Positions 1 to 53,394 of a stretch of DNA of 53,394 nucleotides are shown here, in pieces. Under the pieces are notes generated by a model. The model worked only from the letters and a program-made list of their open reading frames with translations. It ran no database searches and was not told the DNA's origin. This stretch comes from Bacteroidia bacterium (lineage in GTDB: Bacteria; Bacteroidota; Bacteroidia; SXHM01). Each line of letters opens with the position of its first letter. Within the stretch, counting starts at the first letter, position 1. The stretch lies in assembly GCA_020054035.1 (NCBI GenBank), contig JAGVLY010000049.1:1-53394 (forward strand). The letters run 5' to 3'. The translations under genes were made by a program, and so were the position numbers.

Positions 1-1
1 C

Positions 2-2488
2 TGTGACGGAACAGGAACAGTTACCATTACACCAACAGGCGGTATTGGTCCTTATACCTATTTGTGGAGCCCCGGAGGCGAAACCACCTCCGGTCTTAAC
101 AACCTGCCTGCGGGCACTTATACCTATGTTGTAAATGATGCCTTTTGCCGCACCTACACAGGAACAGCAACAATCAGTGCCAACCCCGTAACAACATTCA
201 GTGCGGCAAGCGGAGTTGGGAACGATGTGTTGGTAAACGGTGTTTGCACCAATGTAGCTGCGCAGTTTACGGATAACTCCACTGCTTCATCGGGAAGTAT
301 AACAACATGGGACTGGGACTTTGGTGACGGAGCAACGGATAACACCCAAAACCCTTCGCACACATTTACCACTGACGGAACCTATAACATTTCACTCATT
401 ACCGTTACCGATGAAGGCTGCACCGATACTACGATTGTTCCTGTTACCGTGCATCCCTTGCCGGTGGCAGGTTTTACTGCTACCGATGAGTGCCTGAACG
501 TTGCCAATACGTTTACAGATGCCTCCACCGTTTCTTCGGGTACTATTGCTGCATGGGACTGGGATTTTGGCGACAGCAATACTTCGGTTACGCAAAGTCC
601 CACCAACACCTATGCTGCTGACGGAACCTACACCGTAACACTCAACGTTACTTCTGACCAAGGCTGTAACAATGCAACCGCTTTTACCGACAATGTTATT
701 GTCTATCCTTTGCCGGTTGCAGATTTTACCACCACTGCTTTTTGTCCGAATGTGCAGGGTAGTTTTACTAATCAGAGTAACGTTTCATCAGGCTCTGTTA
801 CCGGTTGGACTTATGACTTTGATGATGGTTCTGCAACAAGTAATCAGCAGAATCCAACACATACTTATACTTCATCAACTACTTACAATGTGAATCTTTC
901 GGTATCAAGCAACAATGGCTGCCTGCACGATACAACCAAAGCAGTTTTTGTAAACCCTACTCCTGTTGCCGAGTTCTCTGCAACCGATGTGTGTGTTACT
1001 GCGCCCAACGTTTTTACCGACCTTTCATCGGTTGCCAATCCTTCTGTAATCACGGATTGGGCATGGGATGTACTGGACAACGGCAGCACCGAATACACCA
1101 CTCAAAATGCTTCGCACACTTTTCCTGCTGACGGAACATTTGATGTATTGCTTTCTGTTACTTCAACAGGCGGCTGCACCGATGATACCTTGTTATCCGT
1201 AACCGTTTTTCCGGGTGCGGAGGCTGACTTTGCAGCAACAGATGAATGTATGAATGTGCCCAACGTGTTCAGCGACCAGAGCACGGTTACCTCCGGAACC
1301 ATTACCAACTGGAACTGGACTTTTGGTGATGGTGCAAACGACAATACTCAAAACCCAACGCATACCTATGCTGCTGACGGCACCCGCACCGTAACGCTTA
1401 CCGTTACCTCCGACAACGGCTGCACCAGCACGTTTTCTGCGCCCGTAATTGTTTATCCATTGCCGGTGGCTGACTTTACAGGCACTGCCGTTTGCGAAGG
1501 ACTGGCAACAGTTTTCACTGACAACAGCACCGTAACATCGGGAAACATTGCAACATGGAATTGGAACTTTGGTGATGCAACAATTGCATCCGCTCAAAGT
1601 CCTTCGCACAGCTATTTGGCAGCAGGAACTTATACTGTTCAACTGAATATTGTGAGCAATCAGGGTTGTTTGGATAGTGTTACAAAACCCGTAACGGTGC
1701 ATCCGTTACCGGTGGTTGATTTTGAAGCAGTACCCGATGCAGACTGCATGCCGCTTACGGTTGCGCTGAATGACCTGAGCAGTATTGCCACCGGCAACAA
1801 CATTGCATGGGACTGGAAAATTGAAAACCTATTTTCGGCTTCACAGCAAAACACTACTTACACGCTGGAAAATGCCAGTCTTTACGATGTTACATTAACC
1901 GTTACTTCCGATATGGGTTGTGCTACCACACTTACCCGCAGTGATTTTATTACTGTCCATCCAAAACCCTTTCCTGAGTTTGCCTTTACGCCAACGGTTA
2001 CCGAAATTCTGTATCCCGAAATTACGTTCACTGACCTTTCGGGCGGAGCGCCTGTTGCCTGGAACTGGGATTTTGGTACGGGTGATGTTTCAACAGTTCA
2101 AAACCCTGTTTACAGCTATGCCGACACCGGAATATTTACAGTTACCTTAGAGGTGCTTAATCAGTTTGGTTGTAGCGATACTATAGAGCATACGCTTGTT
2201 ATACTGCCATCATTTACTATTTATGTGCCCAATGCCTTTACACCTGACGGCAACGGGGTAAACGATGTGTTTATGCCAGAAGGCATTGGCTGGACAGATT
2301 ATGAGCTGCGCATCTTCAGCCGCTGGGGTGCACAGGTATTTGAAAGTTTTGACCCTACGGTAGGGTGGGATGGAAGCATCCGCGGTAAAGAACAAGCACC
2401 AATCGGTGTTTATGTTTGGCGCATTTTTGTACGCGATAATCATAAACGCAAACAGGACTTTATCGGGAATGTAACACTGGTGAGGTAA
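2..2488 (+). CDS. Surface adhesin-like protein with SprB-type and PKD-like repeats and a C-terminal T9SS type B (gliding-motility C-terminal) sorting domain; N-terminus lies outside the window
   Basis: The frame is open from nt 2 (CDGTGTVTITPTGGIGPYTYLWSPGG is an SprB-type repeat), so the M at 62 is not the true start. The body is tandem ~85-aa units, each with W(D/N)W(D/N)FGDG...QNP.H.Y. The C-terminus YVPNAFTPDGNGVNDVFMPEG...GVYVWRI fits the T9SS type B domain. Confidence 0.85.
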   Translation, partial: CDGTGTVTITPTGGIGPYTYLWSPGGETTSGLNNLPAGTYTYVVNDAFCRTYTGTATISANPVTTFSAASGVGNDVLVNGVCTNVAAQFTDNSTASSGSITTWDWDFGDGATDNTQNPSHTFTTDGTYNISLITVTDEGCTDTTIVPVTVHPLPVAGFTATDECLNVANTFTDASTVSSGTIAAWDWDFGDSNTSVTQSPTNTYAADGTYTVTLNVTSDQGCNNATAFTDNVIVYPLPVADFTTTAFCPNVQGSFTNQSNVSSGSVTGWTYDFDDGSATSNQQNPTHTYTSSTTYNVNLSVSSNNGCLHDTTKAVFVNPTPVAEFSATDVCVTAPNVFTDLSSVANPSVITDWAWDVLDNGSTEYTTQNASHTFPADGTFDVLLSVTSTGGCTDDTLLSVTVFPGAEADFAATDECMNVPNVFSDQSTVTSGTITNWNWTFGDGANDNTQNPTHTYAADGTRTVTLTVTSDNGCTSTFSAPVIVYPLPVADFTGTAVCEGLATVFTDNSTVTSGNIATWNWNFGDATIASAQSPSHSYLAAGTYTVQLNIVSNQGCLDSVTKPVTVHPLPVVDFEAVPDADCMPLTVALNDLSSIATGNNIAWDWKIENLFSASQQNTTYTLENASLYDVTLTVTSDMGCATTLTRSDFITVHPKPFPEFAFTPTVTEILYPEITFTDLSGGAPVAWNWDFGTGDVSTVQNPVYSYADTGIFTVTLEVLNQFGCSDTIEHTLVILPSFTIYVPNAFTPDGNGVNDVFMPEGIGWTDYELRIFSRWGAQVFESFDPTVGWDGSIRGKEQAPIGVYVWRIFVRDNHKRKQDFIGNVTLVR

Positions 2489-2494
2489 TTACCT

Positions 2495-5400
2495 TTACCT
2501 TAATAATGTCACGCTTCCCATCGTACTGCGTTGCCCGTTTTCATAGAGCTTGCCTTCCCATAGCCTTCCGTTTCCGAAGCGGGCTATAATATGCCATACA
2601 TAAGCATTCTGCGGAAGGAGCTCACCTTTATGAATACCGTTCCAGCCTTCAACAGGTTGTCCGTTTTCTAATTTGTTGGTTTCAAAAAGCAGGTTACCCC
2701 AAGTATCAAATATCTGTAGGGTGTAGGTTTTTAAGCCGGTGCCTTTTGGCAGAAAAATATTGTAGCCGTCTTCACCCTGCGGGATAAAAGCATTAGGAAC
2801 CCACAGCCCGCTGAAGAAATCAACAAAGATGTTGTATGCTGCAGTGTCAATACATCCGCGTGCATCGGTAACAATTAATGAAACAGGATAGGAGCCATAG
2901 TTGCCAAATTGGTGGGTAGGGTTGGGTTCATTAGAACTGCTGCCATCACCAAAGTTCCAATGGGTGCTTATAACTGGTGAACTCAGATTGGTAAATTCGG
3001 TTGTGCCGTCAATGTTGGGTTCGTTTATAACATGGTAATCAAATGCGGCAGTGGGGTTTTCAAAAACGGTAATGATGTTGGCATACGAAACTGAATCGAT
3101 ACAACCGCCCTGACCTACAACCGTTAAACTAACACCATATATGCCGGGGTCAGTGTATATAGTGGTAGGATTTACTTCTGTGCTGCTGCTGCCATCGTTA
3201 AACGTCCAGTTATAGGTCACTGCATTTTCAGTTAAACCACTATCAAACGTAATACTCAAAGGCTGACAACCTTCTGTTGCCGATACGCTGAAATCAGCAC
3301 GAGGAATAGGATATACATTGTAAATAGCAGACGAAGTATCAGAGCAGCCAAACTGGTTGGTGACCATCAGTGTTATGGAATATGTTCCGGATGTATCGTA
3401 CACAACAGAAGGATTAACAGCCGCAGAACTATCACCATTTCCAAATGTCCAATCGTAAATAGTTGCACCTGTTGAAGAGTTGCTGAAGCCAATGGTAACA
3501 GGGTAGGTGCAGGATGAATCACTATTAGCTGCAAAGCTGCTGACAGGTGTAGGGAAAATGGTAGTTGAACCCGAAGTGGAGTCAACGCAACCAAAGTCGG
3601 ATGTGGTTAACAACGTAACGGTATAAGTGCCCGGTGCAGCATAAACCTGTGTAGGGTTTTGTTGATTAGAAGTATTTCCGTTCCCAAATGTCCATTGATA
3701 ATTTGCAATGCTTTCGCTGTTGATGGTAGTGCTGTCGCTGAACACACTTACTTGAGTAATACAGACATCTTCAACGCTGAAGTCGGCCACCGGCAGGGAA
3801 TGAATGGTTACTGTTTGCGCAGTGCTGTCGCTGCAACTTCCGTTGCCGGTAACAACCAAACTTACTGTAAATGTTGAATCGATTGCATAAAAGTGTTCAA
3901 CATCCGGTGTGAAGAAAACAGTTCCGTCACTCATAGTCCAGTTCCAGGAAGTGATGTTGCCGGTAGCAATGGTACTCAGGTCGGTGAAAATGCTGGTATC
4001 GTTCAGACAAACATCGGGTGCACTGAAGGCTGCCACAGGATTGGAATTAACAACCACATTGGTCGTAAATGTATTGTCGCAGCCGTTGGTGGTTGCCACA
4101 TATAATTCAACGGAATAGGTTCCGCCTTGTAAATAAAGGTGTGCAGGATTTTGTAATTGCGAAATAGTGCCGTCACCTAAATCCCATTGCCATGTAACAA
4201 TGCTGTCGCCACCGTTCAATGAAAGGTCGGTAAAGAAAGTAGTATCACCTGCGCAAACGGTGTTGAAATTAAAAGCTGCCGTGGCGGTATTGCCTACGGT
4301 AACGGTAACTGAATCGGTGTTAGAGCAATCGCCATCTGTTACAGTAACATAGTACATGGTAGTAGCCGAAGGTGATACCATAGGATTTGCAATATTAGGA
4401 TTGCTCAGTCCCGTTGTCGGATTCCATGCATAGATGGTTCCGCCCGTTGCCGCTAATTGCGCTGAATCTCCCCCGCAAACACTAACATCGTTTCCGGCAT
4501 CTACTGAAAGAGGCGAAACGGTTATGTTTCCTGTTCCCGGTATTACAAAGCTGCACCCGTTGGCATCCTGTAAAATAAGAGAAGGAAAGAAACTTCCTGA
4601 TTGGGTGTATTGATGTGCTGCTGTTTGTCCGTTGCCCAGGTTACCGTCACCAAAATCCCAGGTATAGGTTGTGGCATTGCTTGAAGCGGCATCAAAGGTT
4701 ACCGTAAAAGGAAGGCAGCCTGCCGAGTCCGGTTGAAACGAAAATGTTCCGGATGGTCCTGAAAGGTTGATGATGCCGGGCATTAACACAGTATCGGTAC
4801 AACCAAATGAATTGGTAACAACCAAGGTAACATCAAATAAACCAGGCAGGGTGTAAACGTGTGAAGGGTTTTGAATGGTGGAGAATGAACCATCACCAAA
4901 GAACCATTGCCATGCTACAATATTAGTAGCCGAAAGATCCGTGAAGTTCACCAGCAGCGGAGGGCAAAATGCAACCGTAGGAAAAGCGGAGAACGATGCA
5001 GTAGGTTCTTCAATGGTAATGTAATTCAGTATGGTAGCTGTGCTGTCGCAGCCATTGCTGTTGGCAGCAGAAAGCGAAACGGTATAAACACCGGGTGTTG
5101 TATAGGTATGTGTTGGCATGGTGTCAGTTGAAGTAGTGCCATCACCAAAATCCCACACAAAACTTACTGCATCTGGCGAAGACATATTGTTGAAGGTGAT
5201 AGGCTCGCCCGGACAAGCCTGACTTTGCCATGCCAGAAAATCAGGAGTAGGGTAGGGAATGTAGTTCACAAAATCGAACATCAGGTTGGAGTTGGTACAA
5301 CCTGCATCGTCAGTGATGGTTATTGAAACATCGTAAGCTCCTGCATTCTGATAAATATGTATTGGGTTTTGCTGGGTTGATGATGTTCCATCGCCAAAAT

Positions 5401-7837
5401 CCCAATTCCATGACAGTACACTTCCTGCCGGTGTAGAAATATCGTTGAACTGAACTACCAATGAATCGCAGCCCGCTGTTGATGTAATTTCCAATCCGGG
5501 AATAGAACCGGTTACCATTACCATATCAGAGTTAGTAAGAGTATCCGTGCAACCATTCATGTCAGTAACAATAAGTGAAACGTTATAAGGCCCCTGATTA
5601 ATAAATTGGTGGGTAGGATTTTGATCGGTTGAGGTTGAACCATCGCTGAAATTCCAATTCCAGGCAACAGCATCGGTTGAGTTATCAGTGAAATTAACGG
5701 TAAGCGGTCCGCAGCCCGAAGAGTTTGCTGCCGTAAAATTTGCAAGAGGGTCGGTAATGGTAAAGTTCTCAACTTCTGAATGGACGCAGGAAGTGGTGTC
5801 GTTGGTAACGGTTAGCGTCACCTCGTAATACCCCGGAAGCGCATAGGTGTGTGTTGGTTCAAATACGGTTGAAGTGGGGCTTCCGTCACCAAAATTCCAT
5901 AAGTAAGTATTTGCAGCAATGGAGTTGTTATCCAAGGCAATGGTGTAAGGGTCGCTGCAATTCAATACAGGCTCAAACTCGGCAACGGCAGGACGTACAT
6001 ATATGTAGTTGAAAAAAGTAATGGTATCGGTGCAACCGTTATTTAGTGCAATGAGGGTAATGCTGAAATATCCAGTATCAAAAAATGAGTGAACCGGATT
6101 TTGTTCAGTAGAAAAAGTACCGTCACCAAAATCCCAGCTCCAGTCAGTAGCTTCTGTAGAAAGATCTGTAAACTGAATGTCTTCTCCCGCACAAACAAAA
6201 TTAGGAGTTCCTGTAAAATTAGCTCCCGGAGGCGTATAGGCGAAAATAATGTTGGGGCGCACCAATGTATCAATGCAACCGTCAGCATTTTCAATAATGA
6301 GGGTAATGGTATAAAGCCCTGTATCGGTATACGTATGGGAAGGGTTTTGTAGGGTTGAAGTTGTTCCGTCATCATAATCCCATTGCCACGAGGTGATGGG
6401 GCTTCCCGAAGTGCTCAGGTCGCTGAAGTTTATGGTAAGTGGCAGACAGAAACCATATACATCCGGCTCAAAGTCAGCAACGGTCTCATTCAACTGAATG
6501 TATTGTGTTTGGGTATTGGTAACGCTGCATCCCGTAGTGTTGGTAACGGTAAGCGAAACATCATAATTTCCAAACGAAGTATAGGTGATTGTTGGGTTCT
6601 GAAGTCCTGAAAAATTTCCGTCCCCTAAATTCCAGAGGTAAGTGAAAGGGCTCGTTCCGGTTGAGTTATCAGTGAAGTTTACAGTAAAGGGCAGCTGACA
6701 ACCGCTTGTTACATCGGAGTTGAAACTAACGGCAGGAGCATCGGCTACCGTGATGTAGTTCGTTTGTAATAAAGTATCGCTGCAATTGCCGGTATAGCCT
6801 GCTATGAGGCGAACAGAATAAGTTCCAGGTGTGGTATAAACATGTGAAGGGTTTTGGTCGGTTGAGGTTTGTCCGTCACCAAAACTCCAGAGCCAGGTTG
6901 CAGGAGGAGGGCTTGTTAAGTCGGTGAAATTTACAGGAGTATTGGCACATACGTTTGTATTCGGAACGCTGAAATCAACATTCACTGTTTCTACAACAGT
7001 AATGTAATTGGTTTGTGTGGAAGTAGCCGAGCAGCCAATCGGGTCGGTAGCGGTAAGTGTTACTGTATAAACGCCTCCTGCTATGTAAGTATGATTTGGG
7101 TTGGCAGCAGTTGAGGTTCCCGCATCACCAAAACTCCATTGATAGCTAAGCGCACCTGTTCCCGATGAGGTATTGGTGAAATTTACACTTTGCGGTACAT
7201 CGCAGCTGAATAGGGGAGTAGCCGTAAACCCCACCGTTGGGAAACTTCCTCCAACACTGATGTAATTATTCTGGGTAAGCTGGGTAAAGCATCCGTTGGC
7301 ATCGGTAAGCAGCAGGGTAACATTGAAGCTGCCCGCATTCGGGTAGGTATGCGCAGGGTTCTGGTCGGTGCTTACGGTTCCGTCACCAAAATCCCATATC
7401 CACGAGGTGATGGGCGCTGAGCCGGGAACAGAAAGGTCGTTGAACTGAACAGGCAGGGGAAAGCAGCCTTGGGTATCATCTGCCGAAAAATTGGCTACGG
7501 GCGGAGCAAAAACCTCAATATAATCCACTTTGGTTTCGGTATCGGTGCTGCTGCCGTTGCTAACGGTAAGCGTTACGGTATATAGCCCTGGTGTGATGTA
7601 AGTAGCCGAAGGGCTGGTAGAAGTAGAGGTATTACCATTACCAAGGTTCCAAGAGTAGGTAAGGGTTCCGCTGCCGGTACTCAGGTTATTGAACTGTACG
7701 ATGAGCGGACCGCAGCCATCGGTATTGATGGTGGTGAAATCTGCGGTTACCTGTGCAAACGAAAATTGTGCAATAAAAACGGAAAGGACTGCGAGGTATA
7801 AGTTCTTTTTCAACAAGCTTTGTTTTAGATATAGCAA
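2495..7837 (-). CDS. Giant PKD-repeat surface protein with signal peptide and C-terminal T9SS type B sorting domain
   Basis: 1780-aa ORF. The N-terminus KKNLYLAVLSVFIAQFSFAQ is a signal peptide. About 20 tandem units carry W.(W/F)(D/N)FGDG...QNP.H.Y. The C-terminus LWVPNAFIPQGEDGYNIFLPKG...NAYVWHI fits the sorting domain. The track start is TTG; the true start may be one of the in-frame TTG codons about 24-27 nt downstream. Confidence 0.9.
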   Translation of the reverse strand: MLYLKQSLLKKNLYLAVLSVFIAQFSFAQVTADFTTINTDGCGPLIVQFNNLSTGSGTLTYSWNLGNGNTSTSTSPSATYITPGLYTVTLTVSNGSSTDTETKVDYIEVFAPPVANFSADDTQGCFPLPVQFNDLSVPGSAPITSWIWDFGDGTVSTDQNPAHTYPNAGSFNVTLLLTDANGCFTQLTQNNYISVGGSFPTVGFTATPLFSCDVPQSVNFTNTSSGTGALSYQWSFGDAGTSTAANPNHTYIAGGVYTVTLTATDPIGCSATSTQTNYITVVETVNVDFSVPNTNVCANTPVNFTDLTSPPPATWLWSFGDGQTSTDQNPSHVYTTPGTYSVRLIAGYTGNCSDTLLQTNYITVADAPAVSFNSDVTSGCQLPFTVNFTDNSTGTSPFTYLWNLGDGNFSGLQNPTITYTSFGNYDVSLTVTNTTGCSVTNTQTQYIQLNETVADFEPDVYGFCLPLTINFSDLSTSGSPITSWQWDYDDGTTSTLQNPSHTYTDTGLYTITLIIENADGCIDTLVRPNIIFAYTPPGANFTGTPNFVCAGEDIQFTDLSTEATDWSWDFGDGTFSTEQNPVHSFFDTGYFSITLIALNNGCTDTITFFNYIYVRPAVAEFEPVLNCSDPYTIALDNNSIAANTYLWNFGDGSPTSTVFEPTHTYALPGYYEVTLTVTNDTTSCVHSEVENFTITDPLANFTAANSSGCGPLTVNFTDNSTDAVAWNWNFSDGSTSTDQNPTHQFINQGPYNVSLIVTDMNGCTDTLTNSDMVMVTGSIPGLEITSTAGCDSLVVQFNDISTPAGSVLSWNWDFGDGTSSTQQNPIHIYQNAGAYDVSITITDDAGCTNSNLMFDFVNYIPYPTPDFLAWQSQACPGEPITFNNMSSPDAVSFVWDFGDGTTSTDTMPTHTYTTPGVYTVSLSAANSNGCDSTATILNYITIEEPTASFSAFPTVAFCPPLLVNFTDLSATNIVAWQWFFGDGSFSTIQNPSHVYTLPGLFDVTLVVTNSFGCTDTVLMPGIINLSGPSGTFSFQPDSAGCLPFTVTFDAASSNATTYTWDFGDGNLGNGQTAAHQYTQSGSFFPSLILQDANGCSFVIPGTGNITVSPLSVDAGNDVSVCGGDSAQLAATGGTIYAWNPTTGLSNPNIANPMVSPSATTMYYVTVTDGDCSNTDSVTVTVGNTATAAFNFNTVCAGDTTFFTDLSLNGGDSIVTWQWDLGDGTISQLQNPAHLYLQGGTYSVELYVATTNGCDNTFTTNVVVNSNPVAAFSAPDVCLNDTSIFTDLSTIATGNITSWNWTMSDGTVFFTPDVEHFYAIDSTFTVSLVVTGNGSCSDSTAQTVTIHSLPVADFSVEDVCITQVSVFSDSTTINSESIANYQWTFGNGNTSNQQNPTQVYAAPGTYTVTLLTTSDFGCVDSTSGSTTIFPTPVSSFAANSDSSCTYPVTIGFSNSSTGATIYDWTFGNGDSSAAVNPSVVYDTSGTYSITLMVTNQFGCSDTSSAIYNVYPIPRADFSVSATEGCQPLSITFDSGLTENAVTYNWTFNDGSSSTEVNPTTIYTDPGIYGVSLTVVGQGGCIDSVSYANIITVFENPTAAFDYHVINEPNIDGTTEFTNLSSPVISTHWNFGDGSSSNEPNPTHQFGNYGSYPVSLIVTDARGCIDTAAYNIFVDFFSGLWVPNAFIPQGEDGYNIFLPKGTGLKTYTLQIFDTWGNLLFETNKLENGQPVEGWNGIHKGELLPQNAYVWHIIARFGNGRLWEGKLYENGQRSTMGSVTLLR

Positions 7838-7943
7838 AGCTATACGAAAAAACAGGAATTAGGTTTTTGGGCGGGTATTAGTAGTAGTTTTTAACAAAAA
7901 AACTTATTCTTGGAAGTCCCTGAATGATGGAGAGAAGCCCCTC

Positions 7944-7985
7944 TGTGATGGAGGCAAATGCCTTTGTGATGGAGGCAAATGCCTT
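7944..7985. repeat. Perfect 21-bp tandem duplication TGTGATGGAGGCAAATGCCTT x2, followed by a partial third copy
   Basis: Read directly: 7944-7964 and 7965-7985 are identical. TGTGAT recurs at 7986 and a related TGATGGAGAG at 7925. It lies between two minus-strand genes, upstream of the 2495..7837 start. Confidence 0.85.
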
Positions 7986-8011
7986 TGTGATTCGGGGAAG
8001 ATGGATTTTGC

Positions 8012-9082
8012 TTAATCGTTCTCTTGACGAAAGCCGAGTGCGCCTGTATAATCTCCCGCTTTAAGCTCGGTAACAGATTTAACGCTCAGGCTTTTATTTA
8101 CAACCGAGTTGCTGGTGCGTGAGGAAAAAATACCCAGTCCGTTTTCAATATTGGTGTAAACAGGCTTGTCAAGCAATACACCCGATGCAGCGGGTTTGTT
8201 TATTTCAATGTAGTTGTAAAGTTCTTCGCCACCCACGTTAATGAACACATCAATATGGTCGTCACTGTTGCCATCGGGTTCGGTATCAACAAGGCCTTTG
8301 CCTATTAAGCGGGTATAATCAGCAGAAGGTAATGCTCCAACCACAGAACCTACATAGCTGTAAAAATTTTCGCCTTCCAGATTGATTTGTATAAGACTCT
8401 CGTTAGGGTCTGCCACATACTGGCTTTGCTTCCAGGTAACGCTGTGTTGTGTGGTGTCATTGGTAACAAGGTTTACCTCGCGGTAATAGAATACTATTGT
8501 TACTTCATACACTTTTCCGTTTCCGGCCGGTGCAAATTTTACGCTGTAGCTGCTATAGGCATCGTTGTTACCTATAAAGCTTACTTTGCTTTGGGGTGAT
8601 GCGCTGGGCTGTGAAATGCTGAATGATTTTACAATGGGTGTTTCAGCCGTTACAACATTCCCTGAAGCCTCATTAATTACTTTTATTTTGTATAGTTTAG
8701 TTTGGTCAAGGGTTTCAGTTGTTTTCCAGAGTTTTTGTAATGGATTTCCTTCATCACCGAAAATTGCATTCGTATCATTTTCCAAGCTAATGGTTGTTTC
8801 TTCAAGTAAAAAGGAATCGACTGCTGTTCCGCTTTCGGTAAGTTCAATTAGTCTTACTGTCAGGCTATCGTAGTTGATAGAATCATTCTCCTGTGCCATA
8901 ATAAAAGCATCTTCATCGCCCAAAAAAGCTTTGTTTATGCGGATGTAATGTGTGGCATCGTTTTTATTTAAAATACCATAAACAACGGCAATTTCTTTCC
9001 AGTCGCCCGAAACATCAAAATCGGTTTCGCACGAAGAGAGAAGTATAAAAAGTGGACAGAGGAGAAGTATGATTTTTTTCAT
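8012..9082 (-). CDS. Lipoprotein of unknown function (possibly DUF4249-like)
   Basis: The internal ATG at 9082 gives MKKIILLLCPLFILLSSC, a lipoprotein signal peptide with lipobox Cys. The longer track ORF (to 9202) would run through the upstream terminator hairpin, so I chose the shorter start. The family assignment is from memory only. Confidence 0.75.
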   Translation of the reverse strand: MKKIILLLCPLFILLSSCETDFDVSGDWKEIAVVYGILNKNDATHYIRINKAFLGDEDAFIMAQENDSINYDSLTVRLIELTESGTAVDSFLLEETTISLENDTNAIFGDEGNPLQKLWKTTETLDQTKLYKIKVINEASGNVVTAETPIVKSFSISQPSASPQSKVSFIGNNDAYSSYSVKFAPAGNGKVYEVTIVFYYREVNLVTNDTTQHSVTWKQSQYVADPNESLIQINLEGENFYSYVGSVVGALPSADYTRLIGKGLVDTEPDGNSDDHIDVFINVGGEELYNYIEINKPAASGVLLDKPVYTNIENGLGIFSSRTSNSVVNKSLSVKSVTELKAGDYTGALGFRQEND

Positions 9083-9129
9083 GGAGCGCAAATGTATGTA
9101 AAAAGAGCGCAACGATGCGGTTAAAAAAT

Positions 9130-9179
9130 CAGGATAAATATACAAGCCTGCCCATCGGCAGGCTTGTATATTTATCCTG
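9130..9179 (-). terminator. Rho-independent terminator of the collagen-like gene
   Basis: Perfect 23-bp inverted repeat (9130-9152 and 9157-9179) with the 4-nt loop CATC. It starts 7 nt after the stop at 9186 and is followed on the minus strand by ATTTTTTAA. Confidence 0.8.
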
Positions 9180-9185
9180 ACAAAT

Positions 9186-10166
<981 letters not shown>

Positions 10167-10287
10167 AGAGAGGTGGTATTAGGTTTAGGTATTGTTGAGA
10201 ATTTAGAATTCATCAGAACAAATATATGAAAATTGGTTACCCCAAGCTCTGTTCTTAACTATACTTAAAATTACAGTGACTAAATAC

Positions 10288-11049
10288 TTATATCGTTTTC
10301 ACAATCGCTACAAATTCTTCGGCTTTTAACGAAGCGCCACCTATCAATCCGCCATCAATATCAGCTTGCGAAAAAATCTCCTTAGCATTTTTTGCATTGC
10401 AGCTTCCGCCATAAAGAATAGAAATATCGTTTGCTACTTCTTTGCCAAATTTCTCTGCAACCAGACTGCGGATATAAGCGTGCATTTCCTGTGCCTGTTG
10501 CGGAGTTGCATTTTGTCCGGTTCCTATTGCCCACACAGGTTCGTAAGCAATAACCACATGTGAAATATCAACTGCATTTATTTTTAGTAATGAATTTTGC
10601 AGTTGTGATTTTACCGCATCAAGATGTTTGCCGCTGTTACGTTGTTCCAGCGTTTCGCCAAAACACATAATAGGTCGAAGACCAACATCTAATGCTGCTT
10701 CGGATTTGGCAAGCACCAATGCATCAGTTTCATTAAAATATTGTCTGCGTTCCGAATGGCCTACTATTACATATTTAACACCAAGGTCAAACAGCATATC
10801 AGAAGAAACCTCGCCTGTAAAAGCACCTGATTTCTCCGAATGACAATCCTGCGCGGCAAGATGGATAACGCCTTCCTTATTAATTAACTCACATATCGGA
10901 TGCAACGAAGTAAAGGGTGGAGCAATAATAACCTTTACATGATCTGCAGGATTTTCTTTCAGCAAATCAATAATACGGAATGTGAGTGCTAACCCCTCTT
11001 GCAGAGTGTTGTTCATTTTCCAGTTTCCGGCAACTATTTTTTTTCGCAT
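10288..11049 (-). CDS. tpiA: Triose-phosphate isomerase
   Basis: Contains MRKKIVAGNWKMN, VIVGHSERR, AYEPVWAIGTG and GGASL, the canonical TIM motifs. Length is 253 aa. Confidence 0.95.
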   Translation of the reverse strand: MRKKIVAGNWKMNNTLQEGLALTFRIIDLLKENPADHVKVIIAPPFTSLHPICELINKEGVIHLAAQDCHSEKSGAFTGEVSSDMLFDLGVKYVIVGHSERRQYFNETDALVLAKSEAALDVGLRPIMCFGETLEQRNSGKHLDAVKSQLQNSLLKINAVDISHVVIAYEPVWAIGTGQNATPQQAQEMHAYIRSLVAEKFGKEVANDISILYGGSCNAKNAKEIFSQADIDGGLIGGASLKAEEFVAIVKTI

Positions 11050-11156
11050 GGGGAGAAAATTAAAAGATTAATAGATTGTAAAGATTAAAAAGATTATTGA
11101 AAAATAAGCAGGATTGAATTTTGTAATTTTTCCAACCTTCCAATCATTTCAATACA

Positions 11157-12233
11157 TTAATATACTTTTACTCGGGGATCAATCAGCGCATAAATAAAAT
11201 CAACGGCTATGCTTACCGCAACAAATATAACCGAAACTAATAACACCGAACCCATCACCACAGGTAAATCATATTTATTCAGTGCATCGAGCATTACTAC
11301 GCCCAAACCTTTCCATCCGAAAATAATTTCTACAAAGACAGCCCCTGCCATCAACGAAGCAAACCACCCTGATATAGCGGTAACTACAGGATTCAACGCA
11401 TTTACCAAAGCATGTTTAAAAAGGATATTGTAAAAGTGTAATCCTTTTGCCCGTGCAGTGCGGATATAATCCATGGAAAGCACTTCAAGCATGGAACTAC
11501 GTGTCAACTGCATTACAATCGCCAAGGGACGTATGCCCAAGGTAAAAGCAGGAAGTATTAAATTTTTCCAAGCAATGGTTTTGCCTTCAAATTCATCAAT
11601 CTCATAGAGGCTTCCTGTTACAGGCAATCCTGTTATATCTCCCAATAAATAAGCGAAAATCCATACTACTAAAATTGCCGCAACAAAAGATGGTAAAGAC
11701 ATTCCGAAAATACTTAACACAGTGCTAATTCTGTCGGCATACGTATTCTTGTTTACTGCGGCATACACACCCAAAAAAATTCCAAGTATGGTTGCAATCA
11801 GCATTGAAACCATCGCTAATATTGTTGTCCCCGGCAAGGCTTCTACTAATATGGAAGAAACGTTCCGCTGACTTTGATAGGAACGCCTGAGATAGGGTGC
11901 TTTTAAAACAACCGACTTTGAAGAAATTGAAAGAATCGTAACATAGTTATCGTATTTCGTTTCATCTAAAAACAAAAAATGTGTTTCATTCTTTGTATCG
12001 TGAAACGAAAGCGGAGAAACATCATTGAGAAATTTCAGGTATTGCTGAAACATCGGTTTGTCGCGCCCTAAATCTTTGTTGATTGCTTCAACCGATTCTT
12101 TATCTGCACGCTGCCCAAGCATCATACGCGCAGGGTCGCCCGGAAGAACGCTGAATAACATAAACACCACCGTAATAATCCCAAGGATAACCAGCAGGCT
12201 ATAAAGAATACGTCCAGTAAGGTATTGCAGCAA
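11157..12233 (-). CDS. ABC transporter permease (Dpp/Opp-type inner-membrane component)
   Basis: The N-terminus LTGRILYSLLVILGIITVVFMLFSVLPGDP is typical of DppB/OppB-type permeases. There are multiple TM segments and a TARAKGL EAA-loop-like motif. Start is TTG. No cognate ATPase or binding protein is adjacent. Confidence 0.8.
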   Translation of the reverse strand: MLQYLTGRILYSLLVILGIITVVFMLFSVLPGDPARMMLGQRADKESVEAINKDLGRDKPMFQQYLKFLNDVSPLSFHDTKNETHFLFLDETKYDNYVTILSISSKSVVLKAPYLRRSYQSQRNVSSILVEALPGTTILAMVSMLIATILGIFLGVYAAVNKNTYADRISTVLSIFGMSLPSFVAAILVVWIFAYLLGDITGLPVTGSLYEIDEFEGKTIAWKNLILPAFTLGIRPLAIVMQLTRSSMLEVLSMDYIRTARAKGLHFYNILFKHALVNALNPVVTAISGWFASLMAGAVFVEIIFGWKGLGVVMLDALNKYDLPVVMGSVLLVSVIFVAVSIAVDFIYALIDPRVKVY

Positions 12234-12239
12234 GAGCTA

Positions 12240-13523
12240 TTATTTTAAATACTTTTCTTTTACTTTTTGGTAGTCAGGAAAATCATTGTTGTGCCACTGT
12301 CCAAGCACCACCCCATCTTTCAATAACAACAATCCGGGATTTGAACGGATAATCGTTTTCAGCACTACTTGGTCGCAAATCCAGAACTCATAAGTGGGTT
12401 TATTCTGCTCAATGAATTTCTTCTCGGATTGCTCAGGAGAAGCTGTTACGCCAACAAAGTTAAACCCTTCGGCTTTTGCTTTTTCGGCAAAGGCATTAAT
12501 CTCGGATTGTTTGTCATTGCTGGCTTTGTCTATGTCATAGTAAATCAAGAGAAACTGATACCCAATAAAAAAGTCATCGGTGTATTCATCGCCAGCACGA
12601 TTACTTATACTGAAGTCACTGATTTTTGCTTCCACACCTTTTTCCAAAACTTCAATTCTCAGTGTATCGTATTTCCATTCTGTTTCATAATTAGGTGGAA
12701 ACGCAGTAAACTCTTGTTGCTTTCCGGTCGCTTTATTAGTAAGCAGATAGTGATATTGTACTTTATCAGGAATGCCCTGCATTTGCTCAGGAATACTTTT
12801 ACCGATAGCATAAGCACGGAAATCTTTTGCCGGTAAATGTGCATAACAACGATACGTAAAGTAGCCTGAAATAATTAACCCGATAAGGGTTTTGTACATG
12901 GCAACATTTTGCTTAGGCGCAATATAGCCCCAGAGAACATAACCACCAATCAGCACCAATCCAACTATGAATGGGAATGGCCATTTCAGCAGGCTGAACG
13001 ATAACCAGCCTAACGCACCGATGCAAAGAACCGCCATTACAATATCTAATACATCTACTTTATTTGGTTCAATCTTATTTTTTTGAGTGAAGATGAAAAG
13101 GATAAGCGTAAGCAGAACAATATCTTTGTAAAAAGATTCCCAAGGTGTAAGCGGAATGGCATCACCAAAACAACCGCATGAACGAACTATCTCGTATTGT
13201 GCAGATGCAAATGTTAAAGCTGTAAAAAACAAAATCAGCAACAACAGCAACCATGCAGTTAGCTTAGGAAGATACCCCGAAATGATAGCAATCCCCAAAA
13301 CAATCTCCAGAATAACCATAAAAATGGCTTGTTCTAACGAAAGGTCATGCAATAGCTTGAAGAAACCCTCTAACGGAGAAAAGTAAACTTTCAGCTTTTC
13401 AAACTCTTCAAAATACTCTTGTAGTTTATAAGAGAAACCAATCGGGTCATTGGCTTTTACTAATCCTGAGAAAATAAAAAGCGTACCTACTAAGTAACGT
13501 GCGATTTTTGTGATGTGGTTCAT
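12240..13523 (-). CDS. DoxX-like polytopic membrane protein fused to a C-terminal thioredoxin-fold-like domain (tentative)
   Basis: The start was chosen at MNHITKIARYLVGTLFIFSGLVKANDP, a DoxX-like N-terminus. About 6 TM helices are followed by a soluble ~170-aa C-terminal domain. Function is not established. Confidence 0.7.
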   Translation of the reverse strand: MNHITKIARYLVGTLFIFSGLVKANDPIGFSYKLQEYFEEFEKLKVYFSPLEGFFKLLHDLSLEQAIFMVILEIVLGIAIISGYLPKLTAWLLLLLILFFTALTFASAQYEIVRSCGCFGDAIPLTPWESFYKDIVLLTLILFIFTQKNKIEPNKVDVLDIVMAVLCIGALGWLSFSLLKWPFPFIVGLVLIGGYVLWGYIAPKQNVAMYKTLIGLIISGYFTYRCYAHLPAKDFRAYAIGKSIPEQMQGIPDKVQYHYLLTNKATGKQQEFTAFPPNYETEWKYDTLRIEVLEKGVEAKISDFSISNRAGDEYTDDFFIGYQFLLIYYDIDKASNDKQSEINAFAEKAKAEGFNFVGVTASPEQSEKKFIEQNKPTYEFWICDQVVLKTIIRSNPGLLLLKDGVVLGQWHNNDFPDYQKVKEKYLK

Positions 13524-13589
13524 GGTTTTATATTTTTCTGCGAAATTCAGCAACAGAACTTCTGTTGCCTGTTAATGCGTTGTTAAAAC

Positions 13590-14135
13590 TTACTTCCCTG
13601 CTTCGTTCAATCGTATCAGGGCAAAAATGCTGTAGTTGATAATGTCATGGTAGTTCGCATCAATCCCTTCCGAAACCAAAGTTTTGCCTTTATTATCTTC
13701 AATCTGTTTGATGCGCAACAGTTTCATCAGAATTAGATCTGTGAGTGAGCTCAATCGCATATCGCGCCATGCTTCACCGTAATCGTGGTTCTTGTCTTCC
13801 ATCAAACTCTTCGCCTCGTAAATGTAATTGTTGTAAAGTTTTTCCACTTCTAATGGATCCATCTCTGTGTTTTCAGCAACACCCAACGAAAGTTGTATCA
13901 AGCCAATCACCGAATAGTTAACCATTCCAATGTACTCTGAGCGGATATCTTCTGCTATTTTCTGTGTTCCCTTTTCTTCAATACTACGGATGCGGTTGGC
14001 TTTAATAAAAATCTGGTCGGTGATGGAACTGATGCGCAGCACACGCCATGCTGTTCCGTAATCTTTCATCTTTTTCAGGAAAAGGCTTCTGCATTGTTCT
14101 ATCACCTGTTCAAACTGCCGCGAGGTATTGCTCAT
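13590..14135 (-). CDS. DUF1599 domain protein (two tandem DUF1599-like repeats)
   Basis: Internal duplication: KDYGTAWRVLRISSITDQIFIKANRIRSIEE and HDYGEAWRDMRLSSLTDLILMKLLRIKQIED. As I recall, the divergent arrangement with folP is common in Bacteroidota. Confidence 0.75.
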   Translation of the reverse strand: MSNTSRQFEQVIEQCRSLFLKKMKDYGTAWRVLRISSITDQIFIKANRIRSIEEKGTQKIAEDIRSEYIGMVNYSVIGLIQLSLGVAENTEMDPLEVEKLYNNYIYEAKSLMEDKNHDYGEAWRDMRLSSLTDLILMKLLRIKQIEDNKGKTLVSEGIDANYHDIINYSIFALIRLNEAGK

Positions 14136-14174
14136 TATTTTAGGATATTTGCGCTGGAAATTATCTATTAAAAC

Positions 14175-15059
14175 GTGGCGAAAGATACAGTTTTTACAAA
14201 GAAAAAAACGCTGAATTGCAGGGGCAAACTCCTCGATTTATCAACGCCTGTAGTGATGGGAATTCTAAATCTTACACCTGATTCGTTTTACGATGGAGGC
14301 GAACTCACCACAATTGATGCCGCTATAACTAAATGTTCAAAGATGCTGAACGATGGTGCTGCAATTATTGATATAGGTGCATATTCAAGTCGCCCAGGAG
14401 CAGAAGACATAAGTGAAGAAGAAGAACTGAAACGATTGTTGCCTTACCTGAAAGAATTAGTTATAAGTTTTCCTGATGCTGTTTTTTCGGTGGATACATT
14501 TCGGGCTACTGTTGCAAAAACAGCAATTGAAAACGGAGCAGCTATTATTAATGATATTTCGGGGCAGCCTCACCCCCAACCCCTCTCCAAAGGAGAGGGG
14601 AGCAACGCGAGCATGTTTGAACTCGTTGCGTCTTTAGGAGTTCCATATATATTGATGCACATTAAAGGAACACCGCAAACCATGCAACAGAATTTACAAG
14701 AAGGAAAAATACTGAATGACGTAATGTATTACTTCTCCGAAAGACTAAACAACCTTCACCGCCTTGGAGTAAATGATATTATTCTTGACCCCGGCTTTGG
14801 CTTCGGGAAAACGATAGAGCAGAATTATGAACTGCTAAGAGAATTTGAGCAATTCAAAATGTTTGATAAACCTCTGTTGGCAGGAGTTTCCCGAAAATCA
14901 ATGATTAATAAAGTGCTGGGAACAAAACCTGAAAATGCACTGAATGGAACTACGGTTTTAAATACCTTGCTCTTAGAACGAGGTGCTGATATATTGCGGG
15001 TGCATGATGTAAAAGAAGCGGTGGAGGCGGTGCAATTGGTGCTAAATAGTTCACTTTAA
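14175..15059 (+). CDS. folP: Dihydropteroate synthase
   Basis: Contains VMGILNLTPDSFYDGG, IDIGAYSSRPGA, INDISG, DPGFGFGK and LAGVSRKS, the canonical DHPS motifs. Start is GTG. It carries an in-frame palindromic insertion, listed separately. Confidence 0.92.
   Translation: MAKDTVFTKKKTLNCRGKLLDLSTPVVMGILNLTPDSFYDGGELTTIDAAITKCSKMLNDGAAIIDIGAYSSRPGAEDISEEEELKRLLPYLKELVISFPDAVFSVDTFRATVAKTAIENGAAIINDISGQPHPQPLSKGEGSNASMFELVASLGVPYILMHIKGTPQTMQQNLQEGKILNDVMYYFSERLNNLHRLGVNDIILDPGFGFGKTIEQNYELLREFEQFKMFDKPLLAGVSRKSMINKVLGTKPENALNGTTVLNTLLLERGADILRVHDVKEAVEAVQLVLNSSL
14568..14603. repeat. Short GC-rich palindromic element inserted in frame within folP
   Basis: CCTCACCCCCAACCCCTCTCCAAAGGAGAGGGGAGC. 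The hairpin is CCCCTCTCC (14580-14588), AAA, GGAGAGGGG (14592-14600). It translates as PHPQPLSKGEGS, right after the conserved INDISG motif. Confidence 0.7.
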
Positions 15060-15093
15060 TTATTTAATTTTGTGTCATCAACAAAGCAATAAC

Positions 15094-15315
15094 ATGAAAC
15101 AAATAACTTTAGAAATTTCAGAGAAAAAATATCCATTCTTTTTAGAATTAGTTAAAAGTTTGGATTGGGTTAAAAAAGTAGAGGTAATTGATAATGATGA
15201 ACCTACTAAAGAAGAAATACTAAAAGGTTTGCGTGAGGCGGTGGAAGAAGTAAAAAAAATAAAATCAGGAAAAGCTAAAGCAAAATCTTTATCTGAGTTT
15301 TTGAATGAGCTATAA
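15094..15315 (+). CDS. Putative antitoxin of a type II toxin-antitoxin pair
   Basis: 73-aa acidic and basic protein (MKQITLEISEKKYPFFLELVKSLDWVKKVE...). Its 3' end overlaps the downstream RelE/ParE-like gene by 11 nt. Confidence 0.65.
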   Translation: MKQITLEISEKKYPFFLELVKSLDWVKKVEVIDNDEPTKEEILKGLREAVEEVKKIKSGKAKAKSLSEFLNEL

Positions 15316-15628
15316 AGTCTCTACCATTGCCAACTTCCGAAAAGAAGCAAAAAGGCTCATAAAGAAATATCCTTCGCTAAAGTCAGAGATTGAGGAATTG
15401 GGTGAAGAACTTTCTGAAAATGCTCAATTAGGTACACCGCTTGGAAATAATTGTTTTAAAATCAGACTTTCCATTGCATCAAAAGGAAAAGGCAAGAGTG
15501 GAGGTGCAAGAGTTATTACTTATTTTTTAGTTACAGAAACAACTGTTTTTCTTCTTTCTATTTATGATAAATCTGAGAAATCAACCATTTCTGATAAAGA
15601 GCTAAAAGAGCTACTTACTGATATTTAG
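15305..15628 (+). CDS. RelE/ParE-family type II toxin
   Basis: 107 aa with the GKSGGARVITY motif and a size and basic composition typical of RelE/ParE-superfamily toxins. It overlaps the upstream small gene. Confidence 0.75.
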   Translation: MSYKVSTIANFRKEAKRLIKKYPSLKSEIEELGEELSENAQLGTPLGNNCFKIRLSIASKGKGKSGGARVITYFLVTETTVFLLSIYDKSEKSTISDKELKELLTDI

Positions 15629-15658
15629 TAGTCTCAACTACTAAAATTAGGTTGCTCT

Positions 15659-15928
15659 TTAATTCACCGCAACCTTAAAATATTTATCCACCTTTTCATT
15701 TCGCTTACGGGCTAAACTGGCAAAGTTCAGGATGTTGAGCAATGTCTTTTCGTTAGGCAAAAACTCCATAGCATCTATCAGCGATTGCAGTTCGCGGGTC
15801 ATTTCATATTCTTCGCTGAACCAGATTTCTTTTTCCAAAGCTTTATTCAGTGCAATTACTTCTGTGCTTGTCTTGTCAGGATGTGCATAAACAAGCTCCG
15901 TCAATTCTTCAAACGTCAACATTTTCAT
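15659..15928 (-). CDS. Hypothetical protein (89 aa)
   Basis: Clean ORF with protein-like composition, divergent from the phosphatase gene. No motif recognised. Confidence 0.55.
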   Translation of the reverse strand: MKMLTFEELTELVYAHPDKTSTEVIALNKALEKEIWFSEEYEMTRELQSLIDAMEFLPNEKTLLNILNFASLARKRNEKVDKYFKVAVN

Positions 15929-16005
15929 ACTTGTATTAAAGGATTACAAGGCTCTAACGCTGCTTTTTAAAATTTGTTGTGCTACAGAACATTATTAATG
16001 TACAG

Positions 16006-16920
16006 ATGTTCAAAGTGCTTACAGAGAATAGCAAAATGGAAGACGTATTGGTTTTGAAAGAGCAAATTGCAGCGCAACAGGACATGCTGGCGAGAACAAC
16101 TTCCTACATGACCGAAATTCAAAAGGAACTTTTGTTGAAAAACAGCATTCTTGAGCAAAAAAATCATGACATCAAACAAAATCTTGATTATGCCGGAATT
16201 ATCCAAAATACACTTATTCCGCAACGCGAATACATTATAAAATACCTGAAAGACTGTTTTATCCTTCATAAGCAACGTGATCAGATTGGTGGAGATTTAC
16301 CTTGGTTCAGGCATCAAAATAAATTATCATACATAGCAGCGGTTGACTGCACAGGACATGGGATTCCGGGCGGAATGCTCACCATGGTCTTGTACTCGCT
16401 GCTGAATGCTGTTTGCGGTGAAAATGGAAACGCTCTTGCTCAGCCGGGTGAGATACTAAACCGATTAAATAATGAATTTAAAAAGTATTTTGGTCAAAAC
16501 ACCAATAATGCAAATACAAGAGATGGCTGCGACATAGCCTTGTGCATTATTGATAAAGAAAAAAACGAAATCCGTTTTTCCGGTGCTAACCGCCCAATGG
16601 TGGTGGTTACAAATAATGAAGCCGAACTGTTTTATGCCGAAAAACAATCCATAGGTTCGGCTGAGATTGAAAGTTTTAAGACCGTATCAGTGCCTATTAA
16701 TCCCAGATCAAACTACTACATATTTACTGACGGCTATTTTGACCAGTTTGGCGGGCCGGACGACAAACGATTTAAGAAAAAGAACCTTCTTGGTCTTCTT
16801 ACTTCTTTACAAAATCTGTCTATGTCTGCCCAAAACAAAATCCTGCTTGAAACATTCATAAATTGGAAACATACTAATGAACAAACCGATGATGTTCTTG
16901 TCATAGGTTTCAGACCATAA
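16006..16920 (+). CDS. SpoIIE/PP2C-family protein phosphatase with N-terminal coiled-coil
   Basis: DCTGHGIPGGMLTMV, CDIALCIID and the C-terminal TDDVLVIGFR are characteristic of the SpoIIE/PP2C domain. The first ATG at 16006 was chosen. The track GTG at 15979 and the ATG at 16036 are alternatives. Confidence 0.8.
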   Translation: MFKVLTENSKMEDVLVLKEQIAAQQDMLARTTSYMTEIQKELLLKNSILEQKNHDIKQNLDYAGIIQNTLIPQREYIIKYLKDCFILHKQRDQIGGDLPWFRHQNKLSYIAAVDCTGHGIPGGMLTMVLYSLLNAVCGENGNALAQPGEILNRLNNEFKKYFGQNTNNANTRDGCDIALCIIDKEKNEIRFSGANRPMVVVTNNEAELFYAEKQSIGSAEIESFKTVSVPINPRSNYYIFTDGYFDQFGGPDDKRFKKKNLLGLLTSLQNLSMSAQNKILLETFINWKHTNEQTDDVLVIGFRP

Positions 16921-16934
16921 CTAAATCCAAACAC

Positions 16935-17375
16935 ATGAAAATTGAAAACGAAATAATACCCCATGAACTGAAACCGGTTTCAGAAAACAATTACGCTAAA
17001 ACCTATTTTAACAAAGAGTTCTCTCTTGTAGTAATGGAGGTAAAAGCACCCTACATTCCTATTGAAGGGTTTATGGCAATGTTTAATGAGCTTTCTCCAT
17101 TTGTTAAGCAACATGGTATTAAGAAATTCATTTTCGACAAGCGCAAAATGACCACTTTTCACCAACCTTCCATGGAATGGTATTTTATTGAGTGGAAACA
17201 AAAAATGTATGAACACGGCTTGAGTGTTCACCGTAAAATACTGCCCGATGCAGACTGGTTTGCCAAATGCGTGGAAGCAGGCAGGGCGCAAATAATAAAA
17301 GATTATCCTGATAACATTATTCACAAATTAGACATCCGCTACTGCAAATCAGTTGCTGAGGCCATAGAAGTTTAG
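16935..17375 (+). CDS. Hypothetical protein, possible partner of the adjacent phosphatase
   Basis: 146-aa ORF that starts 15 nt after the phosphatase stop on the same strand. No motif recognised; a STAS-like partner role is only a guess from context. Confidence 0.6.
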   Translation: MKIENEIIPHELKPVSENNYAKTYFNKEFSLVVMEVKAPYIPIEGFMAMFNELSPFVKQHGIKKFIFDKRKMTTFHQPSMEWYFIEWKQKMYEHGLSVHRKILPDADWFAKCVEAGRAQIIKDYPDNIIHKLDIRYCKSVAEAIEV

Positions 17376-17405
17376 CAGGATATGGTATTTTTGGCGGCTT
17401 AAATT

Positions 17406-18167
17406 ATGCCGCTCCACCCTCGCTATTTTCTAAAACTTGCTTATAAAGGAACCAACTTCCATGGCTGGCAGGTACAGGCAAATGCTCATTCGGTGCAGGC
17501 TGAACTGATTTCTGTTTTATCAAAAGTATTGCGCGAAGAGGTTTACGTTTACGGAGCAGGACGGACCGACACAGGGGTTCATGCTGCCCAAATGTATGCC
17601 CACTTTGATTGCAGCAGAGATTTAATTCCCGGTAAAAAGGATTTGATTTACCACATTAACTGCACGCTTAATAAAGATGTTGCCGTGTTAGACATTATTC
17701 GTGTGCGCGACAATGCTCATGCACGTTTTGATGCCATTGCCCGCACTTACAAGTATCAGATAACCCATACGCCCAACCCGTTTTTACGCGATTATGCCTG
17801 GTTTATTTATGGCGAATTAGACATTGAAAAAATGAACAAAGGCGCTGCATCGTTGTTAGGCAAAAAGGATTTTAAAAGTTTCACAAAAGGAAACACACAG
17901 GTTGACAACTATATCTGTGATGTGCAGTTTGCAGAATGGAAACAAGAGGGCGATATACTTGTGTTTACCATCAGGGCTAACCGTTTTTTACGCAACATGG
18001 TTCGCGCTATAGTAGGCACATTGGTAGGTGTAGGTAAAAACAAAATAACCTTTGAGCAGCTTGATAAAATTGTAGAAGGACAAAACCGAGCTGAAGCAGG
18101 GTTTTCGGTGCCGGCTCAGGGGTTGTCATTGGTAAAGATTGAATATAAAGATGGTGTGTTTTTGTAA
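17406..18167 (+). CDS. truA: tRNA pseudouridine(38-40) synthase
   Basis: YKGTNFHGWQVQ, GAGRTDTGVHA (catalytic Asp) and RFLRNMVR are canonical TruA motifs. Length is 253 aa. Confidence 0.93.
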   Translation: MPLHPRYFLKLAYKGTNFHGWQVQANAHSVQAELISVLSKVLREEVYVYGAGRTDTGVHAAQMYAHFDCSRDLIPGKKDLIYHINCTLNKDVAVLDIIRVRDNAHARFDAIARTYKYQITHTPNPFLRDYAWFIYGELDIEKMNKGAASLLGKKDFKSFTKGNTQVDNYICDVQFAEWKQEGDILVFTIRANRFLRNMVRAIVGTLVGVGKNKITFEQLDKIVEGQNRAEAGFSVPAQGLSLVKIEYKDGVFL

Positions 18168-18174
18168 AATAGTT

Positions 18175-18275
18175 GTCACTTCGAGCACGACAAATGTCCA
18201 GTGGATATTTGGGCGAGCATGTGTGAAAGCGAGAAGAAAATAATAATAAAGTGTCTCGACTACGCTCGACATGAC
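18175..18275. repeat. REP/MITE-like ~100-bp unit bounded by inverted GTCAY..CGAGC ends
   Basis: GTCACTTCGAGC at 18175 pairs with GCTCGACATGAC ending at 18275 (reverse complement GTCATGTCGAGC, 10/12 match). The internal CTCGACTACGCTCGA shares GAGCGTAGTCGA with the element at 21865. Confidence 0.6.
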
Positions 18276-18317
18276 AACAATCGCAAAATCACTAATTCAC
18301 CAAATCACAAATAGAAA

Positions 18318-20087
18318 TTGAGTAAAGTTACAGGCAACGCAGTAGATTTTCCCGTTTTGAGCAGGGTGTTTGAATTTGTAAAGCCTTACAAAAAGACGTT
18401 TGCTATTACGCTGTTTCTCACCATTGCGCTGGCGTTCCTCTCGCCTTTGCGCCCTTGGTTAATTCAATATACGTTTGACCATCACATTGCAAATGGTGAC
18501 GGGCAAAGTCTGCTTTATATGACTTTGCTAATGGTGGCTTTGCTTTTCGTTGAAGCCGTCCTCAACTTCTATTATATCTATTTAGCCAACTGGTTGGGGC
18601 AGGTGGTTATCCGTGATTTGCGGGTAAAGCTCTATTCACATATCAATCAATTCCGCTTAAAATATTTTGACCATACGCCTATAGGAACATTGGTTACCCG
18701 CGTTATTTCTGATATGGAAACCATTGCCGATATTTTCTCGGAAGGCTTGCTGGTTATTATTGGTGATGTACTGAAACTGATAGTGGTTATTGGTGTAATG
18801 TTTTGGGTGGATTACCGTTTGGCGTTAATCAGCCTTTCTACCATTCCGCTGCTTCTATTTAGCACATGGTTGTTTAAGAATGCTATTAAATCATCGTTTC
18901 AGGAAGTGCGCAACGAGGTGGCAAAACTCAATGCCTTTTTGCAAGAGCATATTACGGGAATGAATGTAGTTCAAATCTTCAACCGTGAAGACGAGGAGAT
19001 GGATCGCTTTAAAAAGATAAATGCCCGCCACCGCGATGCTAACATTGATTCGGTTTGGTACTATTCTATTTTTCTTCCGGTGGTGGAGGTTTTGTCTGCC
19101 GTTTCCATCGGGCTGCTGGTTTGGTGGGGCGCAAAAGGGGTTATTCGTGATGAAGTAACATTGGGAAATCTGGTTGCTTTTATCCTTTACATCCACATGC
19201 TTTTCCGTCCTATCCGAGAACTTGCTGATAGGTTCAATACCCTGCAAATGGGCATGGTAAGCAGCGAGCGTGTTTTCAAAATGATGGACACTGTTTCGGT
19301 GATTGATAACAACGGAAAACAAAACATGGATGCGATGAAAGGCGAAATAAAGTTTGAAGATGTTTGGTTTGCCTACAATGAGGAGGACTGGGTGCTGAAA
19401 GGCATTTCGTTTACCGTAAAGCCGGGCGAAACAATGGCGCTCGTTGGTGCAACAGGCTCTGGAAAATCTTCCATTATCAGTTTACTCAGTCGTTTTTACG
19501 AATACAACAAAGGCAAAATAACTATTGACGGTATTGACATCCGCGATTATGAACTGAACGAATTGCGCAAAAACATAGCGGTGGTGTTACAGGATGTATT
19601 CCTATTCTCAGACACCATTGCCAACAACATTTCCATGAAGAATGAAGCGGTTACCAAGGAGCAAATCCGCGAAGCCGCAATAGCTGTTGGTGCTGATGAG
19701 TTCATTTCTTCGCTTCCCGGAAACTATGATTATAATGTAATGGAACGCGGGGCAATGTTGAGCGTTGGTCAGCGTCAATTGATTTCATTCATCCGTGCTT
19801 ATATTTATAATCCTAAAATATTGGTGCTGGACGAGGCAACTTCTTCTATTGACACCGAATCGGAGTTCCTAATCCAAGCAGCAATGAACAAACTGACCGA
19901 AAACCGAACTTCCATCGTTATTGCCCACCGTCTTGCAACGGTTCAAAAAGCCGATAAAATTATTGTCCTCGAAAAAGGCGAAATCCTTGAAATGGGCACC
20001 CACCAGCAACTGCTTAAAAACAACGGACATTACAAAACGCTGTTTGAGTTGCAGTTTAAGAATAACAAAGCCGCCAATCTGGTCTAA
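18318..20087 (+). CDS. ABC exporter, fused permease/ATPase (MsbA-like)
   Basis: An N-terminal 6-TM domain is followed by Walker A GATGSGKSS, signature LSVGQRQ and Walker B ILVLDEATS. Start is TTG. Confidence 0.9.
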   Translation: MSKVTGNAVDFPVLSRVFEFVKPYKKTFAITLFLTIALAFLSPLRPWLIQYTFDHHIANGDGQSLLYMTLLMVALLFVEAVLNFYYIYLANWLGQVVIRDLRVKLYSHINQFRLKYFDHTPIGTLVTRVISDMETIADIFSEGLLVIIGDVLKLIVVIGVMFWVDYRLALISLSTIPLLLFSTWLFKNAIKSSFQEVRNEVAKLNAFLQEHITGMNVVQIFNREDEEMDRFKKINARHRDANIDSVWYYSIFLPVVEVLSAVSIGLLVWWGAKGVIRDEVTLGNLVAFILYIHMLFRPIRELADRFNTLQMGMVSSERVFKMMDTVSVIDNNGKQNMDAMKGEIKFEDVWFAYNEEDWVLKGISFTVKPGETMALVGATGSGKSSIISLLSRFYEYNKGKITIDGIDIRDYELNELRKNIAVVLQDVFLFSDTIANNISMKNEAVTKEQIREAAIAVGADEFISSLPGNYDYNVMERGAMLSVGQRQLISFIRAYIYNPKILVLDEATSSIDTESEFLIQAAMNKLTENRTSIVIAHRLATVQKADKIIVLEKGEILEMGTHQQLLKNNGHYKTLFELQFKNNKAANLV

Positions 20088-20146
20088 TTCAAGACCTAAA
20101 TATGACCAATTCCGTACTTATTTAATACGTTTTCGAAGACTAATTG

Positions 20147-20347
20147 TGCCTATTCAGACTATTAAGATGCCTATTTAGATACTTAGAGTACCTATTCGGT
20201 AACTTAGGTTACCTATTTAGATACTAATCATTCCTATTCGGATAGTATAGCTACCAATTTGAATAGTTAGACTACCTATTCAGGCTTATAACCTACCTAT
20301 TCCGTATTTGAAGGTGCGTATTTGAACTTTTAGACTACCTAAACAGG
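20147..20347. repeat. Degenerate tandem array, about 10 units of ~21 bp (TACCTATTYRGATACTTAGRN-like)
   Basis: Unit starts read at 20147, 20168, 20189, 20210, 20232, 20252, 20273, 20294, 20319 and 20336. Every unit begins (T/G)(A/G)CCTATT or a close variant. The array lies in a convergent intergenic region. Confidence 0.8.
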
Positions 20348-20411
20348 CGCAATTCAAATACCAAGAAAGGCGGTACAGAGTTTTAACAGACAATAATAAC
20401 TTGTAATTAAT

Positions 20412-20861
20412 TTAGCGTAAACGGTCAGCCGAGCGCACCAATTCCTCATCTTGCTTTATAGCGCGGTTGGCAAGAATAACCATCACCAAAGCTGCCAAAG
20501 GGGTAACTAGCATAGGACGGATTTCGGAAGTATAGCCCGCAAGCTCGGGCAGCGATTTTGCGTTTTCGGCAAAATAGAAGATGGCAACAATTAAAGCTGT
20601 AATCAGCAGTGTGGCAATTTTACACAGCAATAGTTGCTGCTTGCGGTTTTTATAAAGAAAAATAATGGCAACCAGCAGAAAAATGCTGAATACATTTAAA
20701 GCAATAGTTGCAAAATAATCAGGGCTTAGTGAGCCAAGCCCGTAGATATAAAACGGCAAAAATTGCCCGTCTTTTTCAAAACCATAAACCGGAAAAATAA
20801 AAAGCTGCACAAGAAAGACAACAGCAAGAGCAAGAAATATAGATTGTTTACGTTGAATCAT
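20412..20861 (-). CDS. DUF4293-like small membrane protein
   Basis: 149 aa. The N-terminus MIQRKQSIFLALAVVFLV and about 4 TM helices match my recollection of DUF4293. Confidence 0.7.
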   Translation of the reverse strand: MIQRKQSIFLALAVVFLVQLFIFPVYGFEKDGQFLPFYIYGLGSLSPDYFATIALNVFSIFLLVAIIFLYKNRKQQLLLCKIATLLITALIVAIFYFAENAKSLPELAGYTSEIRPMLVTPLAALVMVILANRAIKQDEELVRSADRLR

Positions 20862-21028
20862 AGGTTTTAATTTTCGGCAAAGATAGAATTGAGATTAAAA
20901 TGAAGAGGAATCATTTTCCGATACTATTCTATTAAGACAAATAGAATAGTTGATTTGTTAGTAAAAATTAACACCACAAGGGAAATAAAACAGCTATTTT
21001 TGAGCATCGTTTTATTTCCCTTTATATT

Positions 21029-21859
21029 TTGGACTACATACTTCTTTCCTGCAAAATAACTCCTGCTAATCCGGGAATTGATATTGTAACCGCCCAACTG
21101 GCTGATATAGATTTTGAAAGTTTTGAGGAAACCGAACAAGGCGTAAACGCCTACATACAAGAGCGCTATTTTGATGAAGAAAAGGTGAAAGATGTTTTTT
21201 CATCATTAGAAAAAATACAAGTAGAATACGAACAGAAGTTAATCCCCGCCCAAAACTGGAATGCAGTATGGGAAAGTAATTTTGAGCCAGTTATTATTGA
21301 TGATTGTTGTTCTGTTCGTGCGCCATTTCATCCCAAACCTGAAGGTGTAGAATTTGATTTGGTAATAGAACCTAAAATGTCGTTTGGCACAGCACACCAT
21401 GAAACTACATCCTTGATGATTTCTTATTTGTTGAAAACCGATGTAAAAGGAAAAGATGTATTAGACATGGGTTGCGGAACAGCAGTGCTGGCAATACTTG
21501 CCGGTATGAAAGGAGCAAAAAATATAACAGCAATAGATATTGATCCGTGGCCTGTTGAAAATGCAAAAGAAAATGCCCGCAACAATAATGTATCCCCAAT
21601 TGAAGTTATAATGGGAGGAGCGGAGCAACTCGGTAAAAAATCATTTCATGTTATTCTTGCAAACATAAACCGTAATGTGCTTTTAGCTGATATGTCATCC
21701 TACTCAAACGTTTTAAATAAAAACGGAACCTTGTTTCTGAGCGGATTTTATAAAGAAGATTTAGAACAAATTACTAACAGTGCTTCTGAAAATGGTTTGG
21801 AATTTGTTTCTTTCGAGACTAAAAACAACTGGACTGCTGCACAGTATTTAAAAAAATAA
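21029..21859 (+). CDS. prmA: Ribosomal protein L11 methyltransferase
   Basis: FGTAHHETT and VLDMGCGTAVLAI (SAM motif I), with 276 aa overall architecture typical of PrmA. TTG start, uncertain. Confidence 0.85.
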   Translation: MDYILLSCKITPANPGIDIVTAQLADIDFESFEETEQGVNAYIQERYFDEEKVKDVFSSLEKIQVEYEQKLIPAQNWNAVWESNFEPVIIDDCCSVRAPFHPKPEGVEFDLVIEPKMSFGTAHHETTSLMISYLLKTDVKGKDVLDMGCGTAVLAILAGMKGAKNITAIDIDPWPVENAKENARNNNVSPIEVIMGGAEQLGKKSFHVILANINRNVLLADMSSYSNVLNKNGTLFLSGFYKEDLEQITNSASENGLEFVSFETKNNWTAAQYLKK

Positions 21860-21864
21860 TAAAT

Positions 21865-21888
21865 GTCACCCTGAGCGTAGTCGAAGGG
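21865..21888. repeat. REP-like hairpin element GTCACCCTGAGCGTAGTCGAAGGG
   Basis: Short palindrome (CCCT...AGGG) between prmA and the next gene. It shares the GTCAY..GAGCGTAGTCGA core with the element at 18251-18275. Confidence 0.55.
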
Positions 21889-21895
21889 TATTAAC

Positions 21896-24800
21896 ATGTT
21901 CTCAATGAATACTAAAACTTTTAAAACGCTGATATTTTCATTTCTATCAGTTCTTTTTACACAACTGGCTTCAGCCCAAACACCCAAACAATTTACCCAC
22001 GATAAAGTAAAGTTTCTTGCCGAGATGCAGGCTTTCCTTGAATCAAGTAATGAAAAAGAAACCAAGGAGTTCTTTAAAATATTCACACCTGTATGGGAGA
22101 GCACATCCATTTCTGATGCCCAACGCGAACGTATTTATACCTTCTGCGAAACGCTCTTGAAAAAGCGCAAAAAAGCATCAGACTTCAACTTGTATTTGCA
22201 GGCAATTTTAAATTTTGTAAAGTATCAGCAACCTGCAGGAAATTTTGATCCGTGGATGCTTTCATTGGAGAAAACAATTGAAAAAGAAGCGCGTGGAGGT
22301 TTTTCTAAATATCTGGAAATAAGTGCCGGCCTTTTTAAAGATAATACGTTGTATGAATCGCGTGCCGTGCGTTGGGCTGCCGACAACAATAATTATGTTT
22401 TTAGTTTTGATTCTATTCCAGTTATCAGTTTTTCTGCGCTTACATTGGCCTGCCATACCAAAGGAGATAGTTCTGTTATCCTAAGCACCAAAGGAAAATA
22501 TTATCCCACCGAAGAAATATTTAAAGGTGAGAAAGGAAGAGTAACATGGGAGCGTGCCGGTCTTGAACCCGGAAAATGCTATGCCGAATTTGATAATTAC
22601 AAAATTGATGTAACTAAATCACAATACAATATTGATTCCGTTACGTTTCATAACCCTGATTATTTTAAAGATCCTTTGTTTGGTCAACTGACAGATAAAG
22701 TAAAAGCAAATGTTGACGAAGACAATGCTACATACCCTCGTTTTGATTCATATTTAGTAAACCTTCAAATTAAAGATTTGCAAAAAAATGTTGATTACGA
22801 AGGCGGTTTCTCTATGCACGGAGCAAAATTTATTGGGTCAGGAAATAAAGCCAATGATGCCATACTTACTTTTCGTTGGACTAACCCCGATACCAAAATT
22901 GAATACAAACTGATCAAAGCACGTGCAAAGAGTTTTGTAATTAAAAAAGACCGAATTTCAGCGGAGAAGGCTATTGTTACGCTTTATTGGGACAAGGATT
23001 CGTTGTTTCACCCGGGGCTTGAACTGAAGTTTAATATTGAAGACCGCGAGTTAGCACTTATACGCAATGAACAGGGTATGGGAAAAACCCCGTTTTTTGA
23101 TACGTACCACAAAGTGGATTTATATGTGGAAGGTGTTTACTGGAAAATTGACGACCCTGTAATTGGTATGAAAATGATTTCGGGTGGTGCAGAAAGCAAA
23201 GCGTTGTTTGAATCAGCTAATTTCTGGGATGATTTCCGTTACACTAAAATTCAGGGATTGGATGATGTAAATCCGCTTATCAAAATCAAAAAATACTCAG
23301 AGATACGGGGAACTAAAATATTGAACGCCTCTGATATTGCAGGTTATTTTAAAATATCAGACTCCGAAATGCGAGGAACGCTGATGCGCCTTTCTACAAT
23401 GGGCTTTTTGATATACAATATAGAAACAGATGTAGTTACTATTAAAGACCGCCTGTATGACTACATCAATGCTAAATCGCGCAAAACGGACTATGATGTT
23501 ATTCAGTTTAATTCTGTTATCAGTAAATACGATAATGCTTCAATTAACCTCTTGAATTTTGATGTTAAAATAAGAGGTGTGGCTCAGATTTTCTTAAGTG
23601 ACTCTCAAAATGTTTTCATTTTCCCCCGCGAACAGGAAGTTATTCTTCAGAAGAATCGTGATTTCACATTCGATGGTAAAGTGGTGTCAGGCAGGTTTGA
23701 TATTTTCGGGAAAGAGTTCGCCTTCAATTATGACGAGTTTAAGATTGATATGAAGAAAGTTGACTCATTGCGAATGAAAGTTCCTGAAGGCGAACCCGAT
23801 GAATTTGGAAAAGTTAAACTTGTTCCTGTGCGCACGGTGTTGCAGGATCTGGAAGGTGAAGTATTGATAGATCACCCAAATAACAAATCAGGGCTTGAAG
23901 ATTTCCCTAAATATCCTGTATTTAATAGCAAAAAGGAATCGTTTGTTTACTACGACAAAAAATCAATTCAGCGCGGAGCTTATGATAAAGAGCGTTTCTA
24001 TTTCAGATTGGAACCATTTACTGTTGACAGTCTCGACAACTTTACCAAGGAAGGTCTTGCCTTTGATGGTGAATTCATGTCAGCAGGTATTTTTCCGGAC
24101 ATGAAAGAAACACTTAAACTACAACCTGATTTTTCACTTGGTTTTGTTAAAGAAACACCTCCCGGTGGTTATCCTGTATATGGCGGAAAAGGTCAATACT
24201 CTGCTACCATTAGCCTCAGTAATCAGGGCTTGAAAGGTGATGGAACATTGGATTATCTCACATCAACCAGTAAATCAAATGACTTTATTTTTTATCCTGA
24301 CTCTATGAATGCTGTTGCGCAGGATTTTGTGCTGCGCCAGCAAGCAGGAGGAGTGCAATATCCTGAAGCAAGTGGTAAAGATGTAGCGATACATTGGGAA
24401 CCTAAAAAGGAGCATTTTTATGTGACTAAGATCAAGAATCCTATTGATATGTATGCATCGCAAAGTATTTTGCATGGAAGCCTTGATCTCTCTCCAACCG
24501 GTCTTACCGGAAACGGGAAAATGGAATTTGTAAAGTCTGAACTTGAGTCTGAGAAGTTTGTTTACCAGTTAGACGATTTCAGGGCTGATACTTCCAATTT
24601 TAAGCTAAAAGGCTCTGATGCAGCTTCACTGGCATTTTCAACCGATAATGTAAATGCGCATATCAACTTTAAAGAGCGTTGGGGCGAATTCAAATCAAAC
24701 GGGCAAGGTTCATTTGTTGATTTTCCTGAAAACCAATACATCTGTTACATAGACCAGTTCAAGTGGTATATGGATAAAGAGGATATTGAAATTACAACCG

Positions 24801-26365
24801 GAAGTGATCCGAAAAGTCTGGAAATGGGAGGTTCGAAATTTATCTCTGTTCATCCTGCACAAGATTCGTTACAGTTCATTGCACCATCAGCTCACTTCAG
24901 TTTAAAGGATTACACATTGGCGGCTCAGGATGTTAAAAAGATTGATGTAGCCGATGCGGAGATTTACCCGGATGGTGGTGATGTTTTAATTCTTAAACAT
25001 GCACGTATGCAAACGTTGGAAAGCGCTAAAATTATGGCAAACCGCACCACCAAGTACCACAATTTTTATGATGCTACTATAGATATTACTTCACGTAAAA
25101 GTTATAAGGGAAAAGCTACTTATGACTATGTAGATGTAGCAGGCCAGAAGCGAGAGATAAAACTTGATCCGTTGACAGTTGATTCTGCCTTCCAAACTTA
25201 TGGAAGAGGTGATGTAAAAGAAGAGGAAAACTTTACGCTTAGTCCTAATTTTAAATACAAAGGAACAGTTGAGTTGTATGCAAGTAAGCCTAACCTGCGT
25301 TATACCGGTAGCACACGTATTGTTCAAAATTGTGAAGGTATTGGTTCAAGTTGGTTGAAGTTTGATGCGGAAATTGATCCTAAAGAAATTTTTATCCCGA
25401 TTGAGAAAAATCCGCGTGATGCTGCAGGAAAAGCAGTGTCAACAGGTATTGCGTTGCAGAAAGATTCCACTCGCATTTATCCAACATTTTTATCGCCAAA
25501 AATCAATACAGGTGACATAGATATAATTGCAGCAGAAGGTTATTTATTCTATGATAATGCCAGCAAGGAATACCGTATTTCTAATAAAGAAAAGCTGAAA
25601 GGCGCAACGGTTCCCGGAAATTTCATCAGCCTAAGCGAAAATTGCATTGCTACAGGTCAAGGAAAACTTGACCTCGGAATCAATTTAGGGCAGGTTGCAC
25701 TTACTCCCGTTGGTAATGTCTATCACAACATGAATAACGACTCCACCAAATTTGATATTTACCTAGGTGTGGATTTCTTCTTCAATGATGAAAGTATGCG
25801 TATAATGACCGAAAGACTGGCTACTTTCTTCCCGCCTTTAGATGCCGTGTATTATGGTAATAACTATGAAAAAGCCTTGTATGAAATAATGGGTAAAGAA
25901 AAAGGAGATAAAAAACTTGCCGAGATGAATTTATATGGTTCTTACAAAAAATTCCCTGAAGAATTAGGTATGACCTTCTTTTTAACTGATGTAAAATTGG
26001 AATGGAATACCAACACCAGTTCATACCGCTACAAGGGGTACTTTGGTGTTGCCAGCGCCAATAAAGTTGAGCTTAATAAAATGATGTACGGTATGATTGA
26101 GTTGACCAAGAAACGTAGTGGTGATAAACTTGCAATCTATCTTGAGCCAGGAGAAGATACCTGGTATTACTTTGAATATTCAAAAGGTTTGTTGGGCGCA
26201 ATCTCATCGGATCCTAATTTTAATAATCCGATAAAAGATGCCAAACCTGAATCGCGCATGGCAAAAACAAAAGAAGGGGAGTTGCCTTACCAATATAACC
26301 TGAGCTCAGAGATTAAGAAACGAAACTTTGTAAAATCATTTACAGGGGCTGGTGCTGATGAATAG
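21896..26365 (+). CDS. Large secreted protein of unknown function (1489 aa)
   Basis: Uninterrupted ORF with a signal peptide (MNTKTFKTLIFSFLSVLFTQLASAQ, so the ATG at 21905 is an alternative start). No catalytic motif recognised. Confidence 0.85.
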   Translation: MFSMNTKTFKTLIFSFLSVLFTQLASAQTPKQFTHDKVKFLAEMQAFLESSNEKETKEFFKIFTPVWESTSISDAQRERIYTFCETLLKKRKKASDFNLYLQAILNFVKYQQPAGNFDPWMLSLEKTIEKEARGGFSKYLEISAGLFKDNTLYESRAVRWAADNNNYVFSFDSIPVISFSALTLACHTKGDSSVILSTKGKYYPTEEIFKGEKGRVTWERAGLEPGKCYAEFDNYKIDVTKSQYNIDSVTFHNPDYFKDPLFGQLTDKVKANVDEDNATYPRFDSYLVNLQIKDLQKNVDYEGGFSMHGAKFIGSGNKANDAILTFRWTNPDTKIEYKLIKARAKSFVIKKDRISAEKAIVTLYWDKDSLFHPGLELKFNIEDRELALIRNEQGMGKTPFFDTYHKVDLYVEGVYWKIDDPVIGMKMISGGAESKALFESANFWDDFRYTKIQGLDDVNPLIKIKKYSEIRGTKILNASDIAGYFKISDSEMRGTLMRLSTMGFLIYNIETDVVTIKDRLYDYINAKSRKTDYDVIQFNSVISKYDNASINLLNFDVKIRGVAQIFLSDSQNVFIFPREQEVILQKNRDFTFDGKVVSGRFDIFGKEFAFNYDEFKIDMKKVDSLRMKVPEGEPDEFGKVKLVPVRTVLQDLEGEVLIDHPNNKSGLEDFPKYPVFNSKKESFVYYDKKSIQRGAYDKERFYFRLEPFTVDSLDNFTKEGLAFDGEFMSAGIFPDMKETLKLQPDFSLGFVKETPPGGYPVYGGKGQYSATISLSNQGLKGDGTLDYLTSTSKSNDFIFYPDSMNAVAQDFVLRQQAGGVQYPEASGKDVAIHWEPKKEHFYVTKIKNPIDMYASQSILHGSLDLSPTGLTGNGKMEFVKSELESEKFVYQLDDFRADTSNFKLKGSDAASLAFSTDNVNAHINFKERWGEFKSNGQGSFVDFPENQYICYIDQFKWYMDKEDIEITTGSDPKSLEMGGSKFISVHPAQDSLQFIAPSAHFSLKDYTLAAQDVKKIDVADAEIYPDGGDVLILKHARMQTLESAKIMANRTTKYHNFYDATIDITSRKSYKGKATYDYVDVAGQKREIKLDPLTVDSAFQTYGRGDVKEEENFTLSPNFKYKGTVELYASKPNLRYTGSTRIVQNCEGIGSSWLKFDAEIDPKEIFIPIEKNPRDAAGKAVSTGIALQKDSTRIYPTFLSPKINTGDIDIIAAEGYLFYDNASKEYRISNKEKLKGATVPGNFISLSENCIATGQGKLDLGINLGQVALTPVGNVYHNMNNDSTKFDIYLGVDFFFNDESMRIMTERLATFFPPLDAVYYGNNYEKALYEIMGKEKGDKKLAEMNLYGSYKKFPEELGMTFFLTDVKLEWNTNTSSYRYKGYFGVASANKVELNKMMYGMIELTKKRSGDKLAIYLEPGEDTWYYFEYSKGLLGAISSDPNFNNPIKDAKPESRMAKTKEGELPYQYNLSSEIKKRNFVKSFTGAGADE

Positions 26366-26426
26366 TTGTTGTTTGAACGATAAATAATATATTTGCAGCC
26401 CTTTTGCAAAAAAAAGCTTGTTATTC

Positions 26427-26455
26427 GTCATGCTGAACTTATTTCAGCATTTCAC
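26427..26455. repeat. REP-like hairpin element GTCATGCTGAAC..TTCAGCAT upstream of the tRNA
   Basis: 8-bp inverted repeat ATGCTGAA (26430-26437) and TTCAGCAT (26443-26450), with the same GTCAY lead as the elements at 18175, 18275 and 21865. Confidence 0.55.
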
Positions 26456-26492
26456 TAATAAGACCTTTAAGCAAATTAGGGTAACGGAAAAT

Positions 26493-26566
26493 GCACCCGT
26501 AGCTCAACTGGATAGAGCACCTGACTACGGATCAGGAGGCTTGGGGTTCGAATCCCTTCGGGTGCA
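26493..26566 (+). tRNA. tRNA-Arg (anticodon ACG)
   Basis: 74-nt cloverleaf folded by hand. Acceptor GCACCCG/CGGGTGC, D arm GCTC-AACTGGATA-GAGC, anticodon arm CCTGA-CTACGGA-TCAGG, T loop TTCGAAT. The T stem TGGGG/CCCTT has one U-U mismatch and one G-U pair. No encoded CCA. Confidence 0.9.
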
Positions 26567-26570
26567 CAAA

Positions 26571-26615
26571 TTAATATAGTATTTCATAGTAATTAGTTAT
26601 GAAATACTATATTAA
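26571..26615. repeat. Perfect 18-bp AT-rich inverted repeat immediately 3' of the tRNA
   Basis: TTAATATAGTATTTCATA (26571-26588), 9-nt spacer, TATGAAATACTATATTAA (26598-26615). It could be the tRNA terminator or part of the attachment region. Confidence 0.7.
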
Positions 26616-26703
26616 TATCAATAGAATAGCGGGTTTTGCAGGGTTCTATAATACATAATAATAATAAATATATTATTATACTATATTAAGAAATGCCCGT
26701 ATT

Positions 26704-26726
26704 TTGACACAGTAATTGACACAGTA
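26704..26726 (+). promoter_or_regulatory. Direct repeat TTGACACAGTA x2 just upstream of the integrase start
   Basis: Copies at 26704-26714 and 26716-26726 are identical, and the second ends 5 nt before the ATG at 26732. A role as operator or arm-type site is inferred only. Confidence 0.4.
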
Positions 26727-26731
26727 TAAAA

Positions 26732-27904
26732 ATGCCTGTTTTTTCTGTAAAATCATTCATCCGTAGTAAGAAAGGTTGGGGCGGGAAGAAAGATAAGGTA
26801 TATTTTAGGGTCCTTGTAAGCTCCGGCAAGAAGCGATACTCCGCAAATGTAGAAGGTGATGCCCGTTTTTTTAATCCAAAGACGGGAGAATTCAAATCAC
26901 ACAGCCCCGATGTAGGTAAAAATGTAACCATTCAGCAAAAGAAGGGTGATATTTTAAAAATCCTGAACCGGATGGAGCTTGAGATGGGTGAATTTACCAT
27001 CCATGACTTTCATAAAAACTATTATCGGAAGGATGGTGATGCTGCGGATGAAACATTAGTTGACTTTATTAAGGATGAAATAAAGTTGCGGACTAAGAGT
27101 AGCACCAGGACTATTCAGATTTACAAAACTACCATCATGCACTTGGAAGGATTCCGGAAAAGTGTGAAGATTGTTCAAGTGGATTTTGATTTTCTTACCC
27201 GCTTCCATGCTTATTTAATGACTGCCAAGTATGATAAGAGCGGGGAAATGACAAAGCCGCCAATGATTAATAACACAGCTAATATGTATTTGAAAAAGCT
27301 GCGGGTGTTTATCCGTTTGGCTATTAATAAGAAGAAGATGGCTGAAGCCGATTACCCTTTCCGCTTCTATCCTTTAAAGGACGACCCTACTTGGCGGGAT
27401 TTTTTAGAGGAACAACAGGTGCATACTATAATGAACTTGGAAAATTTGAAACCCTATCAGGAAGAAACCCGCAGGCGGTTTGTGTTCCAGTGTTACACAG
27501 GGCTGCGTTTTTCCGACCTGAATATAAAATGGAGCGAGATAAGGGGCGAGTCTATTATACGACCAATGATTAAAGTGAATGAAACGGTTAGTATTCCGAT
27601 TGTGCCGAATGCACGGAAGGTAATAGGACCAACTCCAGAAGATTTAAACCAACGAATTTTTAAACCAATCACCAATCAAAAGTATAATGAGTTCCTGAAA
27701 GAGATAGCAACGCTGGCAAAAATAGATCTCAACCTTACTTCGCACATGGCACGACACACATTTGCAACGCTGGCACTTACTTACGGAATGTCAATAGAAA
27801 CTGTGCAAACTATACTCGGACAAAAATCAGTGAAGACTACACAGATTTACGCGAAGATTGTAAACAAGAAGATTGAAGCGGAGATGAAACGGTTTACCCT
27901 GTAA
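26732..27904 (+). CDS. Tyrosine recombinase / phage-type integrase
   Basis: 390 aa. The C-terminal catalytic region contains GLRFSDL, HMARHTFATLAL and TQIYAKI (R...HxxR...Y). The N-terminal arm-binding/SAM-like region is typical of Bacteroidota integrases. It is adjacent to the tRNA. Confidence 0.9.
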   Translation: MPVFSVKSFIRSKKGWGGKKDKVYFRVLVSSGKKRYSANVEGDARFFNPKTGEFKSHSPDVGKNVTIQQKKGDILKILNRMELEMGEFTIHDFHKNYYRKDGDAADETLVDFIKDEIKLRTKSSTRTIQIYKTTIMHLEGFRKSVKIVQVDFDFLTRFHAYLMTAKYDKSGEMTKPPMINNTANMYLKKLRVFIRLAINKKKMAEADYPFRFYPLKDDPTWRDFLEEQQVHTIMNLENLKPYQEETRRRFVFQCYTGLRFSDLNIKWSEIRGESIIRPMIKVNETVSIPIVPNARKVIGPTPEDLNQRIFKPITNQKYNEFLKEIATLAKIDLNLTSHMARHTFATLALTYGMSIETVQTILGQKSVKTTQIYAKIVNKKIEAEMKRFTL

Positions 27905-27965
27905 TTTTTTTAACACCTGCAATGAATTACGATTACGATACAGGCAAATAGTAATCGTAAGTTTA

Positions 27966-28215
27966 AATTGTCGTTTCAGTGATGCGACAATTCAAAACTT
28001 ACTAAGTTTTATACTATTTATACTATGCAGCCATAGTATATTTTTTGAATTGGCAGGGTTACTTGTAACCCTGAAATTACCGTGTAACCCTAAATTGCTC
28101 AATAATAGCAAGACTTACATAAAAACCATACTTACTATATATAAGTGGTATCAATACCATCGAAAGTGGTATCGAATACCACTTTTTAAATTGTCGCATC
28201 ACTGATACGACAATT
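27966..28215. repeat. ~250-bp cassette bounded by inverted copies of a 27-nt hairpin, with further internal repeats
   Basis: AATTGTCGTTTCAGTGATGCGACAATT (27966-27992) matches the reverse complement of AATTGTCGCATCACTGATACGACAATT (28189-28215) at 26/27 positions. Inside are the hairpin GGGTTAC-TT-GTAACCC (28056-28071), the direct repeat TGTAACCCT(G)AAATT (28064 and 28083), and the palindromes TGGTAT-CA-ATACCA (28146-28159) and AAAGTGGTAT-CGA-ATACCACTTT. Confidence 0.75.
28163..28187 (+). terminator. Candidate intrinsic terminator for plus-strand (integrase) transcription
   Basis: 10-bp stem AAAGTGGTAT/ATACCACTTT, loop CGA, running into TTTTT. It lies about 260 nt after the integrase stop, so the assignment is tentative. 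Confidence 0.4.
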
Positions 28216-28228
28216 AAGAAAATGAAAA

Positions 28229-28250
28229 AGCCCCCGCTTTCGCAGGGGCT
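28229..28250 (-). terminator. Rho-independent terminator of the 914-aa ATPase gene
   Basis: GC-rich hairpin AGCCCCCGC-TTTC-GCAGGGGCT (one internal mismatch) starts 25 nt after the stop at 28275. It is followed on the minus strand by TTTTTCATTTTC. Confidence 0.75.
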
Positions 28251-28274
28251 TCCGTTTCTTATACAATCTTTTAC

Positions 28275-31019
28275 TTACGCCTTTTTCGGTTCATACAGTT
28301 GAACTACGGCACATCCGCCCCAGCGGTTTTTTCCGTTATCATCGGCTGTGCTGGCTTTTCCGCGTTCCGGGAAGTTAATCAGTGTATCAACTTCGTTTCT
28401 CCATTCTTCAGAACCGCGATAATCCCCGTCCTTTTTACCTTGGCTAAGAACTATAAAGGATAGTTTCGGATGGTTCTTTTTCAAGCTACGGAATTGTTCA
28501 ATGTCTAATTTCAGGCTGTCTTTGCTGTCAAGAACAACAAAATCGTATTGAGCAAGATTGTGTCCTTTCAGGTCGGGAACTATTGAGAACTTATCGTTAC
28601 CTTTAATTCCTGCATCCATAATAAGCTGTTTAAAAACAGGTGTTCCGAAACTTTCACCGGCTACATATAATACAGGATGTCCTTTTTCACTAAGGTATTG
28701 ACTGAATGCCAAAGCCATCCCCGATTTACCGGACCCGCCTTTTCCATACATCAGGATATTCATAGGTTTGCAGGCTTCACCAATCAGCTCTTTCCATTTT
28801 CCCTCTAACCCGATTGGTGTGTGTTCCACTGCGAGAATATCGTCAATACTCATGGCAGAACCCAACTGAACTCCCCCGTGATGGCTGCCAGCTCCGCGAC
28901 CTTTTGCATCGGTGTATTTTTTATCTCCAGTCCTCCGCAACGATTTTTTGATGTCGTAAATTGTGCCTACTCCACTTACAACATGAAATCTACCACCCTT
29001 TTCGTTTTTGCGGTCAGATAAAAGTTGAAAATATACGTTACCATTTGACAGTTCTTTCACGCGAATAACCGTTCTCCCGTTTTGTAATACTGCCGATAAT
29101 AAATCATTTGCTTTAATATCACTTTCAATAAACTCTCCAGCATTCGGATAATACTCGGATAAATCAAACCGTTTTACCACAGCCCATACGAATTTCTCCT
29201 GGTCGCGAGGGCTTCTTCTGTTGCGCTCGTTTCTGTAATCTTCTTCTGTTTGCCATCCACCCGCACCAAGCGTAACTCCTCCGTGATGGCTGCCAGCTCC
29301 GCGCCCTTTAGCATCGGTGTATTTTCTGTCCTTGGTTTTACGCAGCGGCTTGTTGATGTCGTAAATCATTCCCAACGCAGAGTTGCAATCGCAACCAATA
29401 CCCGCCAACCCGTTCAGCTCTGCAATGGTTGGTTTAATATGATGCTCTTTGCCCGAAACATATTCTTTCATCCGTTTTACAGCCACTTCAAGAAAGTTAT
29501 AGTATTTATCTTTAGAAGAAATATCTTCATTGTCTTCATACTTTTTAATGCGTTTCAACAGAGCTTCGGCTTTCTCTTTCACATCTTTTTTACCAACCAA
29601 GCTGATATATTGCTTCAACAGTGTAACAATTAACATCTTTGTTTCACTGCCTATAATTTTTTGAAACTTCTCCAGTCTTGCTTCGCCAATGGTGATGGCA
29701 AACGTTTCTACGTTTTCATTTGCACGGGCAACCAAGAATGTTTGAATCTCCTTTATCTCCTCTGCATATTTATCGGCACTGCGGATAATCTTTTCGGTGA
29801 TGGCTTTTTGCAAGCTGCGGAGCAATGCCATTAACTTATCGTAACTCACCTGCTTTCCGCTCATAGCGGTAAAGCGTTTAATAAAATTTACTGCGGGGCT
29901 AATGTGTTCAACAGGCAAACCGCTGGACCCAACTTTCTTCGTTTTTTCAACACGGGGGCGTTTTGCTTTTTTCGCTTCCTTCTTCGCTTTTTCATAACCC
30001 TTTTCGATTGATTCGCTAACAGGGTCCTTTGCTTTTTTCTGTGGATTGTGTCCACTATTTTCAGGTTTGCGCGAAACAGGTTTTTCATCATGCAAATACA
30101 CATCATACAAGTCTGTTGTGTCGTTTACAAACTCAAGATGTTCAACCTTTACACCCTGTTCTTTAAATTTTTTCAGAATATATTTTTCATCATTTGCTGA
30201 CGAAGGAATAAAATAACCCCTTGCATCTTTTTTAATTGATTTAAAAACCGTCCTAAGTTCTTCCAACCTTTTATCGGTTGGCTCTTTTGGTTTCTGCCCT
30301 ACCTTCCACTCATTCAGCTTCTCAACTTGCCGCCTAACGGTGTTATCAATAACGGCATTGCCGCTACTCCATTTTGCACCTGAGTTAGTGGCACGGGTTA
30401 CAAAATCGTGTCCTTTTCTTAATGGTTCGGGTAATTCGCTTACTCCGATTTTTTCTACTTCTTTAAAGTAGTTGTCTGTGGTTATTGCTTTAGCAACTGC
30501 ACCTAAGTCATCATCTTCGCTTTGGTATTTATCAATACCATTTTTTGCTAAAAAATCTTCAATAATCTTGCGACCTGAATTTAATTTAGCAAATATCCCA
30601 TATTTCTTTTCATAGCTTTCGTTCAACTCCTCAATACTATCAAAGACTGCATCCCATGAAGAGTTAGTATGGTCAACCGATACATTCAAGTCCTCATATC
30701 TTTCTCCACTCCTTACCTCTTGAACATCTGTTACCTTATAAGCGTAATTCATATATGTAACGTGTTGGTATGTTACGATAATTGAACCTTTTGGAATTAG
30801 TGCCGAAACTTGATATTCGCTTTCTATAGGTTTGCCTGCACCATTTTTCCATAGCTGAACTTCGCAAGTTTTGCCATGCTCTTTATATTCTCCTTTTAAG
30901 AGTTTTTTATACTCAGCTTTTGCTTCTGCAAGTGTCTTATAATTGTGTTCAGTGGTGTCCGAATTTCCGTTATTACTATTGTAATTTTCAACTACTATTA
31001 TTTGATAATTTGATTTCAT
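28275..31019 (-). CDS. Large multidomain protein with C-terminal RecA/DnaB-like P-loop ATPase domain and an internally duplicated KYTDAKGRGAGSHHGGV motif
   Basis: 914 aa. Walker A is MYGKGGSGKSGMA, Walker B-like is FVVLDS, and SFIVLSQ follows. Two ~30-aa repeats are encoded by 91-nt DNA repeats at 28871-28961 and 29276-29366. The upstream part is lysine-rich and low in complexity. Copy 1 of the hairpin motif lies inside this gene. Confidence 0.8.
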   Translation of the reverse strand: MKSNYQIIVVENYNSNNGNSDTTEHNYKTLAEAKAEYKKLLKGEYKEHGKTCEVQLWKNGAGKPIESEYQVSALIPKGSIIVTYQHVTYMNYAYKVTDVQEVRSGERYEDLNVSVDHTNSSWDAVFDSIEELNESYEKKYGIFAKLNSGRKIIEDFLAKNGIDKYQSEDDDLGAVAKAITTDNYFKEVEKIGVSELPEPLRKGHDFVTRATNSGAKWSSGNAVIDNTVRRQVEKLNEWKVGQKPKEPTDKRLEELRTVFKSIKKDARGYFIPSSANDEKYILKKFKEQGVKVEHLEFVNDTTDLYDVYLHDEKPVSRKPENSGHNPQKKAKDPVSESIEKGYEKAKKEAKKAKRPRVEKTKKVGSSGLPVEHISPAVNFIKRFTAMSGKQVSYDKLMALLRSLQKAITEKIIRSADKYAEEIKEIQTFLVARANENVETFAITIGEARLEKFQKIIGSETKMLIVTLLKQYISLVGKKDVKEKAEALLKRIKKYEDNEDISSKDKYYNFLEVAVKRMKEYVSGKEHHIKPTIAELNGLAGIGCDCNSALGMIYDINKPLRKTKDRKYTDAKGRGAGSHHGGVTLGAGGWQTEEDYRNERNRRSPRDQEKFVWAVVKRFDLSEYYPNAGEFIESDIKANDLLSAVLQNGRTVIRVKELSNGNVYFQLLSDRKNEKGGRFHVVSGVGTIYDIKKSLRRTGDKKYTDAKGRGAGSHHGGVQLGSAMSIDDILAVEHTPIGLEGKWKELIGEACKPMNILMYGKGGSGKSGMALAFSQYLSEKGHPVLYVAGESFGTPVFKQLIMDAGIKGNDKFSIVPDLKGHNLAQYDFVVLDSKDSLKLDIEQFRSLKKNHPKLSFIVLSQGKKDGDYRGSEEWRNEVDTLINFPERGKASTADDNGKNRWGGCAVVQLYEPKKA
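30039..30061 (-). promoter_or_regulatory. Element-specific hairpin motif, copy 1 (inside the 914-aa CDS)
   Basis: Core GTGGATTGTGTCCAC at 30041-30055. The minus strand reads AAAATAGTGGACACAATCCACAG, translated in frame as ENSGHNPQ. Confidence 0.7.
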
Positions 31020-31055
31020 GGTTTTTATTTATTAAGTTTTTTATATTTTATTTTT

Positions 31056-34000
31056 TTATCCGTTCATGTTTGTAAATGAGAGCAGCTCTAACTCAATCAA
31101 AATGGCTTCCGCTTCTAACTCCAGCAGCTTGTCAGCATCATTAGTAACCGATTCTGGAACGGCTGCATGTTTCAGGTAAAGGCGCACAGGTTCGGGCTTA
31201 CGCATAGCCGGTGTTTTCTCCATCAGCATATCATAAATATTTTGGTGCAGGTGAACACTGGTGCTAAACTTTTCCTGAAAGAAGAAAACCATTGTTTCAA
31301 GGTTTTTGGTTTTAAACACGGCTTTCATTTTTCCGCTTACCATGTTAAAGTTATTGCCTTCCACTATTGCCAAAATATCAGCATCTAAATACACTTCACC
31401 GCCCTTTGCTTTGCTGCCGGGAACATACAGGCTGAATGTATCGTTGTAGTTTTTCTCAAACACGGCTCCTGAGTTGGTGGTTATTTCAAAACCCGATTCC
31501 AAATCTTTAAATACCGGAAGGGCTTTACTAATCGGAACTAATGTTCTGTCCTGCTTTTCTCCGGGCTTCCAGTTGTCGGGCATTAATATTCCTTTCTCTT
31601 CGCCACCGTCTTTAACTGAATAGCTGATTAGCTTTCCTTTGTAAGTTCCGTAGGCTTGCAGAATATTTCCTGAAATAATGTAGCGCACTTTGCGGCTTAT
31701 GCTGCTGGCTTTAATTATTTCCGTCCAGTTTTTTAGTATTTCTTCGCTTTGGCGGGTGTTTAACAAGGTGCTTGCGCCAATGATGGATTGAAGTGTTTTA
31801 GCTTGCTCACCACTTCCGGTAAGCGCAATATATTTGTTGCTATCGCTTAACGCAAACTTGAATTTTATTGCTGAAGGTGCAAAAGGATTAGGTCGTTTGC
31901 GGTCAATATGCACACCCACAAACACGGCTTTGGTCATGCTGGCTCCGGCATCATACTGAATAATCGGGTAATTGCAGCCTTTACCCGGAAAAAATGCAGT
32001 AAAGAAAGTAAGCAGCGATAGTGTTGTGTTCTCCGATTTTTTTATTGCGCTGTTTAATGAACCTACACGGGCTTCGTTCAGTTCGTCCTGCCTTTCAAAA
32101 ATAGCACGTTGTTGTTCAGCTTCACTTTTTATTGCTTTTATCCGTTTTTCATTCGGAACATTTTTTATTAACTCGGCATACTTATCTCCTATATCTTTCA
32201 AATCAGCATCTAACCTGCCTTTCATAAAACCTTTGTATTCATCAATAAACTTGCGCTGATAATCTTTTGGCTCTTTATCTTTCAGTTCATCCGCAATCAG
32301 TTTTTCTACTTCAGCTTTTGTGTAAGGCTTTTTCAACACATTCGCCATTACCTTTTTCATCAGCGTTGAAGTAGCAAATTCACTTCGCCCACCCTTGCCG
32401 TCAATCACTGTAATTTCTTCCAGCGTTTCGGCTTCAAGGTTCATGGTTTCCACCTCCAAATCATATTCGCCCATCTGCTTCAGATACTCAACATAATCGT
32501 TGTAGCGTTCTGTAATTTCATTGTAAAACGCTTCCTGCATTGCACAGGATAAAATTGCAACACGCCCCGAAACACGGTAGGCTGCATCTTCAGGAACTTC
32601 TTTTTCGCTTTTCTTTTCGTTTTCGGTTTCCAATAATTTAAGCGGGTCGCCAAGCAACAGATTTATTTCAGGGTTTTCCTGTAAATATTCCTTTACAATT
32701 TTATCACCGTATTTATTCAAAAAATCAGGAACAGACAACAGTGATGAACTTGATTTCTGATTGCTGGTAGTGTTTGCATCCAAACTTTTCAGCTTGCGCT
32801 GGAGCATCATCATTAACCGTTTTTCGGCAGGAATAGCAGAAGAAACATAATCATACTCAGGTAACAAAATCTGCCCGGTGCGGTTTATCCGTCCGCGCTT
32901 TTGCACTTCGCGGTTAATATCTAACTCTGCTTGCAAAACCACCATCACACGGGGCTTTACTTCTTCAGCAGAAACTTTGCGTGTAGGAATAGCATGTGCC
33001 GATGCACCCGTGCTTCCGCTTTGGTTAATCAATAATACATCGCATTCGTTGTTATTAAACATTCGGAACGCATCATTGGTGTTGGTGCGTGTGCGGCTAA
33101 GAACAACCGCCATCATGGTTTTTGTGTTTACCTGCAATTCCGTTTTTCTTCCGGTAACTTCAATAGGTCTGTAACCCGCATCTTTAATTTTTTGCATGAT
33201 TACGTCAATCGGACTAATACTTATTCCAGTTGAAACCTTTTCAATTTTATTCAGGATTTCAAAATACTTCTGCCCCGCTTCAGGACTTAGTTCGTGGATT
33301 TTAAGCATGTCATATTCCGGTTCGCCCTTCTCATTCTTTTTGGTGTAACGCAATACACCATCTAATCCGCGTTTCAGCACCAAAGCAAAATCTGCTTTAA
33401 TGGTTTCGCCTTCCGCAGCTCCCATGTCATCTAAAAAACTTTCCATTGTTGAGCCAAAAGCAATAACAGGCTTCTTGCCTTTTTTCAACCAAGTTATTGC
33501 TTTGTCTGCAACCGCTTCAGCTTTTATGCTGAACAACATCTGATTGATAACATTAAACACTTTTGAGAAGTAAGGCTGATTATCAACCCCTGCGTTTTGC
33601 GTTCCCTGCCTTTGCTCCACTTCGGCATATTCAGCAGCCGCAATTTTGTCCATTTCTTCAAACACGGGTTTAAGTTCCACACGCTGAAATGCGATAATGT
33701 CGCGGATAATCTCCGTTATTTTATCGGCAGTATCACGATGTTCTTTCCCTAAATCATCTAACGAAAGGTAGTTTACATTTATCCCTTCATAGGTGCGTTC
33801 CCTTCGCAACATTTGTCCTTCTTTTACCAATGCTGCGGATAAAATTTCCTGTAAAGCAACACCGCCTTTTTCAATACTTTCAATCAACGCACCGCTTGTT
33901 AGGTTGGCTTCTTTGATGGAAGTTTTCAAGGCATACACCGGCATATTGTCGGGGCGTTTGGCATAAGTGGCACTCAGGTAAACTGCGCCCTGTGCTTTTT

Positions 34001-34769
34001 TGGTGATACTTTGTATAAATTCACCTGTGTTGCTGCTTCCGCTGGCGTTGTGGGCTTCATCATAAATTAATAACCCGCTTTCTGAAATAGCAGAAATAAA
34101 TAAGGGTTTCAATGGTTTTTTCTCGGCACTGGATAGTTGAGAATAGGTGCAAACCACAAAATCATATTTACCGGGCAAACGCTTGTCTTTAAAAATTGCC
34201 TGTTGTTCGGTTGGCGGCAAAGCCTGGTAAACTACGTTTCCTTCTTCGTCCTTAATATCGGTTTTGCTGTCGCGCCCGTTTACAATAAACGGCACTAAAT
34301 CAGCAGAGCCGATTGCAACCAAATCACGATACAAGTCTGAAAACAGATTCGGTTTTTCGGTAAAGAAAACAGGGCGCAATTTTTCAATTACTCCGTAACG
34401 AATAATAGCGGCAGCTTGTCTGCCTTTTCCTATTCCGGTTTGGTCAGAAATAATCAAACCTTCTCCGTAGGCTTCTATATTATAGATAGCTACTGCAACA
34501 GCATCAATCTGTTCGGCAGCAAGGGCGCGACATAAATCAATGCGGCTTGCATATTGCAGGCGGTCAGCTACAAAGCCTACCACATCACCACCAATTAAAT
34601 CTTTAATTTTATTAATAGCTTCATGTGTTTCGTAGCCCATACTATCCGGCACATCCACTTCAAGGCTGTGGCAGCTTTCAGAAACAGGGATGTAAGGCAT
34701 TCCGAGCGTGGTATCGCTTACGGGTCTGCCCCAGTTGTCGTAGATGGTGATTTTTTTTGCGTGTTTCAT
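31056..34769 (-). CDS. Strawberry-notch (SBNO)-type DEAH-box superfamily 2 helicase, 1237 aa
   Basis: P-loop TGIGKGRQAAAII (GxGKGR is typical of SBNO), DEAH box LIYDEAHNASG, motif VI QKRGRINRTGQ. A long C-terminal extension of unknown function ends in LELEAEAILIELELLSF. Confidence 0.8.
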   Translation of the reverse strand: MKHAKKITIYDNWGRPVSDTTLGMPYIPVSESCHSLEVDVPDSMGYETHEAINKIKDLIGGDVVGFVADRLQYASRIDLCRALAAEQIDAVAVAIYNIEAYGEGLIISDQTGIGKGRQAAAIIRYGVIEKLRPVFFTEKPNLFSDLYRDLVAIGSADLVPFIVNGRDSKTDIKDEEGNVVYQALPPTEQQAIFKDKRLPGKYDFVVCTYSQLSSAEKKPLKPLFISAISESGLLIYDEAHNASGSSNTGEFIQSITKKAQGAVYLSATYAKRPDNMPVYALKTSIKEANLTSGALIESIEKGGVALQEILSAALVKEGQMLRRERTYEGINVNYLSLDDLGKEHRDTADKITEIIRDIIAFQRVELKPVFEEMDKIAAAEYAEVEQRQGTQNAGVDNQPYFSKVFNVINQMLFSIKAEAVADKAITWLKKGKKPVIAFGSTMESFLDDMGAAEGETIKADFALVLKRGLDGVLRYTKKNEKGEPEYDMLKIHELSPEAGQKYFEILNKIEKVSTGISISPIDVIMQKIKDAGYRPIEVTGRKTELQVNTKTMMAVVLSRTRTNTNDAFRMFNNNECDVLLINQSGSTGASAHAIPTRKVSAEEVKPRVMVVLQAELDINREVQKRGRINRTGQILLPEYDYVSSAIPAEKRLMMMLQRKLKSLDANTTSNQKSSSSLLSVPDFLNKYGDKIVKEYLQENPEINLLLGDPLKLLETENEKKSEKEVPEDAAYRVSGRVAILSCAMQEAFYNEITERYNDYVEYLKQMGEYDLEVETMNLEAETLEEITVIDGKGGRSEFATSTLMKKVMANVLKKPYTKAEVEKLIADELKDKEPKDYQRKFIDEYKGFMKGRLDADLKDIGDKYAELIKNVPNEKRIKAIKSEAEQQRAIFERQDELNEARVGSLNSAIKKSENTTLSLLTFFTAFFPGKGCNYPIIQYDAGASMTKAVFVGVHIDRKRPNPFAPSAIKFKFALSDSNKYIALTGSGEQAKTLQSIIGASTLLNTRQSEEILKNWTEIIKASSISRKVRYIISGNILQAYGTYKGKLISYSVKDGGEEKGILMPDNWKPGEKQDRTLVPISKALPVFKDLESGFEITTNSGAVFEKNYNDTFSLYVPGSKAKGGEVYLDADILAIVEGNNFNMVSGKMKAVFKTKNLETMVFFFQEKFSTSVHLHQNIYDMLMEKTPAMRKPEPVRLYLKHAAVPESVTNDADKLLELEAEAILIELELLSFTNMNG

Positions 34770-34909
34770 TTATTTTCTTTTACTTTGCTCAAATTCAATT
34801 CGCAGAAATTGTGATTTGCTTTCAGATTGTATCTTTGTGTTAAGAAACAAAGGGAACAAGCCTGGTTGATTAATTTCTTCCGGGTTTTGTTTTTTATTAA
34901 ACTTGCAGC

Positions 34910-35278
34910 ATGAATCAACTACCGGAACTTCCAAAATTTTTAATTTGCGATACACATACCGAAGCGGAACGCTGTTTTGTTTTACACACAGGCTTTCCGC
35001 GTTTTCTGGCTGAATGCCTTGTTGGTTTATCGGACAATGACTTTGCTGTGATAAGAAGGCTTTGGCTTGAAAAGGTTGGCGACCCTTTAATTTACAAGCG
35101 GGTGATGGTAGATGCCAAACCTGAGTTTCTTTGTATTGTGGATGCTTATGAGAGCATGGATGAAAACACGATGCAGCCGCAACAAATATCACAAAAATTT
35201 GAAGCAACAGGACAAGCCCTGTTAGAAACGTTAGATAAAATGGCGATATGGTATTATAATGAGATTGCATCTTATTGA
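34910..35278 (+). CDS. Hypothetical protein (122 aa), the only opposite-strand gene inside the minus-strand array
   Basis: Protein-like acidic composition. A Bacteroidota -7-like box TATCTTTG (TAnnTTTG) sits at 34830-34837 upstream. It competes with the antisense ORF 34770..35270, whose Q/C/H/P-rich composition looks non-coding. Confidence 0.5.
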   Translation: MNQLPELPKFLICDTHTEAERCFVLHTGFPRFLAECLVGLSDNDFAVIRRLWLEKVGDPLIYKRVMVDAKPEFLCIVDAYESMDENTMQPQQISQKFEATGQALLETLDKMAIWYYNEIASY

Positions 35279-35279
35279 T

Positions 35280-36827
35280 TTATAAAATACCAAACAGGTT
35301 TATATCTTTATAGCTATCGCTTTGTGCTATCTGGGCTTCAATCCAGTCATAATAAAACTTCTCTGCTTTCTTCACTTTAACAACCCTTATTGTAACTTTT
35401 ACAATATATTTTTCCTGATTAATAAAAACGTATTCGTTTAGAAAATTATAGTAGCCAAGAATGTCTGCCGCATCTGTCGGTTTTCGCTTACCAACCCCTG
35501 TGAATTTTGCCCGTTCTATTATATTGTCAATCTTTTTTAAAACAACTATGCTTTGATAGTTTGTTCTATTGGAATACAAAGAGTGTCGCAAACCGCTAAT
35601 GGTTAGAATTATTGGTATTGATTTCCAATAATTAAAAACAGGCTTCCCTTTATGGTGTTTTTTAAAATATTTGACAGCCTCTTCCTTTTGTTTTTTGTTT
35701 GTCAAATGCAACCATTTAGAATCTGTAATTTTAACCACCTCATTCTGAATATTCCCTAACCCAAAACTCAACAACTCCAACTCCACTGCCACAGCTTCCG
35801 CTTCCAATTCAAGTTGCAATGATTCAGCATCACCGGAAATAACAAATTTCGCAACCCTTTTATAGTAAGTTTCAAAATCGTGAATGGTTGCATCTTGTGT
35901 TTTGGAATAAAGCGGGGGATAACCACCGGGAACGGGTTTGCGCCCGTCAATTAAAATCACGCGAACATCAAAACTTGTTCCCATGCGGCTATACAATTTG
36001 CCGTCAATGTTCAGCACATCTAAAACGTTGTAATGTTTGTGCAGGTAACTAAAAAATAAGCGGTTTTTACCGGCTTGTATTCTGCCCTGTGCATCCCAGG
36101 TTGTGTTGCCGCCAATAATTATTGCAGCCCGCCCGCTATCCTTCATGGTGTCGAGTGCGCGGATGCTCATAAGGTGGTCGAGTTCGGTAATTTTAAAGCC
36201 GTCAAATGTTCTTGCTTCAGGCAACTTGCCAAAGGGCGGGTTGGTAATTACGGCATCAAAAATGGCATCATAATTTAAAAACTGTGTCCAGTCTTTTGTG
36301 CCGTCAAAGGCAAGAGTTTGATAATAATTTTGTTGATGAAGGTTGGCGTTTCGGACTTCATCAATATCATTTACGATAAAACTTTGTGTGTCGCTTGCAA
36401 TGGTTAGCATTCCGTTACCTGCCGATGGTTCAAAAAATCTACCCTCCAGTGGATTGTGTCCACTTTTATCAATACCGCAAAACACTCCCATCATATAAGC
36501 GATAGGTGCGGGGGTGCTGTATTGCTGCAATAACATACTGTGGCTGGTGCGGTGGCTAAGATTGCCCTGATAGCTGTATAACTCCACAATTTTATCAAAC
36601 CGTTCACGCACCGTTCCGGGATTATGCGCTAATTCACGGGCTAACTCCACTACCGCCAACTCCGCAAGTTCTTTAATCAGGTTTTGGTTGTTTATTTCAT
36701 AAGCCGCTGCCAATTTCTCCAACTGGTCTTTGCGTAAAGCATTTATTCGCTGTTTTCGCTCAATAGCCGATTGAAGCAACTCTTTTACGTTGCTTACAAA
36801 TTTTCCGTATGAGGGTTTGAAGGGCAT
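35280..36827 (-). CDS. N6-adenine DNA methyltransferase with an extra C-terminal domain of unknown function
   Basis: Motif I FEPSAGNGML and motif IV VITNPPFG. After the linker LQLELEAEAVAVELELLSF comes a ~170-aa basic C-terminal domain. Its start overlaps the upstream stop (TAATG). Copy 2 of the hairpin motif lies inside this gene. Confidence 0.85.
   Translation of the reverse strand: MPFKPSYGKFVSNVKELLQSAIERKQRINALRKDQLEKLAAAYEINNQNLIKELAELAVVELARELAHNPGTVRERFDKIVELYSYQGNLSHRTSHSMLLQQYSTPAPIAYMMGVFCGIDKSGHNPLEGRFFEPSAGNGMLTIASDTQSFIVNDIDEVRNANLHQQNYYQTLAFDGTKDWTQFLNYDAIFDAVITNPPFGKLPEARTFDGFKITELDHLMSIRALDTMKDSGRAAIIIGGNTTWDAQGRIQAGKNRLFFSYLHKHYNVLDVLNIDGKLYSRMGTSFDVRVILIDGRKPVPGGYPPLYSKTQDATIHDFETYYKRVAKFVISGDAESLQLELEAEAVAVELELLSFGLGNIQNEVVKITDSKWLHLTNKKQKEEAVKYFKKHHKGKPVFNYWKSIPIILTISGLRHSLYSNRTNYQSIVVLKKIDNIIERAKFTGVGKRKPTDAADILGYYNFLNEYVFINQEKYIVKVTIRVVKVKKAEKFYYDWIEAQIAQSDSYKDINLFGIL
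36447..36469 (-). promoter_or_regulatory. Element-specific hairpin motif, copy 2 (inside the methylase CDS)
   Basis: Core GTGGATTGTGTCCAC at 36449-36463. The minus strand reads ATAAAAGTGGACACAATCCACTG, translated in frame as DKSGHNPL. Confidence 0.7.
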
Positions 36828-37489
36828 TATCGTAGAGGAACGGGTAAAAACTGTTTAATAAATTCGGCTTTATTATCGGGCTGGCTTCCGTTCCATCGGT
36901 TAATGCTTTCATTGGCAAAATGCACCAATGGAAAATTTTTCCATCCCGGCATATCGAAAAGTGATTCAAAATCTGTAACCTGAAAAAGATGAAAATTTTC
37001 ATAGAAAATAATCATGTCGCTAATCTGTTGCTGATTATGCTGAACAATTCCTTCGCCTTTATAATTCATCAGAATTTTAAGGATTGCATCAACGGTTTCA
37101 GGCTTAGCATAAATACTCATGGGCGGTGATTTCCGTCCGTCTGAGAGCGTAGTTAGTTTACTCTTGTCAAACGTGAGCATCTCCGGTGTAAGTCCGAAAT
37201 TGAATACATCGGTATCAACTGTAATTCCTTCACCATAACGTGCAAGGCAAATAGCATAACCCAGCCAGCGCATAAGGTTTCCTTCCTGATATTGCTTTAC
37301 ATTACTCGAAGGATATTTTGAGATTTTCTCATAACACTCCTTTACTAAGGGGTGTTGATTTATTTCTGTGTAATCAAAAATGATTGGGTTAAATCCGTGC
37401 TTTTTCCAATTATCTTTCCACAGGTCAACAAGCCCGGTGTAATAATGACCGTAATCAGGTATCTCGATATGAAACGCATATACATTCAT
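36827..37489 (-). CDS. Hypothetical protein, glycosyltransferase-like (DxD-type motif)
   Basis: 220 aa. GITVDTDVFNF resembles a GT-A DxD motif. It is translationally coupled to the methylase (TAATG overlap at 36825-36829). The functional call is weak. Confidence 0.6.
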   Translation of the reverse strand: MNVYAFHIEIPDYGHYYTGLVDLWKDNWKKHGFNPIIFDYTEINQHPLVKECYEKISKYPSSNVKQYQEGNLMRWLGYAICLARYGEGITVDTDVFNFGLTPEMLTFDKSKLTTLSDGRKSPPMSIYAKPETVDAILKILMNYKGEGIVQHNQQQISDMIIFYENFHLFQVTDFESLFDMPGWKNFPLVHFANESINRWNGSQPDNKAEFIKQFLPVPLR

Positions 37490-37493
37490 TGGA

Positions 37494-38981
37494 TTAAGCT
37501 GTAATAGCGGGGGCGTGTGTAAAAGCGTTGTTCTTTAATTTATCGCGGTAGTGTTGGATGGCAATTTCTTTTCGCATAAAAAAGGCTTCGCCCCACAGAA
37601 ACTCATTTTGTGTAAATTGAATGAGCGTAAATCCTGCCTTATCTAAAAAATCGGTGAGTTGTGTAAGTTTTGCACATCCTTCAAAGATTTCATCCAGATT
37701 GGCTTCGGTAATAATATAGTCAATAGTTTTTAGTGTTTTTTTTGCGCCTTTCAAAACCTCTAACTCAAAACCCTGCGTGTCCATTACTAACACATTACAG
37801 TCTGCATAACGATAACTGTCAAGGGTTACAACCTTTACAGTTTCAGAAACATCAAACGGGATGTGGGGATAAAACTCTGTGTGCAATTTAGGCTGAAGCA
37901 GTGAAGAACTCATTCCCCCGTTTTTTACTTCAACAAACATTGGCATTTCACATTCTTTTTTGCCAAGCGCAACCGGGTGGCAAGTAACACCATCAAAAGG
38001 AGCTACGTTTTTAAGCAGCTTTTCAAAATTGCTTTTAAGCGGCTCAAAAAAAACAACCTTGTTAATTCCAAGGTCGCTGTAAATTTTCATTTCAACCCCG
38101 TCATACCCGCCAACATGCAATAGCCCTTTTATTTTTAGGTTAAATCGCTGCTTTACATTCATCAGCAATTCGTCAACAAAGAAATCTTCTTCAAACCTGT
38201 TTTCGGTTTTCTTTGTGTGGGTGGTTTCCGGTTCAAACCTGTCGGGAAGTGGTAAAGCATTTGCACGGGCTATAAAATGCTGGTAAAGTGCATATACATT
38301 TGAATACATATCTCCGCTGTTTTCAAAGCCGCCAATATGCTTACACATTTCATCTTTGAAATAACCGTAGAGCCTGTGCCATGTTTCCTGCTTCCATTGA
38401 AGTTGATGGACTTTATGGATGCCGAAACGCTCATGCACGGCATACATTGGGTATTTACCTATTAATGGATAACACACAATCCAGTAATCCCAAAAACATT
38501 CACCCATACAGTAAATGCGGTTTTCGGGATATAGGGCTGCATTTTGTTTGTTGAGCGCGAAAAAGTCAATACCATACGGCTCATAGCTCATGTTACGCTT
38601 GTTGGTTTGATAGTTCCATCGTTTACCAAGGATGAAATGTGTTTTTGCCCCTTCTTCTATTGCCTGCATAATATCATGTTCGGGCAATAATTCAATATCG
38701 CTGTTAATCAGCAGGCAGGTTTCATGTTCAGTTTGTTGCCTGAAGCAATTAATCATGTGCGTAATCTTTACCAATGGACGGTTAAAGTCAGCCAGCCCGG
38801 TTTCATCTGGATTGGAAACCGGAATAAACTCAACCAGTTCTGCGAACGCTTGCAGCTTTTCTATTTCAGCAGGCGTATTAAATGATTGCACTTTATTTCC
38901 CAGCGCAATCCATGAATTAACGGCATCAAGTTGTATGTCTGCATTGTGGTGGCTGGGAGAAAGGGAGGTAATAAATAACAT
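37494..38981 (-). CDS. Two-domain protein: N-terminal glycosyltransferase-like domain fused to a C-terminal FkbM-family methyltransferase
   Basis: The C-terminal half has LLHVGGYDGVE...VFFEPL...HPVALG...LVMDTQGFELEVLKG, typical of FkbM methyltransferases. The N-terminal FITSLSPSHH...LLINSDIEL is GT-A-like. Its start overlaps the upstream stop (TAATG at 38979-38983). Confidence 0.75.
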   Translation of the reverse strand: MLFITSLSPSHHNADIQLDAVNSWIALGNKVQSFNTPAEIEKLQAFAELVEFIPVSNPDETGLADFNRPLVKITHMINCFRQQTEHETCLLINSDIELLPEHDIMQAIEEGAKTHFILGKRWNYQTNKRNMSYEPYGIDFFALNKQNAALYPENRIYCMGECFWDYWIVCYPLIGKYPMYAVHERFGIHKVHQLQWKQETWHRLYGYFKDEMCKHIGGFENSGDMYSNVYALYQHFIARANALPLPDRFEPETTHTKKTENRFEEDFFVDELLMNVKQRFNLKIKGLLHVGGYDGVEMKIYSDLGINKVVFFEPLKSNFEKLLKNVAPFDGVTCHPVALGKKECEMPMFVEVKNGGMSSSLLQPKLHTEFYPHIPFDVSETVKVVTLDSYRYADCNVLVMDTQGFELEVLKGAKKTLKTIDYIITEANLDEIFEGCAKLTQLTDFLDKAGFTLIQFTQNEFLWGEAFFMRKEIAIQHYRDKLKNNAFTHAPAITA

Positions 38982-39802
38982 TATACGGGGATTTTATCGG
39001 TTTTGAAAATATGATTGTATTGTTTCGGAAATTCTTTGAGCAGGCGGGATTTAACACGCTCAATATAGTCGGGATTTTTCTTGCAATCGCCCCACAGGTG
39101 GGTAAATGCTGTTTCGGGATTTGAAATTTTATCAAGGTCAGCCGCCAAGGTTTCAACCTTTAATTTATTCCGGTTAATGAGGCAGGCTAAAAAATATTGC
39201 TCCATAAACATATTCACCATTGCGGTTTGACGGAGCGGGTTTACATCACCGGCAATTTTTGATAAATATTGGTCAGCGGCTTGCTTCCATTCTTTAATTA
39301 ATGAAATATCATTAAAGCCCATAATTCCAAAATTCCACGAAGTAGTTGAATGGTTTTTCAAGATAACTGCGGGGGTGTTCTTACCTTCAATTTCTATCAT
39401 CTTATCATACTGCGCTGCGCGATGCGGAAAGTCCTGACTTTGGAAATAAAGGGGGGCATTTGCAATAGTGTCAGGTAATTTTTGCCATAGAATAAAATCG
39501 TTGTCAATATGAACAAACGGTCCATTCTGAAGGCTGCACGAATAGATTTTAGCCATCGCCCACAGATCGGGCGAGAGTGTTTTATTCAGCTTATTAAGCC
39601 TGATTACGTTCATGTCAAATTGCAGGTTGTATTTTTTAACCAGCAATTCATATCCTTCCTGGTCTGTGCATAGCTCTACTATATTGAAATGCTTTTTAGC
39701 ATATTCAAGTGATAAAGCAAGTGTTGCAGCCAGTTCATCGAGGTTTCGATAACCGGCTGCATCACTCTTTGGATTCCAATAGGTGAATACCGCTTTCCGC
39801 AT
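38981..39802 (-). CDS. Hypothetical protein, glycosyltransferase-like
   Basis: 273 aa. FVHIDNDFILW (DxD-like) followed by NFGIMGF is reminiscent of GT-A-fold sugar transferases. First gene of a coupled four-gene block. Confidence 0.6.
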   Translation of the reverse strand: MRKAVFTYWNPKSDAAGYRNLDELAATLALSLEYAKKHFNIVELCTDQEGYELLVKKYNLQFDMNVIRLNKLNKTLSPDLWAMAKIYSCSLQNGPFVHIDNDFILWQKLPDTIANAPLYFQSQDFPHRAAQYDKMIEIEGKNTPAVILKNHSTTSWNFGIMGFNDISLIKEWKQAADQYLSKIAGDVNPLRQTAMVNMFMEQYFLACLINRNKLKVETLAADLDKISNPETAFTHLWGDCKKNPDYIERVKSRLLKEFPKQYNHIFKTDKIPV

Positions 39803-39814
39803 GTTTTTCAGATT

Positions 39815-40384
39815 TTATAACCAGCCATCACCGGGTAAGGTGTTAGGATATGCGCTTACTACGACATCAATGATTCTTGTTTTTGATGTAGAACCGTCTG
39901 TGAGAGTAAAAATAAGGCGGTATGTTCCGGGAAGAATAACTGATTTAATCTTAGCATGAAATAGTAAAACACTATTATCGGCAGTAACAGCCTTCGTGGT
40001 CTGTGCAGGCGACATAGCATTAAAAAAACCGTTAGAGTCGGTAAAGTTTGCTGTTGCTGTGCTTGTATAACCATTACGCCCGAAATACCCTTGTATAGCT
40101 ATATAACCTCCCTGAACGTTTGAATCCTGAAAAGAAGAAGATGCGGGCCACTGATTAACAAGTCCGATACTTCCGCTTAATGCAAGAACATCCCATGTAG
40201 CCGCACTAAATGTGCCGGTAGAGCTTGTTCCCCATGTAAGGGTATCAAACTTGTAGGGTTGTTTGTTAATTGTCAGAATGTTGTTCTGAATACTGTTATT
40301 AGCTTCATTAAATATAGCTGCCGCTACAATGTAGTCTGCAATGGTTATTGCAACACTGCCGCCAAGAGGAACAATTTGTGCCAT
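39815..40384 (-). CDS. Hypothetical beta-rich protein (189 aa), candidate virion or surface protein
   Basis: S/T/G/N-rich sequence without TM segments. Tightly packed in the array, 12 nt from the next gene. Confidence 0.65.
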   Translation of the reverse strand: MAQIVPLGGSVAITIADYIVAAAIFNEANNSIQNNILTINKQPYKFDTLTWGTSSTGTFSAATWDVLALSGSIGLVNQWPASSSFQDSNVQGGYIAIQGYFGRNGYTSTATANFTDSNGFFNAMSPAQTTKAVTADNSVLLFHAKIKSVILPGTYRLIFTLTDGSTSKTRIIDVVVSAYPNTLPGDGWL

Positions 40385-40416
40385 GATGTTTGTTTGTTTT
40401 AGTTTGTATTAATTGT

Positions 40417-40908
40417 TTAATTGTTTGTATTTAACCAAGGAATATGCGGCTTTGCCCATGTTATTACTTTGTCAATGGTGAAGCCCATTACACCGTTTAC
40501 AACACAAATCAGCATCAGCCAGTCGCTTGTAATAACTATTTGCCAATCGTCAGGGGTTACAAACGCGAGAAAACGGATAAGTAAAAGGTTAGCGGCAACC
40601 GACAAGAACACTTTTCTAAAGTTGCGTTTCCAAAAATATTTTTTTGAATACTCGTTGGGTGAGTTCGGGTTTTGCTTTATCCCTTTATCCACTTCAAGTA
40701 TGGTATTTATAGCAGCTCCAAGAAGCGAAAAGATTGTTGCAGCAATGTAAAGCGCAATAGGTGTAGCACCCAGCAATAAGCCGGTAACAGTAACTATTAC
40801 TACTGTTGTATCTCTTTCCGCTGGCTGTGCTACTGTTAAGTAAGCACAGGCGAATAGCATTACAAAAAATAACAGGATGCTGATTTTAGTTGTGTTGTCT
40901 ATTTTCAT
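40417..40908 (-). CDS. Polytopic membrane protein (about 4 TM), holin-like by position
   Basis: Hydrophobic stretches are ISILLFFVMLFACAYL, VVIVTVTGLLLGATPIALYIAATIFSLLGAAI, VFLSVAANLLLIRFLAFV and WLMLICVVNGVMGF. It lies two genes downstream of the lysin. Confidence 0.7.
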   Translation of the reverse strand: MKIDNTTKISILLFFVMLFACAYLTVAQPAERDTTVVIVTVTGLLLGATPIALYIAATIFSLLGAAINTILEVDKGIKQNPNSPNEYSKKYFWKRNFRKVFLSVAANLLLIRFLAFVTPDDWQIVITSDWLMLICVVNGVMGFTIDKVITWAKPHIPWLNTNN

Positions 40909-40912
40909 TGGT

Positions 40913-41338
40913 TTAGTCTTTGCTTATTTTGGCTATGTCAACTTTTATTGCAGAGAGCTGGTCAAAAATTTTGTTCATCCGCGAATCCATCTTATCCTGA
41001 AACTCCACCATTTTATTTTCAAGAACATGGTGAAGGTGTTGGCGGTCGGTAATAGACTTTTCAGTGGAGTTCTCTAATTTTTTTATACTTTCTTCCAGTG
41101 TTACCAATGCTTCAGTAGTGGTGTTCCGCAGGTGCGTATGTTCACTTTGCAGTTGACGGAAATCAATTTCCTTTACAAAAGCATTGCAGGCAGTTTTAAG
41201 AACTTGTATTTCGTTGCGTTGCGAAACAAATACATCAATCAGCTTCCATATAGTGCCAAGCATGGCGGCAACTCCGATAAAAACTGCTGCCGCTCTACCT
41301 ATTAATTCCAAGTCGTTCATATATCTTATTGCGTTCAT
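40913..41338 (-). CDS. Membrane-anchored coiled-coil protein (141 aa)
   Basis: N-terminal TM AAAVFIGVAAMLGTIW followed by a heptad-like charged region. The ATG lies 2 nt after hairpin motif copy 3. Confidence 0.7.
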   Translation of the reverse strand: MNAIRYMNDLELIGRAAAVFIGVAAMLGTIWKLIDVFVSQRNEIQVLKTACNAFVKEIDFRQLQSEHTHLRNTTTEALVTLEESIKKLENSTEKSITDRQHLHHVLENKMVEFQDKMDSRMNKIFDQLSAIKVDIAKISKD

Positions 41339-41361
41339 TTGTGGATAGTGTCCACTATTTT
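41339..41361 (-). promoter_or_regulatory. Element-specific hairpin motif, copy 3 (gene junction)
   Basis: Core GTGGATAGTGTCCAC at 41341-41355, with one loop substitution. The minus strand reads AAAATAGTGGACACTATCCACAA. Its TAG is the stop codon of 41355..42092, and the motif ends 2 nt before the next ATG. Confidence 0.7.
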
Positions 41362-42092
41362 GGTTTGTTAAAAAATACCCGTTTCACACCCCAGCCGAAA
41401 AAAAAAAGTGCGCCAATGCCTGCGGCTGTTTTTCCGGGGTTGGCTTTTGCAGCATCTACCGCTTTGCCTGTTTCTTTAATTACTTCCTGTGCTACTTTCT
41501 TAATTCCTGAATAAGCATAGCTTTCAATTCGTGAAAGCCAGCCTTTCTCAAACTCAGGTTTGTTCAGGGATTTATAGTAATCCTTTCTCCATCTCTTTAT
41601 TTTCTCAAACAAGTCTGCTGGGTCCGCTGAATTGATAATTCCAATCTCACTTGCATCAATCGGTAAGGTTATTTTCTTGCCGGTTGTTTCGGTCAACATT
41701 CTACCAACCGTTCCGGGACTATGTTGAATGTTGGCATCGTAAATAATTTCGGCAATGCTTTGATCCGTGATGGTGTCGCCTTTTAATGGTAAATCCCAAA
41801 AAGCATTTTTAAAAATCTTTAAAGCAGTTTCATAAGGAAGTGCTTTCATTTCGGCTGCTGTTACTGGTCCGCCTTTCCATGCAGCAAGTGTAGGAGCTGC
41901 CACACCGAAGTTTGTTCCTACCAAAACAACACTACCGCCAATAGGTGAAATTGCTTTACCTGCTTTATCAAACTTAGCCCATGCGGTTTTATTACCGTTC
42001 ACAGCAAGCCAGTTTCCTAAATCTTTAGGATTAGCAGTATAGCCGCCTTCATACTGCTTTACTTTTGCCTGTGCTATTTTAAATTCTGCCAT
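41355..42092 (-). CDS. GH108-like N-acetylmuramidase (lysin) with C-terminal membrane anchor
   Basis: KQYEGGYTANPKD (EGGY catalytic motif of glycoside hydrolase family 108), GTNFGVAAPTLAAW, FWD and IIYDANIQHSPG follow the GH108 pattern, with an insertion after the EGGY region. The C-terminus GIGALFFFGWGV is hydrophobic. Confidence 0.7.
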   Translation of the reverse strand: MAEFKIAQAKVKQYEGGYTANPKDLGNWLAVNGNKTAWAKFDKAGKAISPIGGSVVLVGTNFGVAAPTLAAWKGGPVTAAEMKALPYETALKIFKNAFWDLPLKGDTITDQSIAEIIYDANIQHSPGTVGRMLTETTGKKITLPIDASEIGIINSADPADLFEKIKRWRKDYYKSLNKPEFEKGWLSRIESYAYSGIKKVAQEVIKETGKAVDAAKANPGKTAAGIGALFFFGWGVKRVFFNKPK

Positions 42093-42096
42093 TGTC

Positions 42097-43329
42097 TTAT
42101 GCCGCTTCCTGTAAAACTTCCTGTTCTTCTTTTTTTGATTTTGCTTTAAAGCTGTCTTTGTTTTGCCATATCAAACCAACTACAAGCAGTCCGCCTGCGG
42201 CAATAGCTATCTTTCCTGCATTGTCGCCAAGCTGGTCAAGTATGCCGCCTTTTTCAGCGTTTATCTTGTCATTTTCCTGTTGTGATTTTATGATTTCAAC
42301 TTTGCTTTCCTTCAACTCAGAAATAGTTCCATCTTTTTTCAGGGCAGCCTCTTCAAACTTTTTAGCACCTTCAACATCGCCTGCGGCTCTCCGCACTTCG
42401 GCTTGTTTATACAGCTCTGCTTTGTCTTTTTCTTCCGAAGCAATGCTTTTATCAATGTCTGAATTAGCCTTGGTTACATCGGCATTGTCAAGTGCCGTTG
42501 GTTTGGCATTGGTAACAATAAGCGCAGCCATCACCACCAGTGCGGCTGTGGCTACAACTGCACCCGCTATTAATAATACAGAGCCACTGATAACAAGCCC
42601 TAATCCTTCATCATCAGTATTGCCCAACGCCCACGATTTAAAAGAAGCAAACAGTTTTTTAGCCTTGTCCATTGCGGCATCTTTTGCTTCAGTAATAAGG
42701 CGGGCTGCTTTAAGTGTAGGATTGTTTTTGTATGCCGCCTGCCTTTTTTCGTAATTGGTTTTTACACGTTTCCATGTGGTGTATAATTTCAGGTAATCTT
42801 GCCCGAATTTATCTGCGGCTGCTTTGTCCTTAAACAAACCATACGGACCTTTATAGTTTGGTATTGCTTGTTGTTTTTTCAACTCAACAGAATGTGCCGA
42901 CATGCGGCTTACCATTGTATTGATAACCTTGCCTAATTGAGCAAGTTTGGTGAACGTATCGTAATCAACCTGCAACATGGATGAAAATTCATCTTTTGAG
43001 TTTGCAGGAATTTGAGCGGTTTGGTTATCAACTTTAACCGTAACCGTTTTCGGTTGCAACCTTGGTCCTTTTTTTGCCTGAAGCAAAAACAGTTTATCAA
43101 AATCCTTTTGGTCAACAACCGAATCTTTTCCGTAATACTTTTGCAGGGCAAGCAATGTGTTTCTGCCAAAGTCGCCATCGGTATTTAAACCCGCTCCTTC
43201 AGTGTTCAGCATCACCTGTAATTTTATTACCTGTGTTCCTTTGCTTCCCTTTTGTAAAGGAAACTTATCATCGCCTACTCCCCTTAAACAACAGCCTTGC
43301 AGCCAGTTTTTATATGCTAATTCGCTCAT
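42097..43329 (-). CDS. Peptidoglycan-binding-domain protein with TM segments and coiled-coil
   Basis: The N-terminus LQKGSKGTQVIKLQVMLNTEGAGLNTDGDFGRNTLLALQKYYG fits PG_binding_1. There is a central TM GLVISGSVLLIAGAVVATAALVVMAALIV and a C-terminal TM IAIAAGGLLVVGLIW. Confidence 0.75.
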   Translation of the reverse strand: MSELAYKNWLQGCCLRGVGDDKFPLQKGSKGTQVIKLQVMLNTEGAGLNTDGDFGRNTLLALQKYYGKDSVVDQKDFDKLFLLQAKKGPRLQPKTVTVKVDNQTAQIPANSKDEFSSMLQVDYDTFTKLAQLGKVINTMVSRMSAHSVELKKQQAIPNYKGPYGLFKDKAAADKFGQDYLKLYTTWKRVKTNYEKRQAAYKNNPTLKAARLITEAKDAAMDKAKKLFASFKSWALGNTDDEGLGLVISGSVLLIAGAVVATAALVVMAALIVTNAKPTALDNADVTKANSDIDKSIASEEKDKAELYKQAEVRRAAGDVEGAKKFEEAALKKDGTISELKESKVEIIKSQQENDKINAEKGGILDQLGDNAGKIAIAAGGLLVVGLIWQNKDSFKAKSKKEEQEVLQEAA

Positions 43330-43330
43330 G

Positions 43331-43714
43331 TTATTTTAATTTTTTATTAAGTTTTAACTGTGCATTAGTCATATAGGCTTGTGTTGCCGCAGTTTGCTGG
43401 ACTACACTTGCACCATACACATAATAATCGGGGATGTTGAGCGTATAAACTACTTTGGTAGTTCCTGCCGGGTCAAGCGGGCTTCCCGCCATTGACGGAA
43501 AGCGCAGCTTTGCTACTTCATAATGAACATCATCTGCAAATACAATAACGTTTGCCCAATCAATATCCGCCTGCACCAAATAATCGGGAGCGGCAGAATA
43601 AACCTGACTAACACCTTTTGAACGATAGGCGTGTGCCGCAAAAGCAAGCGCAAAGAACGCTGCCATTGCAGGTGCTTTGTCTTGGTTGGATGTATCTACA
43701 AATAGAACGTTCAT
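43331..43714 (-). CDS. LMW-PTP/ArsC-fold-like protein with substituted catalytic loop
   Basis: VLFVDTSNQDKAPAMAA aligns to the (I/V)xFVCTGNxCRSPMAE P-loop with Cys to Asp and Arg to Lys changes. The distal NVIVFADDVH and NIPDYY resemble the DxIxTMD and DPY segments. Confidence 0.6.
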   Translation of the reverse strand: MNVLFVDTSNQDKAPAMAAFFALAFAAHAYRSKGVSQVYSAAPDYLVQADIDWANVIVFADDVHYEVAKLRFPSMAGSPLDPAGTTKVVYTLNIPDYYVYGASVVQQTAATQAYMTNAQLKLNKKLK

Positions 43715-43715
43715 T

Positions 43716-43892
43716 TTATTTCAAAAAGCCTTTGTATTGGCGGATTAGTTTTGCATTTTCAGGTTTTTGGAGCTTTGCACTTAACTCAATTATTTCTTCG
43801 GGCGTAAATGCCTTTTGAAAATTGGTGAGAGCTGCGGCTACTTCTCCTTGTTGTTTTGCATCTTTTCCGATGCAGTCAATTTCGTATAACAT
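43716..43892 (-). CDS. Small hypothetical protein (58 aa), below the ORF-track cutoff
   Basis: My translation is MLYEIDCIGKDAKQQGEVAAALTNFQKAFTPEEIIELSAKLQKPENAKLIRQYKGFLK. It starts 11 nt after the upstream stop, and its TAA sits 1 nt before the next ATG (TAAAATG), so it exactly fills an otherwise empty gap. Confidence 0.6.
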   Translation of the reverse strand: MLYEIDCIGKDAKQQGEVAAALTNFQKAFTPEEIIELSAKLQKPENAKLIRQYKGFLK

Positions 43893-43903
43893 GGTATCGG
43901 TTT

Positions 43904-44947
43904 TTAAGTGGTTGCTGTTGTTTCGGCTGTTTTTGCTTCTTCTGCGGCTGTGCGGGCTTTCATTTCATTGTCCAGCACTTGATAAATGTCAACTGCCGCT
44001 TCAGGTGAAAATAATCCGTCCTTATCAAACATGCTTAATGTTACTTTCAGGAAAAGTTTAAATTCATCCAGTGTCATTACCTTGCAGGCTGCGATTAACA
44101 GAAGGATGTTTTTCTTATGGTCGGGGTCAAGCCCTGCAAACTCGTCTTTTGCGTCTGCGGGTTTTGGTGCAGCCGGTTGCGGAGCTGCGGGTTCGCTGGC
44201 AGCTTCGGTTTTTTCTTCAATCTTCTTTTCGCTTTCAGGGAAAAGGTTTTCCTGAATTACTTCTTTCGGAATGCCGATACCTTCCAGCACCCAAGGATTT
44301 TTTTGAACGGCACGTTCAAGCCCTGTTCCAAAAGCAGAGCCAATGATGTTGCTCCATTTTTCAGCAAAACTTTTGTTCTTTTCTTCCAGTCCTGCCAGTT
44401 GTTTGCTTCCAACGGCAATGGTTTCTATCAACTCCTGTTTTTCTTTTTCAACATCTTCCAGCTCTTTGTTAAGCAAAGCAAGTTTTTTGTCAAACTCGGC
44501 TTGTTGCTTATCAAGTGCCGCCTGATGGCGAAGCTCTGTAAGTTGATTTTGTAAAAGCTGTAATTGGTTTGCGCCCGGTTCTGTTAAAGTGGCTAATCTT
44601 TCATCCACAACTTTTTTCATGGCTTCTACCGCCTGTTCGGTGGTAGATTTTTCTTCGGGGTTGCCTAAACTGGTTGTTTCTTCCAGCTTAACTTCGCATT
44701 CTTCAACGCATGGTCCTTTCTTGTCGGCTGAAGGCATGATACGAATTTTTAAAGCGGTTGCACCATCGCGTATAGCACGGTTTACATAGGTATAGAAATC
44801 GGTTTCGCTGGTTGTAGGCGGGTAAGTAGTTCCCAGCCACATAGCAGCAATGTATTTACGCGAGATGTGAATATGTCGTCCGTCTTTTACAGACTTAAAC
44901 ATATCCACCAAATCAGGATATTTTGCTTTTAGTTCTTTGGTAGTCAT
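43904..44947 (-). CDS. Coiled-coil protein (347 aa), scaffold-like by composition
   Basis: A central Q/E/K/L-rich heptad region (LQLLQNQLTELRHQAALDKQQAEFDKKLALLNKELEDVEKEKQEL), then a PAAPQPAAPKP linker and an acidic tail. No enzymatic motif. Confidence 0.7.
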   Translation of the reverse strand: MTTKELKAKYPDLVDMFKSVKDGRHIHISRKYIAAMWLGTTYPPTTSETDFYTYVNRAIRDGATALKIRIMPSADKKGPCVEECEVKLEETTSLGNPEEKSTTEQAVEAMKKVVDERLATLTEPGANQLQLLQNQLTELRHQAALDKQQAEFDKKLALLNKELEDVEKEKQELIETIAVGSKQLAGLEEKNKSFAEKWSNIIGSAFGTGLERAVQKNPWVLEGIGIPKEVIQENLFPESEKKIEEKTEAASEPAAPQPAAPKPADAKDEFAGLDPDHKKNILLLIAACKVMTLDEFKLFLKVTLSMFDKDGLFSPEAAVDIYQVLDNEMKARTAAEEAKTAETTATT

Positions 44948-45363
44948 TAGTTATCGGTTTTTTTATCGGTTTGTAATAATTCTTTTAATTCCTGCATAAG
45001 AATTTCTCTCCTTCTCAAAATTTCTTCCTTTGAAATATCTTGCTCACCATCTGGAACGATGCGTAAAAATTCTACATCAATATTGGCAAGTTGTGATACT
45101 TGTATTTGACCTGTGAATATCTGATAGCGGTAGGCTACATGATTTTGATATTCGGCAGGGTTTGGGAAGTTTATAAACTCATCGCTTGAAAAAATTGTAA
45201 GTCCAACGGCAAACGTTGCGTTTAATAAAAGATAGTATTCATTATTAGCATTAAGATTAAGCGATTGTGCTGCCAAGTCTTTAAAATAAACAGGTTTGCA
45301 GGTGTAACTCTTTACACCTAACTGTTTCATTTTAATAGCCACATATTGCAGTATATCAAACAT
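44947..45363 (-). CDS. Hypothetical protein (138 aa)
   Basis: Its stop codon overlaps the downstream start codon by 1 nt (position 44947). Mixed beta-rich body with a charged helical tail. Confidence 0.7.
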   Translation of the reverse strand: MFDILQYVAIKMKQLGVKSYTCKPVYFKDLAAQSLNLNANNEYYLLLNATFAVGLTIFSSDEFINFPNPAEYQNHVAYRYQIFTGQIQVSQLANIDVEFLRIVPDGEQDISKEEILRRREILMQELKELLQTDKKTDN

Positions 45364-45368
45364 GCTGT

Positions 45369-45785
45369 TTAGTTAAATCCGTAATCGGTATTAGGAACAT
45401 CAATCGTGCTGTCGGTAATGTCTTCCAGCACTTCAAAATAATAGGTAGCGTTATAGTTGGTGGCACAGCTTTTTGTAACTGCAAAACCACTTACAACACT
45501 GTTTGACAATACATCTACATCGCATTTGCGGTATCCGAATTTGCCCTCAAACGTTGCTAAATTCTGAACCAATACATCACCCTGAAAAAGAGTTTCCCTG
45601 TCGCTGTTTACTTTCAGTGTTGTATAAAAAACATTTTCGGTTCCAATTCCTGAACGGTTGGCAGAAATATCATAACCGATAATTTTCTTCACGTTGGAAG
45701 GAAAACTAAAATCCAACTTCTGCATGAACAATGGAGCGTTCTGCATCGGTTGAGTATAAACGATTACTTTTTTTCTTAGCCGCAT
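45369..45785 (-). CDS. Hypothetical beta-rich protein (138 aa), candidate small capsid/jelly-roll-like protein
   Basis: Tight packing. The sequence alternates hydrophobic and polar residues as expected for beta strands. No motif recognised; the structural role is inferred only. Confidence 0.65.
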   Translation of the reverse strand: MRLRKKVIVYTQPMQNAPLFMQKLDFSFPSNVKKIIGYDISANRSGIGTENVFYTTLKVNSDRETLFQGDVLVQNLATFEGKFGYRKCDVDVLSNSVVSGFAVTKSCATNYNATYYFEVLEDITDSTIDVPNTDYGFN

Positions 45786-45810
45786 GGTTCATAATGTTTT
45801 GGATTAATCC

Positions 45811-46233
45811 TTATTTGTGTTGATAATCCGGTTCGTCCTTTTCATCATTGGACAAATCGAGATACACTTTCACCGTGTAAGCTCCGGTAATGACAAAGCC
45901 ACCACCATCAAGGTATTTGAATTTCAGCTTAGCACCATTAGCACGTTCGTTGATTTTGTATTTGCGACACATCGGTCCAACCGAAGTGGTGCTGAACAAT
46001 CTTTTCAATTCATAGCCGGCAGTAAGCACTTCCTGCGAATCAATGGTAAGCGGTGTGTCAAACGTTCCGCCTGTCAGTGAACGGGCATCATTTACTTCAA
46101 CACTTAACGATATTGTCCGTCTGAAATTGCGGTCAATCTCCTGGTCCATTGTAAAATCACCGCCCACAGCTCCACCGGCAGCAGTAATGTTGAATGAAAA
46201 AATCTGTTGGCGTAATTTTCTTAGCGTTGCCAT
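45811..46233 (-). CDS. Hypothetical beta-rich protein (140 aa), candidate small capsid/jelly-roll-like protein
   Basis: It follows the strong hairpin after the 259-aa gene. Beta-rich composition. The structural role is inferred only. Confidence 0.65.
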   Translation of the reverse strand: MATLRKLRQQIFSFNITAAGGAVGGDFTMDQEIDRNFRRTISLSVEVNDARSLTGGTFDTPLTIDSQEVLTAGYELKRLFSTTSVGPMCRKYKINERANGAKLKFKYLDGGGFVITGAYTVKVYLDLSNDEKDEPDYQHK

Positions 46234-46291
46234 GAATGTATTTTTGAATTAATTGTTCGGTTTTAAAATGGTTTTCGGTTTTAAAGGATGG

Positions 46292-46321
46292 GAAGTCCCC
46301 CGCATTGCTGCGGGGGACTTC
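46292..46321 (-). terminator. Very stable GC-rich hairpin after the 259-aa gene (terminator or attenuator, or RNA-stabilising element)
   Basis: Perfect 13-bp stem GAAGTCCCCCGCA/TGCGGGGGACTTC with loop TTGC. It starts 47 nt after the stop at 46368. The U-tract is clearer on the plus strand (CGTCCTTTTT) than on the gene strand. Confidence 0.55.
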
Positions 46322-46367
46322 GTCCTTTTTAATCAGACCGATAAGAACTGACTAAGCTTTTCCGATT

Positions 46368-47147
46368 TTAGTTCGGGTTAAGGCTGGTTCCAACAAAGCC
46401 CGCTTTGATAAACGGACGGATGTTACCACCACCTAACGGAATGCTTGCAGCTTGCTCAATCTCCAACTCAATCGCAACGTTCGGCTGAATGATAACCGGG
46501 TTATCAAAATAAACCAAGCCAAGGGCTACGTTTTGTTTGTTAGTTGTGTCAAAGTTCTGACCACCGTATTCTTTCAGGATTTCTTTGCTGTCATGGCGCA
46601 GAGTAACCTGTCCATTAATCACCGCACGGTGAGCAATACCAAAGGCAGCATCACCAACTCCGGCATTCAGCGTTTGTTCATATCCTGTTACGATTTGCAG
46701 TCCAAGTGCCAAGAATGGTTTATCGTTGTCAAGTTTTCCTTTGTCAACGTTACCAACTCCAACCGCTTTCTGGTCGCCCGATGTAAACATCTTAACCAAT
46801 CCCGCAGCTTGCAGTGCAAGTTTGGTTTGGAAGTAATACATGTCAACCATACGGATAGAGCCTTTCGCAAGTGCCTTACGGAACTCAGGAGGGAAAAATC
46901 CAAGACGGTTTAACAATTCAACACGGCTGTTCGGGTAAGCTGAAGCAGCTTGTCCTTTAACCGCACCCGCAGAAATCGCACGTTTGAATTTGTTGTATGC
47001 TCCGGTTTTGCCTGCTTTTGAGATGGCTCCAAGCAATGCCATTTGACCTTCGGGAGAAATCCCGCTAATCACGGCAGCCGCAACATCGTCCGGCATACCT
47101 TCTAATACTTCAGGAGAGATTTCTCCTATTCCTAATAATTGATCCAT
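46368..47147 (-). CDS. Hypothetical protein (259 aa), best candidate for a major virion protein
   Basis: No TM, with a beta-rich C-terminal two-thirds. It is followed by the strongest hairpin in the element, an arrangement I associate with highly expressed capsid genes. No sequence motif recognised. Confidence 0.7.
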   Translation of the reverse strand: MDQLLGIGEISPEVLEGMPDDVAAAVISGISPEGQMALLGAISKAGKTGAYNKFKRAISAGAVKGQAASAYPNSRVELLNRLGFFPPEFRKALAKGSIRMVDMYYFQTKLALQAAGLVKMFTSGDQKAVGVGNVDKGKLDNDKPFLALGLQIVTGYEQTLNAGVGDAAFGIAHRAVINGQVTLRHDSKEILKEYGGQNFDTTNKQNVALGLVYFDNPVIIQPNVAIELEIEQAASIPLGGGNIRPFIKAGFVGTSLNPN

Positions 47148-47288
47148 GATTTCTTAATTTTTATTTACTGTTAGTTTTTTTGTTTGTTTAATTTGCCAAG
47201 TCAACCTTTTTTAACTTTTTCATGCTGCCTGTTTTGTCAGCCGCAGATGGTTTTTAAAGCCCGTTAAATCCGGTTGTTTTTTTTGCAC

Positions 47289-47390
47289 CTAACATTTCCG
47301 ACACACATTAGCGTTGGAATTATCAGCTACGGACATGGTGCAATTCTTGTCCGTAGCACCCACACAGGTAGGCTTAACTATTTTTCTCAT
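47289..47390 (-). CDS. Possible 33-aa four-cysteine peptide, below the ORF-track cutoff
   Basis: My translation is MRKIVKPTCVGATDKNCTMSVADNSNANVCRKC. The ATG lies 23 nt after the upstream stop. The ORF contains a 10-bp-stem hairpin (47326-47357), so the region may be structural RNA or DNA rather than coding. Confidence 0.35.
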   Translation of the reverse strand: MRKIVKPTCVGATDKNCTMSVADNSNANVCRKC

Positions 47391-47413
47391 CGTGTTTATT
47401 TTTAAAAAAGTTT

Positions 47414-48190
47414 TTATGCGTAAACAACTTCTTCCTCTTCAGCAGAAGCAAGGCTTGCAGCATCTTTGAATGATTCGCGGCTCAACAACGCTTCGTTTTT
47501 TCCACCCCAGCGGTTGTTCCAGTTTACGTTTTCAAGTCTTCCAACTCCAGCGCCCGAAACCCAGCCCATACCTTCAACCCAGCCTAAACCGAGTGCAGCT
47601 TTTTCAGCAATTTCTCCGGTAGATGGTTTTTCGGCAAGTTCAGTTCCTTTGAAACCGGCATCACGGTCCGCAGCGGCTTTCAGGATAGCCAGTGATTTTG
47701 CAACTTCTTCTTTGCTTTCAGGTGTTTGTGTTGTTCCGTCAAATTCAGTTTCACCCAATGAAGGCAGATATTTCGTTGCTTTCGGGTATGCTTTTTTAAC
47801 TCCGCTTACAACGCCTGTAATCGCCAATCCGTAACCTGCAAACTCACCGATTTCACCCAACATTTTTTCAGTCTGGTCAGTGCTTTTTGCGTATTTGTTA
47901 CCGTAATAAGCGGCAGCTCCGCCAATACCAACCGAAACGATTGGAGCGGCAAGGGCTTTGAGGCTTTCTTTCCATGCACCGCCTTTCCATGCCAGTCCAT
48001 CAGCACCGACAGCAGCGGGTTTAAGAATTTTATCAGAAAGCATTGCTATTCCTTTTCCGGCAAAGCAGCCGAGAACGAAATACAGCGGGCGGGTTACTAC
48101 TTTTGGAACTTCGGAGTTTACAACACCGGCAAATCCGCTGAAGCCCGTGTTAGATTTTTTAACGCCTGTCCCTTTTTTTGCTTTGGTCAT
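47414..48190 (-). CDS. Gly/Ala-rich membrane protein (258 aa)
   Basis: Hydrophobic segments are PLYFVLGCFAGKGIAML, LAAPIVSVGIGGAAAYY and FAGYGLAITGVVSGV. The tail is acidic. Confidence 0.75.
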   Translation of the reverse strand: MTKAKKGTGVKKSNTGFSGFAGVVNSEVPKVVTRPLYFVLGCFAGKGIAMLSDKILKPAAVGADGLAWKGGAWKESLKALAAPIVSVGIGGAAAYYGNKYAKSTDQTEKMLGEIGEFAGYGLAITGVVSGVKKAYPKATKYLPSLGETEFDGTTQTPESKEEVAKSLAILKAAADRDAGFKGTELAEKPSTGEIAEKAALGLGWVEGMGWVSGAGVGRLENVNWNNRWGGKNEALLSRESFKDAASLASAEEEEVVYA

Positions 48191-48250
48191 TTTGGTTGGT
48201 GTTTTTTGTTTGTTAGTAATTGATTGTTTATTGATTGGTGATTATTGTTA

Positions 48251-48274
48251 CAGTGGATTGTGTCCACTTTTTAT
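48251..48274 (-). promoter_or_regulatory. Element-specific hairpin motif, copy 4 (gene junction)
   Basis: Core GTGGATTGTGTCCAC at 48253-48267. The minus strand reads ATAAAAAGTGGACACAATCCACTG. Its TAA is the stop codon of the 1046-aa gene, and the next start is 63 nt downstream. Confidence 0.7.
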
Positions 48275-51200
48275 GAAAATGTTACTGCTTTGATTTTTGC
48301 TTTTGTTTTCGCTTTAGCCCTTGGCTTTGCTGTTCCGCTTAATGCCGATTTAGGTTTTGCGGGTGTTGGTTGTTTTGGGTCAAATGCCATCTTTAATCCA
48401 TAGCCTACAAGCCCTGTAATAAATGCAGCTCCTGCTATTTTAGCTCCGGTGCTGCCAAACATTCCGGCTTCTTCCTGCGAGGCTTTCATTTTTACATCAT
48501 TCGCCTCAATCGCTTTTATCTCTTCAGGAGAAAAGAACTTATCAGGTGCTTCCGCGAATTGCTGAATATCACCGGGAATAAGGTCCTTGCCTGTTTTGTT
48601 TTTGTAAAGCTGATTTGCAGCCGAAACCAATCCGCCTGCGGTTTTCACGCCCTGCGCCACTTTTTCAATAGTGGATGGTTTACCTTCTTCTCCTGAATCA
48701 TCGTCAGCATCCGCACCCTCTTTTTTGGCTTTCTTTGATTTTTTAACTTTCTTAGGCTTGCTGGCTTTTTTCTGTTTTTTAGCTTCTTTATTCTTTGCAC
48801 GTTTCGCTTGCCGCTCCGCACGTCTTGCCGCTCTTGAGTCTTTCTCTCCTAATCCGTCAATGCTGGCTTCGTCAAAATCTTCGCCACTCATAACGGGGTC
48901 AATAGCGCAATCTAAAGCAGTGTCAATATAATTCTGAACACCCAGCAATCCCTTCATAGAATCGGCTACATCCAATGCGGCATCTGCCACATCTTTAACT
49001 GCGTTGGTTGTTGATTCTACTTTATCTTCTTCATCCGGTTCTTCACCTGGAGGAAGGTCGTTAGCACCGTTCTTTTTAAGAAGTTTTGAAAGTGCTGCAA
49101 TGATGGTAGCGGCTGCGGCTATGCTTGTTCCTATAATAGTATTAGGTTCGCCAAGTCCATAAAATTCCACAAATCCTAAACCTTTCAGAGCTTCAATTTC
49201 TTTAATTTTAGGGCTGTATGATTTTTTCTTTTTCCAGCCTTTTTGCAGAGCTTTTGCAAGTTTATCCCTTTTGCCACCTAAAACATCTTCCCAAATCTTA
49301 GCGAATTTGTCAGCGGCTTTTTTCTTTCTGTCCCAGAAATCACGCTTTAAGCCATATTTCTGCGCTTCTTCCCAGCTCATAAATCCGGGATAAAGTTTAA
49401 GAGCAAGTTTGAAGAAGTTAAGTTTTGAAGCCAACAGGAAACCGTTGCGGGCTGCAATCATCAGGGGGTTAAACTTCTGAGCGAACTTGAAAACCTTTTT
49501 AAGTCCCTTTCCTACTTTTTTCCAAAACTTACCTTTCTTTTTCTTTTTGCCATCAAGCCCGTCAATGGTGTTATCCGTATCATACGCACCATTGAGCGAA
49601 GTATCATCTTCATCGGCATCACCAAACGCACCGAGCTTACTCATGCGCTCTTCTTCTTTTTCAAGATGCTCAACTGCTTTTTCGCGCTTGTAAGGATTAT
49701 TCCAGTTTTTCAGGGCGAAATCGCACATCTCCACATGCCTTTTCGCTCCGCCATGATTAGCAACACTGCCGGGATATTTAGCAATATAGTTACGGGTTTT
49801 ACGGATGTGTTTTTTCATTCCGTTTAACCATTGCGCCTGAATTTCAACAGGCAAAGAAGAAAGTTCTACTTCATCGTTATGACCGTTCAGGATGCTGTCG
49901 GTTGCAATCCATGTAGGCTCAAAATCAATTCCGCAAAGAATGCCGTCCAGCACTTCTTCGGGTTTTTCTTCCAAGTCGCTTTCTTCGTTTGCTTCTTCAA
50001 CAATTTCAGCAGCTTCGGGGCTATCAGCAGCCATGCTTTCCGAAATTTCATCCACTCCCTGATTCACATCAGCATAACCTTCTTCGGCTACTTGCTCTTT
50101 GTCTTCTTCCGGTGCGTTGTTTACTTGTTCATCAACAACCTCCATTTGTTGCTCTGCCTGTTGTAAAGGCTCATCGTATTGCGTAGGGGCATCAGGAGCG
50201 GGAAGGTTTGCATATTCTTCCATGCCCGGTTGAACCGGATAAGATGAACCACCACTTCCACCCGAAGATGCTGCGGCTGCGGAAGCGGCTGCGGCTGGTG
50301 AAATAGGAAATACAGGTGTTGAGCTTGCTGAAGGTGTTGCAGCTTGTATAGCTGCCATTTTTTTGGCAACAATAATTTTTGGAGCGGCTTTTTTAAGCCT
50401 GCGTATTCTGCGCTTGGCAATACGTTTAGCTTTTTTGGCTTTGCGTTTTACAAAACGTTTTGTTTTTTTCTTTCTGCCAAGGTCGCCAAGCCCGTCTTCA
50501 TCGTCAAAAACTCCTTCCAGTTCCAGATCTTCTTCAACGCCATCCAATACATCTTCTGCATCATCAATGCCGTCTAAGTCTTCATCTGAAATTCCTGAAA
50601 TGCCTGAAAAGCGGGCTTCGGCTTTCGCCAACCTGCCTTCCAGCTTTTTGCGTTTTTCAGCACTCAGGTTTGAGTTTTCAAGAAGTTTGCGAAGAACGCC
50701 TGCACGGTGTTGTGCGGCTTTTTTCAAAAAACGTTTTTCGGGAAACCATTTTCCGATTTCACCTAATCCTGAAACATCTTCATTATCAGGACCCGAAAGA
50801 AGGGCAATAGGAATACCAGCTAATCCGTTCATTTGTGTAGGTTTTATATTGATGTCTAATTTTCCTGCGGGGTCAAAATCATCGTCAGGCCCGTAAGGTT
50901 TTTCGATATTGAAGCCATCCAGCACACAGTCAAGCACAAATTGTTTTTTGCGCTCTTTGTCTTTTACAACAATATACACATGCTGCCAGTCGGATTTGTA
51001 TTTGCTGATTCTCATGGTAAAAGGAATACCAAGGCAGGTAAGGATGCACCCGATACTAAGTGTATAGCAATCGCAATCCCCAAAACGGTCATTCCACAGG
51101 CGGGCGGGGGTGCGGAGCTGTTCCTGTCCGGGTTCGTCATTCTGATACTGAACGTGATTATAGTAGAACGCCCAAATAGTGCGGAGCAATTCCGTCATAT

Positions 51201-51411
51201 CTTCACCTTTCTTCCAGCCGGTTGTTTCTTTCATCAGTTTGGCAATCTTTTCAGTTTGCCAACTGTATTTGTTGATGATGTTCGCCATCTCTTTGATGGT
51301 GAGCTTCAGGTTTCCGTCTTTGTGAAGGATGGAATCCTTTTCATCGGCTTTCGGAAAGTATTTATCAAACTCTTTCCCCGGTTGTAATTTGCGCTGATAC
51401 TTGGCTACCAT
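48271..51411 (-). CDS. 1046-aa multidomain protein: N-terminal transglutaminase-like cysteine protease core, alternating poly-basic and poly-acidic low-complexity tracts, TM segments
   Basis: RFGDCDCYTLSIGCILTCLGIPFTMRI...WQHVYIVV...FVLDCVLD fits the Cys-His-Asp transglutaminase-like core. Basic tracts are GRKKKTKRFVKRKAKKAKRIAKRRIRRLKK, GKKKKKGKFWKK and RAARRAERQAKRAKNKEAKKQKKASKPKKVKKSKKAKK. Acidic tracts lie between them. Hydrophobic segments are IIGTSIAAAATIIAAL and AKIAGAAFITGLVGYGL. Confidence 0.8.
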   Translation of the reverse strand: MVAKYQRKLQPGKEFDKYFPKADEKDSILHKDGNLKLTIKEMANIINKYSWQTEKIAKLMKETTGWKKGEDMTELLRTIWAFYYNHVQYQNDEPGQEQLRTPARLWNDRFGDCDCYTLSIGCILTCLGIPFTMRISKYKSDWQHVYIVVKDKERKKQFVLDCVLDGFNIEKPYGPDDDFDPAGKLDINIKPTQMNGLAGIPIALLSGPDNEDVSGLGEIGKWFPEKRFLKKAAQHRAGVLRKLLENSNLSAEKRKKLEGRLAKAEARFSGISGISDEDLDGIDDAEDVLDGVEEDLELEGVFDDEDGLGDLGRKKKTKRFVKRKAKKAKRIAKRRIRRLKKAAPKIIVAKKMAAIQAATPSASSTPVFPISPAAAASAAAASSGGSGGSSYPVQPGMEEYANLPAPDAPTQYDEPLQQAEQQMEVVDEQVNNAPEEDKEQVAEEGYADVNQGVDEISESMAADSPEAAEIVEEANEESDLEEKPEEVLDGILCGIDFEPTWIATDSILNGHNDEVELSSLPVEIQAQWLNGMKKHIRKTRNYIAKYPGSVANHGGAKRHVEMCDFALKNWNNPYKREKAVEHLEKEEERMSKLGAFGDADEDDTSLNGAYDTDNTIDGLDGKKKKKGKFWKKVGKGLKKVFKFAQKFNPLMIAARNGFLLASKLNFFKLALKLYPGFMSWEEAQKYGLKRDFWDRKKKAADKFAKIWEDVLGGKRDKLAKALQKGWKKKKSYSPKIKEIEALKGLGFVEFYGLGEPNTIIGTSIAAAATIIAALSKLLKKNGANDLPPGEEPDEEDKVESTTNAVKDVADAALDVADSMKGLLGVQNYIDTALDCAIDPVMSGEDFDEASIDGLGEKDSRAARRAERQAKRAKNKEAKKQKKASKPKKVKKSKKAKKEGADADDDSGEEGKPSTIEKVAQGVKTAGGLVSAANQLYKNKTGKDLIPGDIQQFAEAPDKFFSPEEIKAIEANDVKMKASQEEAGMFGSTGAKIAGAAFITGLVGYGLKMAFDPKQPTPAKPKSALSGTAKPRAKAKTKAKIKAVTFS

Positions 51412-51414
51412 GTT

Positions 51415-51930
51415 TTAGATTTTATAGTCAAGTGTTACAGGAAAGTCGATTCCGTAGGCGTGAATAGCCAAATCAACATTTATAGCCCGGTTTGCCGGTT
51501 GGCTTCCGAGTAATCGTGCGGTAAAATATTGTGCAGCATCTTTTATGGATGCGCCCAGCTTTTCAATGTTTACATTAAACTTTAAGGTAAGCGGATATTC
51601 GCTGGCATTGGCGGTAAGTGTGTGTTCCAGTGTGCTGGCTTCGCTGATGGCAACTGCGGCAGAGCGGTAAGAAACTTTTGCAAGCGGGTGTTGAAAACTT
51701 AAAGCTGTTCCTGTGGTGTTGGTGAGTTTGGCGGTAACTTCAAGCGGAAGAAAGGTTTCCATCTTCTTCTTGTCAACATTGTAACTGTTGAAGGGAACGC
51801 CAACTTTTATTTTTCCGGGTGCAACTACCAAGGCTTTTGCAGCCACAGCCATATCGTAAAGCTCTTTACCGATGAAGAAAGCTCCTACACCAATAGTTCC
51901 GATAAGTAAGTTGCGGGCTGCGGTTCTCAA
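51415..51930 (-). CDS. Membrane-anchored beta-rich protein (171 aa)
   Basis: N-terminal TM LLIGTIGVGAFFIG followed by a beta-rich domain. TTG start in the track; the true start is uncertain. Confidence 0.65.
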   Translation of the reverse strand: MRTAARNLLIGTIGVGAFFIGKELYDMAVAAKALVVAPGKIKVGVPFNSYNVDKKKMETFLPLEVTAKLTNTTGTALSFQHPLAKVSYRSAAVAISEASTLEHTLTANASEYPLTLKFNVNIEKLGASIKDAAQYFTARLLGSQPANRAINVDLAIHAYGIDFPVTLDYKI

Positions 51931-51989
51931 TTTGCTGTTTTTGTTTGTAAAACAGCCGCAAGGTAGAACGGGTAAAAAGAAGAAAACCT

Positions 51990-52114
51990 GCTTAACTACC
52001 TTAAAGTAGCTTAAAGTAGCTTAACAGGTGTATTAAAGATGTTAAAGCATATACTAAAGCTCTTAAAGTAGCTTAAAGCGTGTTAAAGTTGCTTAACAAT
52101 GTATTGTTAAATAG
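51990..52114. repeat. Iteron-like cluster of TTAAAG / GCTTAA(C) short repeats
   Basis: Seven exact TTAAAG plus one CTAAAG lie within about 90 bp (52001-52087). GTAGCTTAA occurs three times and GCTTAAC three times (51990, 52019, 52091). The cluster is intergenic, between the Zn-ribbon ORF and the 171-aa gene. Confidence 0.8.
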
Positions 52115-52134
52115 GAAAAGAGGTAAAAAGGGGG

Positions 52135-52290
52135 CTATTTTTCGGGAAGGTGTCGGGTAAAACCTGTTTTCACGGAAGCGGATAGATTAAGTTCTTTGTT
52201 ACAGTTTTTGCATACCATTTCATTGTGCATTTCTTTCTTTGTTTTGGGTTTCAGGCATACTTGGCAGGTGATTGTTTTTTTGCGGGGCAT
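52135..52290 (-). CDS. Small Zn-ribbon protein (51 aa), below the ORF-track cutoff
   Basis: My translation is MPRKKTITCQVCLKPKTKKEMHNEMVCKNCNKELNLSASVKTGFTRHLPEK, with two CxxC pairs 14 residues apart and a basic composition. The overlapping plus-strand track ORF 52196..52639 looks spurious. Confidence 0.55.
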   Translation of the reverse strand: MPRKKTITCQVCLKPKTKKEMHNEMVCKNCNKELNLSASVKTGFTRHLPEK

Positions 52291-52323
52291 TTTTATCGGT
52301 TTGCTGCCGCTAATTTATAGTTT

Positions 52324-52347
52324 TAGTGGATTGTGTCCACTATTTTA
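52324..52347 (-). promoter_or_regulatory. Element-specific hairpin motif, copy 5 (gene junction)
   Basis: Core GTGGATTGTGTCCAC at 52326-52340. The minus strand reads TAAAATAGTGGACACAATCCACTA. Its TAG is the stop codon of the ACP gene. Confidence 0.7.
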
Positions 52348-52612
52348 TTGCTTTAGTTACATAATTAATCACCTTACGCACGGAGTCCATTTCTTCCACC
52401 TTGTCGTCTGCTATGGCGATGTTGAATTTTTGTTCCAGCTTCATTACTATTTCAACCAAGTCAAGCGAATCGGCTGGCAGGTCGGCTATTTTGCTGGTTT
52501 GTTTTATTCGCTTTTTGTCAATGTTCATCACATTTGCCATCACGGTTATTACTTTGTCTGCAACGGTTGTTCCGTGCAGGTTTACGGTTTTGTAGTTCTT
52601 TTTTTTGCTCAT
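52340..52612 (-). CDS. Acyl carrier protein
   Basis: 90 aa with DLPADSLDLVEIVMKLEQKFNIAI, containing the DSL phosphopantetheine-attachment motif and the helix II pattern of ACPs. Confidence 0.8.
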   Translation of the reverse strand: MSKKKNYKTVNLHGTTVADKVITVMANVMNIDKKRIKQTSKIADLPADSLDLVEIVMKLEQKFNIAIADDKVEEMDSVRKVINYVTKAIK

Positions 52613-52624
52613 GGTTTTTTGTGT

Positions 52625-52972
52625 TTACTTTTTAAATAAGTCCTTTAAATCTTCCATTTCAGGAAAGTCAGCAAAGAAGGCATCCCAATCAATGCCGCCC
52701 TTTTTATGAACTTCTTCAAAAATGTCTTTAAGAAAGTCTAAATTGTCGGGGCTGGTGCGGTTGGTGTGTTGTTTCTCATAATAAGCTCCGGTGTGTCCGG
52801 GCTTCATTTTTGGCAAGGGTTGTTTTAGATACTGTTTCAGCTCTGCATATTCGGTGTTAATGGTTTTCATCACTTCAACACTACCGCCCTTGTCGGGATG
52901 GTGTTGCATAGCCAGTTCACGGTAACGTGCCTTGGCTTGCTCTTCGGTCATGGAGTAATGAAAGTATTTCAT
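52625..52972 (-). CDS. J-domain (DnaJ-like) protein
   Basis: EEQAKARYRELAMQHHPDKGG carries the HPD tripeptide in a J-domain context. The start was chosen at MKYFHY (52972); the track start at 53014 is an in-frame alternative. Confidence 0.75.
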   Translation of the reverse strand: MKYFHYSMTEEQAKARYRELAMQHHPDKGGSVEVMKTINTEYAELKQYLKQPLPKMKPGHTGAYYEKQHTNRTSPDNLDFLKDIFEEVHKKGGIDWDAFFADFPEMEDLKDLFKK

Positions 52973-53102
52973 ATTGTCTTTAATTTTTTCGCGCTGCCCT
53001 CGCACATTCCGCAATAGCGCCTTCGCGCTACGTGCGGCTAACAGTCAATTACCGCAAGTCGCAGGAAACGACCAGCGGCAATTTTGGTGTTATAGGAAAT
53101 TT

Positions 53103-53300
53103 TTAAAAATTATCCTCAATCCACTTTTCAATAGTATCTTTTGCCATCTGTTCTGTATTGTTAGGTGTTTCTGGCTTATTAACTTGAATACACATAACGA
53201 GAAACTTTATAGCCTGTTCTTTATCTCCATTCATCCATTTGGCAAAGATTGTTTCTGTGCCACTCATTGTTGTTCCGTATATTGGTTTCAATTTATTCAT
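53103..53300 (-). CDS. Hypothetical small protein (65 aa)
   Basis: Protein-like composition on the same strand as its neighbours. The overlapping plus-strand ORF 52974..53315 looks spurious. Confidence 0.5.
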   Translation of the reverse strand: MNKLKPIYGTTMSGTETIFAKWMNGDKEQAIKFLVMCIQVNKPETPNNTEQMAKDTIEKWIEDNF

Positions 53301-53394
53301 CGTATTAATTTTTAAAAACTATCCTATAACAGCACATACACGCTATTTTTCCACCCTCAATCCAACGCTCACAGCGTGTATCTGCAAAACGTTA

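Follow-up and report, generated by a model that had tools for sequence, protein, structure and literature searches.

To our knowledge, phage examples of long-distance regulation by ParB-family clamps are lacking. CTP clamps of this family have been recognized as long-distance gene regulators only recently (KorB 2025, BisD 2025). BisD of ICEclc, an integrated mobile element of Pseudomonas, is a ParB-like CTP clamp that has an additional domain at its C terminus. It loads at odd-length palindromes, bisS, that have a free central base (n) and lie within genes, it spreads ~50 kb with a bias along element transcription, and it controls element promoters (PMC12409273). KorB of the plasmid RK2 is a ParB-family CTPase that exerts global regulation from a dispersed set of short palindromes, the OB sites, e.g., TTTAGCGGCTAAA. 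These are symmetric 13-bp palindromes with a central C/G that are classed by their promoter distance, and a partner, KorA, locks the clamp (PMC11790492). In the temperate phage N15, SopB binds IR1-4, GTGCGACCnnGGTCGCAC (PMC7205306). In mycobacteriophage L5 and Cluster A phages, a monomeric repressor with two domains binds the stoperators, which are 13 bp long and non-palindromic. These sites are dispersed in many copies over the prophage, mainly in short intergenic spaces, with an orientation tied to transcription and with lineage-specific variants (PMC9283540).

The sequence analyzed here, called the window, is the whole 53,394-nt contig JAGVLY010000049.1 (assembly GCA_020054035.1) of a Bacteroidia bacterium (GTDB SXHM01). 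It contains a prophage-like element that is integrated adjoining a tRNA-Arg of the Bacteroidota genome. The element genes are all co-oriented, and the integrase and adjacent host genes are on the plus strand. The full element is ~50 kb, of which the window holds a truncated copy; the element was examined over ~45 kb. The element family is rare and known from metagenomes only, and its structural genes match no known phage family.

RK2 has 12 OB sites in 60 kb, and the L5 genome is ~52 kb. The present element is like RK2 in its density of about one site per 5 kb, whereas L5 has >20 sites per genome (PMC9283540). The palindromes TGGACA(C/G)TGTCCA of two distant relatives of the element, L025 and L027, have the same 6+1+6 layout as OB (PMC11790492). 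However, RK2 is a plasmid and the present element is an integrated prophage. ICEclc has just two bisS sites, 2 kb apart, 23 bp each and fully symmetric, and a second factor, BisC, marks 11 promoters (PMC12409273). In contrast, the present element has at least 8-10 sites of 15-17 bp that are asymmetric, co-oriented and putatively bound by a clamp, and it showed neither a BisC-like motif nor ParA or conjugation genes. N15 also has several separate palindrome copies bound by a ParB-family protein, and its IR sites have a similar GTG...CAC frame (PMC7205306). Unlike the present element, N15 is a linear plasmid prophage, it depends on partition and encodes SopA, and its sites are symmetric; the present element adjoins tRNA-Arg and shows no ParA. 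The N15 IR sites are reportedly dispersed, as Ravin and Lane are said to have described in 1999.

The motif and its copies

The motif is a 15-base inverted repeat, GTGGATWGTGTCCAC, with five exact matches at 30041, 36449, 41341 (a loop variant), 48253, and 52326. The GTGGATWGTGTCCAC matches are all on the plus strand, and the copies are co-oriented with the minus-strand genes. The original prediction of five co-oriented copies, all within the element, was confirmed, and a match was found in 0 of 100 dinucleotide shuffles of the sequence. The number expected in the window element is 0.01. Allowing up to three mismatches added no copies in the window. The host half (26 kb of the window), which had been described as free of the motif, has none even with three mismatches. 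The motif is the sole outstanding palindrome of the element; in the host half and in 40 control stretches totalling 396 kb, no 5+5 palindrome had more than three dispersed copies. The five copies are as follows.

Copy c1 (site E), 30039..30061, minus strand: AAAATA-GTGGACACAATCCAC-AG, inside the 914-aa ATPase gene (28275-31019)
Copy c2 (site D), 36447..36469, minus strand: ATAAAA-GTGGACACAATCCAC-TG, inside the 515-aa polyvalent/methylase gene (35280-36827), codons 122-126
Copy c3 (site C), 41339..41361, minus strand: AAAATA-GTGGACACTATCCAC-AA, core overlapped by the TAG stop of the GH108 lysin
Copy c4 (site B), 48251..48274, minus strand: ATAAAAA-GTGGACACAATCCAC-TG, 3 nt past the TAA stop of the 1046-aa gene
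Copy c5 (site A), 52324..52346, minus strand: AAAATA-GTGGACACAATCCAC-TA, core overlapped by the TAG stop of the ACP gene

The core has the layout GTGGA-N5-TCCAC and is extended to AGTGGA...TCCACT in three of the five copies. The arm centers are 10 bp apart, or one helical turn, and the motif has the form of a ParB site (an inverted repeat of 13-23 bp with half-site centers about one helical turn apart). The 5' flanks are AAAATAG, ATAAAAG, AAAATAG, TAAAAAG, and AAAATAG, or roughly W-W-A-A-W-A-G. Thus, the A-rich 5' flank that had been proposed is conserved, the consensus A(A/T)AAA(A/T)AG given for it was slightly too strict, and on the 3' side conservation is limited to the first base past the core (W). 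As RNA, the window copies are predicted to form hairpins with a stem of 5-7 bp and a loop of 5 nt (-5.9 to -8.1 kcal/mol). A scan of the whole window with Rfam 15 gave tRNA-Arg as its sole match, with no family for the motif at gathering score. There is no T tract on the gene strand and the stem is 5-6 bp; the motif is not a sense-strand intrinsic terminator, as had been stated. The terminator resemblance noted for the antisense strand, a G+C stem with a U-tract, holds weakly and on that strand only.

The copies are spaced 1.9-7.3 kb apart and are all co-oriented with the genes. The two intragenic copies are in the same frame, as predicted. Copy c1 reads ENSGHNPQ in the low-complexity linker of the ATPase, and copy c2 reads DKSGHNPLE, with methylase motif I (FFEPSAGNG) immediately after it. 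The stops described at the junction copies are also present: TAG for the ACP gene and the GH108 lysin and TAA for the 1046-aa gene. The G of the ACP stop (52342-52340) is the first G of the core. The following ATG is 2 nt downstream of copy c3 and 62 nt downstream of copy c4, and copy c5 is 35 nt ahead of a 51-aa Zn-ribbon ORF. Intergenic sites start 0-4 nt past the upstream stop codon in five of five cases, in gaps of 16-80 nt, and at three sites 30-60 nt of extra untranslated sequence come afterwards.

A host repeat of the REP/BIME type, which would have hundreds of copies in both orientations throughout the host chromosome, finds no support in the 26-kb host part of the window, the host side covered: there are no copies in it, and the motif follows the element into unrelated metagenomes.

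Conservation in related elements

The motif is kept in homologous elements down to ~40% protein identity, as the original prediction needed. Sister elements have the same core at equivalent places and two further copies upstream; of these, L030 and L031 have 86-98% protein identity to the window across the shared genes at its cut end. Orthologues were found of copy c3 (L019 13717 and L021 13687), copy c4 (L019 6458, L024 696, and L029 2069, with a decayed form at L021 6512), and copy c5 (L019 2412 and L021 2263). The codon position of copy c2 is also occupied in L019 (20990) and L021 (20548). A relative at 50-80% protein identity carries GTGGACACCGTCCAC. L025 and L027, at ~40%, carry perfect palindromes of 13-15 bp, and L027 has seven copies in 9.9 kb that are mostly intragenic and have no flank conservation.

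The arms GTGGA/TCCAC are unchanged in every relative, down to ~40% protein identity, and no compensatory substitutions in the arms were found across all relatives compared. The motif center changes in concert within each genome. The central bases are CACAA in the window, L019, and L030, CACCG/CACCA in L021, and CACTG/CAGTG in L025 and L027. Invariant arms without compensation, together with concerted centers, point to a co-evolving sequence-specific protein and not to a generic hairpin. The emphasis that had been placed on a hairpin therefore does not hold up well, and in the most distant relatives the perfect palindromes are mostly intragenic.

Across the family, the motif occurs in all three reading frames and with the central base in both forms. 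Selection at the nucleotide level, which had been argued from the shared frame of the two intragenic copies, is upheld because in relatives the motif is found in the two remaining frames. The shared-frame argument is itself weak, as such sharing has a one in three chance. In window-type elements, seven of seven independent copies share the asymmetric center, the A-rich 5' flank, and the orientation. A symmetric site that is indifferent to orientation occurs in L025 and L027 only, with both central bases, and not in window-type elements. In all seven window-type copies and in two of two imperfect L027 copies, the half that is perfect faces the 5' end of the coding strand. The motif sites are real, element-specific, and conserved, and they co-evolve in concert in each genome.

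Genes near several sites vary among relatives. Immediately upstream of site C the lysin domain has been exchanged, L019 has an extra 99-aa gene upstream of site A, and a variable linker comes after site D.

A ParB-type protein in sister elements

A protein of 631 aa encoded by L030 and L031 has ParB_N and HTH_ParB domains and a GERRYKA CTP box. It matches chromosomal ParB/Noc in the PDB (1e-22) and, more weakly, KorB (2.6e-14). Judged by these domains and matches, it is a true ParB/KorB/Noc-type CTPase with an HTH domain. HTH_ParB is the only clearly recognized sequence-specific dsDNA-binding domain in the ~45 kb examined. Other DNA-binding candidates there are a weak DnaA_C-type HTH, an alpha-CTD-like protein, and the Zn-ribbon protein. 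The Zn-ribbon protein had been named as a likely binder, and the ParB-family HTH protein of the sister elements appears to be a better candidate.

The neighbors of parB are a SET-domain gene and a 175-aa coiled-coil gene. A copy of the motif, F1, is at the end of the parB-containing gene pair, with a separate canonical terminator within 1 nt. By analogy, this placement is the classic position of parS. L030 1-20351 and the window yielded no ParA-like gene, and in neither was a classical ParABS cassette seen. The ParB gene was seen in L030 and L031; the contigs of L021, L025, and L027 are too short to span parB. In the window, the gene is expected ~8 kb beyond the cut end, and it appears from synteny that the window's own truncated element would encode a ParB-type protein as well.

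We tentatively propose, as the best of the readings compared and with some reserve, that a CTP-dependent clamp of the ParB family (ParB/KorB/Noc/BisD-like) encoded by the element has the motif as its cognate DNA site. Of the roles listed in the original prediction, the sequence evidence points most strongly to an operator for an element regulator or a parS-like site. The 631-aa protein may bind the motif sites. A dimer would read the invariant arms GTGGA and TCCAC with two HTH domains, and CTP binding would shut the clamp, which could then slide onto flanking DNA. With ~8-10 loading sites, 2-7 kb apart, over a ~50-kb element, the whole element could be coated. The likely purpose would be to control transcription across the element, either silencing it or activating it from afar, as KorB and BisD do. 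Alternatively or additionally, it may be the organizing or positioning of element DNA. The family would then add a Bacteroidota prophage case with many sites instead of one or two, in an unusual oriented layout anchored at stop codons. One protein and one 15-bp site would also be a compact pair for study, in mobile elements outside known phage families.

Several observations stand against the clamp. A symmetric dimer does not explain the co-orientation (7/7 window-type copies and 2/2 imperfect L027 copies), the 5' flank WAAWAG that is conserved even within genes, or the intergenic sites 0-4 nt past stop codons. The lack of a ParA partner in the window or L030 1-20351 stands against it as well. 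Since co-orientation, A-rich 5' flank, and stop-codon anchoring are left unexplained, an RNA hairpin and a stoperator-like site stay alive as readings. A different candidate for a centromere-like site is a cluster of direct repeats, TTAAGCTACTTTAAG, at window 51991-52096.

Alternative explanations

The motif could act as an RNA hairpin at cistron boundaries, recognized by an element-encoded RNA-binding protein or nuclease. Its role may be transcript processing, 3'-end protection, translational coupling, or boxB-like antitermination, and it would be a new operon-punctuation element. This is possible but unlikely. It accounts for the strict co-orientation with genes, the anchoring 0-4 nt past stops at five of five intergenic sites, and the confinement of variation to inner, loop-proximal positions of the 3' arm. 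For such small structures, the predicted hairpins are stable (-5.9 to -10.5 kcal/mol; z-scores as low as -5.9). Lambda boxB, a hairpin of 15 nt, has a 5-bp stem capped by a pentaloop and comes directly past a stop codon (nutR follows cro); its sequence co-evolves with a phage protein. The motif has the same stem and loop geometry and the same position past stops. However, a lambdoid genome carries two nut sites, each with a boxA partner and placed a short way past an early promoter, whereas the present element has 8-10 copies, including intragenic ones, with no boxA-like partner and no N-like protein identified. The hairpin reading also meets 0 compensatory stem substitutions across elements at 40-50% protein identity, the mostly intragenic L027 copies without conserved flanks, and the lack of an Rfam match or of a recognized RNA-binding protein or nuclease in the element. 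Furthermore, intragenic copies in long, essential-looking genes would be cut or blocked.

A non-ParB repressor of the element could also bind oriented dispersed sites and block elongating RNA polymerase in an orientation-dependent manner, as in L5. The sites are asymmetric, dispersed over the element, oriented with transcription, and mainly in short intergenic spaces, which matches the description of stoperators (PMC9283540). The element is an integrated prophage with its genes all co-oriented, and its site variants differ by lineage much as those of Cluster A phages vary by immunity group. An unrelated prophage, L053, uses an identical palindrome as an operator pair around a promoter-like site. 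Nevertheless, such a repressor seems quite unlikely. L5-type sites are non-palindromic and bound by a monomer with an HTH and a stoperator domain, one copy overlapping the early lytic promoter, whereas the arms here are a strict inverted repeat, and the density of ~1 per 5 kb is below that of L5. No repressor-like gene and no copy overlapping a recognizable promoter were found, with the early region only partly covered.

A rather improbable variant is an oriented loading or roadblock site, at which a ParB-type CTP clamp or other partner punctuates the 50-kb co-directional prophage transcription unit. RNA polymerase would be stopped or licensed for each gene block from the stop-codon sites. If so, this would be a clamp-based counterpart of mycobacteriophage stoperators and a new prophage means of keeping immunity or timing late genes.

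It is very unlikely that the motif is some other DNA-level site, such as a T5-like strand-specific nick, a recombination or module-exchange boundary, or a replication/priming signal. All copies are on one strand, and some are where the gene content of relatives differs (sites C, A, and D). However, no nickase, HUH or recombinase partner was recognized besides the integrase, L030 and L031 differ in gene content mostly at places that the motif does not flank, and the perfect palindrome of L025 and L027 would be unexpected for strand-specific nicking.

The original prediction had also listed an element-specific promoter, of the N4 DNA-hairpin type or the T7 long-consensus type, which would be read by a phage polymerase or sigma-like factor at module boundaries. 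The motif is ~22 nt, conserved, co-oriented, and at module boundaries. No host-type Bacteroidetes -7 box (TAnnTTTG) is present in any intergenic gap of the window element, untranslated sequence follows three sites, and the L021 variant has a 6-bp stem and 3-nt loop, as N4 promoters do. This role is disfavored and now highly improbable: no RNA polymerase or sigma gene was found in the ~45 kb of element covered, and no conserved element lies downstream of the motif. Copy F1 would fire directly into a strong terminator, copy c3 ends 2 nt ahead of an ATG, and the L027 copies are mostly deep inside genes with either central base.

The least probable role, and barely a credible one, is that of antisense terminators, in which a plus-strand hairpin and T-rich tract would stop counter-gene transcripts, e.g., from the integrase and adjacent host genes on that strand; a scan lists c3, c4, and c5 as terminator-like there and in seven of seven independent copies five or more of the 8 nt past the hairpin are T, but the stems are short and weak next to those of the real terminator-type hairpins of the element (GC stems of 13 bp at 46292-46321 and of 10 bp in L030), the T tract mostly reflects the A-rich coding strand and is lacking at the intragenic L027 palindromes, and a shared sequence would be needless, yet the arms are identical in all copies and relatives.

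Isolated phages with ParB homologues

Dispersed palindromes were also found in isolated phages with ParB homologues. Three of five complete genomes have 5-6 dispersed palindromes of 15-16 bp, against 0 of 40 control stretches (396 kb). They are absent in the other two (Maja and Bbif-1) and in Efs 1-1-1, a sixth and unverified record. By analogy, the three positive genomes speak for the clamp reading of the motif, and those without palindromes count against it. A paper on one phage makes no mention of dispersed palindromes. Together with the element family, these genomes give a hint that several unrelated temperate phages with large ParB-like proteins have 5-6 dispersed cognate palindromes. If the motif is an oriented roadblock, the palindromes of Aval, VarioGold, and the Desulfofustis phage would be the symmetric form of a widespread, undescribed phage ParB regulon.

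The Desulfofustis phage has six copies of GTCCCAAnTTGGGAC. Aval and VarioGold have the closest ParB homologues among isolated phages (32% identity over 290 aa) and 5-6 dispersed 16-bp palindromes each, GTGCACACGTGTGCAC and GTGCAGACGTCTGCAC. Their half-site, GTGSASAC, is similar to GTGGACAC. In each of these two phages, one copy is within parB and one is just past the capsid gene.

Genomic context of the element

Bacteroidota chromosome makes up the left half of the window and encodes PKD/CHU_C type IX secretion cargo proteins, an ABC transporter, and PrmA. The right half is a prophage-like integrated element that is cut by the window end. From 28275 to that end, every gene is on the minus strand. 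The following features were identified.

26493-26567, tRNA-Arg(ACG), adjoining the integrated element
26732-27904, tyrosine integrase of the Bacteroidota type, opposite in direction to all other element genes
Minus strand, polyvalent-protein modules: Strawberry-notch helicase, LPD3/methylase, and ATPase
Minus strand, GH108 lysin, spanin-like protein, and glycan-modifying enzymes
Minus strand, acyl carrier protein (ACP) and DnaJ-like protein

All element proteins were searched against Pfam and PHROGs. Many had no match, and most of the structural genes could not be annotated. A sequence search of the PDB with the 1046-aa protein returned nothing, and the AlphaFold2 model of a conserved 259-aa protein (pLDDT 55) was too poor for a fold search.

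Occurrence of the motif

The motif, GTGGATWGTGTCCAC, was found by a search of the window at 30041 (site E), 36449 (site D), 41341 (site C), 48253 (site B), and 52326 (site A), always on the plus strand. There were no matches in 100 dinucleotide shuffles of the window, and no further copies with up to three mismatches in the window, the host half having none. The motif is genuine, and its occurrence is far from random. Read on the strand of the genes (minus), the copies have the form WWAAWA-GTGGACAC(A/T)ATCCAC-W. Three are located at gene junctions, where the upstream stop codon overlaps the core or ends 3 nt before it; the third copy ends 2 nt before the next ATG. The other two are intragenic and are both read as SGHNP. 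The original prediction thus described the copies, their strand, the junctions, and the SGHNP reading accurately, while its flank consensus was slightly over-strict. The hexamer GTGGAC at first appeared to be strikingly avoided outside the motif, but this was not significant against a Markov expectation (1 observed and 3.7 expected in the host; 5 and 5.8 in the element).

Relatives of the element and conservation of the motif

No match to the element was found by megablast among 50,697 phage records, and none to the conserved 259-aa protein by tblastn against phages. Protein-guided scans of IMG/VR and of 185,579 GTDB genomes gave no relative, and a scan of JGI metagenomes gave two short contigs only. 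Protein searches led to a handful of metagenomic contigs that carry related elements. IMG/VR scans with AGTGGACACWATCCAC and AGTGGACACTGTCCA gave 18 and 21 single matches, which is the level of chance. The only interesting one is in an unrelated low-GC prophage (UViG 2912874417_000002, 2995-3058), where two AGTGGACA(G/C)TGTCCAC sites flank a promoter-like TTGGCA...TGTTATAAT that lies downstream of a gene for a recombinase. The arrangement resembles a classical operator pair built on the motif's palindrome.

The sister elements (contigs L019/L030 and L031) share 72-98% identity with the window in most shared proteins, a few modules being diverged or swapped. They possess an identical core at the orthologous sites A-D and two extra copies upstream, F1 right after the stop codon of a 175-aa gene and F2 right after that of a gene for a protein like the C-terminal domain of the RNA polymerase alpha subunit (alpha-CTD). 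A further relative, L021 (50-84% identity in most shared proteins, near 30-39% in two), has two copies of GTGGACACCGTCCAC, one of GTGGACACCATCCAC, and one decayed copy. L024 and L029 have one variant each at site B. The most distant elements, L025/L026 and L027/L028, are about 40% identical in the best-conserved protein and carry the form TGGACA(C/G)TGTCCA. In L027 there are seven copies within 9.9 kb, most of them intragenic. In L025 and L027 a copy follows the conserved 259-aa gene and is itself followed by TTTTTT; at the same position in the window (46292-46321) there is instead a 13-bp GC-rich hairpin (GAAGTCCCCCGCA...TGCGGGGGACTTC).

By a palindrome-enrichment script, the motif was the one inverted repeat to stand out in each family member. 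In the controls, which were the host half and 40 stretches (396 kb, phage lambda included), no 5+5 palindrome had more than three dispersed copies. The arms GTGGA and TCCAC are invariant across the family, with no compensatory pair changes seen. The five central bases vary by lineage and are nearly uniform within each genome (CACAA; CACCG/CACCA; CACTG/CAGTG). Because these repeats are too short for homogenisation by gene conversion, the concerted change of the centre implies that a trans-acting factor, co-evolving with the motif and reading its sequence, exerts selection. All three reading frames are used by the copies in the family and the window. In three elements, site D occupies one and the same codon position within the polyvalent-protein gene; the nucleotides are kept there, and the adjoining downstream linker cannot be aligned.

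A ParB-type protein as candidate binder

In both L030 and L031 there is a gene for a 631-aa protein that combines ParB_N and HTH_ParB domains with a CTP-binding GERRYKA box. It matches solved structures of ParB, Noc, and KorB (1e-22 to 3e-14). Among the element proteins scanned, it has the only clearly recognised sequence-specific dsDNA-binding domain; the scan also showed a weak DnaA_C-type HTH, the alpha-CTD-like protein, and a Zn-ribbon protein. ParB-family proteins bind palindromes of 13-23 bp. In L030, copy F1 is at the end of the gene pair that contains parB (parB/175-aa). A parB of the window element's own is presumed from synteny only.

The most likely explanation, though a tentative one, is that the motif is where a ParB-type clamp encoded by the element loads. 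The clamp would read both arms with its HTH pair, and CTP would then close the clamp, which would slide away from the site. The 8-10 sites, at intervals of 2-7 kb, could let the clamp cover the element completely. By analogy with KorB (PMC11790492) and BisD (PMC12409273), the clamp may provide long-range control of element transcription and possibly DNA organisation.

The closest homologues of this ParB in isolated phages are those of Acidovorax phage Aval and Variovorax phage VarioGold (32% identity over 290 aa). Aval contains five dispersed copies of GTGCACACGTGTGCAC and VarioGold six GTGCAGACGTCTGCAC-like sites, which go unmentioned in the paper on VarioGold. Each phage has one copy inside parB and one just after the capsid gene, and the half-site, GTGSASAC, resembles GTGGACAC. 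Another ParB-encoding phage, Desulfofustis phage LS06-2018-MD01, has six copies of GTCCCAAnTTGGGAC. The dispersed palindromes of these three isolated phages are thus 15-16 bp long and present in 5-6 copies each. No such palindromes were found in the complete ParB-encoding genomes of phages Maja and Bbif-1 or in the unverified record Efs 1-1-1.

Among studied systems, the nearest to the motif are bisS/BisD, OB/KorB, N15 IR/SopB, NBS/Noc, and stoperators. The motif resembles the first four in site architecture and encoded protein family, and stoperators in its oriented, dispersed, intergenic layout. It is a proven member of none of them. The element family is uncharacterised, and the function of the motif is inferred.

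Two side observations concern the region around F1 and F2. Directly behind F1 is a canonical intrinsic terminator with a 10-bp GC stem and UUUUU (L030 3581-3640). A 51-aa ORF was called that would start within its loop, so this start is probably miscalled. The alpha-CTD-like gene, at whose stop codon F2 starts, encodes a free-standing 76-aa protein that matches an RNA polymerase alpha subunit C-terminal domain (L030 5192-5422; Pfam E = 2.6e-16). It may be a transcription decoy or adaptor.

Alternative explanations

Loading of a clamp leaves the orientation, the A-rich flank, and the stop-codon anchoring of the motif unexplained. The perfect half-site is on the coding-strand 5' side in 7/7 independent copies of the window-type elements and in both imperfect copies of L027. 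The same 7/7 window-type copies have an A-rich 5' flank, and the five intergenic sites start 0-4 nt past a stop codon, the gaps measuring 16-80 nt. The orientation bias, though not the anchoring at stop codons, may partly reflect purine loading of the coding strand. Because of these features, two other explanations stay in play. In one, the motif acts as an RNA hairpin at cistron ends; this is rather unlikely, since the stem shows no covariation at all. The motif had no match to a known RNA family. In the other, less likely still, the copies are stoperators like those of phage L5 (PMC9283540). The L5 sites are non-palindromic, however, and no such repressor was found.

A nick or recombination site is a minor and improbable alternative. 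The element-specific promoter, one of the candidate roles listed in the original prediction, is slightly more improbable, also minor, and fits poorly. In about 45 kb of element sequence, no gene for a polymerase or sigma factor was seen; F1 would fire directly into a terminator, copy 3 lies directly against an ATG, and in L027 the copies are found deep within genes. When the copies were compared, no conserved second promoter element existed within 60 nt downstream. The Bacteroidetes -7 box, TAnnTTTG, had 0 occurrences in all intergenic gaps of the visible 25 kb (28275-53394) and three on the gene strand of the element, all intragenic. Also minor, and very improbable, is an antisense terminator. 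A sense terminator, already ruled out in the original prediction, fits poorly, since no U tract follows on the gene strand; hairpins of true terminator type do occur in the element, and these are long and rich in GC (46292-46321, and the 10-bp stem with UUUUU after F1). A REP-like host repeat likewise fits poorly, since the motif, expected to be element-specific, has 0 copies in the window's host part and travels with the element into unrelated metagenomes.

Other features of the element

The cargo (window 52340-53014; L019 15856-20626) is unusual for a prophage. The window element has the ACP and DnaJ-like protein, and a sister element has a SET-domain protein and a PolX-like fragment. The glycan-modifying genes are DUF6734 and an FkbM methyltransferase in the window, and GT2, epimerase/methyltransferase, and GT25 in L019/L021. 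The catalytic domain of the lysin is GH108 in the window (41355-42092) and SLT in L019 (12950-13717) and L021 (12915-13682). The window and L019 share its final 49 residues as well as the motif copy that follows; in L021 the conservation is only weak (39% identity). This pattern points to a swap of domains directly upstream of the motif copy.

A 204-nt non-coding gap on the minus strand is filled by four to five direct repeats of TTAAGCTACTTTAAG (51991-52096), upstream of a 171-aa gene that opens a conserved structural block. The repeats are conserved in three elements (the window, L019 2656-2742, and L021 2397-2486) and may represent iterons, a pac site, or sites for an activator.

What the first reader, a model, noticed from the sequence alone, without database searches (positions are those of the whole stretch)
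39815..51930. Virus-like module with many membrane proteins but no recognisable terminase, portal, tail or conjugation genes
Downstream of the integrase the element carries lysis-type functions: a GH108 lysin, a PG-binding protein and holin-like membrane proteins. It also carries a dense, translationally coupled run of small beta-rich proteins (259, 140, 138, 138 and 189 aa) and a coiled-coil scaffold-like protein.

The fraction of proteins with clear hydrophobic TM segments is unusually high. These are 40417..40908, 40913..41338, the 41355..42092 C-terminus, 42097..43329, 47414..48190, 48271..51411 and 51415..51930.

Reading every translation, I could not recognise a large terminase, portal, HK97-type capsid, tail tube, tape measure or baseplate. 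I also found no Bacteroidota Tra conjugation proteins.

This combination is what one expects from a non-tailed, internal-membrane-containing virus with small jelly-roll capsid proteins, or from a novel particle type. It does not fit a caudovirus prophage. At more than 27 kb, with a methylase/helicase and sugar-transferase load, it would also be larger than the PM2- and FLiP-like prophages I know of.

The alternative is that the hallmark genes lie to the right of the window.
Basis: inference. Interest (0 to 1): 0.75.

Follow-up and report, generated by a model that had tools for sequence, protein, structure and literature searches.

The report
Tailless membrane-phage prophage in Bacteroidia
The region is most likely the left two-thirds of a roughly 38 kb prophage of a tail-less, membrane-containing phage type. 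Its only isolated relative is the orphan Salisaeta phage SSIP-1, and current virus-detection resources do not recognise the group although it appears widespread in Bacteroidota.

Summary
From the integrase (26732-27904) to the window end there is one minus-strand gene block with a lysis cassette, many membrane-anchored proteins and small proteins. Pfam and PHROGs find no terminase, portal, HK97 capsid, tail or Tra match.

The window is the whole contig, so I reconstructed complete relatives: a 38,315 bp circle and a 39,365 bp contig with an internal integrase, attP and cI-like repressor. Neither shows those hallmarks among the families the screens listed, so they do not lie beyond 53394.

The 259 aa protein (46368-47147) belongs to an unannotated family of 411 clusters at 50% identity. 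AlphaFold (pLDDT 91) gives six N-terminal helices plus a single jelly roll. Fold matches are weak but mostly viral capsid proteins.

[quoted passage not shown] The C-terminal ATPase of the 914 aa protein matches gp40, the predicted packaging ATPase (60.5 bits; hhalign 98.5%). The N-terminal Cys-His domain of the 1046 aa protein matches gp34 (hhalign 96.9%; only phage tblastn hit).

The best reading is a temperate, tRNA-Arg-integrating, distant SSIP-1-like phage. No particle has been seen, and the capsid role is inferred.

The parts
26493..26576 (+). tRNA-Arg(ACG) and the attL core (26553-26576), the integration site
   Evidence: ARAGORN and Rfam both call the tRNA. Bases 26553-26576 match 22/24 a sequence next to the integrase in the unintegrated 39 kb relative, which is therefore attP.
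26732..27904 (+). Tyrosine integrase
   Evidence: Pfam Phage_integrase 6.6e-19 and Phage_int_SAM_5 1.3e-15. The orthologue in the 39 kb relative scores E 8.7e-150 and lies between element genes.
28275..31019 (-). 914 aa protein. Its C-terminal ~190 aa (28275-28856) is a RecA-fold, RadA/Sms-like ATPase homologous to SSIP-1 gp40, the predicted packaging ATPase and a virion protein. Walker A lies at 28722-28745.
   Evidence: phrog_6891 ATPase 6.3e-14. A profile of the domain hits RadA structures at E 2.3e-7 and the domain carries a KNRWGG motif. A four-sequence profile against gp40 gives 60.5 bits, E 4.8e-19, hhalign 98.5%. The protein is conserved in all four lineages examined.
31056..34769 (-). 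Strawberry-notch-like SF2 helicase, part of the conserved core
   Evidence: Pfam AAA_34 3e-17 and Helicase_C_4 4e-21. Orthologues occur in the 38 kb, 39 kb and pPP10 elements with E = 0.
35280..36827 (-). N6-adenine DNA methyltransferase with an LPD3 domain, part of the conserved core. With the helicase it resembles polyvalent or DarB-like anti-restriction proteins.
   Evidence: Pfam LPD3 4e-8, weak Eco57I and N6_Mtase hits, phrog_14770. Orthologues occur in all lineages.
36827..39802 (-). Three lineage-specific cargo genes (220 aa; 495 aa with an FkbM methyltransferase domain; 273 aa DUF6734), probably for sugar or surface modification
   Evidence: Pfam. They have no homologues in the relatives, which carry other glycosyltransferases or an epimerase at the same position.
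39815..40384 (-). 189 aa protein with an N-terminal hydrophobic anchor; function unknown
   Evidence: Hydrophobic segment at aa 7-25. Two paralogous homologues occur in the 39 kb relative. No family match.
40417..41338 (-). Holin-like protein with 4-5 membrane segments (40417-40908) and a protein with an N-terminal anchor and coiled coil, weakly Rz/spanin-like (40913-41338)
   Evidence: Hydropathy; phrog_739 Rz-like spanin 2.7e-4.
41355..42092 (-). GH108 muramidase with a conserved C-terminal half and a weak C-terminal membrane anchor. The catalytic domain is swapped among relatives.
   Evidence: Pfam GH108 5e-13. The same slot holds SLT in the 39 kb relative and GH19 in the 38 kb lineage; pPP10 ends its cassette with an amidase. 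Only the C-terminal aa 143-241 align to the SLT protein.
42097..43329 (-). 410 aa protein: N-terminal PG-binding-like domain, two membrane segments and a coiled coil
   Evidence: PHROG endolysin stretches at aa 25-72. One unidentified protein of the 39 kb relative hit PG_binding_1 at 7e-4 in a screen that includes this protein's homologue. Hydrophobic segments at aa 254-272 and 370-388.
43331..43892 (-). 127 aa protein and a conserved 58 aa protein
   Evidence: Syntenic homologues. A ~58-62 aa ORF is conserved at this position in all lineages.
43904..44947 (-). 347 aa coiled-coil protein, conserved by position; possibly a scaffold, tape-measure or membrane-associated protein (not tested)
   Evidence: Homologues in L001, L002 and the 38 kb circle. 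Only coiled-coil noise in the family scans.
44947..46233 (-). Three small conserved proteins (138, 138 and 140 aa), candidate minor or second capsid and vertex proteins
   Evidence: Positional orthologues occur in most of the related loci; the third is missing in L004 and pPP10 carries a 401 aa protein in the second slot. Profile comparison with the jelly-roll family is only suggestive: 33% for the 140 aa family and 14% for one 138 aa family. They were not modelled.
46292..46321 (-). Perfect 13 bp GC-rich hairpin ~45 nt after the stop of the jelly-roll gene, acting as a terminator, attenuator or RNA stabiliser
   Evidence: The spacer folds at -43.7 kcal/mol, z -6.9. A strong hairpin of unrelated sequence sits in the same spacer in six related loci representing five lineages (z -3.5 to -6.9).
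46368..47147 (-). 259 aa jelly-roll protein, the candidate major capsid protein: helical N-terminal domain (46863-47147) and eight-stranded jelly roll (46368-46862)
   Evidence: AlphaFold2 with 103 sequences gave pLDDT 91.2 and pTM 0.85. Foldseek matches are weak and mostly viral jelly-roll capsid proteins. The family has 411 clusters and no annotation.
47414..48190 (-). 258 aa Gly/Ala-rich protein with three weak membrane segments
   Evidence: Hydropathy. Syntenic homologues.
48271..51411 (-). 1046 aa protein: N-terminal Cys-His (transglutaminase or papain-like) domain (50917-51306) homologous to the SSIP-1 structural protein gp34, a long charged low-complexity middle, and C-terminal membrane anchors
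   Evidence: The motifs DCDC...QHVY...D are invariant. The family profile against gp34 gives 38.9 bits, E 1.3e-12, hhalign 96.9%. tblastn against 50,697 phage records finds only SSIP-1 gp34, E 7e-6. gp34 also ends in a membrane segment.
51415..51930 (-). 171 aa protein with an N-terminal anchor; first gene of the conserved cassette
   Evidence: Syntenic homologues. It appears fused to the 1046-type protein in pPP10.
52340..53014 (-). Acyl-carrier-protein-like gene (52340-52612) and DnaJ-domain gene (52625-53014), the last early or middle genes before the contig ends
   Evidence: DnaJ Pfam 3.3e-5. The DSLD motif is visible in the translation. Homologues lie upstream of the cassette in the 39 kb relative, with PP-binding at 5.6e-12.

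Best explanation
The region from 26493 to the window end is the left ~27 kb of a ~38 kb temperate phage integrated into tRNA-Arg of an uncultured freshwater Bacteroidia bacterium.

It is not a tailed phage. [quoted passage not shown] SSIP-1 is a tail-less icosahedral dsDNA phage with an internal lipid membrane.

Proposed working, all inferred. The late operon (51930 down to 39815) would build a protein shell from the 259 aa jelly-roll protein, probably with the three ~140 aa proteins, around a membrane vesicle. That vesicle would be studded with the many anchored proteins: the 171, 1046, 258, 410 and 189 aa proteins and the C-terminally anchored lysin. The RadA-like ATPase, whose SSIP-1 homologue gp40 is a virion component and the predicted packaging enzyme, is the only candidate motor for loading the circular genome. 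The methylase and Strawberry-notch helicase pair travels with the structural genes in every lineage, so it may be delivered with the DNA as anti-restriction proteins. Release would use the lysin, the holin-like protein and the spanin-like protein.

Shown: gene content, synteny, the fold prediction, the two SSIP-1 homologies, the free circular relative, and attP/attL. Inferred: every virion role.
For: 1. No tailed-phage or conjugation hallmark was found in the window.

2. None appeared among the families listed by the Pfam and PHROGs screens of two complete relatives.
   - One is a 38,315 bp circle rebuilt from contigs of different samples that span each other's ends. Near-identical contigs occur in at least three datasets, and contig length 38,456 minus k = 141 gives 38,315.
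   - The other is a 39,365 bp contig with an internal integrase, attP and a cI-like repressor.

3. The only P-loops are the Sbno helicase and the RadA-like ATPase.

4. The jelly-roll fold is predicted at pLDDT 91. Foldseek hits are enriched in capsid proteins, including P23-77 VP17, HHIV-2, SPV1, SGIV and PRD1 P3.

5. The ATPase domain matches SSIP-1 gp40 at 60.5 bits and hhalign 98.5%. gp40 is the predicted packaging ATPase (PMC4124505) and is annotated as a structural protein.

6. The 1046 aa N-terminal domain matches SSIP-1 gp34, a structural protein, at hhalign 96.9%. It is the only hit in 50,697 phage records, and both proteins have the same layout of N-terminal domain plus C-terminal anchor.

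7. Phage-typical features are present.
   - The lysin slot holds swapped catalytic domains.
   - The genome has an integrase, attP and repressor layout.
   - The relatives' genes hit many PHROG families.
   - The 38 kb relative carries a diversity-generating retroelement.
   - A hairpin of conserved position follows the jelly-roll gene in the related loci tested.

8. The jelly-roll, 140 aa and one 138 aa protein are the best-conserved module proteins between the window and the 39 kb relative: 79, 76 and 84%, against 50-68% for the others.
Against: - No particle, induction or proteome data exist.
- Foldseek TM-scores are low (0.25-0.45), and jelly rolls also occur in cellular proteins such as TNF/C1q and the furin P domain.
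- Profile comparison of the jelly-roll family with the SSIP-1 gp45/gp46 family reaches only 12.6%.
- The ATPase is RadA/Sms-like rather than FtsK/HerA-like. Its only tblastn hit among phage records (E 7e-13) is in a 636 kb uncultured phage, so it need not be a packaging enzyme.
- In Persicobacter psychrovividus the ~17 kb cassette sits on a plasmid with its own Rep and ParAB genes, and a broken copy sits on a 1.07 Mb replicon. That is also compatible with a non-viral cassette.
- One protein of the 38 kb relative hits a PHROG named 'tail fiber protein' (3.9e-15). I could not identify which protein it is.
- The Pfam and PHROGs screens of the relatives listed only the top 25 of 41, 50 and 59 matched families, so the negative result covers what was listed.
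Confidence: 0.65

Rival explanations
1. It is a non-viral mobile element: an integrative or plasmid-borne cassette whose membrane proteins, cell-wall hydrolase, helicase and ATPase form a new DNA-transfer, secretion or vesicle-export apparatus. On this reading the jelly-roll protein is an adhesin or lectin-like component rather than a capsid.
For: - The ~17 kb core cassette occurs on a Rep/ParAB plasmid in Persicobacter.
- The 38 kb circle carries a ParB-like gene and no integrase.
- Methylase-helicase 'polyvalent' modules are also typical of conjugative elements (established knowledge).
- The jelly-roll fold is not capsid-specific.
Against: - No relaxase, coupling protein, VirB4/TraG-type ATPase or Bacteroidota Tra protein was found in any of the genomes.
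- Two cassette proteins are homologous to proteins found in purified SSIP-1 virions.
- The cassette includes a lysis set and sits in a genome with a lambda-like repressor, integrase and attP.
- PADLOC finds no defence system.
Confidence: 0.13
2. It is a virus, but not an icosahedral capsid-and-inner-membrane one. Instead it would be a pleomorphic or enveloped vesicle-type virion, like pleolipoviruses or plasmaviruses, in which the jelly-roll protein is a spike or matrix protein and no packaging motor is needed.
For: - Membrane proteins make up a very high share of the module.
- There is no FtsK/HerA ATPase.
- One Foldseek hit is to a pleolipovirus protein (HHPV4, probability 0.98).
- The N-terminal helical domain could bind membrane.
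Against: - The homologues gp34 and gp40 belong to an icosahedral T=49 virion.
- A lysis cassette is unusual for budding viruses.
- Most Foldseek hits are shell proteins.
Confidence: 0.1
3. It is a defective or domesticated remnant, for example a gene-transfer-agent-like or bacteriocin-like system, that no longer forms infectious virions.
For: - The element is cut by the contig end, so its integrity cannot be checked.
- The pPP1 copy in Persicobacter is visibly broken, with the central genes replaced.
Against: - All 15 module ORFs and the flanking core genes are intact and tightly packed.
- A close relative exists as an unintegrated 39 kb genome with attP, and another as a 38.3 kb circle recovered in several samples.
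Confidence: 0.08
4. It is an ordinary tailed prophage whose terminase, portal, capsid and tail genes lie beyond the window end or are too diverged to recognise.
For: The window ends inside the element.
Against: - Complete genomes of relatives, covering the equivalent of the missing part, show no such genes among the listed families and no further P-loop ATPase.
- There is no room for a ~20 kb head and tail module in 38-39 kb genomes that are already mapped.
Confidence: 0.03

Closest known systems
[quoted passage not shown]
   Same: - It has a homologous RadA-like virion ATPase, gp40.
- It has a homologous Cys-His-domain structural protein with a C-terminal anchor, gp34.
- Its late region holds many C-terminally anchored small membrane proteins.
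- The genome type and size are similar: circular dsDNA of about 38-44 kb.
- It lacks an FtsK/HerA-type ATPase hit: gp40 itself best matches RadA.
- Its capsid is reported to be built from small, probably single-jelly-roll proteins (PMC4958249, PMC6260650).
   Different: - Only 2 of ~20 module proteins are detectably homologous.
- The capsid proteins gp45 and gp46 are not significantly similar to the 259 aa family (12.6%).
- SSIP-1 has a 2,319 aa structural protein (gp43). It has no detectable homologue of this element's methylase, Sbno helicase or integrase and no annotated integrase.
- This element is temperate and integrates into a tRNA gene.
- Here the ATPase is the C-terminal domain of a 914 aa protein.
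- The host is a freshwater Bacteroidia bacterium rather than a halophile.
Vertical single-jelly-roll viruses of Helvetiavirae (Thermus phages P23-77 and IN93; haloarchaeal SH1, HHIV-2, SNJ1)
   Same: - They are tail-less, have an internal membrane and build the shell from small single-jelly-roll proteins.
- Some are temperate (IN93, SNJ1).
- Foldseek lists P23-77 VP17 and HHIV-2 capsid chains among the hits.
   Different: - Those viruses encode an A32/FtsK-HerA-type packaging ATPase next to two capsid genes. Here only a RadA-like ATPase exists, and it lies far from the jelly-roll gene.
- TM-scores are low (0.17-0.41).
- There is no sequence similarity.
Double-jelly-roll membrane phages (PRD1/Tectiviridae, PM2/Corticoviridae, FLiP, Autolykiviridae)
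   Same: - The overall plan is similar: shell, inner membrane, membrane-anchored entry and lysis proteins, and a virion-associated cell-wall hydrolase.
- From my own knowledge, PRD1 P7 is a virion-associated transglycosylase.
   Different: - The one modelled protein has a single jelly roll of ~160 residues, not a double one.
- No DJR capsid family and no FtsK/HerA ATPase were detected.
- The genome is 2.5 to 4 times larger.
Phage P1 DarB and polyvalent proteins of phages and conjugative elements (methylase plus helicase delivered with the DNA)
   Same: An N6 methylase with LPD3 and a large SF2 helicase are encoded next to each other and are linked to the structural genes in every lineage.
   Different: - Here they are separate genes.
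- The helicase is of the Strawberry-notch type.
- Packaging into particles is untested.

Membership tests
SSIP-1-like tail-less membrane phages (unclassified) | Homologue of the virion ATPase gp40 | tested here: met
   A four-sequence profile of the ATPase domain against gp40 gives 60.5 bits, E 4.8e-19 (57-protein database; still about 5e-11 if scaled to 5.8e9 sequences) and hhalign 98.5% over 159 columns, including motifs outside the P-loop.
SSIP-1-like tail-less membrane phages (unclassified) | Homologue of the structural protein gp34 | tested here: met
   hhalign 96.9%, hmmsearch 38.9 bits. tblastn against all phage records hits only SSIP-1 gp34, E 7e-6. The domain and anchor layout is the same.
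SSIP-1-like tail-less membrane phages (unclassified) | Capsid proteins of the gp45/gp46 type | tested here: inconclusive
   gp46 is the top SSIP-1 hit of the jelly-roll profile but is not significant (E 0.15). The profile-profile comparison gives 12.6%, colinear over 131 columns. BFVD hit I1ZBH9 (211 aa, probability 1.0, TM 0.36/0.43) has the length of gp46, but its identity could not be checked.
SSIP-1-like tail-less membrane phages (unclassified) | Icosahedral virion with an internal lipid membrane | not testable with these tools
   This needs induction, electron microscopy, lipid analysis and chloroform sensitivity tests.
Helvetiavirae (two vertical single-jelly-roll capsid proteins plus an A32-type ATPase) | FtsK/HerA (A32-like) packaging ATPase | tested here: not met
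   The only P-loop proteins are the Sbno helicase and the RadA-like ATPase, in the window and in the complete relatives.
Helvetiavirae (two vertical single-jelly-roll capsid proteins plus an A32-type ATPase) | Two single-jelly-roll major capsid proteins | tested here: inconclusive
   One jelly roll is predicted. The 140 and 138 aa families show only 33% and 14% hhalign probability to it.
Bamfordvirae prokaryotic DJR phages (PRD1, PM2, FLiP, Autolykiviridae) | [quoted passage not shown] | tested here: not met
   The model shows one eight-stranded jelly roll after a helical domain. No DJR family appears in the Pfam or PHROGs results.
Caudoviricetes (tailed phages) | Large terminase, portal and HK97-fold capsid protein | tested here: not met
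   The module proteins of the window have no match. None appeared among the listed families for all ORFs of the two complete relatives. No unassigned P-loop ATPase remains.
Bacteroidota conjugative or mobilisable elements (CTn/ICE) | Tra proteins, relaxase, coupling protein, VirB4-type ATPase | tested here: not met
   No such Pfam, NCBIfam or PHROG hits. PLSDB types pPP10 as non-mobilisable.
Known anti-phage defence systems | Match to PADLOC system proteins | tested here: not met
   Only two marginal hits (MTase_II 4e-4, SngA 5e-4) among 21 proteins.

The most novel reading that the evidence does not exclude
The 259 aa family (411 clusters at 50% identity) may mark a widespread, so far unrecognised lineage of Bacteroidota phages that are tail-less and contain a membrane. 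It would include both temperate and plasmid-borne forms. Its shell protein would be a single jelly roll with a helical N-terminal domain. Its virion ATPase would be RadA/Sms-like rather than FtsK/HerA-like. It would obligatorily carry a methylase and a Strawberry-notch helicase. On this reading SSIP-1 is an outlying member, and the group would be a family- or order-level (possibly higher) taxon distinct from both Bamfordvirae and Helvetiavirae, with a packaging mechanism not yet described.
Probability: 0.45. Interest if true: 0.82.

Novelty: new variant of a known kind. Interest (0 to 1): 0.72.

Why it matters
- Tail-less membrane-containing phages are badly under-sampled, and SSIP-1 has stood alone in the sequence databases since 2012.
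- If this reading is right, SSIP-1 gains hundreds of relatives across freshwater, groundwater and marine Bacteroidota.
- The close relatives I tested are absent from IMG/VR, and the structural proteins have no PHROG or Pfam family. Current virome pipelines would therefore probably miss these elements.
- A cultured strain, Persicobacter psychrovividus NBRC 101262, carries the cassette on a plasmid, so the idea can be tested at the bench.
- The group raises a mechanistic question: how is a 38 kb genome packaged with a RadA-like ATPase and no FtsK/HerA or terminase enzyme?
- It also bears on the evolutionary relationship between single- and double-jelly-roll virus lineages.

Tried and rejected
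- Extending the contig is impossible. The window is the whole 53,394 bp contig, and exact look-up of the 1046 aa protein found nothing.
- Close relatives of the 259 aa protein and of P0159 are absent from IMG/VR, from GenBank phages and from GTDB representative genomes.
- Alignments A2, A3 and A6 were too divergent for the locus finder.
- The word-indexed search with the 103-sequence profile saturated and returned only nine proteins.
- PDB sequence searches found nothing for the jelly-roll family, for the Cys-His domain or for the full 914 aa protein.
- The first AlphaFold model, built from six sequences, reached only pLDDT 62 and was superseded.
- BLAST shows no paralogy among the module proteins.
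- hhalign between the module families gave only weak signals.
- SSIP-1 gp45/gp46 have only three further homologues in 5.8 billion proteins, and the resulting profile does not significantly match the jelly-roll family.
- A defence-system reading was rejected.
- A conjugative-element reading was rejected because no Tra, relaxase or coupling-protein genes exist.
- An FtsK/HerA packaging ATPase was rejected: the domain is RadA-like.
- The original SSIP-1 paper (PMC3344969) is not held in the library.

Full report
**Layout of the window.**
Host genes run to about 26365; they include folP, a SpoIIE-type phosphatase, truA, an ABC exporter and prmA. A tRNA-Arg(ACG) gene follows at 26493-26567, then a tyrosine integrase at 26732-27904 on the plus strand. 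From 28275 to the end of the window every credible gene lies on the minus strand. The window is the entire contig: the cluster of the 259 aa protein reports a longest contig of 53,394 bp. The right end of the element therefore cannot be read directly. The host is an uncultured freshwater Bacteroidia lineage, because its TruA is 96-97% identical to those of several lake MAGs.

**Check of the observation.**
- GH108 is solid for 41355-42092.
- The PG-binding call for 42097-43329 and the spanin-like call for 40913-41338 are weak.
They are strong in five proteins and weaker, Gly/Ala-rich, in three.
- Pfam, PHROGs and NCBIfam give no terminase, portal, HK97 capsid, tail or Tra match.
- PADLOC gives no defence system.

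**The 259 aa protein (46368-47147).**
A word-indexed search found only five close homologues. A full HMMER scan of 1.84 billion cluster representatives with their profile found 411 clusters at E <= 1e-3, nearly all 200-270 aa long. None of the sampled members carries more than the name 'hypothetical protein', and only one of 103 members matches any PHROG.

With a 103-sequence alignment AlphaFold2 gave pLDDT 91.2 and pTM 0.85. The model has six helices in residues 12-95, followed by an eight-stranded beta sandwich in residues 98-258.

Foldseek found no close structural relative; TM-scores are 0.25-0.45. The lists are nevertheless dominated by viral jelly-roll shell proteins:
- SGIV and PBCV-1 major capsid proteins
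- P23-77 VP17 and HHIV-2 capsid chains
- SPV1 major capsid protein (probability 0.98)
- PRD1 P3
- CRESS-virus capsids

Cellular jelly rolls (C1q/TNF, the furin P domain) also appear. The fold is therefore established as a prediction, but the capsid role is not.

**Synteny in relatives.**
The gene order is 171, 1046, 258, 259, 140, 138, 138, 347, ~58, (127), 410-like, lysin (lengths in aa). It recurs, with small variations, in the related contigs recovered, down to 24-40% identity of the 259 aa protein. The lysin slot holds a different catalytic domain in each lineage: GH108 here, SLT in the 39 kb relative and GH19 in the 38 kb lineage. In pPP10 an amidase closes the cassette. The C-terminal half of the lysin is conserved.

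**Complete genomes of relatives.**
- *The 38,315 bp circle.* Near-identical ~38.4 kb contigs from at least three datasets (ENA, JGI) carry the module. Two of them have different end points and each reads through the other's ends. One contig length (38,456) minus the assembler k-mer (141) equals the rebuilt circle of 38,315 bp.
- *The 39,365 bp contig.* This Logan contig holds the closest relative, with a jelly-roll protein 79% identical. I recovered 38,363 bp of it. Its integrase lies between element genes. Next to it is a 24-nt copy (22/24) of the 3' end of the window's tRNA-Arg, which is attP. Beyond that lie a cI-like HTH repressor and divergent early genes.

The window therefore shows attL, and the missing right part is roughly 10-11 kb. 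By analogy it would hold a reverse transcriptase, small early genes, a 543 aa protein of unknown function and the repressor.

All ORFs of both genomes were screened against Pfam and PHROGs. Among the families listed, none is a terminase, portal, HK97 capsid or tail-tube family. The hits are methyltransferases, a reverse transcriptase, ParB-like, DnaJ, ACP, MazG-like, HNH and endonuclease VII, repressors and endolysins. One unidentified 'tail fiber' PHROG hit occurs in the 38 kb circle. Each screen listed only the top 25 families when more matched. A Walker-A scan finds only one P-loop ATPase besides the helicase.

**The conserved core.**
Four lineages share the structural-type cassette plus an N6 methylase, a Strawberry-notch-like helicase, the ATPase protein and a lysin. 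They are the window, the 39 kb genome, the 38 kb circle and a ~17 kb cassette on Persicobacter psychrovividus plasmid pPP10. Maintenance modules differ:
- integrase and tRNA integration in the window and the 39 kb genome;
- a ParB-like gene with no integrase in the 38 kb circle;
- Rep and ParAB in pPP10.

A second copy, on the 1.07 Mb replicon pPP1, is rearranged.

**The link to a real virus.**
I compared profiles of every module family with the 57 proteins of SSIP-1.
- *The 1046 aa protein and gp34.* The N-terminal domain of the 1046 aa family has invariant DCDC...QHVY...D, that is, a Cys-His-Asp arrangement. It matches the SSIP-1 structural protein gp34 at 38.9 bits and hhalign 96.9%. tblastn of the window's domain against all 50,697 phage records returns only gp34, E 7e-6. 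Both proteins end in a membrane anchor.
- *The ATPase and gp40.* The ATPase domain profile matches SSIP-1 gp40 at 60.5 bits and hhalign 98.5% over 159 columns. The match extends well beyond the P-loop. gp40 is annotated as a structural protein and is cited as the predicted packaging ATPase (PMC4124505).
- *Nature of the ATPase.* Both gp40 and the domain here have bacterial RadA/Sms as their best solved-structure match, at about 33 bits. The domain here also carries a RadA-type KNRFG-like motif. They are closer to each other than to RadA, and they are not of the FtsK/HerA type.
- *What SSIP-1 is.* The literature describes it as a ~100 nm, T=49, internal-membrane phage with a 44 kb circular genome, unclassified, with two probably single-jelly-roll capsid protein types (PMC6356626, PMC4958249, PMC6260650, PMC5332951).
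- *The capsid proteins.* The paralogues gp45 and gp46 have only three further homologues in 5.8 billion proteins. Their profile aligns colinearly with the jelly-roll family but not significantly (12.6%).

**Supporting details.**
- A strong hairpin (13 bp stem at 46292-46321) follows the jelly-roll gene. A hairpin of unrelated sequence sits in the same spacer in six related loci (five lineages), with z-scores of -3.5 to -6.9. This fits a device that raises the yield of that one transcript, as expected for a major structural protein. That reading is an inference.
- The jelly-roll, 140 aa and one 138 aa protein are the most conserved module proteins.

**Weighing the evidence.**
- *For a virus.* The case rests on the temperate-phage genome plan, the lysis cassette, the free circular relatives, the two homologies to virion proteins, the predicted capsid-type fold, and the absence of any conjugation or tailed-phage machinery.
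- *Against certainty.* No particle data exist. The structural similarity is weak. The ATPase family also occurs in a 636 kb uncultured phage. The cassette is plasmid-borne in Persicobacter.
- *Probabilities.* I put about 0.65 on a tail-less, membrane-containing icosahedral phage distantly related to SSIP-1. The remainder I split among a non-viral cassette (0.13), a pleomorphic virion type (0.10), a defective remnant (0.08) and a hidden tailed phage (0.03).

**Novelty.**
The kind of virus (tail-less, inner membrane, small jelly-roll shell proteins) is known, and SSIP-1 is a recognisable if distant relative. New here are:
- the breadth of the family;
- its temperate and plasmid-borne life styles in Bacteroidota;
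- the helical-domain-plus-single-jelly-roll protein;
- the RadA-like ATPase in place of the lineage-typical packaging enzyme;
- the obligatory methylase and Sbno helicase pair.

I found no paper in the library that describes relatives of SSIP-1.

Noticed in passing
L012 14310-14382, 16262-16334, 16654-16726, 16841-16913; RT gene 16943-17965: The 38 kb circular relative carries a diversity-generating retroelement. A 73-nt template repeat lies just upstream of the reverse transcriptase, and three variable copies lie in the 3' parts of three small genes; the copies appear to differ mainly at template adenines (judged by eye). The 39 kb relative has an orthologous RT (E 3.6e-133), so the missing right end of the window's prophage probably has one too.
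   Followed up: partly
window 28860-28961 and 29265-29366: The 914 aa protein contains two copies of a 34 aa motif, IYDIxKxLRxTxDxKYTDAKGRGAGSHHGGVxLG, upstream of the ATPase domain. Its function is unknown.
   Followed up: no
window 31074-31127 and 35763-35819: The helicase C-terminus and the middle of the methylase share an acidic leucine-rich peptide, LELEAEA(I/V)xxELELLSF (BLAST E 1e-4 within the window). It may be a docking or pairing motif between the two proteins.
   Followed up: no
window 34770-35279: A 510-nt gap lies between the helicase and methylase genes. It holds a plausible 122 aa ORF on the opposite strand (34910-35278) that is absent at this position in the relatives.
   Followed up: no
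NZ_AP025302.1 (pPP10) 37272-53207 plus 1-1170; NZ_AP025293.1 (pPP1) about 417.7-433.7 kb: A cultured marine bacterium, Persicobacter psychrovividus NBRC 101262, carries an intact ~17 kb copy of the core cassette on a 53 kb Rep/ParAB plasmid. A second copy, 93-97% identical at the flanks, lies on a 1.07 Mb replicon with its central genes replaced.
   Followed up: partly
LR756504.1 200516-200941: The only tblastn hit for the window's ATPase domain among phage records is in a 636 kb uncultured 'huge phage' (38% identity, E 7e-13). The record is unannotated and the context was not examined.
   Followed up: no
JN880423 24775-25737 (SSIP-1 gp40): The 'packaging ATPase' of SSIP-1 best matches bacterial RadA/Sms among solved structures (E 4e-7) and not FtsK/HerA-type ATPases. 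This is relevant to how SSIP-1 is placed among PRD1-like viruses.
   Followed up: partly
38 kb circle (alignment A4 members): One protein of the 38 kb relative matches phrog_3201 'tail fiber protein' (3.9e-15), and three match phrog_11581 (9e-19), probably the retroelement targets.
   Followed up: no
window 52340-52612 and 52625-53014: An acyl-carrier-protein-like gene and a DnaJ-domain gene sit just upstream of the structural cassette and are conserved in the 39 kb relative. This is unusual cargo for a phage early or middle region.
   Followed up: no
L004 5397-5909: In one distant relative a 170 aa protein with a type IX secretion sorting domain (Por_Secre_tail) follows the small-protein genes, and an ECF sigma factor lies downstream. 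This may be host DNA or a divergent module.
   Followed up: no
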